From positions 1 through 55,583 of the forward strand of contig JAUXWU010000012.1 of the NCBI GenBank assembly GCA_030680085.1: DNA of 55,583 nucleotides. Reading direction: 5' to 3'. Position 1 is the first letter of the stretch. Each line of letters begins with the position of its first letter. The notes under the pieces are model-generated. The model was not told where the DNA came from. It saw nothing but the letters and a program-made list of their open reading frames with translations, and did not search any database. Source of the DNA: Rhodocyclaceae bacterium (GTDB lineage: Bacteria > Pseudomonadota > Gammaproteobacteria > Burkholderiales > Rhodocyclaceae). Shown piece after piece: positions 1 to 55,583 of the stretch. A program made the position numbers and the translations under genes.

Positions 1-147
1 AAACTTGCCGCCCAACTGGCGGAACGTTTGGGCGAGCGCACCGTGCTGACGGGCAGCAAACTGGAATACACCCCCGGCGAGGCGGCCAAGACGACGGCGC
101 GATTGACCACCGTGCTGGCGCCGCTGCCGGGCCTCTTCAGCAAATGA
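1..147 (+). CDS. 3' end of a gene truncated by the window edge, probably a pilus-cluster accessory protein
   Basis: Frame 1 is open (KLAAQLAERL...PGLFSK) to TGA at 145-147, followed by GGAG and the ATG of the ATPase gene. Confidence 0.55.
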   Translation, partial: KLAAQLAERLGERTVLTGSKLEYTPGEAAKTTARLTTVLAPLPGLFSK

Positions 148-161
148 ACCGGAGATAAGGC

Positions 162-1796
162 ATGGCCCAGATGCGCCCCATCGGCGAATTGTTGAAGGAA
201 GCGGGGATCGTCACCGAGGAGATGATCACCTACGCCCTGAAGATCCAGAAGGTCTCGCGCGAGCGCGTGGGCGACGTGCTGTTGCGTCTGCGCTTCGCTA
301 CCGACACTGAAGTGGGGCGCATCGTCGCGCAACAGAACAATCTGCCGTTTGATAATCTCGAAGGCCGCATTCCACAGGCGGAGGCGCTCGCCCAGCTACC
401 TTTCGCCGTTGCCCAGAAACTGGTGATCCTGCCGCTGGAGATCGTCGACGGCTGTCTGCTGGCGGCCACGGACAACCCCGGCAACCCCGAGATTGCCAGC
501 CGCGTCGGTCGCTTCTCAAACTATCCGCTGCGCCTGACGGTCGCGTCTTCCTCGCGTCTGCAACGCATGATCCAGCAGGTCTATTACATGGCCGAGCACC
601 CGATTGCCGAGGAAGTGGAGCGCATCAGCGGCGCCATCCTTGCCGGGCGCGAATTCTCCGCCGAGCGGCTATTCGACCTGCTGCTCTCCACGGCCATCGA
701 CCTGCACGCCTCGGACATGCACATCAGCCCGACGCCCAACGCCACCCTCGTTTCCTACCGTGTCGATGGCGTACTGCAACTGCACCACGCCCTGCCGGTC
801 ACCGCGCACGGTCGCCTGGTGTCCACTTGCAAGGTGCGCTCCGGTCTCGATATCGCCGAAGCCAACCGCGCCCAGGACGGCCGCATGCGCTTCACCTTCC
901 TTGATGGCCAGTTCGACCTGCGCATCTCGACCATGCCGGCCGCGCTCGGCGAAAACCTCGTGGTGCGCTTCCTTTCCGGCGGCGGCGAACTGATCTCTCT
1001 GGAAGATGCCGGCTTCAACGCCGAGCAGCAGGATCTGTTGCGGCGCATGACGGTGCATCCGCACGGCACCATCCTCGTCACCGGGCCCACCGGCAGCGGC
1101 AAGACGACGACGCTCTACGCCATGTTGCGGCGCATCAACACCATGCAGAAGAACGTTCTCACCATCGAGGATCCGGTCGAATACGAAATGCCCCTGGTGC
1201 ATCAGGTGGAAATCAACGAGAAGGCCGGCGTCACCTTCGCCACCGCCATCCGCGGCTTTTTGCGTCAAGACCCGGACGTCATGCTGGTCGGCGAGATTCG
1301 CGACCAGGAAACCGCCGCGCTGGCCATGCGCGCCGCGCAGACCGGCCATCTGGTGTTTTCCAGCCTGCATACCAACGATGCACTCTCCGCCATCGTGCGG
1401 CTGCGCGACCTGGGCGTGGCGGACTACATCCTGTCAACGTCGCTCATCGGTCTGGTGGCGCAGCGGCTGTTGCGCCGTCTCTGCCGACACTGCAAGCAGC
1501 CGGCCCGGCCGGAAACAGCGGACGAGCTGTGGGAAGGCCTGCCGGTGGCCAGTTTGTTCGTCCATGTCGGCTGTCCCTATTGTCGCGATACGGGGTATAG
1601 CGGGCGTCTGGCCGTCGGCGAGGTGCTGGTGTTCGACAACGACATCCGGGGCCTGATCGACACCGGCGCCAGCGGCTTCCAGATCGAACAGGCCGTCCAG
1701 GCCAAAGGCATGTACCGCATGCGTGATGCCGGGCATCGGATGGTCGCCGAAGGCGTGACCGATGTGGCCGAGTTCCTGCGCGTGCTGGCGGATTAG
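162..1796 (+). CDS. GspE/PilB/MshE-family assembly ATPase (cluster 1)
   Basis: Walker A GPTGSGKTT, TIEDPVE, LRQDPDV..VGEIRD, GHLVFSSLHTN, tetra-Cys zinc motif (CRHC...CPYC), MshEN-like N-terminus. Confidence 0.95.
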   Translation: MAQMRPIGELLKEAGIVTEEMITYALKIQKVSRERVGDVLLRLRFATDTEVGRIVAQQNNLPFDNLEGRIPQAEALAQLPFAVAQKLVILPLEIVDGCLLAATDNPGNPEIASRVGRFSNYPLRLTVASSSRLQRMIQQVYYMAEHPIAEEVERISGAILAGREFSAERLFDLLLSTAIDLHASDMHISPTPNATLVSYRVDGVLQLHHALPVTAHGRLVSTCKVRSGLDIAEANRAQDGRMRFTFLDGQFDLRISTMPAALGENLVVRFLSGGGELISLEDAGFNAEQQDLLRRMTVHPHGTILVTGPTGSGKTTTLYAMLRRINTMQKNVLTIEDPVEYEMPLVHQVEINEKAGVTFATAIRGFLRQDPDVMLVGEIRDQETAALAMRAAQTGHLVFSSLHTNDALSAIVRLRDLGVADYILSTSLIGLVAQRLLRRLCRHCKQPARPETADELWEGLPVASLFVHVGCPYCRDTGYSGRLAVGEVLVFDNDIRGLIDTGASGFQIEQAVQAKGMYRMRDAGHRMVAEGVTDVAEFLRVLAD

Positions 1797-1824
1797 GGAT
1801 GAACGAGATGAGGAAGGACGTCTG

Positions 1825-3033
1825 ATGCCTTGGCTTTTTTACACGGCGGCGACGCGCGACGGCGCGCTGGAGCGGCGCAATGGCCGCTTTGCCGACGCGG
1901 CCATGCTTGATCGCGAACTGGCGCGCCACGGCGAAATGCTGGTCGATTACCTTGCCCTGCCCGATGCGCTGCATCAGGTTCGGCAGTGGGCCCTCGGGCG
2001 GCTGCGGCCGCTGGAAACCGCCGAGTTTTGCAACATGCTTTCCATGTATGTGAGCGGCGGTGTGGACTTGCAATCGGCGCTGGCCGACCTTGAAAGCAAT
2101 GCCACGTCAATCGCCTATCGGCAGATTCTCGGCCAGGTGCGCACGGGCCTGCTCAACGGCTACCCATTTTCGCAGGCGCTGCGGGAGACGCACCAGTTTC
2201 CGGAAGAGGTGCTCGCCCTGGTGAAGATCGGCGAAGAATCCGGCACGCTCGACCGCGTGCTGGCGGATGCCGGCGCCCACATCGAACGCATCGAGGAGAT
2301 CAAGTCGGCCGTCAAGCGGGCGCTTGTCTACCCGGCCTTTACCCTGGTGGTGATGATCGGCGGCGCGCTGTTCTGGCTGTCTTTCGTCATGCCCAAGCTG
2401 GCGCTGGTGTTTACGAGCATCGACATCGAGATGCCTGGGCATGTCGCCGCGATGATCGCCGCATCCGACTGGGTGCGCGAATTCTGGTGGCTGCTGGGCA
2501 TCATCCTGGTGGCGCTGCCGATGGGCTTTTTCGCCGCCCGCGCCAACGAAGGGTTCCGCTACCAGACCGACCGCATGGCCTGGCACATGCCGGTCATGGG
2601 ACGCATCGTCTATGGCAGCCAGATGGCTTTCTGGTTCCAGTATCTGGGCCTCATGTACGGCGCCGGCGTGGTCATCACCCAGGCCATGGAAATCATCAAC
2701 AAGTCGGTGAAAAACCGTTTCTTCCGCGACAAGATCGCCAACTTCAACGCCCGACTGCAAGACGGCGAATCCTTGCAGGCATCGATCAAGGAAACGCGGA
2801 TATTCGAGCCGCTGGCGATCCGCATGGTGGCCATCGGCGAGGAAACCGGTAACCTCGAAGCGCAGATGAAAAAGCTGGCCGGCATCTATTTCGCCCGCGT
2901 CAACGCCCTCGTCGAGGTGCTGGCCAAGACGCTTGAACCGGCCATGGCCATCGTCATGGCCGCCATGCTCGCCTTCTTCGTGCTGGGCGTGCTGGCGCCG
3001 ATCTACGAATCCATCGGCAAGATAGGAGGATAA
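1825..3033 (+). CDS. GspF/PilC/MshG-family inner-membrane platform protein (cluster 1)
   Basis: Two GEE(S/T)GxL repeats, ALVYP motif, TM helices; ATG 1825 chosen after AGGAAGGA. Confidence 0.93.
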   Translation: MPWLFYTAATRDGALERRNGRFADAAMLDRELARHGEMLVDYLALPDALHQVRQWALGRLRPLETAEFCNMLSMYVSGGVDLQSALADLESNATSIAYRQILGQVRTGLLNGYPFSQALRETHQFPEEVLALVKIGEESGTLDRVLADAGAHIERIEEIKSAVKRALVYPAFTLVVMIGGALFWLSFVMPKLALVFTSIDIEMPGHVAAMIAASDWVREFWWLLGIILVALPMGFFAARANEGFRYQTDRMAWHMPVMGRIVYGSQMAFWFQYLGLMYGAGVVITQAMEIINKSVKNRFFRDKIANFNARLQDGESLQASIKETRIFEPLAIRMVAIGEETGNLEAQMKKLAGIYFARVNALVEVLAKTLEPAMAIVMAAMLAFFVLGVLAPIYESIGKIGG

Positions 3034-3035
3034 CC

Positions 3036-4184
3036 ATGCACAAGCGTATGAGCGGTTTCACGATCTTCGAATTGGTCATCGTGCTGATCATGATCGGCAT
3101 CCTGACCGCGGGGATGATGCCGCTGTTGCGCACGCAGCACACGCGCACCATGGAAGACGCCAACCGGCAGGCGCTCAACGTGGCCAGGGATGTCGTCGTA
3201 AGCTACGCGCTGACCAACGGCGGGTTGCCGCTGCCCTTGACGTCCGCGGCGGCGACGACAAAGCCGGAGTATGTGCCGACCTATCCCACGGGCTGGGATC
3301 TGACGCCCCCAGTCAACGAATCCTATCTGCCCTGGGACGAGCATATGGTTTCGGTCGCGGTCAATCTCCCCCCGCTGGGCGTGCCGACTTTCGGCAGTTA
3401 CCGCAAATATTTCTGGTATGACCCGCGCACCGAGCTCAGGAACGATTACACGATCAACTTGGTCGCGGGAGTGCCCGCAGCGTGTACAACATGCTACCTG
3501 CCCTTGTTCGATCAAAACGGGGCGGGTCTGGATTTCACCAATCCCAGATCGATTGCTCGCGTGAGCTTCTGCGCCAACGTCAAGACAGCACTAAAACTCA
3601 CAGGGACCAGCGACCCCCGTGTATGCCAGGTGCCGAACAACGCTCAAATGAGCGACTCGTGTCCGGGAGGTGCCGCGGCGGCATCCCCCGCTGCATTGGT
3701 CATCGCAAGCTTCGGCAACGACCGGACCCCCGACAAGGCGCATGCGGCAATTGATCTGCTCGCCGCAACCCCTGTCCGTAACTACGAAAACCCGGCCCGG
3801 CCGGTGAATCATGAGCATTCGGCCGCCCCCGATATCCATTACGACGATGCCGTGGTTTCCGTTTCCCTGGCCGAACTGGCCTCCCGCTGCGACCAGTCCG
3901 GCGTGGCCTGCTCGGCGGACAAACGTTATCTGACGATCAAGAATACGCAGATAGTACCAAGCGCATCACTTTCTTACCGGATCGGGGCAGGAGTCTGTAC
4001 CACCGTAACGGTTTTAATCAACACCCGCTCGTCGCCCGGTTGCCTGGATTCGGGGGCAACCTTGTGGACCGATGCGGCCTGTACTACGGCATTTACAGCG
4101 GCCACAGTGTCGGCTGCCGATAGCAATGGCGATGGCGTGGCTTCCATCTGGTTCGCCGGCGGCGGCGTAACACGGGCATGGTAG
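3036..4184 (+). CDS. Large (382 aa) type IV pilin-like protein with prepilin cleavage site
   Basis: MHKRMSG|FTIFELVIVLIMIGIL; Cys-rich body; C-terminal DSNGDG. Confidence 0.85.
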   Translation: MHKRMSGFTIFELVIVLIMIGILTAGMMPLLRTQHTRTMEDANRQALNVARDVVVSYALTNGGLPLPLTSAAATTKPEYVPTYPTGWDLTPPVNESYLPWDEHMVSVAVNLPPLGVPTFGSYRKYFWYDPRTELRNDYTINLVAGVPAACTTCYLPLFDQNGAGLDFTNPRSIARVSFCANVKTALKLTGTSDPRVCQVPNNAQMSDSCPGGAAAASPAALVIASFGNDRTPDKAHAAIDLLAATPVRNYENPARPVNHEHSAAPDIHYDDAVVSVSLAELASRCDQSGVACSADKRYLTIKNTQIVPSASLSYRIGAGVCTTVTVLINTRSSPGCLDSGATLWTDAACTTAFTAATVSAADSNGDGVASIWFAGGGVTRAW

Positions 4185-4206
4185 GGGTGCGGGTGAATAG
4201 AAATAG

Positions 4207-4293
4207 GAAATAGGGGACAGACCACGTTTTGAACAGGAAATAGGGGACAGACCACGTTTTAAGAAGAGAGAAATAGGGGACAGACCACGTTTT
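4207..4293 (+). repeat. Three direct copies of 24-bp GAAATAGGGGACAGACCACGTTTT
   Basis: Exact copies at 4207-4230, 4237-4260 and 4270-4293, separated by 6 and 9 bp. Confidence 0.95.
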
Positions 4294-4309
4294 CGAGGGC
4301 AGAAACACT

Positions 4310-4768
4310 ATGACGAACAACAAATCATTCATCTTTCTGGTCGCGGCTTCGCTGGCGCTGGGCTTCGCCTGGCTCTTTGCCGGGTGGGCCGGGGCCGGGC
4401 TGGGGCAGGCGAAAACCGCCGTGCAGAGAGTCGGGCAGGCGGAAAAGGATCTGGCGACGCTCAATGAGCAGGTGCTGCGCTGGGAGAAGGCCGGGGCGCA
4501 GTCGCTCGGCAGCGTCGAGCCGGTGGCGCTCGATGCGAAATTCCTGCCATCCGAACTGCCGAAGAGTGCGTTGCTCTTGGCCGGTCTGTATGCCGATCAC
4601 GGCTATTTCAACCTGCGTCGCTTCGTTTTTTCCTGGGGGGAGACCGGGGGCGACGTGGCGGGTAGCGTAGCCCGCATGACGGTCGAGGGGGAGAAGGTGT
4701 TTCTCGGCCAGCGCGCGCCGGTGACGGCCGCCGCGTCCGTCAATATCAACAAGGGGGGTCGGCCATGA
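4310..4768 (+). CDS. Membrane-anchored pilus-cluster accessory protein (possibly PilO/GspM-like)
   Basis: N-terminal TM helix then coiled-coil-like segment; ATGA overlap with the next gene. Confidence 0.6.
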   Translation: MTNNKSFIFLVAASLALGFAWLFAGWAGAGLGQAKTAVQRVGQAEKDLATLNEQVLRWEKAGAQSLGSVEPVALDAKFLPSELPKSALLLAGLYADHGYFNLRRFVFSWGETGGDVAGSVARMTVEGEKVFLGQRAPVTAAASVNINKGGRP

Positions 4769-5361
4769 ACATTTGGGCCTGGTTTGCCGTGCCGCCGGTG
4801 ACGCTGCTGGCGGCCTATTACGCCCTTGGGCCGGTGGAAAAAGCGGCCCAGCCGCTACCACCGCCGCAGGCGATAGAAGTGCTGCGCCTGCCGCCGTCAC
4901 TGACGTCCGCCACCGGCGGCACGGGCTATCAGCGCGGCGGCGCGCCCAAGGAAATCCGCCTGGCCGCCTTCGGCGTGGTGGTGCCGGAGGATGTGACGGG
5001 CAAGTATCTGCCCGCCGTGACGCCGCCGGCAAAGGATCTCTTCACGCTGCAATCGGTGCTGCTGGTCGGCGCGAATAACCGCACGGCGACCATCGACGGC
5101 AGCATTTACCGGGAAGGCGACAGGTTCCATCGTCGCTACCGCCTGACCAAAGTGGAGGCCGATGCGGTCTGGCTGAAAGGGCCGCGCGGCCGCGAGGCGC
5201 TGCGCTTCCCCGAGTTCAAGGATCCGCCCGTGCCGCTGGCCGCGCCAACACCGCCGGTGGCTCTGCAGGCACCCGGCAAGCCCGGCTTGCAAGGCGGCTT
5301 ACCCCCCGCCGGTAAGCTCGATTCCGAATACCGCAAAATCCTGGAGATGCTGAAATTATGA
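4765..5361 (+). CDS. MshK/GspB-like accessory protein
   Basis: LQSVLL...ATIDGSIYREGD...LTKVEADAVWL pattern; lies directly before the secretin. Confidence 0.6.
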   Translation: MNIWAWFAVPPVTLLAAYYALGPVEKAAQPLPPPQAIEVLRLPPSLTSATGGTGYQRGGAPKEIRLAAFGVVVPEDVTGKYLPAVTPPAKDLFTLQSVLLVGANNRTATIDGSIYREGDRFHRRYRLTKVEADAVWLKGPRGREALRFPEFKDPPVPLAAPTPPVALQAPGKPGLQGGLPPAGKLDSEYRKILEMLKL

Positions 5362-6968
5362 GCGCTAACAATACGTTGCTTCGCCCGCCTTGCCATGTCA
5401 GCCGCATCGCCTTGGCCGTGCTGTCCAGCGTTACGCTGCTCTTGGGCGGCTGTTACAGCACCCAGGCGCACAAGCCGGACGAGTCGCGCTTTCCCGAGAC
5501 CTTCCCGAGCGGCGCGCTGGACTTCAAACCGCCGGCCAAGGCGTCTGCCGCCAGTGGTTTGTCGCTCGATCGGCGCCTGGTGCTGACGGAAACCGGGGCG
5601 CCCCGGCTGTTTTCCTTCCGCGCCAACGGCCAGTCGCTGCGCGTTACCCTGGCCCAGTTCGCCCAGGCCTACAAGCTGAATATCGTGCCGGATGCGGATA
5701 TCGTCGGCGCCGTGTCGGTGGAGTTCAAGGATCTGCCCCTGGAGCGGGCGCTGGATGCCCTGCTCGATCCGATCAGCGTTGGCTGGATCAATGACGACGG
5801 CCTGATTCGGGTCACGCGCCAGGCGACGCGCACCTATCACGTCGATTATCTGCGCGCCACGCGCACCGGCAGCGGCTCGATGAGCACCAGCGCCGGCAGC
5901 GGCAGCGGCACCAGCACCAGTTCGGTGTCGAAAAGCGACTCGATCAATTTCTGGAGCGAGCTTGAATCAGAGCTCAAGGCGTTGCTGACACGCGGCGCGA
6001 CCGAGGCTTCGGCCACCCCGCCGCAAACGGAGACGGTGCAGACGACCGACCGCGTGACGAACACGGTGACGCAGACGACCCGGCCGCTGGCGGAGATGGA
6101 GGGCCGGGTGGTGATGAACAAGATGACCGGTACGGTACATGTGACCGGTTCACCCAAGGGCATGCGCGCCGTCGACAGTTATATGGCGAAACTGCTCAAG
6201 GGCATCAACCGGCAGGTGTATATCGAGGCGCGGGTGCTGGATGTGCAGCTCAACGACGATAGCGCCTTGGGCATCGACTGGTCGCGGGTCTCCTTCGGTT
6301 CCTCGCTGACGGCATCGACGCGGGGCATCGTCACCGCGCCGGCCGGCGGCTCGGGCGTCAGGCCGAACACGGTAAGCTTCGATTACACCAAGACCTTTCC
6401 GGCATCCTTCCTGGTGAGCAACATCGCGGCGGCGGTGCGCGCCCTCGAGGAGCAGGGCGCCGTGCGCGTGGTGTCGCAGCCGCGCATCCGTACGCTGAAC
6501 AACCAGCCGGCGGTGGTGCGGGTGGGCACGGAGCGCACCTTCTACACGACGACGACGACGGTGACGCCCGTTGCCGGCGGCGCCCCGTTGCTGACGACGA
6601 CGGAGTCGCCGACGACGGTGACCGAAGGGGTGATGCTCTCGGTGACGCCGCAGATCGGCAACGACGGCTTCATCACGCTCGACGTGACGCCGGTGGTGAA
6701 TAAGATCGTCGCCATCGATACCTCGCCATCGGGCAATTCAAACGCCCCGCGCATGGAGACGAAGCAGACGTCGACGCTGGTGCGCATGAAGAACGGCGAG
6801 ACGGTGGCCATCGGCGGCCTGATCATCGAGGAAGACGCGGAAACCGGTCGCGGCGTGCCGGGCATCGGCAAGCCCTCTGGTCTTGGCTGGCTGTTCCGGG
6901 GGCAATACAGCAACAAGGTGCGCAAGGAATTGGTGATCTTCCTGACGCCGCATCTGGTTGAATATTGA
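5358..6968 (+). CDS. MshL-type outer-membrane secretin, lipoprotein (cluster 1)
   Basis: Lipobox LGGC, STN-like domain, QVYIEARVLDV, SQPRIRTLNNQPA, GETVAIGGLI, ELVIFLTP. Confidence 0.93.
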   Translation: MSANNTLLRPPCHVSRIALAVLSSVTLLLGGCYSTQAHKPDESRFPETFPSGALDFKPPAKASAASGLSLDRRLVLTETGAPRLFSFRANGQSLRVTLAQFAQAYKLNIVPDADIVGAVSVEFKDLPLERALDALLDPISVGWINDDGLIRVTRQATRTYHVDYLRATRTGSGSMSTSAGSGSGTSTSSVSKSDSINFWSELESELKALLTRGATEASATPPQTETVQTTDRVTNTVTQTTRPLAEMEGRVVMNKMTGTVHVTGSPKGMRAVDSYMAKLLKGINRQVYIEARVLDVQLNDDSALGIDWSRVSFGSSLTASTRGIVTAPAGGSGVRPNTVSFDYTKTFPASFLVSNIAAAVRALEEQGAVRVVSQPRIRTLNNQPAVVRVGTERTFYTTTTTVTPVAGGAPLLTTTESPTTVTEGVMLSVTPQIGNDGFITLDVTPVVNKIVAIDTSPSGNSNAPRMETKQTSTLVRMKNGETVAIGGLIIEEDAETGRGVPGIGKPSGLGWLFRGQYSNKVRKELVIFLTPHLVEY

Positions 6969-6978
6969 TCACGCGCGC

Positions 6979-7821
6979 ATGACCGTTAATGCCCCCGATC
7001 TGAACGCTTGCTATCTGGCCCTGGGGTTGAGCGAAGCGCCGTTTCGCATCACCCCGGATACGCAGTTCTTTTTTCCGCATAGCCAGTATCTGTCGGCGAT
7101 CGGTCATCTGCGTTTCGGCATGCAGAGCGGCGGCTTCACGGTATTGACCGGCGAGGTGGGGCTGGGCAAGACGCTGTTGTGCCGCTATCTGTTGCGCAAC
7201 CTGCCGGAGAATGTGCGCACGGCCTATATCTACAACCCGCAGCAGACGTTTGTCGAACTGCTGCGCAGCATCATCCACGACCTGACCGGCGAGTTGCCGC
7301 CAGAGCAGAGTCAGGCGGCATTGCAGGCGCGCATCCTTGAGCTGCTTGAAGCACTGACCAGCGTGAATGTGCGCGTGGCGGTGCTGGTGGACGAGGCGCA
7401 CCGGCTTTCGCCCGAGGTGATGGAGGGGCTGCGTCTGCTCTCCAATCTCGAGACGGAAAAGCAGAAGCTGCTGTCTTTGCTGCTGGTCGGCCAGACCGAA
7501 CTCGAAAAGCAGCTACAGGAACACAACATGCGCGCGCTGCGCCAGCGTATCGGCGTGTGGCACAAGTTGCGGCCCTTCAAGCTCGGCGAGACGGCGAGTT
7601 ACATCGGTCATCGCCTGGATAGCGCGCGCTTGAACGGTAATTTTCATTTCAGCCGGGGAGCGATGGCGGCTGTCCATTACTACAGCGGCGGCGTACCCCG
7701 GCGCATCAACCTGATCTGCGACCGGGCCCTGTTGTACGCCTTTGTCGAGCAGCGCAATCAAGTGTCCGTGAGCATGATACGGCGTGCCGCGCAAGAAGTA
7801 TCCGGTCCGGGAGGACATTGA
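6979..7821 (+). CDS. ExeA/MshM-family AAA ATPase (cluster 1)
   Basis: PFRITPD, GEVGLGKT, VLVDEAH, GGVPRRINLICDRAL; start uncertain (6958 or 6979). Confidence 0.9.
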   Translation: MTVNAPDLNACYLALGLSEAPFRITPDTQFFFPHSQYLSAIGHLRFGMQSGGFTVLTGEVGLGKTLLCRYLLRNLPENVRTAYIYNPQQTFVELLRSIIHDLTGELPPEQSQAALQARILELLEALTSVNVRVAVLVDEAHRLSPEVMEGLRLLSNLETEKQKLLSLLLVGQTELEKQLQEHNMRALRQRIGVWHKLRPFKLGETASYIGHRLDSARLNGNFHFSRGAMAAVHYYSGGVPRRINLICDRALLYAFVEQRNQVSVSMIRRAAQEVSGPGGH

Positions 7822-7825
7822 AGCC

Positions 7826-9322
7826 ATGAGCATTATCGATAGCACACTGCGTCGACTGGAAGGCGCGGACGCCGCTGCATCCCGGCCGGGTGCACGGCCG
7901 GGCCCGGAGTACACGCTCGGCAACGATCTGCTGTTCGTCGCCGGGCAGCGGTCGCCACGGCGACCGCTGGCGCTCTGGCTGGGTCTGGCGTTTCTGGCGG
8001 TCGGCGGCGCGGCTTATTTTCTGCTGCCGCGCGGCGGCGCGGCGCCGGAGGAGACCAAGGTGGCATCGGTCACGCTGCCGCCGCCCCCGGTGATCGTTGC
8101 AGCGGTCGAGACGCCCAGGCCGCCCGCAGTGGTCGAGGTCGCACCCAGCGTTCCGCCGCCGCCCCCGGTGGAGACGCCGTCTGTCGTCGCGAAAGCGCCG
8201 CCGGAGCCTGTTACGCCGCCTGCCGTCGCGAAAGCGCCGCCGGCGCCAGTCACGCCACCACCGGCACCCCCGCTGCCTGCGCCGGAACCCAGTCCCCCCT
8301 GGTTGATGGCTGGCTGGGCGGCAATCGATGACGGCAATCCGACCCGGGCCTACGCGCTCTGGGAGGCCGGCTTGAACGCCTTGCCAGGCGACCGCCTGCT
8401 GATCGTTGCACACGCCTATCGGGAACGACGTGTTCTGGATGCCGCCTTCCACCGGCGCACGCCGGAATGGGCGGCGTTCGGTTTCCGCGAAGCGGGTGGC
8501 GGCCAACCGCTGTACCGATTTGCGATTCTGGCGCCGCAGGCCGGGCTGCAGGAAGCGCTTGCCGCCGTTGATGCGCGCTATGGGCGGGCCGATCTGGTAC
8601 GCGCGGCGTATCTCAAGGGTCGCATTGCCGCCGCCACACCCCCGGCCGCGACAACCGTCCTGCCCGCCACGCCGACTCCGGCCGCTGCGCGCCCCGCAGT
8701 AGCCTCTGGGAAAGTCGGCGCTGACAGGGCGGCGGTCAAGGAGAAGCCCGAGGCGCGCGTTGCCGCGGCTGCGGTTACGCCGGAGGCAAAAAAGCTGCCT
8801 GACAGCGCCGTCATGGCGGTGCCCACGCCTGCCCAGGAGGCAAGCCACGAGGCCGCGCGCCGCTGGGAAGGCCGTGCAGATACGATTCGCGAACAGTTGC
8901 GTCTGGGCGCTTTCGGACCTGCGGCGGAAGGGGCGGAAAGCCTGTCGCGCGATTTCCCCGAACGCTGGGAGCCTTGGTACTGGCTTGGCACGGCGGCGCT
9001 GGCGCGCGGCCAACTGGCGGCGGCGGAGCAGGCGCTCGACCATGCCCTGTCGCGCAACGGCAAGGTGGCGCAGATATGGATTCAGCGTGGCGTGGCGGCG
9101 CAAGAGCGCGCCGATCATGCGGCGGCGATCCGTTTTTTCACCAATGCCGAGACACTCGCTCCGCGCATTCCCGAGGCGCACTTGAATCTGGGCTTTTCCC
9201 ATGACGCAATGGGCAGGCAGGCCGAGGCGGAAAAGAGCTTTCACAGATTCCTGAGCGTGACGGAAGGCAATGCGGCCTATGCGGTGCAGCGCAAGCATAT
9301 TCAGGATCGTCTTTCTCGCTAG
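7826..9322 (+). CDS. MshN-like membrane-anchored TPR protein with Pro-rich linker
   Basis: MSIIDSTLRRLE N-terminus, TM helix, Pro-rich region, C-terminal TPR-like repeats. Confidence 0.8.
   Translation: MSIIDSTLRRLEGADAAASRPGARPGPEYTLGNDLLFVAGQRSPRRPLALWLGLAFLAVGGAAYFLLPRGGAAPEETKVASVTLPPPPVIVAAVETPRPPAVVEVAPSVPPPPPVETPSVVAKAPPEPVTPPAVAKAPPAPVTPPPAPPLPAPEPSPPWLMAGWAAIDDGNPTRAYALWEAGLNALPGDRLLIVAHAYRERRVLDAAFHRRTPEWAAFGFREAGGGQPLYRFAILAPQAGLQEALAAVDARYGRADLVRAAYLKGRIAAATPPAATTVLPATPTPAAARPAVASGKVGADRAAVKEKPEARVAAAAVTPEAKKLPDSAVMAVPTPAQEASHEAARRWEGRADTIREQLRLGAFGPAAEGAESLSRDFPERWEPWYWLGTAALARGQLAAAEQALDHALSRNGKVAQIWIQRGVAAQERADHAAAIRFFTNAETLAPRIPEAHLNLGFSHDAMGRQAEAEKSFHRFLSVTEGNAAYAVQRKHIQDRLSR
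8174..8251 (+). repeat. 39-bp in-frame imperfect tandem duplication (TPSVVAKAPPEPV / TPPAVAKAPPAPV)
   Basis: gtcgcgaaagcgccgccgg recurs at 39-bp spacing. Confidence 0.8.
8711..8735 (+). repeat. Dispersed motif copy 1 (3 mismatches), in the TPR gene, read as KVGADRAA
   Basis: aaagtcggcgctgacagggcggcgg. Confidence 0.8.
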
Positions 9323-9779
9323 TCTGGCGCTCCCCGGCCGCAGCCTGGCCGTGGATGACTGCGTGCGGGAAGCGGCGACGCACTATGGCGTCGACGTGCG
9401 TCTGGTGCGGGCCATCCTGCGCGTCGAGGGCGGGCGCGTTGGCCTGCGCAAGGCGAATGCCAACGGCACTTACGATCTCGGACCCATGCAGATCAATACG
9501 CTTTGGCTGCCGCGCTTGCGCGCGCTGGGTGTTGATGAATCACGCCTGGTTTGGGATTACTGCGCCAATGTCGCCGTGGGCGCCTGGATACTGGCGCGGG
9601 AAATGAAGTCAGCCGATGCAGCGCCGAACACGCCTGAATTTTGGCAGTCGGTGGGCCGCTACCATTCGCGCACACCGCGCCACAACGCGCGTTATGCCGT
9701 CAATGTCTGGCATCATGCCATGCAGGCGGAAGCGCTTCGTGCGCAAGGTGCGCCACGGCTTGGCGCCGCCCCTGATTAA
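9279..9779 (+). CDS. Lytic transglycosylase (SLT, IagB/EtgA-like)
   Basis: AILRVEGG (catalytic Glu), NGTYDLGPMQIN, VGRYHS; signal-peptide-like N-terminus; start 9270 or 9279. Confidence 0.9.
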   Translation: MRCSASIFRIVFLASLALPGRSLAVDDCVREAATHYGVDVRLVRAILRVEGGRVGLRKANANGTYDLGPMQINTLWLPRLRALGVDESRLVWDYCANVAVGAWILAREMKSADAAPNTPEFWQSVGRYHSRTPRHNARYAVNVWHHAMQAEALRAQGAPRLGAAPD

Positions 9780-9803
9780 CGTGAAATACGAAATTTAGCG
9801 CCG

Positions 9804-9825
9804 AGTCGGCGCTGGCAGGACGGCG
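9804..9825 (+). repeat. Dispersed motif copy 2, intergenic after the SLT gene
   Basis: agtcggcgctggcaggacggcg; preceded by agcgccga, giving a short inverted repeat. Confidence 0.85.
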
Positions 9826-9826
9826 C

Positions 9827-9858
9827 AAAAAAAAAGCCCCGGCCGAAGGTCGGGGCTT
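9827..9858 (-). terminator. Rho-independent terminator of the phasin gene, possibly bidirectional
   Basis: A9 run next to hairpin aagccccggcc-gaa-ggtcggggctt. Confidence 0.85.
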
Positions 9859-9923
9859 AAACGGTTCCATTGCGGAACCGGAGGAGGAGACGTAATACTG
9901 TAACGGCTAATCAGGCGGCCGAA

Positions 9924-10484
9924 TTAAGCAGCCTTCTTCATCTTCGGAGCGGCGGCACCCACGGCCCTGACGGTGGCGGAGGTGGCGGCGGCGACGTTCG
10001 CTTCGGTCATCTCGGCAACCTGCTTGGCGGCCTTGTTCATGGTTTCGTAAGCGGAGTTGGCGGCGGCGATGGCCGACTTGACAGCGGCGACAGCGACGTC
10101 GGAACCGGCGGGCGCGCCCTTGACGACATTGTCCAGCGCGGAAGTGACATTCTTGTTCATCTCGACATACTGGCTGTCGAAAATCTTCGAGAACTCGCCC
10201 TGGGACTGGGTGGCGATTTCATAGACGCTCTTCGAGTAGGCAACGGCTTTTTCAAACATCGGCTGGGCCAGGGCGGATTGCATGCCCATCAGGTCCTGCC
10301 CGTCACGCACGGCCATCATCGACTTGGCGTTGTTCACGCTGTCTTCGAGCAGCATGCGGGCGGCGTTGAGGTTCAGGGCGGCGAGGCGCTCGGCGCTGGC
10401 AAACGCGGTGTTGGCGATGGTCAACAGGGTTTCGACGTTGGCTTTGCTGGCGCCGACGAGTTGTTCGGGGGTCGTGTTGTACAT
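9924..10484 (-). CDS. phaP: Phasin (PHA granule-associated protein)
   Basis: MYNTTPEQL..AS KAN..., APAGSDVAVAAVKSAIAAANSAYE...AAKQ, typical of betaproteobacterial phasins. Confidence 0.92.
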   Translation of the reverse strand: MYNTTPEQLVGASKANVETLLTIANTAFASAERLAALNLNAARMLLEDSVNNAKSMMAVRDGQDLMGMQSALAQPMFEKAVAYSKSVYEIATQSQGEFSKIFDSQYVEMNKNVTSALDNVVKGAPAGSDVAVAAVKSAIAAANSAYETMNKAAKQVAEMTEANVAAATSATVRAVGAAAPKMKKAA

Positions 10485-10575
10485 GGCGATCTCCTAAAAT
10501 GAAAGTGTGTTGCAAATTACCGTTTGGCGACTCGGTCTGCACCTCTGGATGATCCAAGTCAGCTTCGATGCGCTA

Positions 10576-10650
10576 TGTTGCAGTGCATCATGAAACTGAT
10601 TATAGGGACGCAAAAGCCGAAGTCAAGTAATTTTTGTGCAGTGCAACAAA
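10576..10650. promoter_or_regulatory. Two probable PhaR operator boxes (TGCAGTGCA) upstream of phaP
   Basis: TGCAGTGCA at 10579-10587 and 10637-10645; TGC-N3-GCA pattern of PhaR sites. Confidence 0.65.
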
Positions 10651-10670
10651 AAACTTTCAAGGAGTCATTC

Positions 10671-11231
10671 TCAGCGGGGCGCGGCAGGGGTTGGGGCAGC
10701 GCCGGGTTTGTTCTTGGGCTGAATGACGGCGGTGACGCGCCCCTGCTCGCTGGCCGGGCTGGCACCGGGGGCGGCCGTCACGAAATATTGCTCGGTTTTG
10801 CCGTCGTATGAAATGTAGTGGCCGCGCACTTCATCCAGTCCGCTCTTGATGTAGGCGCGGGTGAAAAACTCGGCTTTTTCGCCGCGCGAATCGTATTCGA
10901 TGCGCTCGGACTCGCCATCGACATACTCATCCTTGCCCTCGCGTTTCTGGCGAAAGCGGGCCAGCCCTTTGTCGCCGCCGGTGGCAATGCCCTTCTGGAA
11001 TCCTTCGGCATCCTGGGTGACTACCAGCCTCGCGGCGCGGATGACCAGCGTGCCATGGGTCAGAATGACGCTGCCCTCGAACACATGCACGCGTTTGACA
11101 TCATCGACGGTGACCTTCGCCGCTTCGAGATGGACGGGTTTTTCCTTGTCGGCGCGTTCGGCAAAAGCGCTGCCGGAGGCGAGGGCGACGCAGGCGATCA
11201 GGAAGAGCAATGGGTGCGCGGAGGGGGTCAT
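10671..11231 (-). CDS. lptA: LPS transport periplasmic protein LptA
   Basis: Signal peptide then AERADKEKPVHLEA, FRQKREG; synteny with lptC-kdsC-kdsD. Confidence 0.92.
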   Translation of the reverse strand: MTPSAHPLLFLIACVALASGSAFAERADKEKPVHLEAAKVTVDDVKRVHVFEGSVILTHGTLVIRAARLVVTQDAEGFQKGIATGGDKGLARFRQKREGKDEYVDGESERIEYDSRGEKAEFFTRAYIKSGLDEVRGHYISYDGKTEQYFVTAAPGASPASEQGRVTAVIQPKNKPGAAPTPAAPR

Positions 11232-11232
11232 G

Positions 11233-11874
11233 TCAGCGTTTCGGTTGGGGCTGCGGTTTGGGCTTGGGCTTGGCAATCGCCACGGCTGGCGCTCGTCCGG
11301 CCACGCGATCGAATATGCCATAAACGGGCCCCTCAAGGACGTAAATGGACGTTTTGTTATTGGCGGAAAGTCCGCCGCCGCTGATGTTGGAGCGTCCCTG
11401 CACGATGGTGACCGGCAGGGGGCTGGTGGCGAGTTCGTCGTCGGGGAAGACGTCAAGATGCGCGGTGGCCAGCACGGTTGCGGGCCTGTCGCCCAGGCCA
11501 CCGCGCGTTACCCGCACATCGCCGATCAATTGCACATGTTTGCCTGCGCTGTCGAGGCGGGCCTCGCGGGCGGTGAGGAGGGTGGGGGTTTGCCGGTGCC
11601 AGGTGAGTTGTGGCGACTGGATGACGGTGCTGTCGTCATCGGGATAGTGGTGCATGCTGGCCGCGTGCAAGGTGTGTTGTAACGCGCCCTCGGGATCGAA
11701 GCGGCGCACGGTGAGGTTTTCGATGATGTAATCCGGATCGTGCCGCGATTTGCCGTCGCTGGTTGCGGCGGGCGGGCGCGCGGCCTGTTCGAGCCAAAAG
11801 GTCATGCCGGCCAGGAGGCCGACAATGACCAGGGGGAACAGTGTGGCGGCGGGGTTGCGAGCGTGGGAAGACAT
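11233..11874 (-). CDS. lptC: LPS export protein LptC
   Basis: TM helix, HDPDYII, HYPDDDST; TAATG overlap with the kdsC stop. Confidence 0.9.
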   Translation of the reverse strand: MSSHARNPAATLFPLVIVGLLAGMTFWLEQAARPPAATSDGKSRHDPDYIIENLTVRRFDPEGALQHTLHAASMHHYPDDDSTVIQSPQLTWHRQTPTLLTAREARLDSAGKHVQLIGDVRVTRGGLGDRPATVLATAHLDVFPDDELATSPLPVTIVQGRSNISGGGLSANNKTSIYVLEGPVYGIFDRVAGRAPAVAIAKPKPKPQPQPKR

Positions 11875-12395
11875 TAGTCCAGATACGGCGCCATGACGCG
11901 CTCCCAGTTGCCCTGGGCGCGCAGGATCATTTCGCAGACTTCGCGGACCGCGCCGGCGCCGGCTGGCGCGCGCGCGACATAGTCGGCGTGTTGCCGAACC
12001 AGCGCGTGAGCATCCGGCACGCAGGCGGCAAAGCCGCAGGCGCGCAGGAGCGGCAGGTCGATCAGATCGTCGCCCATGTAGCCGCACTGGGCGAAATCCA
12101 GATTTTCGCGCGCCAGCAGTTCGGCCATGGCTTGCCGTTTATTCTCGACACCCTGCCGCACCAGTTCGATGCCCAGATTGGCGGCGCGCCGCGTGACGAT
12201 GGGCGAATCGCGGCCGGTGATGATGGCGATTTTTACGCCCGACCTGGCCAGCAGCTTTAGCCCGAGCCCGTCGCGGCTGAAAAAAGCCTTGCAGAAATCT
12301 CCCTCCGGGCCGAAATACAGCCGACCGTCGGTCATCACGCCATCGACGTCGAAGCCCATCAGGCGGATATTTGCTGCTTGCTCCAGATAGTTCAT
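11874..12395 (-). CDS. kdsC: KDO 8-phosphate phosphatase (HAD)
   Basis: FDVDGVMTDG, AIITGR, GDDLID, GAVREVCE; likely start ATG 12395. Confidence 0.93.
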   Translation of the reverse strand: MNYLEQAANIRLMGFDVDGVMTDGRLYFGPEGDFCKAFFSRDGLGLKLLARSGVKIAIITGRDSPIVTRRAANLGIELVRQGVENKRQAMAELLARENLDFAQCGYMGDDLIDLPLLRACGFAACVPDAHALVRQHADYVARAPAGAGAVREVCEMILRAQGNWERVMAPYLD

Positions 12396-12399
12396 ATCG

Positions 12400-12498
12400 C
12401 CGCCGGGCCGCCCCAAGGCGATATGCGCGGCTTGCCCCCTCTGGGGGTGGGGGGCAGCGAGCCGAATTGTTGGCAAATGAGGCGAGCGTGGGGGGCCA
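12400..12498. repeat. ~100-bp GC-rich intergenic repeat element between kdsD and kdsC
   Basis: ccgccgggccgccccaagg...gccccctctggggg..ggggcagcga...gcgagcgtgggggg; 19-bp end matches 51370-51388 exactly in reverse complement. Confidence 0.7.
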
Positions 12499-12502
12499 TT
12501 TT

Positions 12503-13486
12503 TCACACCACCTTGGCGCGAAAAAGATCGTGCATGTTGAGGGCGCCCTGGAGTTGTCCGGTGGCGTCGGTGACCAGCAACTGGTTCAGCTTGAGGCGTT
12601 CCATCATCTCGACGGCCTCGACGGCGAGGCGGTCGAGGCCGATGACGCGCGGGTTGCGGCTCATGATTTCGCCTACCTTGATCTGGCGCAGATCACCCAA
12701 TTTTTCCAGCGCCCGGCGCAGGTCGCCATCGGTAAAGATGCCGGCCAGATCGCCGTTTGCGCCGAGCACGGCAACCATGCCCATGCCGCCCTGCGAGATG
12801 GCTTTGAGCGCGGTGGGTATGTCAGTGGATTCCTCGACCACCGCAACACGCGCGGTGGGTTGCATCACGTCGCGGACGTGGGTCAGGAGCTTGCGACCCA
12901 GTGCGCCGCCGGGGTGAGAGCGGGCAAAATCGGTGGCCGAAAAGCCGCGCGCGTCGAGCAGGGCGACCGCCAGCGCATCGCCCAGCGCCAGCGCCGCCGT
13001 CGTGCTGGCGGTGGGCGCGAGGTTGAGCGGGCAGGCTTCCTCGTCGACGTGGGCGTCAAGGTGAATGTCGGCCTCCCGCGCCAGCGACGAGGCCGGGTTG
13101 CCGGTCATCGCGATCAGATGACCGCCTTGGCGCTTCACCAGCGGCACGATGGTCAATAATTCGTTGTTTTCGCCGGAATTCGAGAGCGCGATCAGCACGT
13201 CGTCATGGGTAATCATGCCCAGGTCGCCATGCACGGCCTCGGCGGCATGGACGAAATAAGCCGGGGTGCCCGTGCTGGCCATGGTGGCGGCGATCTTGCG
13301 CGCGATATGGCCCGACTTGCCGATGCCACTGACGATGACGCGGCCGCGGCTGGCGAGAATCAGGGCCACCGCGGCGGCGAAAGATTCGGTGAGGCGCGCG
13401 GAGATTTTCAGCACGGCGTCCGCCTCGATGGCGAGTACCTGGCGGGCCAGGGCGATGGCGCGTTCTGCGGCGGGAGAGGTGGTCAT
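12503..13486 (-). CDS. kdsD: Arabinose-5-phosphate isomerase (KdsD/KpsF, SIS + CBS domains)
   Basis: GIGKSGHIA, EAVHGDLG, EACPLNLAPTASTT, HPGGALG. Confidence 0.95.
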   Translation of the reverse strand: MTTSPAAERAIALARQVLAIEADAVLKISARLTESFAAAVALILASRGRVIVSGIGKSGHIARKIAATMASTGTPAYFVHAAEAVHGDLGMITHDDVLIALSNSGENNELLTIVPLVKRQGGHLIAMTGNPASSLAREADIHLDAHVDEEACPLNLAPTASTTAALALGDALAVALLDARGFSATDFARSHPGGALGRKLLTHVRDVMQPTARVAVVEESTDIPTALKAISQGGMGMVAVLGANGDLAGIFTDGDLRRALEKLGDLRQIKVGEIMSRNPRVIGLDRLAVEAVEMMERLKLNQLLVTDATGQLQGALNMHDLFRAKVV

Positions 13487-13535
13487 TGGGCGGGGCGGTT
13501 ATGATTGAGGCAAATTATAGCCAGACTGACAAACC

Positions 13536-15500
13536 ATGTCCCTTTACCTGATCCTGCTGCTGCTGGGCGCCGCCGTTCTGGCGGTGGCGGTTTGTCGCAG
13601 TATGAATCTGCCGCCCATCCTTGGCTATCTGCTGGTCGGCGCGCTGGCCGGGCCGCACGCCTTTGCCATGCTGCCCGACATCGAGAGCGCGCACCGGCTG
13701 GCGGAATTCGGCGTGGTGTTTTTGATGTTCACCATCGGCCTGGAATTTTCGCTGCCGCGACTGTTCGCCATGCAGCGCATCGTCTTTGGCCTCGGCCTGG
13801 CGCAGGTGCTGCTGACCTTCGTGGCGGTGGCGGCGGGCGCCCTGCTCTGGGGCGTGCCGTGGCAGGCCAGCGTGGCGCTGGGGGGCGCAATCGCCATGTC
13901 ATCGACGGCGATTCTTTCCAAGCTGCTCGCCGAACGCCGCGAACTCGATGCCGCGCACGGCCGCGAAGTCATGGGCGTGCTGCTGTTCCAGGATCTCGCC
14001 GTGGTGCCGCTGCTGGTGCTGATTCCGGCGCTGACGCAACCGGTCGAGGTGCTGGCCGGCGCGCTGGGCTGGGCGCTGCTGAAGGCTGTCGTCTTGCTGG
14101 CGCTGGTGCTGTTCTTCGGCCAGCGTTTGATGCATGCCTGGTTCGGGCTGGTGGCGCGCCGCAAATCGAGCGAACTGTTCATGCTCAACGTGTTGCTGGT
14201 GACGCTCGGCTTTGCCACCATCACCGAACTGGCCGGCCTGTCGCCGGCGCTCGGCGCCTTTGTCGCGGGCATGCTGATTTCGGAAACCGAATACCGTTAT
14301 CAGGTCGAAGAGGACATCAAGCCCTTCCGCGATGTGCTGCTCGGCCTGTTCTTCATCTCCACCGGCATGCTGCTCGACCCGGCGGCGATCTGGCGCGACC
14401 TGGCCGGCGTGTTGGCGCTTTTGGTGCTGTTGCTGGTTGGCAAGCTGGCGGTGGTCGGCGGCGTCTCGCGGTTGATGGGATCGAGCGCGGGCACGGCGCT
14501 GCGTTCGGCCCTGTGGCTGTGCGCGGCGGGCGAATTCGGTCTCGTGCTGCTGGTGCTCGCCACCAACAACAGCTTGGTCGACCGCGCGCTGGTGCAGCCG
14601 CTGCTGGCGGCGATGGTGCTGTCGATGATGATCGCGCCGCTGCTCGTTGTCTATGCTGACCGCATCGTGCTGCGCCTGGTCGCCGCGGAATGGATGCTGC
14701 GCTCGATGCAGATCACCCGGATCGCCGCGCACACCGTGGCGGCCGAAAAACACGCCATCCTCTGCGGCTATGGCAAGACCGGCCAGCACCTGGCGCGCTT
14801 TCTGGAGGCCGAGCAGATCGGCTTCATGGCGCTCGATCTCGATCCCGACCGGGTGCGCGAGGCGGCCAACGCCGGTGAACCGGTCGCCTGGGGCGATTGC
14901 ACGCGGCGGGAAAATCTGCTGGCGGCGGGCATCGCGCGCGCCCGGGTTTTGATCGTGACCTTCGCCGACATCGAGACGACGCTGCGGCTCGTGCAGCGCG
15001 TGCGCGAGCTGCGTCCTGATCTGCCCATCGTCGCCCGCTCGCGCGAGGAAGACGATGCCGAAAAGCTCTTCGAGGCCGGCGTGGCGGAGGTCGTGCCCGA
15101 GGCGCTCGAATCCTCGGTGATGCTCGCCACCCACGCCCTGGCGCTGGTCGGCGTGCCGATGCACCGCGTCATCCGCCGCCTGCGCGAATTGCGCGAGCAG
15201 CACTATGCGCTGCTGCGTGGCTTCTTCCATGGAGCGACGGATACCGGCGCGCATCTGTCCGATGCCGAGCAAACCCGCCTGCACGCCGTCACCCTAGACA
15301 CTGGCGCCTGGGCGGTCGGTCGCAGCCTGGATGAAATTGCGCTGGCAAAAGTCGGCGCTGGCGTGACGGCGGTAAGAAGGCGGTCGCAGCCCAAAGTGCC
15401 AGTCGCGGGCGAAATACGGTTGCAAGCGTATGACGTGGTGGTCTTGCAGGGTGGGGCGACGGCGGTGGCGGCGGGGGAGGAGCGGTTGTTGCGGGGTTGA
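13536..15500 (+). CDS. CPA2-family Kef-type K+/H+ antiporter with TrkA_N and TrkA_C domains
   Basis: GVVFLMFTIGLEFS, MSSTA, LLFQD, LGAFVAG, CGYGKTG. Confidence 0.92.
   Translation: MSLYLILLLLGAAVLAVAVCRSMNLPPILGYLLVGALAGPHAFAMLPDIESAHRLAEFGVVFLMFTIGLEFSLPRLFAMQRIVFGLGLAQVLLTFVAVAAGALLWGVPWQASVALGGAIAMSSTAILSKLLAERRELDAAHGREVMGVLLFQDLAVVPLLVLIPALTQPVEVLAGALGWALLKAVVLLALVLFFGQRLMHAWFGLVARRKSSELFMLNVLLVTLGFATITELAGLSPALGAFVAGMLISETEYRYQVEEDIKPFRDVLLGLFFISTGMLLDPAAIWRDLAGVLALLVLLLVGKLAVVGGVSRLMGSSAGTALRSALWLCAAGEFGLVLLVLATNNSLVDRALVQPLLAAMVLSMMIAPLLVVYADRIVLRLVAAEWMLRSMQITRIAAHTVAAEKHAILCGYGKTGQHLARFLEAEQIGFMALDLDPDRVREAANAGEPVAWGDCTRRENLLAAGIARARVLIVTFADIETTLRLVQRVRELRPDLPIVARSREEDDAEKLFEAGVAEVVPEALESSVMLATHALALVGVPMHRVIRRLRELREQHYALLRGFFHGATDTGAHLSDAEQTRLHAVTLDTGAWAVGRSLDEIALAKVGAGVTAVRRRSQPKVPVAGEIRLQAYDVVVLQGGATAVAAGEERLLRG
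15347..15372 (+). repeat. Dispersed motif copy 3, in the antiporter gene, read as KVGAGVTA
   Basis: aaaagtcggcgctggcgtgacggcgg. Confidence 0.9.
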
Positions 15501-15622
15501 ATTCCTTCAAAAGCCGCTTTACGTAAACAATGCTGGAAATGGTGTGGCAATGTTTGTGTAACAGAATGAATAAATGATATATTCCTTCAATAATAAAAAA
15601 TGTAGCTACTGAAGGAATTCAA
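15497..15622. promoter_or_regulatory. AT-rich intergenic region bounded by a 13-bp inverted repeat, with an internal third half-site
   Basis: ttgaattccttca 15497-15509 / tgaaggaattcaa 15610-15622; attccttcaa again at 15581-15590. Confidence 0.6.
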
Positions 15623-16614
15623 TGACGCCAATCAGTCACAACCAGCGCTTGGCCTGGGTGAACTCCAGCCAGCTTTGCGAGGCATGGCGGGACGCGACTG
15701 AAAGCTGGCGCGGTTATCGTTACGGGCTGCGTTGGAAGCGGGTTAACGGCGTCGACAAGCTCTTCCGCCAGGCGGATCGACTGGGCAACGGCAGGGTAAT
15801 TGGGCCGCGCGACGAGAGCAGCGAGCAGCTACTGGCGGAGTTTCAGCAAGGCAAGCTGCGCGCCAGGGCGCGCCTGGAGAGCTTGAGGGAGAAACTTGCC
15901 GAGCAGGCGCGCATGAATGTCGCCTTGCGGCTTGCTCGGGCGCCGACATTGGTGGGGCGGGTTTGCCGCGTGCTTGACGAGGCCGGTTTGCGCAAGGATT
16001 TTCTCGTTATCGGCACGCAAGCGATGTTCGCTTACGAAGCGGCGGCCGGCGCGTTTTTTCTCACGGAACTGCTGGCATCTGGCGATATCGACCTGCTTTT
16101 CGATGCGCGGCGGAAAGTAACCCTGGTGGCGCGAAAAGTTGATCGTTCCGGACTGCTGGGGTTGTTGCGCAAGGCGGATCGCTCGTTTACGGTGCCACAC
16201 AAGGGTTTTTTTCGCGCGGTCAATGACGAGGGTTTCATGGTCGACCTGGTCATTCCGCGTCGGCCCATGACGGAGTCGGCCGCGATCAGCTTCGGTGAGG
16301 ACGATCTGGTGGCCGCCGAAGTGCCCGGTCTGCAGTGGCTGATCAATTCGCCGCATATTGCGGAAACCGTGATCGATGCGAAGGGAATGCCTTTCGTCAT
16401 GCGCGTCCCCGACCCGCGCGCCTTCGCCCTGCACAAGGCGTGGCTTTCGCAACAACCGGAGCGCAACCGCATCAAGCAACCGCGTGACCTCGATCAGGCG
16501 CGCGCCGTTGCGGCAGCCCTGCGGGAACACATGCCCCAGTATCCGCTCGACATGAACAAGCTGCGCGCCCTGCATGGCGATGTGCGCCGGGCGGTGGATT
16601 TGCTGGTCGATTAA
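15622..16614 (+). CDS. GSU2403-like nucleotidyltransferase-fold protein
   Basis: VIGTQAMFAYE, SGDIDLLFD, GFMVDL, PDPRAFALHKAWLS, KQPRD. Confidence 0.75.
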   Translation: MTPISHNQRLAWVNSSQLCEAWRDATESWRGYRYGLRWKRVNGVDKLFRQADRLGNGRVIGPRDESSEQLLAEFQQGKLRARARLESLREKLAEQARMNVALRLARAPTLVGRVCRVLDEAGLRKDFLVIGTQAMFAYEAAAGAFFLTELLASGDIDLLFDARRKVTLVARKVDRSGLLGLLRKADRSFTVPHKGFFRAVNDEGFMVDLVIPRRPMTESAAISFGEDDLVAAEVPGLQWLINSPHIAETVIDAKGMPFVMRVPDPRAFALHKAWLSQQPERNRIKQPRDLDQARAVAAALREHMPQYPLDMNKLRALHGDVRRAVDLLVD

Positions 16615-16615
16615 G

Positions 16616-16639
16616 AAAGTCGGCGCTGGCGGGACGGCG
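16616..16639 (+). repeat. Dispersed motif copy 4, 1 bp after the nucleotidyltransferase stop
   Basis: aaagtcggcgctggcgggacggcg. Confidence 0.92.
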
Positions 16640-16654
16640 ACTGAAAGCGCAAAA

Positions 16655-16682
16655 GACAAAGCCCGCCGAAGCGGGCTTTGTC
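16655..16682. terminator. Terminator hairpin between convergent genes
   Basis: gacaaagcccgc-cgaa-gcgggctttgtc, preceded by AAAA (U tract on the minus strand). Confidence 0.8.
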
Positions 16683-16700
16683 CTGTCGCAAATTGTCGGG

Positions 16701-17357
16701 TTATATGTTCTTGCAGAGGACGTAAAGATTGGTGCCAGTATCCGCGTAGTTAGCACCAGGGATGGCTGTGGTAACCGCTGTGGGGGGGGTTGTTTCAAGC
16801 AGGGCCCTTACATTCCCCGTCGTTGCATTCCCGTCATCCAGTTGTGAGTCAAGCGCTTGGGCAACTTTTGCGGGCAAGTTTCCCGTGCAGACAATAGTCC
16901 CGGCAAGCCCAAGTCCGTTGCTTTGAACGCCGACGATACCCCCTGCTGCGTTGAGCGGTTGCGTAGAACCCTCGGCAACCGAGGCCGTACTGCCGGCCAC
17001 AAAACCAGAGAGCCGCAATGCCAGCCAGAATTTTCTGTTTTCGGTTGTGTTGTCCGTTGATTGATAGTCTTGCCCAGCAGTTCCGATGACATTATTGCCA
17101 TCGCCTGACTGTGCGGCTGTCAAAGCGGCCCCTGCCACTGTCCATCTGGTCATCCCGGGGTCGTCGCCGGGCAGTCGCTTGTAACGGTCCTGATACCCAT
17201 AAATGGCAACAGTCACTCCATTCAGGTCGTTCGCCACATTCTTGATCTTCGCCTGAGTGATCAACTCCTGCCCCTTCAACACCCCACCCAGCAGCAGGCC
17301 GATGATGACCAGCACGATGGCGATTTCGACGAGGGTGAAACCGGATTGTTTGTTCAT
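16701..17357 (-). CDS. Probable major pilin of cluster 2 (218 aa prepilin)
   Basis: MNKQSG|FTLVEIAIVLVIIGLLLGGVLKG, LPGD, LDSQLDDG, C-terminal Cys pair; visibly lower GC; ATG 17357 after GGAG. Confidence 0.9.
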   Translation of the reverse strand: MNKQSGFTLVEIAIVLVIIGLLLGGVLKGQELITQAKIKNVANDLNGVTVAIYGYQDRYKRLPGDDPGMTRWTVAGAALTAAQSGDGNNVIGTAGQDYQSTDNTTENRKFWLALRLSGFVAGSTASVAEGSTQPLNAAGGIVGVQSNGLGLAGTIVCTGNLPAKVAQALDSQLDDGNATTGNVRALLETTPPTAVTTAIPGANYADTGTNLYVLCKNI

Positions 17358-17396
17358 TTTAGTACTCCATATAAAGACATATTCATGAAATTGTAG

Positions 17397-17412
17397 AGCA
17401 TTATTCGTGCCA
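17397..17412 (-). promoter_or_regulatory. Sigma54 (-24/-12) promoter of the pilin gene
   Basis: Minus strand TGGCACGAATAATGCT: GG-N10-GC. Confidence 0.8.
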
Positions 17413-17515
17413 CTCATGTTCTACGCGGTTATTCCGCCCGGAAAGCCGGAGCCTTGCTGAATTGGGCGGTCTATTCCGGGTTAATTGTCGATTTGACGGA
17501 TTCGCGCGGGCAGGT

Positions 17516-17574
17516 TGTCGGCAACTGATCATATCGAGCTGTCGAAAAATGGACAGTCTGTCGTGTTTTCATCA
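17516..17574. promoter_or_regulatory. Three candidate enhancer sites for a sigma54 activator
   Basis: TGTCG-N8-(A/T)CA at 17516-17531, 17540-17555 (perfect TGT-N10-ACA) and 17559-17574, about 105-160 bp upstream of the -24 element. Confidence 0.55.
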
Positions 17575-17607
17575 GGACTACGTTTCATCCTAGAATCCAG
17601 GCGAACC

Positions 17608-19317
17608 ATGCCCGTCTTGCCAAAACTCTCGCCAATTGCCCGCCGCCGCTGGATTTTTCTGGCGTTTCTGGCGGCGTTGCATTGGGTGTTTTTGCTCGGG
17701 CCGGCAACCCCGCTCGGCAAGGTGCTGTTTCTTTCCCATATCGGACTGGGCTTGCTGTGGCAGCCTTTTGTGCAGCCCCGGCGGCGTCTGAGACTGGGGG
17801 GGGTGGGCGCCGTGCTGGTTTGCGCTGGGATCTTCGCCTGGTTTCTCAACTGGGCTTTGCTGGCGGTCTGGGTGATGCTGCTGACGGGCGTGGTCGGCGG
17901 CAAGGTGTTTTTGTTTCCTGACCGCTGGGAGCGCCTGTTCAACTTGGCGGCGCTGGGCTATCTGACGACGGCGCTATTGGCGCTGATCATGCCGCAAGCG
18001 CTGCCCGCGGCCAACCTGGCCGAGCCCTTGCTGGCCAATCTGGTGCTTTATCTGGTGCCGGCGGTTTTTGTCGTCATGGCCCTTTTGCCCGCCGAGCAGG
18101 GTGCGCCGGAGCGCGGCGAACTGGTCGATTTCATTTACGGAATCTTCGTTTTTCTGCTGCTGGCGGTGATCGCGCTGGGAAGCCTGAGTTTTACCCTGTT
18201 GTTCAAGACGGGCTATTTCGAGGCGCTGCTGATGACGCTGGCGCTGGTGGCGGGATTGCTGCTGCTCTTGGGCTGGATATGGAATCCACGCGCCGACCTG
18301 GGTGGTTTTGGTGGTCTGGGCAGCGCGGTGGCGCAGCATGTCATGTCGCTGGGCCTGCCGGTCGAGGATTGGCTGGAATCGCTGGCGGCGTTGGCCGCGC
18401 GCGAGGATGACCCGGAGCAGTTTTTGGCGGAAGCCTGTGCCGCGTTGCCGCAACGCATGCCCGGCGTGGTGGGCGGCGCCTGGCAGGTGGAAGGCGCGGC
18501 GCAAGCCTTTGGCGAGCAGCGCGGGCACTGCGCACACTTTCGGCATGGCCGTCTCGCGCTGGGCCTGGTAAGCCGCGGCAAGCCGAGCCCATCGCTGCTC
18601 TGGCATTACGATCTGGCGGCGCGACTCCTGGCCGAATTCCATTTGGGCAAGTGGCGGGCGCGCGAACTGCAGCGGCTTTCCTATGTCGAGGCCATCCATG
18701 AAACGGGCGCCCGGCTGACCCACGACGTCAAGAATCTGTTGCAGTCCCTCGATACGCTGTGTGCCGCCGCGCAGCAGGAAGAGGCGGCGTCGCCCCGCCT
18801 GCTTGGCCTGATGCGGCGTCAATTGCCTGAAGTGTCGTCGCGCTTGCGCCAGACCCTGACCAAACTCGCCGCCCCCGCGGAGCTGGCCAGGCTTGAGCCC
18901 TTGGCGGCGTTGCCCTGGTTTGCCGCGCTCGAAAACCGCTACGCTAACGCGCAGACGGTTTTTTCGGTCGTGGGTGATTTAACGACGCTGTGGGTGCCTG
19001 ATGCCGCGTTGTTTTCGAGCGTGGCGGAAAACCTGCTGCAAAACCTTGCCAACAAGCGCGAGGCCCATCCCGAGGTTAACGCTGAAGTTCGCTTGGGCGA
19101 AATCGCCGGCCAGGTCTGGTTTGAGCTGATGGATAGTGGTGCAGCCCTGCCGACGGCGCTGTCCGCAAAACTCTTCAGCACACCGGTGCCTTCGGAAAGT
19201 GGTCTGGGTGTGGGTTTGTATCAATGCGCGCGGCTTGCCGCGCAGGGCGGCTATCGGCTGGAACTGGCGGAAAATCGCGACGGTTGCGTGCGCTTCCGGC
19301 TCAAGCCTTGCGGCTGA
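17608..19317 (+). CDS. Membrane sensor histidine kinase, PrsK-like
   Basis: Multi-TM N-terminus, H-box THDVKNLL, ENLLQN, DSG, GLGVGL. Confidence 0.85.
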   Translation: MPVLPKLSPIARRRWIFLAFLAALHWVFLLGPATPLGKVLFLSHIGLGLLWQPFVQPRRRLRLGGVGAVLVCAGIFAWFLNWALLAVWVMLLTGVVGGKVFLFPDRWERLFNLAALGYLTTALLALIMPQALPAANLAEPLLANLVLYLVPAVFVVMALLPAEQGAPERGELVDFIYGIFVFLLLAVIALGSLSFTLLFKTGYFEALLMTLALVAGLLLLLGWIWNPRADLGGFGGLGSAVAQHVMSLGLPVEDWLESLAALAAREDDPEQFLAEACAALPQRMPGVVGGAWQVEGAAQAFGEQRGHCAHFRHGRLALGLVSRGKPSPSLLWHYDLAARLLAEFHLGKWRARELQRLSYVEAIHETGARLTHDVKNLLQSLDTLCAAAQQEEAASPRLLGLMRRQLPEVSSRLRQTLTKLAAPAELARLEPLAALPWFAALENRYANAQTVFSVVGDLTTLWVPDAALFSSVAENLLQNLANKREAHPEVNAEVRLGEIAGQVWFELMDSGAALPTALSAKLFSTPVPSESGLGVGLYQCARLAAQGGYRLELAENRDGCVRFRLKPCG

Positions 19318-19450
19318 TCAACTGATACACCGTCATTTCGCCTTTGCCTTTCAGGTAAGTCGTCTGTGGCGCGTGAAAGTCGAAGCGCTCGGCGAGGCGG
19401 CGGTAGGTGGCGGCGGCGCACTGGATCATGCCGGGATAGTTTAAATGCAT
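19301..19450 (-). pseudogene. C-terminal remnant of a class III adenylate/guanylate cyclase
   Basis: Manual translation MHLNYPGMIQCAAATYRRLAERFDFHAPQTTYLKGKGEMTVYQLISRKA*; the rest of the catalytic domain is absent. Confidence 0.75.
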
Positions 19451-19509
19451 GACCGGGAGTGTCTCAGGAAGCAGGGCAGGCGGTCAAGACGGCATCTTGT
19501 CGGACGCTT

Positions 19510-19535
19510 CCGCCGTCCTGCCAGCGCCGACTTTT
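19510..19535 (-). repeat. Dispersed motif copy 5, 14 bp after the AAA ATPase stop
   Basis: ccgccgtcctgccagcgccgactttt. Confidence 0.92.
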
Positions 19536-19549
19536 GGTTCCGGCCGCGC

Positions 19550-20743
19550 TCATGCGCTGTTGGCGTGGGCAAGCGCATCGGGCAGGTGCGGCAGGGATAC
19601 GAGCCAGACGCCCGAGCGCGTTGCATCGAGTTCGCCGCCATGCACCAGCATGCGGACGGCGGATAAGCGCGGGGCGATTTCCGCGTGACGTTTTAGTGCT
19701 GTCAGCATGTCCCCGGCAATGGTCGCCCCGGACTTGATTTCGATGGCGATGGGTGAGCGCGGGTGGTCGATCAGCAAGTCCACTTCCAGTCCGCCGGCAT
19801 CGCGGTAGAAGCTGAGTTGCGGACGTTTGCCGCGGTTGCAATACCATTTGTACACTTCACTGATCGCCAGGTTCTCAAACAGCGGCCCACGGAGCGGGTG
19901 CGCCGCGATTTGCGCCGCGGTTTCGATACCGAGCAGAAAACTCGCCAGGCCGACATCGTGAAAGTAAAGCTTCGGCGAACGAATCAGCCGTTTGCGCAGA
20001 TTGGCATGGCAGGGCGGCAACAAGAAAACAATGAAATTCGCTTCCAGCAATGTCAGCCAGGCGCGCGCCGTGGGTTGGGAAATGCCCGTGTCCGCCGCCA
20101 GATTGTTGAGGTTGAGCAACTGCCCCACCCGTCCGGCACACAGCCGCACGAAACGCTCGAACAGGCTTAAGTCGCGGATTTCCGCGAGTTGGCGCAAATC
20201 GCGTTGCACGAAGGTTTCGAAATAGTCCGCCAGCATTTGTCCCGGCGCGACGGGTGCGATCGCGTCGATTGCGGGGGCATGAATGCGCGGGTAACCGCCG
20301 GCGAAAAGCAGGTGATCCGCCGCGTGCGAAATGCCGGCATTAACCAATTCCTCGATGGACAGCGGCAGCAGCTTGAGCAGCGCGGTGCGCCCGGCCAGCG
20401 ATTGACTGACGCGGCTCATGACCTCCAGTTGCTGGCTACCCGTGAGCAGAAAACGCCCGGGTGTCGGCGCGTCATCGACCAGCACCTGCAGCCAGGAAGA
20501 TAAATCGGGGACGCGCTGGAATTCGTCGAGGATCGCCCCATCCGGGTAGCGCGCCAGAAAACCGCGCGGGTCGGCCGCGAAATGGGCGCGGGTGTCGGGC
20601 GCCTCCAGATTGACATAGGGTTTGGCGGGAAAGGTCTGGCGCAGCAACGTCGTCTTGCCGCTCTGGCGCGGGCCGGTGACGGTGACAACCGGGTACTGGC
20701 GGGCCAGCGCGACGAGCTGGGCGGTGATTTGGCGCGGAATCAT
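19550..20743 (-). CDS. AAA_14 + DUF4143 ATPase
   Basis: GPRQSGKTT, ILDEFQR, LTGS, SLAGR, GGYP, PKLYFHDVGL, EVDLL...IEIKS. Confidence 0.9.
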   Translation of the reverse strand: MIPRQITAQLVALARQYPVVTVTGPRQSGKTTLLRQTFPAKPYVNLEAPDTRAHFAADPRGFLARYPDGAILDEFQRVPDLSSWLQVLVDDAPTPGRFLLTGSQQLEVMSRVSQSLAGRTALLKLLPLSIEELVNAGISHAADHLLFAGGYPRIHAPAIDAIAPVAPGQMLADYFETFVQRDLRQLAEIRDLSLFERFVRLCAGRVGQLLNLNNLAADTGISQPTARAWLTLLEANFIVFLLPPCHANLRKRLIRSPKLYFHDVGLASFLLGIETAAQIAAHPLRGPLFENLAISEVYKWYCNRGKRPQLSFYRDAGGLEVDLLIDHPRSPIAIEIKSGATIAGDMLTALKRHAEIAPRLSAVRMLVHGGELDATRSGVWLVSLPHLPDALAHANSA

Positions 20744-20759
20744 GCCGCCAGCCTAGCGT

Positions 20760-20792
20760 ATGCAGATTCAAAAATCAATCTTGAAATTGCAT
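20760..20792. promoter_or_regulatory. Imperfect palindrome upstream of the AAA_14 gene (possible operator)
   Basis: atgcagattcaa-N9-ttgaaattgcat. Confidence 0.5.
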
Positions 20793-20804
20793 GAACGCGC
20801 CTGA

Positions 20805-20829
20805 CGTCATCTCGCCAGCGCCGGCTTTT
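20805..20829 (-). repeat. Dispersed motif copy 6 (degenerate), after the minor pilin stop
   Basis: cgtcatctcgccagcgccggctttt, 4 mismatches. Confidence 0.65.
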
Positions 20830-20833
20830 TGCT

Positions 20834-21571
20834 TCAGAGCAGGCGACCCGCCGCGATCATGCGGTTGATGAGGATGTTGGTCGGCAGCCAGATGACAATA
20901 TCGTCGAACTCGCCGCCGCCAGTGGTGGCGGTGGCCGGCGTGCGCTGGAAATAATTGGTCGGCACCATGTGGTTGGTGTCTTCATCCGCGTTGGTGGCCG
21001 AGCCATCCGGCAGGGCGGCGCCTGACTCGGTGGTGCCCCAGCGCAGTTTGCCATGCGAGAAAATAACCGCTGCGACGCATGCGCCGGGCGTGGCGCAGGC
21101 CGCTTGCCCGGCCAAATAGACGGCAGTGCCGACATTATCGCGGGTCTGCACCGTGCGGTTGGCAATAGAGGCGAGCGTGATATTGCTGTTGGCATAGGCC
21201 GGCGTGACGCTGTAGCGAATCAGATTGCCCCAGGCATCCCGTTTCTCGATGCCGAGGGCGGCCCAGGGGATGAAACCGCTACAGGCCGTATCGTTGGCAC
21301 AGTTGGCCGGATTTTCCGCGCCGTCGGCTGCCGAGGTAGCCGGGCGGGGCAGGCGACCATTGACGACGGCAAAACCGAGCAGGGCTTCCTGAATGTTGAC
21401 CAGCGTGGCGCGCGTTTCGGCGGTGCGGCGCATGTCGTCTTGCGCGGTCATCGGCAGCAACATACCGCCAATCAGCAGCGCGACAATCACCAGCACCACC
21501 GCCATTTCGACGAGACTGAAGCCGCGCGCAAAAGTCGGCGCTGGCGGGACGGCGGAATTTAGGGGAGCCAT
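20834..21571 (-). CDS. Minor pilin/pseudopilin (cluster 2)
   Basis: ARG|FSLVEMAVVLVIV, EALLGFAVVNGRLPRP, DAWGN, FDDIVIW. Confidence 0.88.
   Translation of the reverse strand: MAPLNSAVPPAPTFARGFSLVEMAVVLVIVALLIGGMLLPMTAQDDMRRTAETRATLVNIQEALLGFAVVNGRLPRPATSAADGAENPANCANDTACSGFIPWAALGIEKRDAWGNLIRYSVTPAYANSNITLASIANRTVQTRDNVGTAVYLAGQAACATPGACVAAVIFSHGKLRWGTTESGAALPDGSATNADEDTNHMVPTNYFQRTPATATTGGGEFDDIVIWLPTNILINRMIAAGRLL
21530..21555 (+). repeat. Dispersed motif copy 7, antisense within the prepilin leader (AVPPAPTF)
   Basis: aaaagtcggcgctggcgggacggcgg. Confidence 0.92.
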
Positions 21572-24102
21572 GTCGTTACAAAGTCTGAAATGGTGATGAC
21601 CTGATCGCGCGAGCTTTGGGCATTGGTGAACCCGACTCGGATATTCTTGAAGGCAGGCTGATAGCAGATTCCATCAGTGCTGTTGCAGACTTCTTTCGCA
21701 CCGCAGCCAGCGCTGCAAAGGCCACCTTGAATGTCGTAGATCGAGGGTGTGTCCTGTACCAGCGGGGGCAGTGTGGGATAGAGAGCGCTCATCGGATGCG
21801 AGGTGTTTTTCAAGGCGGCGATCTGGTTGGTGTCGACGCCTTCCGCCACGACCCATGCCTGCATTTTATAGGCCGTGCCGCGGGTCGCGGTATTCGTCGA
21901 GGCGGGGGTCAGTTCGATGCGCACGTGGAAATCGCGGGGTTGAGTGGTGTCGCTCAGTCGGTTGAGAGGCGTCACGCCACCGGAAGTCGCCGGCACGGCC
22001 GGGGTGGGCCATGGATCGACCACCGGGTTGCGGGGTGCCGGTCGGGTCGAAGTGTCTGGTGGCGCGGGAAAACCATGCACATTGTCGTCCTGCCGGGGCT
22101 TCGCGACGCCAGCCACAGCGGCCGGGTTGCCCCAGTAGACGATGGCGACGTGGCTGTCATAATCCAGGTTCTGGGTCGGATTGCCGCAGGCGGTACGGTA
22201 GCAGGGATCGCTGCGGCCGTTGCCCAGCAGATCGCCGGTTTCGCTGTATGCGGTGCGCTCACCCCGGGTATCGAACTCGATTCCGATCTTCGGCCAATTG
22301 ACATAGGGTGTTGTTGCATTGTCGCCCGAATAACCCAGATGCTGGCGTGCGGCACCACAGACATTGTTGCCGTTGCGATCGTCATCGATCAAGGCGAAGA
22401 CATAACCATCGCCACCGTCGATGATGTTGAAACGATAATAGATGCGCACACCGCCGCCGAGCGTGCGGGATTCCGCGCTCCAACTGCAGCCAAAGAGCGC
22501 TGCGGCAGGGACGCCGGCTCCGGTAGTCACGCCCAGTTGTCCCAGCGTCAGGATGCGTGTGCCTGGCTGGTAGGACGAGAGCTGCCCGAAGCCTAGCGTT
22601 GTTAGTGTCGGTGACGCGACTGGCGCAAAGCTGGCTCCGGTTGGAATGCAGCGCGCGATATCCTGCTCTGTAGTCTGTGGCGTGGATCGGTCAAGCAGCA
22701 GGTCGCCGCTGAATGTGGTGCCCGTGCTCGTGAAGCTGGTCAGGTTGCTGGCTTCGAGATAATTGTCGGGTGTGTTTTTTTGTGTGGCGGTAATGCGTTG
22801 TTGCGTAGTGTTGCGCTGGCTACCGAACAGCAGGACAGCGGCACAGTTCGGATTGCCGGCGACCGTAAAATTCCCTGCGGTCGGTTTGGCGACGAAAATC
22901 ATATCTCGGTAGTGGCTGAAGTAGCCGAGTGGGTTGAGGTTGTCGTCGTAGCATGAAGAGTCCTGAATGCGGCCGGCGCTTTTGTCGGCGGGCGGGGTAT
23001 AGCCGGTGATTGGCGCCGGGATGAAGCTGCTGCCGGCGGCGATCTGGTCGCGCAGGCAGCCGACCATGCGGTCGAGCATGGTGTTGATGTCGCTGCGGAA
23101 ATGGGCGTTTTTGCGGATTGCGCCGAACAACAGGTCGCTGGTGACCGGCAGGCCAATGTCATTGGCGACGAGGGTGCAGTTGCTGCCTTGACAGCCGCTG
23201 GGCAGGAACGCGCTGCCCGTGGAAAAAATCTTGCCGCGGGCGACCAGTGATTTTGGCGTGTCGGGATCGTTGGCGGGGTCCGAGTCACCCGTGGCGCCAC
23301 TGGCGAGGTTGGTGCCGGACAGGTAGTTGGTGACACCACCCAGCGCGCTGGCGGTGGTCGGGTCGAGGTAGTTGGCGACGTTGTAATTGCCGCCGCACTG
23401 GCTGACATCGTCACCGACCGGAGGCGGGGATGACGGAGGGCTTCGATCTTGGCCGGGCAGTGGAGGCCCGGGAGAGAAGATGATCGCGACCGGCCGCTCG
23501 TGGGCCGAGGCGAGCGCGCTGACCAGAGCGCCGGTGCCGTTGGCGATGACGACATCGAGCTGACCGAGTGTGTCCCAGTTCATGGGCGGGAGTGTTGGGC
23601 TAGAACAGTGTTTCCTAAGGTGGAGCGAGGAAACGATTAGCCAGAGACATTCGCCATGGCCGTCGCGCAACGGTTCCGTGCCCAGCGTGCGCCACGGGAG
23701 GCGTCCGACCATTGTTGGGTAGATGTTGTTGGGATCGAGGGCGCAGCTAATGCCGGTGGGCGTGTTGGCGTCACAGCCTTCGAGCCGGTTACTGCTGGCA
23801 TCCATGCAACCCGGGGCGATGTTCTGGTTGCGCGAACTGCCCAGGTCGGGCAGCGGCAGATAGCCGTACATGCGGTCGGGCCGCCCCTGGCTGGCTTCAT
23901 CGTCGCGGTATTTCAATGCGTAACCAATCAGTGCATCGCGTGCCTGCGCCAGCGCCGCGTTGGTCGTTTGCGCCCGTCGCGCCTCGATCGCCTCGGGCGA
24001 GAAACTGCTGACCAGATAGGTCAACCCGCCCATCACCAGCAGCACAAGGAAGATCAGCAGCGCCGCGCCGCGTTGAGTTCGTTGCAAGCGCCGTCCCGCC
24101 AT
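21559..24102 (-). CDS. 847-aa PilX/GspK-like pilin with C-terminal L-type lectin-like domain; putative tip adhesin
   Basis: QRG|AALLIFL (no Glu5), GRLPWRTLG, GDGYVFAL, IGIEFDT, HVAI, RVGFT. Confidence 0.75.
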   Translation of the reverse strand: MAGRRLQRTQRGAALLIFLVLLVMGGLTYLVSSFSPEAIEARRAQTTNAALAQARDALIGYALKYRDDEASQGRPDRMYGYLPLPDLGSSRNQNIAPGCMDASSNRLEGCDANTPTGISCALDPNNIYPTMVGRLPWRTLGTEPLRDGHGECLWLIVSSLHLRKHCSSPTLPPMNWDTLGQLDVVIANGTGALVSALASAHERPVAIIFSPGPPLPGQDRSPPSSPPPVGDDVSQCGGNYNVANYLDPTTASALGGVTNYLSGTNLASGATGDSDPANDPDTPKSLVARGKIFSTGSAFLPSGCQGSNCTLVANDIGLPVTSDLLFGAIRKNAHFRSDINTMLDRMVGCLRDQIAAGSSFIPAPITGYTPPADKSAGRIQDSSCYDDNLNPLGYFSHYRDMIFVAKPTAGNFTVAGNPNCAAVLLFGSQRNTTQQRITATQKNTPDNYLEASNLTSFTSTGTTFSGDLLLDRSTPQTTEQDIARCIPTGASFAPVASPTLTTLGFGQLSSYQPGTRILTLGQLGVTTGAGVPAAALFGCSWSAESRTLGGGVRIYYRFNIIDGGDGYVFALIDDDRNGNNVCGAARQHLGYSGDNATTPYVNWPKIGIEFDTRGERTAYSETGDLLGNGRSDPCYRTACGNPTQNLDYDSHVAIVYWGNPAAVAGVAKPRQDDNVHGFPAPPDTSTRPAPRNPVVDPWPTPAVPATSGGVTPLNRLSDTTQPRDFHVRIELTPASTNTATRGTAYKMQAWVVAEGVDTNQIAALKNTSHPMSALYPTLPPLVQDTPSIYDIQGGLCSAGCGAKEVCNSTDGICYQPAFKNIRVGFTNAQSSRDQVITISDFVTTWLP

Positions 24103-24113
24103 CGCCGACTTTT
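24089..24113 (-). repeat. Dispersed motif copy 8, spanning a stop codon and the next start codon
   Basis: Minus strand taAAAGTCGGCG-ATG-GCGGGACGGCG. Confidence 0.9.
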
Positions 24114-24549
24114 AACGCTGCGGCGCCGGCCGATGCACGCGAATCTCGCCGCTGGCGAGTCCGCCGGCGGTTTCGCGCGTGGCGCGGTTGATGGTTTCGC
24201 CGACGGCGAGCTGGGCCGGGGTTTCTTCGCCGGTGATGAGCGTGGCGCGGCCATGTTTGCCGGGTGCGGGAGCGACGGCGACGCCGGTGTCGCGGCTGGT
24301 TTCGGTTTGCGGCCGGTTGTTGACCCAGACCGTGGATTTGCCGGAGGAGCGCAGCACGACGCCGTCGAGGCGCATGGCGCCGCCTTCCAGGCTGCGGGTT
24401 TCCTGGATGTTGAGTTGGCGCTGCCGTTCGAGGTTGGCGCGCCACTCGGGGGTCATGAAGAGGCGACCCAGCGGCGGATCGGCCGCCAATGTGGTCTGGG
24501 CGACGAGTCCGCTGGCGGCCAGGACGAGGATCAGGCGTACGCTGCTCAT
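24112..24549 (-). CDS. Exported pilus accessory protein (MshK-like position)
   Basis: Signal peptide, LGRLFMTPEWR..L, DGVVLRSSGKSTVWVN. Confidence 0.7.
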   Translation of the reverse strand: MSSVRLILVLAASGLVAQTTLAADPPLGRLFMTPEWRANLERQRQLNIQETRSLEGGAMRLDGVVLRSSGKSTVWVNNRPQTETSRDTGVAVAPAPGKHGRATLITGEETPAQLAVGETINRATRETAGGLASGEIRVHRPAPQR

Positions 24550-25163
24550 GGTTTCTCTTCCAGCGTGATCCAGTCGATTTCGCAGTGCGCCTTCAGGGTG
24601 GCGGTGGGGTGTTGCGGGTCAGCCGTGCTCCGTTCGATCTTGCAGCTTTTTACGCTGACCAGCGCCTGCACCTGCGCCGCCAGATCGCTGATGAGGCCGA
24701 GCAGGTCGTTTTCGTGCAACAGAGGCAGATCCAGTTTCATCGGGCTGACGAAAAAATGGTGGCCGCTGGTCGGCGGCATTTTTTCGTCCGCTTTTGCGTC
24801 CAGATGCCGTTGCGGGGAGATTTCGTAGTTGAGATCCAGCAGGCGGCGCGATTCCTTGATCTGGCGCAAGGTTTCGACCCACTCAAGGCGCTTTTCCGGT
24901 GCGGTGCGGCCCTGCCGGAACAGTTCCTGGTAGGTGTTGATCTTGGCGCGGATCTTGCGCTCGTCGTCATGGACGCGGTTAAGTTTGGCGCTGGTTTCGG
25001 CCTGCCGGGTCAGGGCTTGTTGGTGGGCCGAGGCGAGCTGGCGGCCGAAATGGTCGGCGGCGGCCAGCGCCGTGGCCCCCAGCAGGAGGGCAAGCGCCAG
25101 CAGCGCGAGGCTCCAGCCCAGGGCAGCCAGATTGATGACGGAGCGCTGGTCGGGGCTATTCAC
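24546..25163 (-). CDS. PilO/MshJ-like alignment protein
   Basis: TM helix + coiled coil, LHENDL, CEIDWITL; operon position. Confidence 0.7.
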   Translation of the reverse strand: MNSPDQRSVINLAALGWSLALLALALLLGATALAAADHFGRQLASAHQQALTRQAETSAKLNRVHDDERKIRAKINTYQELFRQGRTAPEKRLEWVETLRQIKESRRLLDLNYEISPQRHLDAKADEKMPPTSGHHFFVSPMKLDLPLLHENDLLGLISDLAAQVQALVSVKSCKIERSTADPQHPTATLKAHCEIDWITLEEKP

Positions 25164-26727
25164 GAGCGGGTCCCTGAAGTTTGCGCGTCAGCCGAAATGA
25201 AAACTTGGGCGCTTCCAGCGTGCGTTTGCCATCGCTGCTTTTGAGGGTCTGACCGGACTGGGTGTCCACCGGTTGTTGAACCAGGGTTACCAGGGTGTCG
25301 GGCGTCGCGCCGAGGTGTAGTGCGAAGTCGGCCACCAGGGCGAGTTGGCCACGCTGGTCGCCCGCCATGCGTGGCGGCAGACGGGCCTCGACGAGGGCCT
25401 GGGCATAGGGGCCCGAGGTGCCAGAGGTGCCCATGGTCAGCGTCGCGGGGGGTGCGCCGTCGCCCCCGGTTTTATGACCAGACGCGGGCGCGAGTTGCTC
25501 GACGATGCTCCACTCGACGCGTTCGATGGCGATGTCCGGGAAAGCGTCGAGTGACTGGCTGAGCTGCACCAGCAGCGGCGCGGGGCCGGGAGAACGCTGC
25601 AGCACCGCTTCATAGCGATTGACCAGCGCGAGCAGATTTTCGGTGGAGAGCGGAATTTTCGGCAGCGCCAGCAGTGTCGTGTCGTAGCGCTGCTGGTCGA
25701 TGCGCGTTTGCTGTTCGATCTGGCCGATGGCGTCTCGCGCCTGGAGTATGTCCAGCCCCTGTTTTCCCGCAAACAGCAAAGCGCCGGCCAGAATCATGCC
25801 GCTGGCGATTTTCAAAGTGCGGCGAATCTGCCAGAGACGATAAAACTGCTGTTCGACGGCGGGTGCGAACTGGCCGACGGGCGTCTTTCTGGCCAGCAGG
25901 TGGCAGAACAACATTTCCGCGCGCGAATCGGGGAGCGGCGAACGCAGTCCGGCGCGCGCTGCTTCCTGCAGCAGATCGATGAAGTCGAACTGCAGTTCGG
26001 TCGTGTCGCGACAGCGCGCGCGCATCGCGGCGACCTTGGTCGGGTGCGCCAGGATGCGTATCGCCAGCGGCTGGCCGCGATCGATGAGGCGCTGGCCGAG
26101 CAGATAATGGTGCATCTTGGCCGCTTCCAGCAAGGTGGCGCTGGCTGTTTCTTCGAGTGTGCCGGTGGCGAGCGCGGTCAGCCGCGAAAAACGCAGTTGG
26201 CCATCGACAAAAAAGGTCTGCCGCAAGCCGCCTCGCGTCAGGGTGACGATCAACAGTTGTGGCGGCGCCGCCTTCGGCAACAGATTGACGAGGGTCTGCG
26301 CCACCGAATACACCCCCGCGAGCGCGACCCCGGCCGCATCGAGCATGGCCAGCCAGGGCTCGAAATGCCGCGGACGGGTCAGCGCCATCAACAGCAGGCG
26401 TTCGTCGCGGCGCCCTTCTTTCAGACGTCCCAGCGAAATCGCCAGGGTGAGGTGGGTGCCGTAGAAGTACTGCGCCAGTTTGCGTTTGACGAGGGCGGCG
26501 CGATCGCTGCCCGAACTCTTCGGGATGCTTTCGAGATTGAAGCCTTCTTCGGCGACATCGGCCAAGAGCATGAACACGCCGTCGCGATGGCGCGCGAGGT
26601 ATGCGCCAAAAGCCTCCAGGCCCGCCGCGTCGGCGGCGAAGCTTTCATCGGCCAGCAGCGCCTTGCCGCTGACCGGGTAGGCAGTCAGGTGGCTGGCGTC
26701 GAGGAAGAGAACGTGGCGCATGTTCAT
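25156..26727 (-). CDS. PilM/PilN (GspL-like) fused alignment protein
   Basis: Cytoplasmic domain (LRQTFF..GQLRFSRL), central TM helix, periplasmic coiled coil; ATG 26727 overlaps the upstream TAA. Confidence 0.7.
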   Translation of the reverse strand: MNMRHVLFLDASHLTAYPVSGKALLADESFAADAAGLEAFGAYLARHRDGVFMLLADVAEEGFNLESIPKSSGSDRAALVKRKLAQYFYGTHLTLAISLGRLKEGRRDERLLLMALTRPRHFEPWLAMLDAAGVALAGVYSVAQTLVNLLPKAAPPQLLIVTLTRGGLRQTFFVDGQLRFSRLTALATGTLEETASATLLEAAKMHHYLLGQRLIDRGQPLAIRILAHPTKVAAMRARCRDTTELQFDFIDLLQEAARAGLRSPLPDSRAEMLFCHLLARKTPVGQFAPAVEQQFYRLWQIRRTLKIASGMILAGALLFAGKQGLDILQARDAIGQIEQQTRIDQQRYDTTLLALPKIPLSTENLLALVNRYEAVLQRSPGPAPLLVQLSQSLDAFPDIAIERVEWSIVEQLAPASGHKTGGDGAPPATLTMGTSGTSGPYAQALVEARLPPRMAGDQRGQLALVADFALHLGATPDTLVTLVQQPVDTQSGQTLKSSDGKRTLEAPKFSFRLTRKLQGPARE

Positions 26728-27929
26728 TAAAACTTGAGCTTGGTGATGGTGTCGTAAATCGGGCCGAGTACCGAGAGCATCACCCAGCCGAGGATGAGGC
26801 CGACGACGATGGTCATGGCGGGCTCGATCAGCGCCTGGACGCGGGCGATCGATTCGCGCACATCGCGGTTGTAGAAATAGCTGACGTTGGCGAGCGCCGT
26901 GTCGAGCGAGCCGGTATTTTCCCCGACCTTGAGCATGCGGATCACCAGCGGCGGGAACAGGCCGACGTTCTGGAAGGCGACCGTGACGTTCTGGCCTTCG
27001 CCGATCATCTCCTCGACGCGCTGCAGCCCTTCCTGGATGACGACGTTGCCGACAATGCCCTGGGTGGTGCGGATCGAATCGAGAATGGAAATGCCCGACG
27101 CATACATCATGGCGAACACGGCGGCGAAGCGCGACAGGATGATCTTGTTGAGAATCTCGCCGATCCAGGGCAGCCCGAGCAGGGCGGCGTCGAAGCGGTG
27201 GCGCGCGCGCGGGTTGGTTTTCACCGCGACCGCGATGGCGCTGGCGATGAGGATCGGCAGGCCGATGGCGAGGTACCAGTAATTGACAAAGAAATTCGAC
27301 GTGGCGATCAATATCTGGGTATGCAGCGGCAGCTCCTGCCCCATGTTCTTGATGAAGCCGACCATCTTGGGGACGAGATAGAGCATCATGAACAGGGTGA
27401 CCAGCAGTACCACCGTGCCCATGAAGGCCGGGTACATGACGAGCTTTTTGGTCTGCGCGGCCAACTCGTCCTGCCACTTGAGCGTTTCGCCGAGGTTCTT
27501 CAACACTTCGGTGAATTTGCCGGATTCTTCGCCGGCCCTGAAGAGACTGATGAACACGCTGTCAAACACCTGGGGGTGTTCGTCCATCGCCTGGGACAGC
27601 GTCTTGCCGCCTTCGACGCTCTCGATCAGGCCGGCCAGCACTTCGCGGAAGCGGGGGTTGTCGAGGCTGTCGCGCAAATCGGTGAGACTTTCGATGATCG
27701 GCACGCCGGCGCTGGAAAGTTGTTCGAGGTGAAAACAGAAGGTGATCAGCTCGCGGCGGTTGATCTGCATGCCGCCCCAGCGATTGGGCTTGACCGGGCC
27801 GCCGTTGATGAAATCCAGTTCCATGCGCTTCAGGCGCATTTCGAGGTCGACCGGATTGACCGCGTCCATGCGACCGAAAATCTTTCGGCCGCGGGCGTCC
27901 ATCGCTTTGTAAGCGTAGAGAGCCATCAC
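26727..27929 (-). CDS. GspF/PilC/MshG platform protein (cluster 2)
   Basis: YAYKAMD, AGEESG, MYP, VGENTGSLD, IEP. Confidence 0.94.
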   Translation of the reverse strand: MMALYAYKAMDARGRKIFGRMDAVNPVDLEMRLKRMELDFINGGPVKPNRWGGMQINRRELITFCFHLEQLSSAGVPIIESLTDLRDSLDNPRFREVLAGLIESVEGGKTLSQAMDEHPQVFDSVFISLFRAGEESGKFTEVLKNLGETLKWQDELAAQTKKLVMYPAFMGTVVLLVTLFMMLYLVPKMVGFIKNMGQELPLHTQILIATSNFFVNYWYLAIGLPILIASAIAVAVKTNPRARHRFDAALLGLPWIGEILNKIILSRFAAVFAMMYASGISILDSIRTTQGIVGNVVIQEGLQRVEEMIGEGQNVTVAFQNVGLFPPLVIRMLKVGENTGSLDTALANVSYFYNRDVRESIARVQALIEPAMTIVVGLILGWVMLSVLGPIYDTITKLKF

Positions 27930-29620
27930 ATGCGTTCAGTCAAGTCGACAACGCGGGCGACCTCTTCGAGCGAGGTCGCTCCCTCGATGACGCGCCGCAA
28001 GCCATCTTCGGCCAGGGCGCGGAAGCCCTTGGCGTTGGCGACGTTGCGGATCTCGCGGCTGGTGGCGCGGCGGACGATCAGTTCGTCGATATCGCCGTCA
28101 AGCCGCAAAATCTCCATGATGGCGAGCCGACCCTTGTAGCCCTGGTAATCGCACAGTTCGCAGCCGACGGGCCGGTAGAAAATCGGCATCTGGTGAAAGC
28201 GCTCGGTGCCGATCATGCGCAATTCTTCCTTGCCGACCGGGTAGGGCTTGCGGCAGTGCGGGCAGAGTTTGCGCACCAGGCGCTGCGCAATGATGCCGAT
28301 GATGTTGTCGGCCATGATGTCCGGCAGCACGCCGATGTCGAGCAGGCGGGGAATGGCGCCCAGCGCGGAATTGGTGTGCAGGGTGGAGAACACCTGATGA
28401 CCGGTCATGGCGGCGCGGAACGCCATCTCGGCGGTGTCGGCATCGCGGATCTCGCCAACGAGAATGACATCCGGGTCCTGGCGCATCATCGAGCGGATGC
28501 CGTTGGCGAAGTCGAGCTTGGTTGATTCGGACACCGAGGTCTGGCGGATCATCGCCATCGGGTATTCGACTGGATCCTCCAGGGTCATGATGTTGATACT
28601 CTCGTCGTTGATCTGGTTCAACATCGAGTAGAGCGTGGTGGTCTTGCCGCTGCCAGTGGGGCCGGTGACGAGGATGATGCCTTCGGGGCGCGCCATCATG
28701 CGCCGCAGTTGCTCCTGCTGCGCTTCGTCCAGGCCGATCTTGTCGAGCGGCACGATGCCCTTTTGCCGGTCGAGAATGCGCAGCGCCAGGTTTTCGCCAT
28801 GGATGGTCGGCTGGGCCGAGCAACGGAAGTCGACCGCGCGTCCGCTGATGTTCATCGAGATGCGACCGTCCTGCGGGGCGCGGGTTTCCGCGATGTTCAT
28901 GCCGCTGATCACCTTGAGGCGCACCGCCATGGCCGCCCAATAGGATTTGTGCAGGGCGCGGATCTGCCGCAGGATGCCGTCGATGCGGTAGCGGATGCGC
29001 AAAAAGCTTGCCTCCGGCTCGAAGTGAATGTCGGAGGCATCGCGCTTGACGGCATCGGTGAGCAGCGCATCGACCAGACGCACCACTGGCTGGCTGTATT
29101 CGTCGGAAGTGACCGACAGGCTGAGAAAGTCGATTTCGCCGGTCTCGATTTCGTTGAGGATGCCGTCGATCGACAGTTCGTGGCCGTAATGCTGGTCGAT
29201 GCCGCGGGCAATTTCCGACTCGCCCGCCAGCAAGGTGTCAACTTGCAGGTCGGGAGAGATCAAGGCGCGCAACTGGTCGAGCGCGACAATATCGTTGGGG
29301 TCGGCGATGGCGATGGTCAGGCGCCGCTCTGCCGGGGCGTAATCGAGTGGCAGCAGGCGGTGGCGCTTGGCGAGGTCGCGCGGCACCAGGCGCAGGGCCT
29401 GCGGGTCGACCGTGGCGCGGGCGAGGTCGATGGATTTATGGCCGAGCGATTCGCCGAGCGCATCGCGCAAGGTCGCCTCGGAAACGAAGCCCAGACTGAC
29501 CAGCAGCTTGCCGACCGGCTGGGTGCACTTCATCTGCTCCAGCAGCGCAATGCGCAACTGATCTTCGCTGATGACGCCCCGCGCGATCAGAATTTGGCCG
29601 ATGGGGTGGGTGTTCATCAC
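27926..29620 (-). CDS. GspE/PilB/MshE assembly ATPase (cluster 2)
   Basis: ASDIHFEP, GPTGSGKTT, RQDPDVILVGEIRD, CPHC...CELC. Confidence 0.95.
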   Translation of the reverse strand: MMNTHPIGQILIARGVISEDQLRIALLEQMKCTQPVGKLLVSLGFVSEATLRDALGESLGHKSIDLARATVDPQALRLVPRDLAKRHRLLPLDYAPAERRLTIAIADPNDIVALDQLRALISPDLQVDTLLAGESEIARGIDQHYGHELSIDGILNEIETGEIDFLSLSVTSDEYSQPVVRLVDALLTDAVKRDASDIHFEPEASFLRIRYRIDGILRQIRALHKSYWAAMAVRLKVISGMNIAETRAPQDGRISMNISGRAVDFRCSAQPTIHGENLALRILDRQKGIVPLDKIGLDEAQQEQLRRMMARPEGIILVTGPTGSGKTTTLYSMLNQINDESINIMTLEDPVEYPMAMIRQTSVSESTKLDFANGIRSMMRQDPDVILVGEIRDADTAEMAFRAAMTGHQVFSTLHTNSALGAIPRLLDIGVLPDIMADNIIGIIAQRLVRKLCPHCRKPYPVGKEELRMIGTERFHQMPIFYRPVGCELCDYQGYKGRLAIMEILRLDGDIDELIVRRATSREIRNVANAKGFRALAEDGLRRVIEGATSLEEVARVVDLTERM

Positions 29621-29636
29621 TGCAACGCGAGTCGGG

Positions 29637-30956
29637 TCAAGGTTGCTGTGGCGATTGGAGCGTTTTCAGCCGTACCGCAACCTGGGCCGGGTCAAAACCA
29701 GCGGGTTGCCGTACCGCGGCAGCCAGCGCCTGGTTGTAATACTGGATGGCCAGGCGGCCCTGCCGCAACTGGTCGAGGCTGACGGCCAGGTTGAACAGGT
29801 AGTCGGGGTTTGCGGGGTCGGCGACATGTGCCTTGAAGTAGGCCTGTTGCGCGTCGCCCCACAGGGCGTTCCTGGCGTAAAGATTGCCCAGGGCGAAATT
29901 GAGGAATGGTGAATCGGGCTGTTCGGCCAGCAGATTCTTGAGCCGACTCTCGGTCTGCTGGGGATCGCCATGACCTTTCAGGTTGATGAGCCCGGAGAGC
30001 GCCAGCGCGTCCTTGGGGTTGGCCTCGAGCGCGCGCAGATAAAACTCGGCGGCTTGGTTCGGTTGTTGCTGTTGCAGGGCAACGGCGGCCAGGCCATACA
30101 AGGCGTCGGAATTTTTCGGATCGGTTTCGAGGGTGCGCAGCCAGGCGGACTGCGCCAGCGGGATGTCGCCGCGATTGAAAGCCGCGAAGGCCTGCTCCAG
30201 CAGGGGGTTGGTCTTTTGCGGCGCCGCGGTGACGCGGATCGGGTTTTGCGCAGGGGCTGGCTTCGTTGTGGCGGGCGCCGTAAAAGTCGGCGCTGGCGGG
30301 ACGGCGGCAGCCGGCACGCCGCCAACAGTGGGGACGGCGTTAGCCGGTGTCGCAACCACGGCCATGGGCGCTGGCGCTGCGGCAGACTGAAGCTGCGTGG
30401 CAGTGGCGGACAAAGGCGCCCCGGCCCCGCCGCTGGCAACGAGTCCGCCCTTGGGTTGCCCCATCTGATCCATCTGCCACCAGAAATAACCGCCGATGCC
30501 CACCGTGGCAATCAAGGTGAGTGCGCCAACGGCGATGGCAAAGTTGCGGCTGTCCTTGGGCGCTGGATGCTTGGCGGCGAAAAGCGTGCGCGCCGTTTCG
30601 CGCGCGGCGTCTGAATTGCTTTTGCTGCTTTCCGGGGCGGCGGCGGGCGCGGTTTTCCGTGCCGTGGCGGCCGGGCGCGCGGCCTGCGGCGAGCGGCCCG
30701 CTGGCGTGACGAACTGCGCGTCGAGGTCTTCGAGCCGGGTCGGCAGTTCAGGCAGGCGGATCGATCCCGCCTTGGCGGTTTCATCCGCCGCCACCGCCTG
30801 GGCGGGATTTGACCCAGACTCGGACCCGACCGGCGCGGAGAGGGGTTCAAGCGCCAGTTTTGCCGAAACCCCCTGCTGCCGAGGCGACTGCTCCGGCACG
30901 GCGCCTTCCTGTTTCTGCTGCTCCGCCTTGCGGAGTGCGTCCATCAGCAGGCTCAC
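29637..30956 (-). CDS. MshN-like TPR protein (cluster 2)
   Basis: MSLLMDALRKAE, TM helix, C-terminal TPRs (FNLAVSLDQL). Confidence 0.85.
   Translation of the reverse strand: MSLLMDALRKAEQQKQEGAVPEQSPRQQGVSAKLALEPLSAPVGSESGSNPAQAVAADETAKAGSIRLPELPTRLEDLDAQFVTPAGRSPQAARPAATARKTAPAAAPESSKSNSDAARETARTLFAAKHPAPKDSRNFAIAVGALTLIATVGIGGYFWWQMDQMGQPKGGLVASGGAGAPLSATATQLQSAAAPAPMAVVATPANAVPTVGGVPAAAVPPAPTFTAPATTKPAPAQNPIRVTAAPQKTNPLLEQAFAAFNRGDIPLAQSAWLRTLETDPKNSDALYGLAAVALQQQQPNQAAEFYLRALEANPKDALALSGLINLKGHGDPQQTESRLKNLLAEQPDSPFLNFALGNLYARNALWGDAQQAYFKAHVADPANPDYLFNLAVSLDQLRQGRLAIQYYNQALAAAVRQPAGFDPAQVAVRLKTLQSPQQP
30282..30307 (+). repeat. Dispersed motif copy 9, antisense in the TPR gene (AVPPAPTF)
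   Basis: aaaagtcggcgctggcgggacggcgg. Confidence 0.92.
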
Positions 30957-32833
30957 TGTTGCCCGCTCCTGAAATCGAACTGCTGACGCTGCGGACCGAC
31001 GTTGTCTTTTTCGAAGAAATCCTGGCCGGGCATATGGTTCCTATATTCCGCATAGTCACCCTGGATACTGGCATCCTTGATCACAATCGGACGCAGAAAA
31101 ATGACCAGTTCGGTTTTATTGCTTTTGTCGTTAGTATTTTTGAACAGGTTGCCTAGCAACGGTATGTTCCATGCGGCGGGAACCGCGTCGGTCAGGTTGT
31201 TGATCTCCTCCTGCATCAGGCCGCCCATCACGGCGATTTGTCCGCTGCCTATCCTGATGATTGATTCCATCTCTCTTGTCTGAATTTCCGGGACGCGGTT
31301 GACGACACCTGCTTTTGCCAGGTCAGGATTTGGGTCGTTTGCATAGCCAACGATGCGGGTGATGGTCGGCCGCAGATTGATTGTTACCGTGTCGGCGTCA
31401 CTGATCTGCGGCGTGACATTCATGAAAAAACCCACTGAAATTGAGTGGGGCGTGGTGTTGTAAGTTGCATAAGCGGCGGTAGTTGCGGTTGCCGGAGTAA
31501 TCACGGCCGATACTGTGAAATACACTTTGTTATCAGCCACTTTTAACGTGGCAGTCTGGTTGTTCATCACGCTCAATTTCGGACTGGATAAAACCTTCAC
31601 GTTGCCAAAAGACTCCAGCAATGAAATTTTGGCAGCCAGATTGCCAATTCTTGAGGTGGGGTTGTCATAAGCGATGGTGAAAATGTTCAATGGGTTCGCG
31701 CTCGGCAGGCCGACTGTTCCCGCTTGTACGAATTCAAATCCTTTCGCGCCACTGCGCAGGGCTGACCAATTGATGCCTTGCTTGTGGTTGTTGTTGAGGT
31801 TTACTTCCACGATGGTGGCCTCGATCAACACCTGGCGCTTTGCCGTGCGCATTACCTGGTCTATGAATTCTTGAATCTTTTCATGTTGTCGGCTCGTTGC
31901 GCGAACAATTAGAACCCCGGTTTCCCGGTTCGCAAAAACCGAGACCGCAGGTTCGTATTCGCCAATTTTCTGTTTTGCGGCCGAGCGGCTTTCTGCTTCC
32001 TGATTGCCGCTTCCAGAAACATGCCCACCTGGGCCGCTGGTTGCCTTTGTAGAGGTAGCAGCAGCGGTATTGCCAGTTGCGGCTGCGGCGGCGGATGTCG
32101 CAGCGCCACCAGTAGTCATTCCGGCAGAAATTCTCCCGTCGCCGGATGTCCTGGCTTTGACATCAACTTCAGTATCAATTTGCGCCCGATAACGTAACTT
32201 ATCCTCTTCCTTGAGCCAGTCCGAGACATTGTTGATCAAGCTTTCCATCAAATCGTTCTTGGTGTCGCTGGTAACCAGGGTTGTCGCCGAATTGCCCCCC
32301 GCGCTACCAGACCCGCCGCCGGTTGCCGCGCTGGCAATTTGGGTGGATGTAGAAATACTGCTTTTTACGGTGCGCGCCATGTTCACAAAGTCGACTTTGT
32401 GCGTTCTCAAAAAAGGCTTGTCCGGCATGACCGACAGGTTTGCGCCATCCAGTTCCCAGCGAATATCGGCTTGTTTGGTGATTCTTGCCAGCAGTTGTTG
32501 CAGGGTCTGGTCGATGGCATTCATGGTCACCAGACCTTCGATGCCGGGATGGATGTCCACGTTGAGATTGGCATCGCGGGCGAGAGCAAATAGCAGTTCC
32601 TGCACATGGACATTGCTAACGACGACGCTGTAGGTCTCGACCTTGGGCGCCACTTTGGGTTTCGGCAAGACCAGTGTTTGCTGGACCGGGGCCGGGATAG
32701 ACGCCGCCGCATTGTCCTGGCCAGCGCCGACTTTCTCGGCGCTCAGATGACCGCTCCCCGGTTTCTGCACGGGTGCCGTGCTGCAGGCGGCGGTAATCAG
32801 CAGCAGGGCCGGAATGAAGAGAGGTCTTTTCAT
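30953..32833 (-). CDS. MshL-type secretin, lipoprotein (cluster 2)
   Basis: Lipobox TAAC, RQVLIEATIVEV, LSSPKLSVMNNQ, GQIAVMGGL, ELVIFLRP. Confidence 0.93.
   Translation of the reverse strand: MKRPLFIPALLLITAACSTAPVQKPGSGHLSAEKVGAGQDNAAASIPAPVQQTLVLPKPKVAPKVETYSVVVSNVHVQELLFALARDANLNVDIHPGIEGLVTMNAIDQTLQQLLARITKQADIRWELDGANLSVMPDKPFLRTHKVDFVNMARTVKSSISTSTQIASAATGGGSGSAGGNSATTLVTSDTKNDLMESLINNVSDWLKEEDKLRYRAQIDTEVDVKARTSGDGRISAGMTTGGAATSAAAAATGNTAAATSTKATSGPGGHVSGSGNQEAESRSAAKQKIGEYEPAVSVFANRETGVLIVRATSRQHEKIQEFIDQVMRTAKRQVLIEATIVEVNLNNNHKQGINWSALRSGAKGFEFVQAGTVGLPSANPLNIFTIAYDNPTSRIGNLAAKISLLESFGNVKVLSSPKLSVMNNQTATLKVADNKVYFTVSAVITPATATTAAYATYNTTPHSISVGFFMNVTPQISDADTVTINLRPTITRIVGYANDPNPDLAKAGVVNRVPEIQTREMESIIRIGSGQIAVMGGLMQEEINNLTDAVPAAWNIPLLGNLFKNTNDKSNKTELVIFLRPIVIKDASIQGDYAEYRNHMPGQDFFEKDNVGPQRQQFDFRSGQQ
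32712..32734 (-). repeat. Dispersed motif copy 10 (15-bp core intact), in the secretin gene (KVGAGQD)
   Basis: ttgtcctggccagcgccgacttt. Confidence 0.75.
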
Positions 32834-32848
32834 GATCGCGTGGCTGGC

Positions 32849-34216
32849 TTATCTCAACTGGACGACTTGCCGGGCGTAGGGGTTGTGGGCCCGGAGTGCC
32901 GGGGGCAGGTTCCTTGAATCGTCAATGGCATCATTGCGAGAAGCATAGTCGCCGTAGATTACACCGTAGCGGGCCGTGCCGCTCAGGCTGGAGCGATAAA
33001 CCCGCAACTTGGCCGGCTCCACTCCGGCGCCATGCGCCCTGACCAAGAAGGCTTCGACCAGTTCGGGACGAGCGGCCGAGGTGGTGAGCAGTTGCAAAAA
33101 CCACCGGTGTGGCGGGGCGGCGTCCAGCCAGGGCTGGCTTTCCGCCAGCAATTTTTCCAGCCGAGGGGGTGAGGGTTGCGTCGGTGGCTGGGTTGGTGGC
33201 TGCGACAGTGGCGGTTGTTCCGCCGTGGGGGAGGCTTCGGCTTGCGCCACCGGCGGCAGGATTGTCGCGGGTGGTTCCGCGGCTGGCAGCTCGACGGGTT
33301 GATCAACCATGTGCCAGACGGCCACGCTGGCCAGCATCGCGATTGCGCCACCGACTGCCCAGGCGAGCGCGTGCCAGGGCCGCGGACCCTCGCCTGGCGC
33401 GGGGTGGTTGGCAAACTCGGAATCCCGAATCGCCGCCCTGACTTCTTTTGCACCGACCTGATGCCCCCCCGCGGCAAAGGCCGCCAGGAGCGCCTTGTCG
33501 GCGAGGATGTTGATGCGGCGGGTCAGTCCCTGCGATGCGGCCGTGATCAGCTTGATGGCGGCCGGGGCAAAGATGCCGGGCCCCCGGTAGCCGGCGGCGC
33601 GCATGCGGAAATCCAGGTACTGGGCGATGTCGTCGCGCACCAGCGGTTCGAGACCGAAATTGTGCGTGATGCGCTCGCGCAACTGGCGCATGTCGGAACG
33701 CGCCAGGGTTGCGTTGATTTCGGGTTGGCCGAACAGCACGAGCTGTAGCAATTTATGCCGGTTTGATTCCAGATTCGACAGCAGGCGGATTGCTTCCAGC
33801 GTCTCGTTCGGCATGGCGTGCGCTTCGTCGATCAGGACAACGACCTGCTGGCCGGCGGCGTAGAGCGCAACGAGTTTTTCCTGCAAGGCGCGCATCACGG
33901 TGTTGACGCGGCTGTGTTCAGGAACGGTGATCGCCAGTTCATCGGCGAGGGCGTAGAGAATGTCCTCGCGCGAGAGCGAGGGGTTGGCCAGATAAATGGT
34001 GACCACATGCTCGGGCAGGCGTTCCATCAACACCCGGCACAGCATGGTCTTGCCGCTGCCCACTTCGCCGCTGACCTTGACGATGCCTTCGTCGTGGGTG
34101 ATGGCGTAGAGCAGCGCTTCCAGCGTGGCGCCGCGATTGGCGCCGGCAAAGAAGAAATCCGTGTGCGGGGTGATGCGGAAGGGGGCTTCGCCGAGGCCGT
34201 AGTGTTCCAGGTACAT
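32849..34216 (-). CDS. ExeA/MshM AAA ATPase with C-terminal SPOR-like domain (cluster 2)
   Basis: GEVGSGKT, LIDEAH, RRINILADKAL, TM helix, YGVIYGDY...LPPAL. Confidence 0.9.
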   Translation of the reverse strand: MYLEHYGLGEAPFRITPHTDFFFAGANRGATLEALLYAITHDEGIVKVSGEVGSGKTMLCRVLMERLPEHVVTIYLANPSLSREDILYALADELAITVPEHSRVNTVMRALQEKLVALYAAGQQVVVLIDEAHAMPNETLEAIRLLSNLESNRHKLLQLVLFGQPEINATLARSDMRQLRERITHNFGLEPLVRDDIAQYLDFRMRAAGYRGPGIFAPAAIKLITAASQGLTRRINILADKALLAAFAAGGHQVGAKEVRAAIRDSEFANHPAPGEGPRPWHALAWAVGGAIAMLASVAVWHMVDQPVELPAAEPPATILPPVAQAEASPTAEQPPLSQPPTQPPTQPSPPRLEKLLAESQPWLDAAPPHRWFLQLLTTSAARPELVEAFLVRAHGAGVEPAKLRVYRSSLSGTARYGVIYGDYASRNDAIDDSRNLPPALRAHNPYARQVVQLR

Positions 34217-34223
34217 GGCTGCG

Positions 34224-35741
34224 TTAATTCAGCGGATCGGCGGTGGAAGAGGGGGGCAGCGCGCCGTCCGCGCGCTCCTTGGCCAGTGCGTCCAGCCGGT
34301 TATACAGCGTCGTGCGGTTGATGCCCAGCAGGCGGGCGGCCTGGCTGATGTTACCGTTGGCCAGGCGCCGGGCCGCTTCAATGTAGGCATCTTCCCAGCG
34401 CAGCAGGTTGGCGTTGAGGTCGAATCCGACGCTTCCCCGCAGATGGTTGCTGGCGTTTTCGATCAAGGCTTCGCGATCATTCGAGGATGACGTTGGCGGT
34501 ATTGGCAGCGTTGGCAACGTGGGCGGTTGACTGCCAGCGATCGGCGCGCCGCCGGGTTCTCCGGGGTCGAACTCTTCGGCCAGGACGGCGGCGGAAACGG
34601 TCTGTCCCGGGAAGCGTGTGGCCAGCCGGATGACGATGTTGCGCAGTTCGCGCACATTGCCCGGAAATTCATAGGCCAGCCACAGCGCTTTGGCCTCCGG
34701 GGCGAGCACGAAGGGCGGCTGCTTGAGTTGTGCGGCCAGTTGGTGACGAAAATGGTCGAGCAGACGCAGCCGGTCGTCACCCAGTGCGCGCAACGGCGGC
34801 ACGCTGACCGTGAATACCGACAGGCGGTGATAGAGATCGGCACGGAAACTACCGGCGCGCACTGCCTGCTTGAGGTCGCGATTGGTTGCAGCGACGACGC
34901 GGGCCTGCGAGTGGCGTGACTGGGTGTCGCCAACGCGCTGATATTCACCGTTCTCGAGTACGCGCAACAGCTTGGGTTGTAGTTCGAGGGGCAGCTCGCC
35001 GATCTCATCAAGCAATAAAGTGCCCGCGCCGGCCTCCTCGAAATAACCGGCGCGCATGCCGGTGGCGCCGGTAAAGGCGCCCTTGGCGTGGCCGAACAGG
35101 GCGGGCTCGACCAGGGTTGGCGCGATGGCGGCGCAATTGAGCGTCAGATAGGGCTGTCGCTGCCGTTGCGAAAGCTTGTGCAGGGCAGCCGCCGCCAGTT
35201 CCTTGCCGCTGCCGGATTCGCCCTCGATTAACACCGGAAAGGGCGAATCGGCATATTGTTTGAGTTGAGCGCGCAGTTTTTGTATCGCCAGGCTGTTTCC
35301 CAGCAGGGACAATTCGGTCGTGCTGGTCTGCGCCAGCCCGATATTGAGGAGATGCAGCAACAGTTCCCGCAGGCGCTCGGGTATCGCGGGTTTGGCGACG
35401 AATTCGACCGCCCCCAGTGCCCGCGCATGACGGGCGTTAGCCGTGTCGTTCTGGCCCGACAGCACGACAATCCGGATCGTCGGCGCCCGCGTCAGGAGTT
35501 CGCTGATCAGCGCAAAGCCTTCTTGTGGCCGGTGCGGGGTGGGTGGCAAACCGAGATCAACCAACGCCAGCGGCGGCGGCCCGGCCTGACTTTGCAGCCA
35601 GTCAATCGCTGCGGGGCGGCTGCCGACGGTAAATACTTGGAAATCCGTCCCGAGGTAATAGCTCAGGGTGTCGGTGATCAACGGATCATCATCGACGATA
35701 AGAAGTACCGGCTTATCCACGGCTGCACTGGGGGCGCTCAT
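34224..35741 (-). CDS. Sigma54-dependent response regulator (REC-AAA+-Fis HTH), PrsR-like
   Basis: LIVDDD, LVDLGLPP, GESGSGKE, GAFTGA, FPGNVREL, AARLLGINRTTLY; start ATG 35741 (the longer ORF runs into a repeat). Confidence 0.93.
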   Translation of the reverse strand: MSAPSAAVDKPVLLIVDDDPLITDTLSYYLGTDFQVFTVGSRPAAIDWLQSQAGPPPLALVDLGLPPTPHRPQEGFALISELLTRAPTIRIVVLSGQNDTANARHARALGAVEFVAKPAIPERLRELLLHLLNIGLAQTSTTELSLLGNSLAIQKLRAQLKQYADSPFPVLIEGESGSGKELAAAALHKLSQRQRQPYLTLNCAAIAPTLVEPALFGHAKGAFTGATGMRAGYFEEAGAGTLLLDEIGELPLELQPKLLRVLENGEYQRVGDTQSRHSQARVVAATNRDLKQAVRAGSFRADLYHRLSVFTVSVPPLRALGDDRLRLLDHFRHQLAAQLKQPPFVLAPEAKALWLAYEFPGNVRELRNIVIRLATRFPGQTVSAAVLAEEFDPGEPGGAPIAGSQPPTLPTLPIPPTSSSNDREALIENASNHLRGSVGFDLNANLLRWEDAYIEAARRLANGNISQAARLLGINRTTLYNRLDALAKERADGALPPSSTADPLN

Positions 35742-35783
35742 GGCGGTCGATATTACCCGATGCGCTCGGCGGTCGATGCACGA

Positions 35784-35885
35784 CTTCCCCCTTTGAAAAA
35801 GGGGGATTGAGGGGGATTTGAATTCGTGGCGATTGTGCATACACTGCCAAATCCCCCCTCGCCCCCCTTTTTCAAAGGGGGGAAG
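35784..35885. repeat. ~100-bp REP/REPIN-like inverted repeat with nested palindromes
   Basis: cttccccctttgaaaaagggggattgagggggatttg ... caaatcccccctcgcccccctttttcaaaggggggaag. Confidence 0.85.
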
Positions 35886-35917
35886 TGCGTAATGCAGCGC
35901 TAGCCAGCTTGCGTATA

Positions 35918-36793
35918 ATGAACAGCTTATTTTTCGCTACCCTGCCGCTTTTGCTAGCCACCTCCGCATCCGCCGATCCCCTGGTCCAGATTCGCGACCT
36001 CAGCTTTGCCTACGACAGCCGCTCGATCCTGTCCGGAATCAACATCACGATTCCGCGCGGCAAGGTGGTGGCCATCATGGGGCCGAGTGGTTGCGGCAAG
36101 ACCACGACCTTGCGCCTGATCGGCGGCCAGTTGCGGCCGACCGCTGGCGAAGTGCTGGTGGCCGGGCAGGTGGTGCATGAATTCGATGATGACGGCCTGT
36201 ACCGGATGCGGCGGCGCATGGGCATGCTGTTCCAGTTTGGCGCGCTATTTACCGACATGTCGGTGTATGACAACGTCGCCTTTCAGATGCGCGAACACAC
36301 CGATCTGCCGGAAGCGTTGATCCACGACCTGGTGTTGATGAAGCTGCACGCGGTGGGTTTGCGCGGCGCGCATCGACTGATGCCCGCCGAGCTGTCGGGC
36401 GGCATGGCGCGGCGCGTGGCCCTGGCGCGGGCGATCGCGCTCGACCCGATGTTGATCATGTATGACGAGCCGTTCGCCGGCCTCGACCCGATTTCGCTGT
36501 CCATCATTGGCGAGTTGATCCGCACGCTGAATGACGCGCTGGGCGCCAGTTCCATCGTCGTGACGCACGATGTGCATGAATCATTGAAGATCGTCGATTA
36601 CATCTATTTTGTTTCCGAAGGCAAGATTGTCGCCGAGGGCACCGCCGAGGAAATCAAGGAATCGCAGGCGCCCTATGTGCATCAATTTGTCTGGGGAGAA
36701 GCCGATGGCCCCGTGCCTTTCCATTACCCGGCGCGCCCCTATGGGGAGGAAATGATGGAACAGCCCTCCCGGCCGCGGCGGTGGTGGTCATGA
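35918..36793 (+). CDS. mlaF: Mla ABC transporter ATPase
   Basis: [27 protein letters not shown]; start uncertain. Confidence 0.93.
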
Positions 36794-37587
36794 ACAACGC
36801 CCGCGTGCAACAGATATTGCGCCAGATGGGGCATCAGGTGACCGATCGCCTGTGGCGGCTGGGTTTTGCCTGCCGTTTTCTGCTGATGACCGTGCTGTAT
36901 TCCGGCACGGCCCTGAAGCGCTTTCATCTGACGATTCGCGAGATTTACTTCACCGGCGTTTTGAGCCTGATCATCATCCTGGTGTCCGGGATGTTCGTCG
37001 GCATGGTGCTGGGCCTGCAGGGTTACGATACCCTGCAACGCTATGGCGCTGCCGAGTCGCTGGGCGTTCTGGTGGCGCTATCCCTGGTGCGCGAACTGGG
37101 GCCGGTGGTCGCCGCGCTCCTGTTCGCCAGCCGGGCGGGTTCCGCCATCACCGCCGAGATTGGCTTGATGAAGGCCACCGAACAGTTATCGGCCATGGAG
37201 ATGATGGCCGTCAGCCCCATCGCGCGCGTCGTCGCGCCGCGCTTTTGGGCCGGCGTGATTTCGATGCCGATGCTGGCCGCGCTGTTTTCGGCGATGGGCG
37301 TGCTGGGTGGTTACCTGGTCGGCGTGCAGTTGATCGGCGTCGATGAGGGCGCGTTCTGGTCGCAGATGCAGGCCGCCGTCGATTTCCGCCAGGACATCAT
37401 GAATGGCGTGATCAAGAGCTTTGTGTTTGGTGTTCTGGTGTCCTGGATCGCCGTTTTCGAAGGTTTTGACGCCGATCCGACCGCCGAAGGCGTGTCGCGC
37501 GCCACCACGCGTACCGTGGTGACCTCTTCGTTGGCGATCTTGGCGGCAGACTTTGTATTGACCGCATTTATGTTCAGGGGAATCTGA
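36790..37587 (+). CDS. mlaE: Mla permease
   Basis: [22 protein letters not shown]. Confidence 0.95.
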
Positions 37588-38057
37588 TGAACCGTGCCGT
37601 AATCGATCTCTGGGTGGGCCTGTTTGTTGCGATGGGCTTGGCCGCGCTGTTGTTTTTAGGACTCAAGGCCGCCAATCTGGGTGCTACGGATATCGGGGAA
37701 ACATATTCCCTGCAGGCGCGCTTTGATAACATCGGCGGCCTGAAGGTGCGTGGGCCGGTGAAAAGTGCTGGTGTGGTGGTGGGGCGGGTCAGCGAGATTC
37801 GCTTCGACGCGGAGAGTTACACGGCGCTGGTGTCGATGCAGGTGGACAAGCGTTACCAGTTCCCGCGTGACACTTTCGCCACTATCAACACCTCGGGTTT
37901 GCTGGGCGAACAGTATGTGGGTTTCGAGGTCGGCGGCGATCCTGATATGCTCAAGGCTGGCGATGTATTGAAAAAGACGCAGTCGGCCGTGGTGCTGGAA
38001 AAATTGATCAGCCAGTTCATGTTCAACAAGGCATCCGGAGACGAAGGCAAGAAATAA
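37587..38057 (+). CDS. mlaD: Mla MCE-domain protein
   Basis: FDNIGGLK, GVVVGRV, TSGLLGEQY. Confidence 0.95.
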   Translation: MNRAVIDLWVGLFVAMGLAALLFLGLKAANLGATDIGETYSLQARFDNIGGLKVRGPVKSAGVVVGRVSEIRFDAESYTALVSMQVDKRYQFPRDTFATINTSGLLGEQYVGFEVGGDPDMLKAGDVLKKTQSAVVLEKLISQFMFNKASGDEGKK

Positions 38058-38786
38058 ATGGCACATGACATGAAACCAAAAAATATGGGCGCTCGCATCC
38101 GTTCGGTGGTGATCGTGGTTGCGCTGGCCGGGGCACTGGGCGGCTGCGCGACTTCGGGCAATCCCAAGGATCCCATCGAAGGCTTCAACCGCGCCATGTA
38201 TGGCTTCAACGAGGCGGTCGACACGGTGCTGATCAAGCCGGTCGCCAAGGGTTACGACGCCGTGCTGCCAACTCCCGTGCGGACGGGCGTCACGAACTTC
38301 TTCGGCAACATCGCCGACCTGTTCATCGGCGTGAATAACCTGTTGCAGGGCAAGCCCGATCAGGCGGTGAGCGATCTGGGGCGTGTGCTGATCAACAGCA
38401 CGATCGGCATTCTGGGCCTGTTTGACGTGGCGACCGAAGCGGGACTGGAAAAACACGAGGAAGATTTCGGCCAGACCTTCGGCCGCTGGGGCGTGGGTAA
38501 TGGCGCCTACGTGGTGCTGCCGATTTTCGGCCCGCGCACGGTACGCGATACCGCCGGTCTGGTGCTGGATGTGGCTGTCGATCCGCTGGCCAACATCGGT
38601 AATGTGCCGACGCGCAATACCCTGCTGGGGCTGCGCCTCATCGACACACGGGCGGATCTGTTGCCGGCCGACAAGGTGATCGAGGAAGCCGCGCTGGACA
38701 AGTATTCCTATGTTCGCGACGGTTATCTGCAGCGCCGCCGCAATTTGATTCATGACGGCAACCCGCCACGCGAATTGTTGGACTGA
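38058..38786 (+). CDS. mlaA: VacJ/MlaA lipoprotein
   Basis: LGGC lipobox, DPIEGFNR, EDFGQT, GPRTVRD; start 38058 or 38070. Confidence 0.95.
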   Translation: MAHDMKPKNMGARIRSVVIVVALAGALGGCATSGNPKDPIEGFNRAMYGFNEAVDTVLIKPVAKGYDAVLPTPVRTGVTNFFGNIADLFIGVNNLLQGKPDQAVSDLGRVLINSTIGILGLFDVATEAGLEKHEEDFGQTFGRWGVGNGAYVVLPIFGPRTVRDTAGLVLDVAVDPLANIGNVPTRNTLLGLRLIDTRADLLPADKVIEEAALDKYSYVRDGYLQRRRNLIHDGNPPRELLD

Positions 38787-38832
38787 GCTGCTGGACTGAT
38801 TTTTTGCACTATTTACCGACGAAAGAAGCAAG

Positions 38833-39459
38833 ATGAAGCGTTTGATTGGTCTGTTTGCGGCCCTGCTGTTTTCTGCCCCGCTGTTTGCCACAAATGTCGC
38901 GGCTAGCGACATTGCCCCCGATGTGTTGGTCAGAAATGTGACCAACGAAGTGCTGGACATCGTCCGCAAGGACAAGGATATCCAGGCGGGCAACACGAAA
39001 AAAACGCTGGATCTGGTGGAAGCCAAGGTGCTGCCGCATTTCAATTTCCAGCGCATGACCCAGTTGGCGCTGGGACGCGAGGGGCGGCAGGCGACGCCGG
39101 AGCAACTCAAGACGATCACCGGAGAGTTCCGCGATCTGCTGGTGCGCACCTATTCCAAGGCGCTCACCGAGTTTCGCGACCAGGAAATCTCTTTCAAGCC
39201 GTTCAAGATGGCGGCGACCGAAACCGATGTGAAAGTGCGCACCGAAATCAAGCAGACCGGCGGCAAACCGGCGCAGCTTGACTACTATCTTGAAAAAAAC
39301 GCGGCAGGCTGGAAGGTGTATGACATCGAGGTCGGCGGCATCAGCCTGGTGACCAACTATCGCAGCACGTTTGCCCAGGAAATTCGCGCTGGCGGCATCG
39401 ATGGTCTGATTCGCAGCCTGCAGGAAAAAAACAAAACCGCCGACGCCAAGGCAAAATGA
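38833..39459 (+). CDS. mlaC: Periplasmic phospholipid shuttle
   Basis: LLVRTYS, WKVYDIEV.GISLVTNYR. Confidence 0.93.
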   Translation: MKRLIGLFAALLFSAPLFATNVAASDIAPDVLVRNVTNEVLDIVRKDKDIQAGNTKKTLDLVEAKVLPHFNFQRMTQLALGREGRQATPEQLKTITGEFRDLLVRTYSKALTEFRDQEISFKPFKMAATETDVKVRTEIKQTGGKPAQLDYYLEKNAAGWKVYDIEVGGISLVTNYRSTFAQEIRAGGIDGLIRSLQEKNKTADAKAK

Positions 39460-39758
39460 GCCAGCAGATTCAGCGCGCCGGCGGCCGTTGGGCCGTCTCG
39501 GGAAACATGACGCTGGAAACCGCATCCGCGTTGCTGGCCGAGGGCGTGACGGCGATAGCCGAAACAGCGGCTGGCGGTGAAGCCGCGTTTGACCTGGCGG
39601 CGGTCGCCGATGTCGATTCTTCGGGTCTGGCCGTGCTGTTTGGCTGGCAGCGTGCCGCCAGCGCGGAGGGCAAGGCGCTACGGGTCGCCAATCCGCCGGC
39701 CAATTTAGTCAGTCTCGCAGAGGTCTACGGCGCCGCCGAGTTGCTGCCGTTGTCTTGA
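39456..39758 (+). CDS. mlaB: STAS-domain protein
   Basis: DLAAV..VDSSGLA; synteny. Confidence 0.9.
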   Translation: MSQQIQRAGGRWAVSGNMTLETASALLAEGVTAIAETAAGGEAAFDLAAVADVDSSGLAVLFGWQRAASAEGKALRVANPPANLVSLAEVYGAAELLPLS

Positions 39759-39799
39759 CCCTGCTGTTCCCGGCCTTGGCCGACTTGAGGACATAAAAA

Positions 39800-41348
<1,549 letters not shown>

Positions 41349-41352
41349 GCCC

Positions 41353-41988
41353 ATGATTACCATCGCGCTTTCCAAAGGACGTATCTTCGAGGAAACCCTG
41401 CCGCTCCTGGCCGCCGCCGGCATCGTGCCCCTTGAAAACCCCGAACAGTCGCGCAAGCTCATCATCGGCACCAGCCGACCCGATGTGCGAGTTGTTATCG
41501 TGCGCGCTTCCGACGTGCCGACCTATGTGCAATATGGCGCCGCCGATCTCGGCATCGCCGGCAAGGACGTCCTGATCGAGCATGGCGGCACTGGCCTCTA
41601 CCAGCCGCTCGACCTGAAAATTGCCCAATGCCGCATGTGCGTGGCTACCCCCGCCGGCTTCGATTATGTGGCAGCCGTGCGGCGCGGCGCCCGCCTGCGT
41701 GTCGCCACCAAGTACATCAACACCGCCCGCGAGCATTTTGCCGCCAAGGGCGTGCATGTCGATCTGATCAAACTCTACGGCTCGATGGAGCTTGCGCCGC
41801 TGGCTGGTCTGGCCGATGCCATCGTCGACCTGGTGTCCAGCGGCGGCACCTTGCGCGCCAACCATCTCGTCGAGGTCGAGGACATCATGCCGATCTCGTC
41901 GCGTCTGATCGTCAATCAGGCCAGCCTGAAAATGAAGCGCGGCACCTTGCAACCGGTCATTGACGCCATCGAAGGAGCCATTCAATGA
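41353..41988 (+). CDS. hisG: ATP phosphoribosyltransferase (short form)
   Basis: [30 protein letters not shown]. Confidence 0.97.
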
Positions 41989-43277
41989 TCCGCCGCCTGT
42001 CCTCCCGCGATCCGGAATTTCTTGCCACGCTGGATGCGCTGCTCGCCTTCGACAACTCCACCGACGCAGCCATCGAGCAAACCGTCGCCGAGGTGCTCGC
42101 CAACGTGCGCAGACACGGGGACAGCGCCGTGCTCGACTACACGCGCCGCTTCGACCGGCTGGACGCGAAAGCGCTGGCCGAGCTCGAACTGCCGTTGGCC
42201 GAACTCGCCGCCGCCTACGCCAATCTGCCCAACGCGCAGCGCGAAGCCCTCCAGCAGGCCGCCGAACGCATCCGCATTTACCACGAACGGCAGAAGATCG
42301 AATCCTGGGAATACACCGAAGCCGATGGCACGCGCCTGGGCCAGAAGGTGACGGCGCTCGATCGCGTCGGCCTGTATGTGCCGGGCGGCAAGGCGGCCTA
42401 TCCGAGCTCGGTGTTGATGAACGCCATCCCGGCCAAGGTGGCGGGGGTCACGGAACTCATCATGGTGGTGCCGACGCCGGGCGGCGTGAAAAATGCGCTG
42501 GTGCTGGCAGCCGCCCACCTGGCCGGCGTCGACCGCGTGTTCACGATCGGTGGTGCGCAGGCGGTGGCAGCCCTCGCTTATGGCACGCAGACCATTCCGC
42601 AGGTCGACAAAATCGTCGGCCCGGGCAACGCCTATGTCGCCAGCGCCAAGCGCCGTGTCTTCGGCACCGTGGGCATCGACATGGTGGCCGGCCCCTCCGA
42701 AGTGCTGGTGATCGCCGACGGTTCCGGCGACCCGGACTGGACCGCCATCGACCTGTTTGCCCAGGCCGAACACGACGAGCTGGCGCAGGCCATCTTGCTC
42801 TGTCCCGATGCCGCTTACCTCGACCGCGTTGCCGCCAGCATAGAGAAACTGTTGCCGACCATGCCGCGCAAAGAAGTGATTGCCGCCTCGCTCGGCGGAC
42901 GCGGCGCCCTGATCCAGGTCACCGATCTGGCCGAGGCCTGCACCATCGCCAATCGCATCGCCCCCGAGCACCTCGAACTCTCCGTCGAAAATCCGCGCGC
43001 CCTGCTCGACCAGATCCGCCACGCCGGTGCGATCTTCATGGGCCACTATTGCTCCGAATCGCTGGGCGACTACTGCGCCGGCCCGAATCATGTGTTGCCG
43101 ACCTCGCGCAGCGCGCGTTTCTCATCGCCGCTGGGTGTTTATGACTTCCAGAAGCGCACCAGCCTGATCGAGGTCTCGGAAGCCGGCGCCCAGACGCTCG
43201 GCCCCATCGCCGCCACGCTTGCGCATGGCGAAGGCTTGACGGCGCACGCCCGCGCGGCGGAGCTGCGTATCAAGTGA
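41985..43277 (+). CDS. hisD: Histidinol dehydrogenase
   Basis: [31 protein letters not shown]. Confidence 0.97.
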
Positions 43278-43332
43278 TGCGGCTGATCACCCCGGCTCGT
43301 CCGGCTTGGATGCGGAACCCGCAACGACGTCG

Positions 43333-43764
43333 TCACCCGTCAATATTGAAGCGGCGAAAGAACTGCTCTGCGCTGAGGATCGGGCACACCAATTGGCCGG
43401 CAAGACTGAGCAGATCCTTGTCGCCGGTCACCAGGGTATCGGCCTTTCCCGCCAGCGCCAGTTCCAGAAAGATTACGTCGAATGCATCCCTACAGGGCGG
43501 CGTCGCCGGCGGCACCGCAGGAATGCGCACGGTCTTGCAGTAGGGAAGGTAGTCCGCCAGCAGTTCTTCCTGCTCATGTGCGGCCAGCTTGAACTTCGGG
43601 TAGGCCAGGGTACGGATCAACTCGGCGGCCGTGGCGCGCGACACCAGTGGCAGCACCCGCTGAGCCTGCCATGCCAGCCGCAGGGGCGCGAGCCGACCAC
43701 CCGCGAACACCAGTGCCGACAACACCAGATTGGTGTCGATCACCACCCGCGGCGGACGCTTCAT
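43333..43764 (-). CDS. PIN-domain (VapC-like) toxin
   Basis: VVIDTN, CRD..D..FLELA, LVTGDKDL; ATGA-coupled to the antitoxin. Confidence 0.9.
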   Translation of the reverse strand: MKRPPRVVIDTNLVLSALVFAGGRLAPLRLAWQAQRVLPLVSRATAAELIRTLAYPKFKLAAHEQEELLADYLPYCKTVRIPAVPPATPPCRDAFDVIFLELALAGKADTLVTGDKDLLSLAGQLVCPILSAEQFFRRFNIDG

Positions 43765-44009
43765 TTCTTGCGCGCAGGCTTGGCGGACGACGCCTGCCGC
43801 GCCCATGCAACAGCATCGGCAACGTCTTGTTCCTGCAGGTCAAGTTCAGCAAGCTTGGCGCGCACCGCAGCGCCGCGCTGGATGCGTACCGGCGTCAGCA
43901 CGATGCGGCCATTGCTGGCTTCGACATCAAAGTATTCCGCCGCACCGAGAGCGGCAGTGATGCTCTTTGGCAGGGTCAGCTGGTTCTTCGAGGTAAGTTT
44001 GGCAAGCAT
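43761..44009 (-). CDS. AbrB/MazE-family antitoxin
   Basis: AKLTSKNQLTLPK, GRIVLTP. Confidence 0.9.
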   Translation of the reverse strand: MLAKLTSKNQLTLPKSITAALGAAEYFDVEASNGRIVLTPVRIQRGAAVRAKLAELDLQEQDVADAVAWARQASSAKPARKK

Positions 44010-44026
44010 GGCGGTGGCTGATCAGG

Positions 44027-44047
44027 AAAGTAAGAAATTCTTACTTT
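44027..44047. promoter_or_regulatory. Perfect palindromic operator upstream of the AbrB-PIN pair
   Basis: aaagtaagaa-a-ttcttacttt. Confidence 0.75.
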
Positions 44048-44111
44048 ACGCCACGCAGGCGGAGTCGTCCAGTGCTCCGGGCAAACAGCTCAACACCCTG
44101 AACGAGTTCCA

Positions 44112-44157
44112 TTGACACTGTAATCGCACTGATTACAATGCATGGCTATTGATTACA
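44112..44157 (+). promoter_or_regulatory. Sigma70 promoter and operator of higBA
   Basis: TTGACA-N16-TACAAT overlapped by tgtaatc-N5-gattaca; a further gattaca at 44151-44157. Confidence 0.8.
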
Positions 44158-44164
44158 CAGCGCC

Positions 44165-44443
44165 ATGATTCTGACATTCAAACACCGGGGTCTTGAACGG
44201 TTCTTCAGGAAGGGCGACCACCGCGGTATTCTGGCCAGAAGCGCGGCCAGGATCGAGCGTTTGCTCGACCGCCTGGATACCGCCGTGAAGCCTGAAGACA
44301 TGAGCATTCCCGGCTACAAGTTCCACCGGTTGACGGGTGCCCGCAAGGACACCTGCGCCGTGACGGTGACCGGAAACTGGCGCATCACCTTTCGCTTCGA
44401 TGGCGCAGACGCAAGCGAAGTTGACTTGGAGGACTATCACTGA
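44165..44443 (+). CDS. higB: HigB (RelE-like) toxin
   Basis: MI.TFKHRGLERFF, H.LTG, VTGNWRITFRF, DLEDYH. Confidence 0.92.
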   Translation: MILTFKHRGLERFFRKGDHRGILARSAARIERLLDRLDTAVKPEDMSIPGYKFHRLTGARKDTCAVTVTGNWRITFRFDGADASEVDLEDYH

Positions 44444-44760
44444 TGAAAACCTTGCGCGACCCGAAACGTCGACCGACGCATCCCGGCGCGATCTTGCGTG
44501 AAGATGTGCTGCCCGCGCTCGCAATGACCCAGACCGAGTTCGCCCAACGCCTCGGCGTGTCGCGGCTCTCGGTGTCCGATCTACTGCACGAGAAGCGCGC
44601 CATGACGCCAGAGATGGCGGCGCGCGTCGGCAAGCTGCTTAATACGACGCCGGAGAGTTGGCTGCGCATGCAGGAAGCCGTCGATCTGTGGACGGTGCAG
44701 CAGACTCCGGAAAAGTTCTCCGGCATCAAGCCAATCGAGGCTGAACTGCTGGCTGCTTAA
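44443..44760 (+). CDS. higA: HigA antitoxin
   Basis: PTHPGAILRED, HTH, TPEMA, ESWLRMQ. Confidence 0.92.
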   Translation: MKTLRDPKRRPTHPGAILREDVLPALAMTQTEFAQRLGVSRLSVSDLLHEKRAMTPEMAARVGKLLNTTPESWLRMQEAVDLWTVQQTPEKFSGIKPIEAELLAA

Positions 44761-44785
44761 AACATTGTGGGAAAGGGGCCTGCCG

Positions 44786-45871
44786 CTAGCGGCAGCCTGA
44801 AGCGCCGACGATTTCCCGCAGCGCGGCCACCAGTGCCGCGCACTGCTCATCGGTGCCGACGGTAATCCGCAAAAACTGTTCGATGCGCGGCAACTTGAAA
44901 TGTCGCACGATGATGCCGCGCTGCCGTAGTGCCAGCGCCGACTTTTCGGCGTCGTGTCGGGGGTGACGGGCAAACACGAAATTGGCGGCGGAGGGCAGCA
45001 CCTCGAAACCGAGTGCTTCCAGTTCGCGCGTCAGTGTTGTGCGGGTGCGGATCACGGCCTGGCGAGTGTGCTCGAACCATTCCCGATCAAGGATGGCGGC
45101 GGTGGCGCCGACACTGGCCAGACGGTCGAGCGGGTAGGAGTTGAAGCTGTTCTTCACGCGCTGCAAGGCGTCGATCAGGTCGGGATGGCCGATGGCGAAA
45201 CCGACGCGCAGGCCGGCGAGCGAACGCGACTTCGAGAAGGTCTGCACCACCAGTAGATTGGGATAACGATTCACCAGCGCCACGGCCGACTCACCGCCGA
45301 AGTCGATGTAGGCCTCGTCGACGACCGCAACCGAATCCGGGTTGGCCTGCAACAGGACTTCGATGTCGGCCAGCGGCAGCGCGCGGCCGGTCGGCGCGTT
45401 GGGATTGGGGAAGATGATGCCGCCCACGCCACCATTTTGTTGGGCGTAATCGGCCACCCGAATGCCGAAGTTCGCGTCGAGCGGCACGGTTTGATAGGCG
45501 ACGTCGTAGAGTCGGCAATAGACCGGATAGAAGCTGTAGGAGATATCCGGGAACAGGATCGGCTGGTCGTGCTTCAGCAGCGCCAGGAATGCATGGGCCA
45601 GCACCTCGTCCGAGCCGTTGCCGACAAAGACCTGTTGCGGTTCGATGTTGCCGAAGAAGGCAGCGATGGCTTGCCGTAACTGCGTGCTTTCCGGATCGGG
45701 ATAGAGTCTCAGGCTGTCGCCGGTCGCGTTGCGTATGGCTTCAAGCGCTAGCGGACTCGGGCCATAGGGATTCTCGTTGGTGTTGAGCTTGACGAGATTT
45801 GGCAGCTTGGGTTGCTCGCCCGGGACATAGGGCTGCAATGTTCGTGTGGTTGTGCTCCAGAATCGGCTCAT
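44786..45871 (-). CDS. hisC: Histidinol-phosphate aminotransferase, inverted relative to the other his genes
   Basis: [41 protein letters not shown]. Confidence 0.95.
44923..44946 (-). repeat. Dispersed motif copy 12, in hisC (KSALALR frame)
   Basis: gccgtagtgccagcgccgactttt. Confidence 0.85.
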
Positions 45872-45957
45872 GGCGGGAGTGTCAAAGCGGGTTACGCAGA
45901 ATTCAAAATGGTATCATGCAGCGGATTGCAACCCTTGGATGCGTACCGCAAACACCG

Positions 45958-46569
45958 ATGGCTACTCCGCTCAGCACAGCCCTTCGCACCGCCGACGTCA
46001 ACCGGACCACGCTGGAAACCCAGGTTCGCGTCAAGCTTGATCTGGCCGGCACCGGCAAGTCGCAACTGAATACCGGCATCGGTTTCTTCGATCACATGCT
46101 CGATCAGATTGCCCGGCATGGCTTGATCGATCTGCAAGTCGATGCGCGCGGCGACCTGCACATCGACGCGCACCACACCGTCGAGGATGTCGGCATTACG
46201 CTGGGTCAGGCGCTGGCCCAGGCCTTGGGCGACAAGAAGGGTCTCACCCGTTATGGCAGCGCCTATGTGCCGCTCGATGAGGCGCTGTCCCGGGTCGTGA
46301 TCGACCTTTCCGGTCGGCCCGGCTTGTCGTTCAATGTCGATTTCACCCGTGCCCGCATTGGCGAGTTCGATGTCGACCTGTTCCGCGAGTTTTTCCAGGC
46401 GGTGGTCAATCATGCCGCCATCACGGTGCATATCGACAATCTGCGTGGCGACAACGCACACCACCAGGCCGAAACCGTGTTCAAGGCGTTTGCCCGGGCA
46501 TTGCGCATGGCGATCGCCAGCGACCCCCGCGTCGGCGATGCCGTGCCTTCAACCAAGGGCAGTCTCTAA
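45958..46569 (+). CDS. hisB: Imidazoleglycerol-phosphate dehydratase
   Basis: [24 protein letters not shown]. Confidence 0.97.
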
Positions 46570-46589
46570 GCCCCCAGGCGGTTTTCCAG

Positions 46590-47228
46590 ATGAAGACAGT
46601 TGCGATCGTCGATTACGGCATGGGCAATCTGCGTTCGGTGGCCAAGGCCATCGAGCATGTCGCGCCCGATCATCAGGTGATAGTCACTGCCGATCCGGCG
46701 GTGCTGGCCGCTGCCGGGCGGATTATCGTGCCCGGCCAGGGCGCAATGCCTGACTGCATGCGCGAACTCAAGGCATGCGGCTTGGCAGAGGCCGTCGTGA
46801 CGGCCGCGGCGACCAAGCCTTTTCTGGGCATCTGCATCGGTCTGCAAATGCTCTTCGAGCACAGTGATGAAGGCGCTGTCGCCGGCCTGGGAATCTTTCC
46901 CGGCCAGGTGCGACGGTTCCCCAGTGACGCCATGCATGATGCCGCCGGTGTACCGCTCAAGGTGCCGCACATGGGCTGGAACGAGGTGTGGCAGGCTGCG
47001 GCGCACCCGCTCTGGAAAGGCATCGCCGACGGCGAACGCTTTTATTTCGTGCATAGCTATTATGTCGAACCGGCGACGCCCGACCTGATCGCCGGATCGA
47101 CGCTGTATGGGCCTGCCTTTACCAGTGCGGTGGCCCGCGCTAACATCTTTGCCGTCCAGTTCCATCCCGAAAAAAGCGCGGCGGTCGGTCTCCGGCTGCT
47201 CGACAATTTCATGCACTGGCAACCTTAG
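46590..47228 (+). CDS. hisH: IGP synthase glutaminase subunit
   Basis: DYGMGNL, GICIG, QFHPEKS. Confidence 0.97.
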   Translation: MKTVAIVDYGMGNLRSVAKAIEHVAPDHQVIVTADPAVLAAAGRIIVPGQGAMPDCMRELKACGLAEAVVTAAATKPFLGICIGLQMLFEHSDEGAVAGLGIFPGQVRRFPSDAMHDAAGVPLKVPHMGWNEVWQAAAHPLWKGIADGERFYFVHSYYVEPATPDLIAGSTLYGPAFTSAVARANIFAVQFHPEKSAAVGLRLLDNFMHWQP

Positions 47229-47267
47229 AATTTTCCTACCCAACCTCCCTGACTAAGACCGGCTACC

Positions 47268-48002
47268 ATGCTTCTGATCCCTGCGATTGACCTGAAAGAT
47301 GGGCATTGTGTGCGCCTCAAACAAGGCGTGATGGACGATGCCACGGTGTTTTCCGAAAATCCCGGCGCCATGGCGCGCCACTGGATCGAGCAGGGCGCGC
47401 GCCGCCTGCACCTGGTCGACCTGAATGGCGCCTTCGCCGGCAAGCCAAAAAACGAGTCGGCGATCAAGGCGATTTTGCAGGAGGTCGGTACCGAAATTCC
47501 GGTGCAACTGGGCGGCGGGATTCGCGACCTCGACACCATCGAGCGCTGCCTTGACGACGGCATCAGCTACGTCATCATCGGCACGGCGGCGGTCAAGAAC
47601 CCCGGCTTCCTGCATGATGCCTGCACGGCGTTCCCCGGCCACATCATCGTCGGGCTGGATGCCAGGGATGGCAAGGTGGCGGTTGATGGCTGGTCGAAGA
47701 TGACCGGCCACGACGTTGTCGACCTGGCGAAAAAGTTCGAAGATTACGGCGTCGAAGGCGTGATCTATACCGACATCGGACGCGATGGCATGCTCTCGGG
47801 CGTGAATGTGGCGGCGACCGTGAAGCTCGCGCAGGCATTGCGCATCCCCGTCATCGCCAGCGGCGGCATCGCCAGCCTGGATGACGTCAAGGCGCTGTGC
47901 GCCGTGGCCGACGAAGGCATCATGGGCGCCATCACCGGCCGCGCCATCTACGAAGGCCTGCTCGATTTCCGCATGGCGCAGGCCGAAGCGGACAAATGCT
48001 AG
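47268..48002 (+). CDS. hisA: ProFAR isomerase
   Basis: IPAIDL, GGGIR, TDIGRDG. Confidence 0.97.
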
Positions 48003-48754
48003 CCAAACGCATCATTCCCTGCCTCGACGTCAAGGCCGGCCGCGTCGTCAAGGGCGTCAATTTCGTGAGTTTGCGCGATGCCGGCGATCCGGTCGAAATC
48101 GCGCGTCGTTACGACGAGCAGGGCGCCGACGAGATCACCTTTCTCGACATCACCGCCAGCTCCGATGACCGCGACATCATCCTGCACATCGTCGAGGCGG
48201 TCGCCTCCGAGGTGTTCATTCCGCTGACCGTCGGCGGCGGTGTGCGCAAGGTCGAGGATGTGCGCCGTCTCCTGAATGCCGGCGCCGACAAGGTCGGCAT
48301 GAATACCGCCGCCGTGCAGAATCCGCAACTGGTGGCCGATGCGGCCGCCAAGGTGGGCAGCCAGTGCATCGTCGTCGCCATCGACGCCAAACAGACCAGC
48401 CCCGGCAAATGGGAGGTTTTCACCCACGGCGGGCGCAACAACATGCATATCGATGCCATCGACTGGGCGCGGCAGGTTGCCGCGCTGGGGGCGGGCGAAA
48501 TCCTGCTGACCAGCATGGATCGCGATGGTACCAAGAACGGTTTTGACCTTGGCCTGACGCGGGCGGTGGCCGATGCCGTGGCGATTCCGGTCATCGCCAG
48601 CGGCGGGGTCGGCAATCTCCAGCACCTGGCCGACGGCGTGACCCAGGGCCGCGCCGATGCCGTGCTGGCGGCGAGTATTTTTCATTACGGCGAGTACACC
48701 GTGCGACAGGCCAAGGAATTCATGCGTGCACAGGGAATCGAAGTCAGACTATGA
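47996..48754 (+). CDS. hisF: IGP synthase cyclase subunit
   Basis: [26 protein letters not shown]. Confidence 0.97.
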
Positions 48755-49134
48755 CAAAGTGGTTAAACGAAGTGAAGTGGGACGAGCAGGGCCTGGTCCC
48801 GGCGATTGCCCAGGATGCAGAGACCGGCGCGGTGTTGATGTTCGCCTGGATGAATCGCGAGGCGCTGGAAAAGACCGCGCAACTCGGCGAGGCGGTTTAC
48901 TGGTCGCGATCACGCAGAAAACTCTGGCACAAGGGCGAAGAATCCGGCCATACGCAAAAAGTCCTCGAAATCCGCACCGATTGCGACAGCGACGTCGTGC
49001 TGCTCAAGATCGAACAGACCGGCGGCATTGCCTGCCACACCGGGCGCCGCAGTTGTTTTTTCCACAAACTTGAAAAAGGCTGCTGGCAGGATGTCGAGCC
49101 GGTCTTGAAAGACCCCAAGGAAATCTACAAATGA
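48751..49134 (+). CDS. hisI: Phosphoribosyl-AMP cyclohydrolase
   Basis: [27 protein letters not shown]. Confidence 0.97.
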
Positions 49135-49454
49135 TTGATCTCGAAGTCATCCGGCGCATTCAGGAAACCCTGATCGAACGCAAGGGCGCGGCGCCCGGAT
49201 CCTCCTATGTCGCCAGTCTGTATGCGAAGGGCACCGACACCATGTGCAAGAAAGTGGCCGAAGAGGCTGCCGAAGTCATCATGGCGGCGAAGGACGGCGA
49301 CCGGCTGCATCTGGTGCGCGAAACCTGCGACCTGTGGTTTCACAGCCTCGTGCTGCTGACCCATTTTGACATCGGCGTCGATGACATCATGGTCGAATTC
49401 CGCCGTCGCGAGGGGATTTCCGGGATTGACGAGAAAGCTAGCCGGGGGAAGTGA
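49131..49454 (+). CDS. hisE: Phosphoribosyl-ATP pyrophosphatase
   Basis: [20 protein letters not shown]. Confidence 0.96.
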
Positions 49455-49455
49455 A

Positions 49456-49806
49456 ATGAGCGACTGCATTTTCTGCAAGATCGTGCGCGGGGAGATTCCC
49501 TGCAAGAAAGTTTACGAAGATGACGATATCTTTGCCTTTCACGATATCAATCCGCTGACCCCGGTGCATTTCATGGTCATTCCGAAACAGCACATCGCTT
49601 CGCTGGCCGAGGCCGATGCCAGTCATGCGGCCGTGCTGGGCAAGCTGTTCGCCAAACTGGGCGAACTGGCGAAAAGTCAGGGGCTGACGGATGGCTTTCG
49701 CACCATCATCAACACCGGTCGGGTCGGGCGGCAGGAGGTGTATCATCTCCACGTCCATATCGTTGGCGGGCCCGAGCAACTCGGCCCCATGTTGCCGCGC
49801 AAATAA
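49456..49806 (+). CDS. Histidine triad (HIT) nucleotide-binding protein
   Basis: DCIFCKI, HLHVH. Confidence 0.95.
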   Translation: MSDCIFCKIVRGEIPCKKVYEDDDIFAFHDINPLTPVHFMVIPKQHIASLAEADASHAAVLGKLFAKLGELAKSQGLTDGFRTIINTGRVGRQEVYHLHVHIVGGPEQLGPMLPRK

Positions 49807-49822
49807 ATTCTAGGAGATTCTG

Positions 49823-50068
49823 ATGGGTGCATGGAGTATTTGGCATTGGCTGGTCGTGCTGGTCATCGTGATGCTGGTTTTCGGGACCAAGAAACTGCGC
49901 AATATCGGCCAGGATCTGGGTGGCGCGGTCAAGGATTTCAAAGACGGCATGAATACCGGCGCGGCGTCGGGCACGCCGCCCGCATCGACTACGGCGACCA
50001 AGCAGGTCGAGGGTCAGACGGGTAACACCGTCGAGGGCGAGGCTCGCAAGGAGCAGACAAAGTCCTGA
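49823..50068 (+). CDS. tatA: Tat translocase TatA
   Basis: SIWHWL, FGTKKL, DLG. Confidence 0.96.
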
Positions 50069-50084
50069 CGTCGCGCATTTACAT

Positions 50085-50107
50085 GCCGTCCCGCCAGCGC
50101 CGACTTT
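50085..50107 (-). repeat. Dispersed motif copy 13, between tatA and tatB
   Basis: (at)gccgtcccgccagcgccgacttt. Confidence 0.92.
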
Positions 50108-50121
50108 CATAATTTTCCGAC

Positions 50122-50511
50122 GTGTTCGATATCGGTTTCACCGAGTTGATGGTGATCGCCCTGGTCGGGTTGATCGTCATCGGACCCGAGCGCATGCCCA
50201 AGGTGGCGCGCACGGTCGGGCATCTGCTGGGACGCCTGCAACGCTATGTCGGTGACGTCAAGGCGGATATCAAACGCGAAATGCAGATCGAAGAACTGAA
50301 AAAGCTGCAATCCGAGATGTCGGCACAGGTGCACGACATGGAAAGCCAGGTTAATGAACAGATGAAAGCGACCGAGGCCTCGCTCAATCAGTCGATTCTG
50401 CCGTCGGCTGACACGACTTCAGCGACTGCCGATAGTGCGATTGCCGACACCCCGGCACCGGCGGAAACTGCCATCAGCCCACCCACCGACAGACCGCCCC
50501 CTGCCGCCTGA
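50122..50511 (+). CDS. tatB: Tat translocase TatB
   Basis: MFDIGFTEL, GPERMP. Confidence 0.96.
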   Translation: MFDIGFTELMVIALVGLIVIGPERMPKVARTVGHLLGRLQRYVGDVKADIKREMQIEELKKLQSEMSAQVHDMESQVNEQMKATEASLNQSILPSADTTSATADSAIADTPAPAETAISPPTDRPPPAA

Positions 50512-51290
50512 TGGAAGCGCGCGAAGAAAGTTTTATTTCCCACCTGGTCGAATTGCGTGACCGGTTGATCCGCGTCCTGGTGGTGATGCTGGTGATTTTT
50601 CTCGGCCTCGTCCATTGGGCGCGGGACATTTACTCGCTGCTGGCGGCGCCCATGCTGGCTGCCTTGCCCGAGGGCGGTCACATGATCGCCACCGATGTGG
50701 TCGGCGCCTTTTTCGTGCCGATCAAGGTGACCATGATGGTTGCCTTTCTGATCGCGCTGCCCTATGTGCTGCATCAGGCCTGGTCCTTTGTCGCGCCGGG
50801 CCTCTACGCCCACGAGAAAAAACTCGCCGTGCCGCTGCTGTTTGCCAGTGTCGTGTTGTTCTTCATCGGCATGGCTTTCGCTTATTTCATCGTTTTTCCG
50901 ACGGTGTTCACCTTCATCAACGCATTCGCTCCGGAAGGGGTGGCGGTGATGACGGATATCGAAAAATACCTTTCCTTCGTCCTGACGACCTTCATGGCTT
51001 TTGGCGTCACTTTCGAGGTGCCGGTGGTGGTGATCGTGTTGGTGCGGGTGGGCCTGGTGACGGTGGAGAAACTCAAGGAAATCCGCCCCTACTTCATTGT
51101 CGGCGCCTTCGTGGTCGGCGCCATCTTCACGCCGCCCGACGTGCTCTCGCAATTCATGCTGGCCGTGCCGATGTGGCTGCTCTACGAGCTGGGTATTCTC
51201 ATGGCGCAACTGATCGGCAAATCCGACCGCGCCGCTGACGGCGCCTATCGGCCCGCCCCTCCCGACCTCCCCTCGCGGGGAGGTGACTGA
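50511..51290 (+). CDS. tatC: Tat translocase TatC
   Basis: SHLVELRDRL, PGLYAHEKK, FEVP, TPPD. Confidence 0.97.
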   Translation: MEAREESFISHLVELRDRLIRVLVVMLVIFLGLVHWARDIYSLLAAPMLAALPEGGHMIATDVVGAFFVPIKVTMMVAFLIALPYVLHQAWSFVAPGLYAHEKKLAVPLLFASVVLFFIGMAFAYFIVFPTVFTFINAFAPEGVAVMTDIEKYLSFVLTTFMAFGVTFEVPVVVIVLVRVGLVTVEKLKEIRPYFIVGAFVVGAIFTPPDVLSQFMLAVPMWLLYELGILMAQLIGKSDRAADGAYRPAPPDLPSRGGD

Positions 51291-51294
51291 GGCT

Positions 51295-51395
51295 CGCTAC
51301 GCTCGTTCGTTACGGGGCGCTACGTGGTGATTTTGGCGCGGATTGCGGCTGGCGCCGCGTGCCGCCTTTCCTTGGGGCGGCCCGGCGGAAAGGCT
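51295..51395. repeat. Degenerate second copy of the kdsD-kdsC intergenic element
   Basis: ccttggggcggcccggcgg (51370-51388) is the exact reverse complement of 12400-12418. Confidence 0.55.
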
Positions 51396-51407
51396 ACTTC
51401 GCCGGAA

Positions 51408-52574
51408 CTAGCGCGGCGAGTTGGGTGGCTTGGGCCGCTTGCCGATGGTCACTGTCACTTCCTGCGGCTTGCCCGCGCGGTTCAGGCCGAAGCGCGCGGG
51501 TTCGCCCGGGGGCAGCGCGGCGATCAGGTCGAGCATGACCTGGGCGTCTTTCACCGGCTGGTTGCCGACCGTCAGCAGCACGTCGCCCGGCTTGATGCCG
51601 GCTTTGTCGGCCGGACTGCCGCGCATGACGCCCGCGATCAGGGCGCCCTGGCCCAGCTTGACGCCGAAGGATTCGGCCAGTTCTTGTGTCATGTCCTGCA
51701 CCTCGACGCCGATCCAGCCGCGCGTTACCGAGCCGGTCTTGATGATCTGCTCCATCACACTTTTCGCCAGCGACACCGGAATGGCGAAGCCGATGCCCAT
51801 CGAACCGCCGCTTTGCGAGTAGATGGCGGTGTTGATGCCGACCAGGCGACCGTTGCTGTCGACCAGGGCGCCGCCGGAATTGCCCGGATTGATGGCGGCA
51901 TCGGTCTGGATGAAATTCTCGAAGGTGTTGATGCCCAGATGGGTGCGGCCCAGCGCCGAGACGATCCCCGAGGTGACCGTCTGACCGACGCCGAAAGGAT
52001 TGCCGATGGCGAGCACCACGTCACCGATGCGCAGCGATTCCGCCGCGGCGAGCGTAATTGGCGCGAGCGGCGTGTCGGTGATGATTTTCAGGACGGCCAG
52101 ATCGGATTCCGGGTCGGCGCCGACGATCTTGGCCTTGGTCTTGCGGCCATCGTGAAAGGCGACCTCGATCTCGTCGGCGGATTCGACGACGTGATTATTG
52201 GTCAGCACCAAGCCGTCGGCCGAAACAATCACGCCGCTGCCCAGGCCTGACTGGCGCTGGCTGTCTGGGCCGAAACGGTCGCCGAAAAAGTGACGGAACA
52301 CCGGGTCGTTGATGAAGGGATGCTGCTGTCGCCGCACCTCCTGGCTGGTGAAGATATGCACCACCGCTGGCAGCGCCGCCTGGGCGGCGTCGGCGTAGGT
52401 GACCACCTTGCGCGAATCCCCGGCGGGCGTGGCCTGCTGGACGGCAATGACGGCCGGGCCATTCATTTCATGGGGGCGGGACGGTAGCCAGTCCGGCTTG
52501 AGCGTCTGGACGACAAACAGCGCGGCGACGCTGACCGTCACGGCCTGGGCAAAAATGAGCCACAATCTACGCAT
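51408..52574 (-). CDS. HtrA/DegS/DegQ-family serine protease with one PDZ domain
   Basis: GSGVI, TNNHV, QTDAAINPGNSGG. Confidence 0.95.
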   Translation of the reverse strand: MRRLWLIFAQAVTVSVAALFVVQTLKPDWLPSRPHEMNGPAVIAVQQATPAGDSRKVVTYADAAQAALPAVVHIFTSQEVRRQQHPFINDPVFRHFFGDRFGPDSQRQSGLGSGVIVSADGLVLTNNHVVESADEIEVAFHDGRKTKAKIVGADPESDLAVLKIITDTPLAPITLAAAESLRIGDVVLAIGNPFGVGQTVTSGIVSALGRTHLGINTFENFIQTDAAINPGNSGGALVDSNGRLVGINTAIYSQSGGSMGIGFAIPVSLAKSVMEQIIKTGSVTRGWIGVEVQDMTQELAESFGVKLGQGALIAGVMRGSPADKAGIKPGDVLLTVGNQPVKDAQVMLDLIAALPPGEPARFGLNRAGKPQEVTVTIGKRPKPPNSPR

Positions 52575-52600
52575 AAATGAACTTTGAAAAGGAGAGAAGG

Positions 52601-53347
52601 ATGTTGCGCGACGAATTGGGCGCTTACATGGATGGTTTGCTGGAAACGGCGCGCTTCAAGGATTATTGCCCAAACGGGCTGCAAGTGGAAGGACGCGGCG
52701 AAGTGCGCCGCATCGTCTGCGGCGTTACCGCCAGTCAGGCGTTGATCGATGCGGCGCTGGAGCGTTCAGCCGATGCGATCCTGGTGCATCACGGCTGGTT
52801 CTGGAAGGGCGAGGATGGCCGGGTGACCGGTTTTCGCAAACGCCGCATGCAGGCCTTGCTGGCCGCTGACATCAACCTGTACGCCTATCACCTGCCGCTC
52901 GACGCGCATCCCGAACTGGGCAACAATGCGCAACTGGCGGCGCGTTTTGGCTGGACCGTCGAACGTCGCTTTGGCGAACATGAACTGGGCTGCCTCGCCG
53001 TCCTGCCAGCGCCGACTTTTGCGGGGGCGGTGGCCCGGGCGGCGGAACAGATTCTGGGTCGCGCGCCACTCCTGATCGGAGACGCCCAGCGGCCGGTGAG
53101 TCGCGTTGCCTGGTGCAGCGGTGGTGCACAAGATTGGTTCGAGGCGGCGATCAACGCCGGGGCCGATATGTTCATTTCCGGCGAAGCCGCAGAACAGACG
53201 ACGCATCTGGCGCGCGAATGCGGGGTGCCCTATCTCGCGGCCGGACATCATGCCACCGAGCGCTATGGCGTGATGGCGCTGGGGAAGCACCTGGCCGAGC
53301 GCTTCGGCCTGGTATGCGATTATGTCGAGCTCGACAACCCGGTTTAA
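52601..53347 (+). CDS. Nif3-like dinuclear metal-centre protein (YbgI family)
   Basis: [31 protein letters not shown]. Confidence 0.93.
52996..53020 (-). repeat. Dispersed motif copy 14, antisense in the Nif3-like gene (AVLPAPTF)
   Basis: cgccgtcctgccagcgccgactttt. Confidence 0.92.
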
Positions 53348-53356
53348 GGAAGATCA

Positions 53357-54523
<1,167 letters not shown>

Positions 54524-54534
54524 GGGATACGAGC

Positions 54535-55422
54535 ATGAGCATTCTGATCAATAAAGACACCCGGGTCGTCACCCAGGGCATTACTGGCAAGACCGGCCAG
54601 TTCCACACCAAGATGTGCAAGGAGTACGCCAATGGCGCGAACTGTTTCGTGGCCGGCGTGAACCCGAAGAAGCCCGGCGAATCCTACGAAGGCATCCCGA
54701 TTTTCGCCTCCGTGAAGGAAGCAAAGCAGCAGACTGGCGTCAATGCTTCGGTCATCTATGTGCCGCCGCCCTTTGCCGCCGCGGCGATTTGGGAGGCGGT
54801 GGAGGCGGAATTGGATCTGGTCATTTGCATCACAGAGGGCATTCCGGCGCGGGACATGGTCGAGGTGAAGGAAAAGATGCGCAAGGCCGGCTCGAAAACC
54901 GTCCTGTGCGGGCCGAACTGCCCGGGCATCATTTCGCGGTACGAGATCAAGATCGGCATGTTGCCCGGACACATTCACATGAAGGGCCGCATCGGCGTGG
55001 TGTCGCGCTCGGGCACCCTGACCTACGAGGCTGTCGGGCAACTCTCCGATCTGGGGCTGGGCCAGTCGACGGCGGTGGGTATTGGCGGCGACCCAGTGAA
55101 TGGGCTGAAGCACAAGGACGTGCTCGAACTGTTTATGAACGACCCGGACACCGACGCCGTCATCATGATCGGCGAGATCGGCGGCTCGGACGAGGAGGCT
55201 GCCGCAGAGTGGTATGCCAAGGAGTGCAAGAACAAGAAACCGGTCGTGGGTTTCATCGCAGGCGTCACCGCGCCGGCCGGCAAGCGTATGGGCCATGCCG
55301 GCGCCATCATTTCCGGCGGCAAGGGAACGGCGCAGGAGAAACTGGTGGTCATGGAAACTTGTGGCATCAGGACCACAAAGAACCCGGCCGAAATGGGCAA
55401 GCTGTTGAAGTCGGTGATCTAA
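54535..55422 (+). CDS. sucD: Succinyl-CoA synthetase alpha subunit
   Basis: [27 protein letters not shown] (phospho-His). Confidence 0.94.
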
Positions 55423-55440
55423 GCTTCATATGCAACCACA

Positions 55441-55473
55441 ACAGCGCCGCCTTTCGGGGCGGCGTTGTCGTTT
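55441..55473 (+). terminator. Probable terminator after sucD
   Basis: acagcgccgcc-tttcg-gggcggcgttgt followed by cgttt. Confidence 0.7.
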
Positions 55474-55583
55474 GGCGGGGGCTGGCATAGGACGACGGAC
55501 CAAACATGTGTAAAGATTTTCGCCCTATTTCCTGACAGAGAAATATTTGACTGTCTTCATGTTTGCCTGTAAGAATAGCTATT

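Follow-up and report, generated by a model that had tools for sequence, protein, structure and literature searches.

A 25-bp asymmetric word, RAAAGTCGGCGCTGGCGRGACGGCG, set in random flanks, recurs through the genomes of a group of freshwater and groundwater Rhodocyclaceae, where a DNA-level force maintains hundreds of evenly spread copies. Its statistics match those of DNA uptake sequences. The best reading is an uptake-type 'self' tag with a putative reader (probability about 0.5), the uptake function itself being putative.

Motif copies in the window

The window (the whole 55,583-nucleotide stretch analysed) had been described in a first-pass annotation as carrying a dispersed unit of ~24 bp; the dispersal stands and the length is refined to 25 bp. 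All 14 copies that it reported are there, each within 1–2 bases of where it had placed them, and two are followed by an extension:

8710..8734, + strand: motif copy, 3 mismatches, in the TPR-protein gene 7784-9322 (KVGADRA frame)
9801..9825, + strand: motif copy, 4 mismatches, intergenic
15347..15371, + strand: motif copy, 1 mismatch, in a Kef-type antiporter gene (KVGAGVTA), no gap against the G124 orthologue
16615..16639, + strand: motif copy, perfect, immediately following the stop codon of gene 15622-16614
19511..19535, - strand: motif copy, 1 mismatch, intergenic
20805..20829, - strand: motif copy, 3 mismatches, intergenic, past a pilin-like gene
21530..21554, + strand: motif copy, perfect, antisense in a likely prepilin leader, ORF 20834-21571 (AVPPAPTF)
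24089..24113, - strand: motif copy, 1 mismatch, overlapping one gene's stop and the next gene's start
30282..30306, + strand: motif copy, perfect, antisense in the TPR gene 29637-30956
30307..30339, + strand: family C extension, 33 bp (right-arm fold-back, linker, second right arm of positions 17-25)
32702..32735, - strand: left arm (positions 1-16) with lengthened centre, in an MshL-type secretin gene (KVGAG)
40241..40265, + strand: motif copy, perfect, in the variable loop of murA
40266..40298, + strand: family C extension, 33 bp, in-frame in murA
44922..44946, - strand: motif copy, 4 mismatches, inside hisC where the alignment has no gaps, forcing the rare codon CTA
50084..50108, - strand: motif copy, 1 mismatch, between a tatA-like gene and tatB
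52996..53020, - strand: motif copy, 1 mismatch, antisense in a Nif3-like gene (AVLPAPTF), no gap against the motif-poor G072 orthologue

The exact core AAGTCGGCGCTG, attributed to eleven copies, was verified in 11, and matches at ≤1 mismatch number 15 in the window against 0.71 expected from shuffles, with 0 of 100 shuffles reaching 15. Eight copies had been placed wholly within CDSs. Seven lie inside gene calls and the eighth (21530) is start-dependent; taking ATG 21571 as the start puts it in the prepilin gene with the leader kept, which makes eight a reasonable count. The KVGAG, KSALAL and AVPPAPTF frames read as described. The copy near 32712 is the left arm only (7 mismatches) and probably resembles family A (below). 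In murA, 17 of the 18 sequences from the same genus carry the loop motif, and the loop is shorter in most motif-poor genera.

The basic motif lacks inverted repeats, as previously noted, and none of six single-strand folds formed a hairpin (z-scores −0.28 to +1.33). The accompanying claim of no obvious target duplication needs refining for a minority of copies: the 33-bp extensions at 30282 and 40241 repeat the right arm, giving a short direct duplication. Searching the window against Rfam gave no match, and a tRNA search returned none. Exact matches to the window occur in contigs of sequencing runs X1 and X2, which may be its source and show no strain mosaic; none of the sequencing runs listed is an RNA run matching the window.

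Abundance, orientation and spacing

The genome-wide scan, for which hundreds of copies had been predicted, found 527 at ≤4 mismatches in 2.44 Mb, 229 of them perfect, and the genome's top 12-mer belongs to the motif; the reversed consensus and three shuffled consensuses gave 0 matches at ≤5 mismatches. The absence of strand bias holds genome-wide (277/273 at ≤5 mismatches) and in four 200-kb blocks. Spacing is more even than random, again as foreseen, with a gap CV of 0.79 against 1.00 ± 0.05 simulated and 21 gaps below 500 bp where 52 are expected; blocks of G002 and G052 give CVs of 0.80–0.93, as values without a simulated baseline. Repulsion between copies fades by ~1 kb. Gaps of 17–18 kb do occur. 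A ribosomal-protein operon lacks copies across 17 kb, and density is 0.09–0.12 per kb in windows below 58% GC against 0.22–0.32 above 62%, a difference confounded by ribosomal operons.

The predicted lack of replichore skew was borne out: 58 of 113 copies in G005 lie on the inferred leading strand (p = 0.85), and orientation relative to local GC skew divides G000 copies 129 to 146, so that no Chi/KOPS-like polarity was found in either genome. The G005 copies are uniform along the chromosome (p = 0.91), with no ori–ter gradient, and its plasmid-like contigs C2 and C3 (252 kb) have 0 copies against 11.1 expected. Adjacent inverted pairs are absent among the 527 copies; three pairs lie within 100 bp, all direct. 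Neighbours closer than 1 kb in G000 share orientation in 44 cases and oppose it in 16, yet the same-to-opposite ratios of 5:8 in G002 and 2:2 in G052 led us to reject strand-specific spacing as a general trait.

Conservation at the DNA level

Coding sequence holds 318 of the 527 copies (60%, versus 88% expected), distributed over the six frames as 134/92/44/36/7/5. The peptide KVGA occurs 135 times where 20.6 are expected, and 84% of occurrences use the motif's codons (0.56% expected); four tetrapeptides written in motif codons are enriched 2.6–9 fold. At hisC, an alignment of 27 sequences is free of gaps over the site, and the rare CTA is found in 17/17 motif-bearing sequences and 1/10 others. 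The motif is kept against codon usage, in line with the earlier claim that conservation is at the DNA level.

Alignment of orthologues, proposed at first pass as the means of separating substitution from insertion, indicates a substitution origin at hisC and at 29 of 54 coding sites compared with distant orthologues; a conserved polA stretch gives the same result. The 29 are ungapped, 13 have gaps of ≤2 residues and 12 larger ones; eight of these 25 gapped sites have at least three extra residues in G000. Local identity at the ungapped sites is 36% versus 64%. Eighteen ungapped sites common to G021 diverge by 4.0% against a background of 8.1%, with positions 2-9 and 20-24 unchanged.

These alignments bear on whether the motif is a micro-element of REP or MITE type, spreading by insertion into genes and spacers. 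The 25 gapped sites and the CGTC of the reverse strand are what such an element would offer, as are hairpin derivatives with direct duplications, polymorphic between G000 and G021. Against it stand the lack of a hairpin in the basic motif, the substitution origin in hisC and polA, and the 60% of copies that are coding. A Y1 transposase is present in three of five motif-rich genomes and is unflanked by copies in G000, one motif copy being found across four such loci. We regard the micro-element as highly improbable overall: it is largely refuted already for the simple copies and plausible just for the derived inserts.

Such inserts, in the form of small hairpins, are found in about a tenth of copies; every one interrupts the motif in its degenerate centre (positions 16-19), a hint that the site is processed there. 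The left part comprises positions 1-16 in family A, the first copy positions 1-18 in family B and the second copy positions 17-25 in family C. The B and C forms are hairpins with partial inverted copies, which the basic motif does not have. All three families are rare in the other genomes sampled.

Clade distribution and dialects

The motif is not confined to the window, or to one genome: it is limited to 13 genera of Rhodocyclaceae (relatives of Sulfuritalea/Sulfurisoma), and none of 293 genomes from the order's other families is enriched in it. Distinct dialects are found in G095, G135, G052, G124, G181 and G117, sharing the core AAAGTC-N12-ACGS; fixed arms AAAGTC and ACGS flank a changeable centre, and the dialects are genus-level. 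They were not foreseen in the first-pass annotation. Internally, positions 17-18 are the most variable, and an 8-bp centre is degenerate in the G052 dialect, which also counts against a micro-element since copying would homogenise the centre. In the cultured carrier Sulfurisoma sediminicola BSN1 (L078/G434), 145 copies match at ≤2 mismatches. Individual members of motif-rich genera lack the motif and keep comEC (G011, G314, G342, G428, G336 and G384), and no remnants were found in 20 kb of G011. A murA+hisG+hisD tree of 51 genomes interleaves motif-rich with motif-poor genera; we draw no gain, loss or transfer from it because its deep nodes are poorly supported and several of the murA rows are misaligned.

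Could each copy instead be a binding site for a chromosome-organising or other genome-wide protein, under direct selection site by site? Even spacing, both orientations and a chromosome-only distribution would suit this, and a consensus with two arms would fit a protein that binds as a dimer or through two domains. Such a protein, however, sits poorly with the flat ori–ter profile, the tolerated 17–18-kb gaps and the motif-less members of motif-rich genera. Known sites of such proteins (matS, parS, and those of SlmA and Noc) are also fewer, regional and mostly palindromic, and we consider this explanation distinctly unlikely.

Uptake machinery and a candidate reader

Machinery searches took in comEC, dprA, pil genes, ComEA and PilB. 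The first-pass inference of a DUS-like self-DNA signal holds up in every genomic prediction and meets a mixed picture here: comEC and dprA are present, with pilMNOPQ, pilC/D and pilT/U, whereas ComEA and canonical PilB are mostly missing and the pilins compared yielded no ComP- or ComN-like receptor candidate, nor any pilin that tracks the motif. The gene comEC is found in 79/80 genomes and dprA in 5/5 tested. ComEA passes the cut-off in 3/32 motif-rich versus 18/53 motif-poor genomes, and canonical PilB in 9/33 motif-rich genomes, with 0/10 in the window's genus, single-contig genomes included. In G000, pilC has no adjoining pilB, and the other PilB-like paralogue is internally shortened. For Legionella, comEA and pilB are reported to matter in transformation, comEA loss costing ~100-fold (PMC7811196).

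Pilins of PF16732 occur in 5/5 genomes; PilE/FimU pilins share ~27–61% identity between motif-rich genomes and are mostly near neutral in charge. Several candidates were rejected: GspH/FimT-type pilins as reader (in 63/70 genomes whatever the motif status), the window's pilin 20834-21505 as receptor (in 50/80 irrespective of motif), comEC as a motif-tracking factor (it does not discriminate motif-rich from motif-poor genomes), and the HHH_3 and TIGR00426 matches in the first five genomes as ComEA (these were RuvA or long Tex-like frames). Nor did a rough list of secreted basic proteins point to a receptor.

The tag might act on the donor side, as a pac-like or oriT-like start for chromosomal DNA export by conjugation, a phage or a gene transfer agent. 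Typical pac and nic sites are long, asymmetric and cut at a defined point, and the exact 23-mer occurs in 102 viral-contig loci. Five viral records, though chosen for having a copy, carry just 16 in 276 kb, and the ~1-kb range of repulsion is short for headful or conjugative transfer. Among motif-rich genomes the VirB4 family is present in 3/27 and Terminase_6N in 0/5, these being the families searched. We judge a donor-side tag very unlikely. We counted the scarcity of donor-side machines in favour of the self-DNA tag, and against it the mostly missing ComEA and PilB, pilins that do not track the motif, the absence of inverted pairs and the 25 of 54 gapped sites.

Alternatively, the tag could be read inside the cell, where a DNA-processing protein would bind or nick it and favour tagged DNA in recombination, or spare it from degradation, whatever the entry route; the same drive would then operate without a surface receptor. 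The missing ComEA and canonical PilB and the lack of a pilin candidate favour this, as do three derived repeat families that break the motif at the same place and the variability of positions 17-18, as might be seen at a crossover or nick site. No such enzyme was found in this analysis, however, and the derived families make up about a tenth of sites and are rare elsewhere. Gene conversion, moreover, normally loses the cut allele, so cutting alone would not accumulate sites. We judge intracellular reading, the chief rival of the uptake tag, somewhat unlikely.

For the self-DNA tag taken up from outside, we propose that a putative sequence-specific reader would contact both arms, ~1.5 helical turns apart, and that tagged fragments would be preferentially taken up and recombined via this protein. 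Entry would run via the PilQ secretin, ComEC and DprA, all present, with something else probably replacing ComEA and canonical PilB in most genera. Better-matching fragments would win in homologous recombination, so that near-matches would be pulled towards the consensus at any place where the protein can bear it; spacing would be even because a further copy beside one already present adds little. A change in the specificity of the reader would give rise to a new dialect. More tentatively, and with some doubt, this may be a third, independently evolved form of self-DNA recognition, with a long two-armed tag, genus-level dialects and a reader unrelated to ComP/ComN, working without ComEA and canonical PilB, opened or cut at the degenerate centre (positions 16-19) and later colonised by hairpin inserts.

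The motif distorts these bacteria's proteins (KVGAG and APTF loops) and would show where transferred DNA came from. According to bioRxiv 2025.10.24.684340, uptake sequences have been described from two families only, both host-associated; if these free-living bacteria of groundwater and lakes have them too, recognition of self by sequence would not depend on mucosal life. Such a case would also put to the test the idea that molecular drive suffices to accumulate words of this kind, and the clade supplies natural controls: its several dialects, the members without the motif in genera that are rich in it, and a carrier in culture. A reader of a new kind would be a new DNA-binding protein with a long site, and a tool for the genetics of these bacteria. 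Searches of the literature by motif strings, by uptake sequence with taxon names and through surveys turned up nothing on the motif among the papers listed (supplements and subscription journals were outside their scope), and the papers listed for 10-11-mer motif strings are unrelated by title.

Comparison with known systems

Chi and KOPS are 5–8 bp and replichore-polar, and the cyanobacterial HIP1 is an 8-bp palindrome. Like them, the motif is an over-represented genome-wide word, those being read by DNA-processing enzymes; unlike Chi and KOPS, it is not replichore-polar (see G005). GTAG/CGTC-tagged REP palindromes with their RAYT (PMC3733652) resemble it in size (20–40 bp), in their hundreds of copies, some in genes, and in the hairpins of the B and C forms, but the basic motif is unfolded, mostly coding, substitution-born and not found flanking Y1 transposase genes. 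A word search of that paper found none of Rhodocyc-, Azoarcus and Dechloromonas, and Thauera for GTAG-1 only.

The Pasteurellaceae USS has a 9-bp core, AAGTGCGGT, with two T-rich flanking tracts (PMC3458573), and its predicted receptor is ComN/PpdA (PMC12616744). Both are extended multi-part sites that start AAAGT; both are asymmetric, in hundreds of copies in both orientations, more even than random, ~60–65% in ORFs (65% reported for H. influenzae), with frame bias and peptide enrichment (PMC2817400). The motif described here has 25 bp and a second, GC-rich arm that is strongly conserved, and its peptide enrichment is ~2.6–9 fold rather than ~2 fold (PMC2817400). Uptake here is putative, adjacent inverted pairs are lacking, no FimT/GspH-type pilin tracks the motif and ComEA is mostly absent. 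About half of DUS and USS lie in predicted terminators, according to bioRxiv 2025.10.24.684340.

The Neisseriaceae DUS has dialects, is read by the minor pilin ComP and has the conserved core CTG (PMC3630211). The likeness once drawn from GCCGTC on the reverse strand carries little weight, because across the dialects this end is CGCCGT followed by a variable base, and because what is conserved in the DUS is CTG. Where the DUS is 10–12 bp, often in inverted terminator pairs, the motif has two separated invariant arms, and the PF16732-family pilins of its carriers are divergent and near neutral. The two share lineage-specific dialects around an invariant core, a betaproteobacterial host and coding copies at permissive positions.

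A 25-bp motif recurs throughout the genome

The first-pass annotation had reported 14 dispersed copies of a ~24-bp word in the window. All were found at their sites, and a weak fifteenth candidate, with five mismatches, lies on the minus strand at 33118–33142. The word is not confined to the window: a genome-wide k-mer count of the source genome (G000, with the window as its contig C166; 2.44 Mb in 225 contigs, 62.4% GC) returned its core, AAGTCGGCGCTG, as the most frequent 12-mer, with 465 exact copies (236 plus, 229 minus). The full unit, RAAAGTCGGCGCTGGCGRGACGGCG, spans 25 positions, beyond which flanking bases are random, and comprises a left arm (AAAGTC), a degenerate centre and a right arm (ACGS). 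Copies with 0, 1, 2, 3, 4 and 5 mismatches number 229, 148, 79, 51, 20 and 23; the reversed consensus and three shuffled consensuses gave no match in G000 at up to five mismatches. The 527 copies with at most four mismatches were used for placement counts, with gene coordinates from our own hexamer-based caller (2,633 genes in G000) and window calls cross-checked against NCBIfam and Pfam.

Copies are spread evenly and act at the DNA level

Genes enclose 318 of the 527 copies (88% expected for random 25-mers); 173 are intergenic and 36 run across a gene end, most of the latter with a stop codon on the motif's A-rich beginning. Orientation relative to transcription is near even (175:143 inside genes, 49:50 between co-directional genes), which argues for action at the level of DNA and not of RNA. 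Intervals between copies are more regular than random (CV 0.79 versus 1.00 ± 0.05), close pairs are under-represented and no adjacent inverted pairs occur among the 527. Density roughly halves in low-GC windows, and a 17-kb copy-free gap coincides with the ribosomal-protein operon.

In a relative, G005, all 113 copies at one mismatch or fewer fall on the 2.56-Mb chromosome, uniformly distributed (p = 0.91) and unpolarized (58/113; GC skew at 13 sampled loci served to infer the replichores). The even spread without replichore skew anticipated for an uptake sequence is thus borne out. Contigs of 149 and 103 kb in the same assembly carry no copies (11.1 expected); the former opens with what we read as Rep-, ParA- and ParB-like genes. 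Binding sites that organize chromosome structure would be an alternative reading of such a motif, though an improbable one. Chi, KOPS, HIP1, matS, parS, pac and oriT served as comparison systems; the replichore polarity of Chi and KOPS was not seen.

Conservation lies in the DNA, and copies can arise in place

The tetrapeptide KVGA occurs 135 times (20.6 expected), with the motif's own codons in 84% of cases versus 0.56% expected, upholding the earlier proposal that conservation is at the DNA level; APTF, SADF and KSAL behave likewise. At hisC, 27 same-genus sequences align gap-free across the site, their residues there ranging from DAERLAQALRERS to a 13-residue form. The leucine codon CTA (1.7% of leucine codons in G000) is found there in 17/17 motif-bearing sequences versus 1/10 others. 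In murA, 17 of 18 sequences keep the motif though the surrounding loop varies in length. Among murA loci from motif-poor genera (L321, L324, L320 and L347), those of G076 (SSVGAG), G149 and G116 retain a lengthened loop at the motif site, possibly a decayed copy; if so, the motif was once present there and then lost.

The sampled distant-genome DNA supplied orthologues for 52 of the 300 motif-bearing genes, with 54 sites between them. On whether copies arise by substitution or insertion, as the first-pass annotation had asked, hisC and 29 of these sites are ungapped and fit substitution, and 25 are gapped (13 by two residues or fewer, eight with at least three extra residues in G000, four otherwise). 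Control windows are 89% ungapped, and local identity around the sites is 36% versus 64%. From the ungapped sites and the low identity, the motif prefers variable spots and does not need length change. The alignment with the genome G021 covers 114.6 kb at 8.1% divergence. Of the 23 motif sites compared there, 18 align ungapped and diverge by 4.0%, a figure biased downward by picking sites that match in either genome. Positions 2–9 and 20–24 show no changes in these 18 sites.

These data show that a DNA-level force converts near-matches to the two-armed consensus chromosome-wide, and that a second copy close by gains little advantage. Biased recombination of tagged fragments would account for both.

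The motif is clade-wide, with dialects

Among the matches listed from the genome collection, 80 of 122 exact matches belong to records under the names Rhodocyclaceae, Sulfuritalea, Sulfurisoma or related ones, and the 23-mer is present in 23/24 same-genus genomes. Other Rhodocyclaceae genomes carry genus-level dialects: AAAAGTCGACGCTGG..ACGG (G095), rAAAGTCAGTC-N8-ACGGCG (G135 and G052), AAAAGTCAGCCGTGGCGRCACGCC (G124) and GCAAGTCGGCG (G117). Counted by the common core AAAGTC-N12-ACGSY, 59 of 400 family genomes have 81–713 copies and none of the remaining 341 exceeds 26; G117 joins the motif-rich set by its full pattern (383 copies), bringing it to 60. Motif-rich genera number 13 of the family's 87. 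Elsewhere in the order, the highest core count among 293 genomes of other families is 26. Some members of motif-rich genera lack the motif (G011; G314, G342, G428; G336, G384, G423). The motif is real and clade-wide. It is apparently previously undescribed: no description was found in the openly accessible literature covered.

In motif-poor genomes the scattered copies are often bunched within a single contig or region, a pattern that transfer or misbinning of DNA would produce. G124, which has its own dialect, holds perfect G000-dialect copies (L367–L369, contig C7), several bunched near 868–872 kb, which suggests DNA from another genus. Viral contigs contain 102 exact loci, and five viral records selected because they carry the motif have 16 copies over 276 kb. 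One 1,356-bp viral contig, L212, carries five motif copies in a tandem array, spaced ~316 bp, each unit including a segment between GCCTAAC and GTTAGGC that, on our reading, resembles an integron attC site.

Derived repeat families build on the motif

About one-tenth of G000 motif sites carry small hairpin inserts, of three families.

Family A, 14–15 copies, 37 bp: left part matches positions 1–16
Family B, 13 copies: left arm, linker, inverted right part, full motif; first copy matches 1–18
Family C, 26 (strict rule) or 36 (looser rule) copies: full motif, fold-back, linker, right arm repeated; second copy matches 17–25
Window 30307–30339: derived insert
Window 40266–40298: derived insert
Window 32702–32735: derived insert

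The break point lies within positions 16–19 in all three, with only match loss before 17 informative for family C, whose search pattern demanded 17–25. Coding B and C inserts keep frame (7/7 coding B units are multiples of three; 11/11 coding C extensions are 33 bp). Some are polymorphic between G000 and G021, and the families are rare in other genome samples. Every derived insert begins with the left arm and finishes with the right, which would allow spread either by conversion from one motif copy to another or through an enzyme acting at the centre. That the motif is itself a micro-element is very unlikely; it lacks the features of REP and MITE elements (PMC3733652) that were tested.

G005 carries a 54-bp version, an in-frame palindromic unit in tandem arrays before a motif copy (L424:8433–8565 and 11966–12098; G005:C1 near 828 and 832 kb) and also in its murA and ispH. 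Unrelated palindromic repeats were seen too: CCCCTCTCCC...GGGAGAGGGG (33 matches in G000, several within called genes) and CCCCCGAATTCGGGGG (~36 matches in 80 kb of G135, L359–L362, both strands counted). A CRISPR-like array (28-bp repeat, 60-bp spacing) occupies G000:C53:1–850, its repeat word occurring 37 times in G000. Between hisD and hisC, window 43333–44760 holds two toxin–antitoxin-type pairs (PIN domain; HigB plus HTH protein), with an orthologue in at most 2 of 29 relatives' loci.

Genes of uptake-type machinery are partly retained

G000 encodes comEC, dprA, pilMNOPQ, pilC, pilD, pilT and pilU, as well as MSHA-like systems and two operons of minor pilins. In Legionella, comEA and pilB both contribute to transformation, and losing comEA lowers it about 100-fold (PMC7811196). 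The comP/comEA/comEC/dprA set proposed for checking was only partly recovered: comEC and dprA are present, ComEA exceeds the cut-off in 3/32 motif-rich versus 18/53 motif-poor genomes, and no receptor was found among the pilins examined. comEC occurs in 79/80 family genomes irrespective of the motif. Canonical PilB exceeds the cut-off in 9/33 motif-rich genomes, from four genera only, and in 0/10 genomes of the window's genus; 9 of the 13 motif-rich genera gave no hit, and many motif-poor sister genera lack it as well. G052 has a canonical major pilin; in G000, whose assembly is fragmented, none was detected. PilE and FimU pilins diverge between motif-rich genomes, with charge mostly near neutral.

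G000 retains pilC, pilD, pilQ and pilT without canonical pilB (C223:2831–6325; C212:5270–6148), and its other PilB-like ATPase is cut down to 292 residues. Pilus loci in the window are:

162–9779: type IV pilus/type II secretion-like cluster
16701–35741: second such cluster
20834–21505: pilin, 67% identical to that of G052 and 45–53% (gapped matches) in several closer relatives

The clusters contain a PilB-like ATPase, PilC, an MshL-type secretin, an ExeA-like ATPase and pilins.

We put the probability that the biased step is uptake at the cell surface at about 0.5, because nothing else is known to cause the full signature and because comEC, dprA and pilQ have been kept. A tag that acts inside the cell, in recombination or protection, is a weaker, tentative candidate; ComEA and PilB are mostly missing, no pilin receptor was found and the motif centre looks processed, all of which speak for it. 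A tag for donor-side transfer seems unlikely, as donor machines are rare in the two families tested (VirB4 family, Terminase_6N).

Comparison with known uptake sequences

Copies do not show the terminator pairing of the Neisseriaceae DUS and Pasteurellaceae USS (bioRxiv 10.1101/2025.10.24.684340). With this difference, the mixed machinery result and a putative uptake role, we do not file the motif as a member of either. What it shares with both (PMC2817400, PMC3458573, PMC12616744 and PMC3630211) is abundance, strand symmetry, spacing, frame use and dialects, and it is by this likeness that a role in uptake is proposed.
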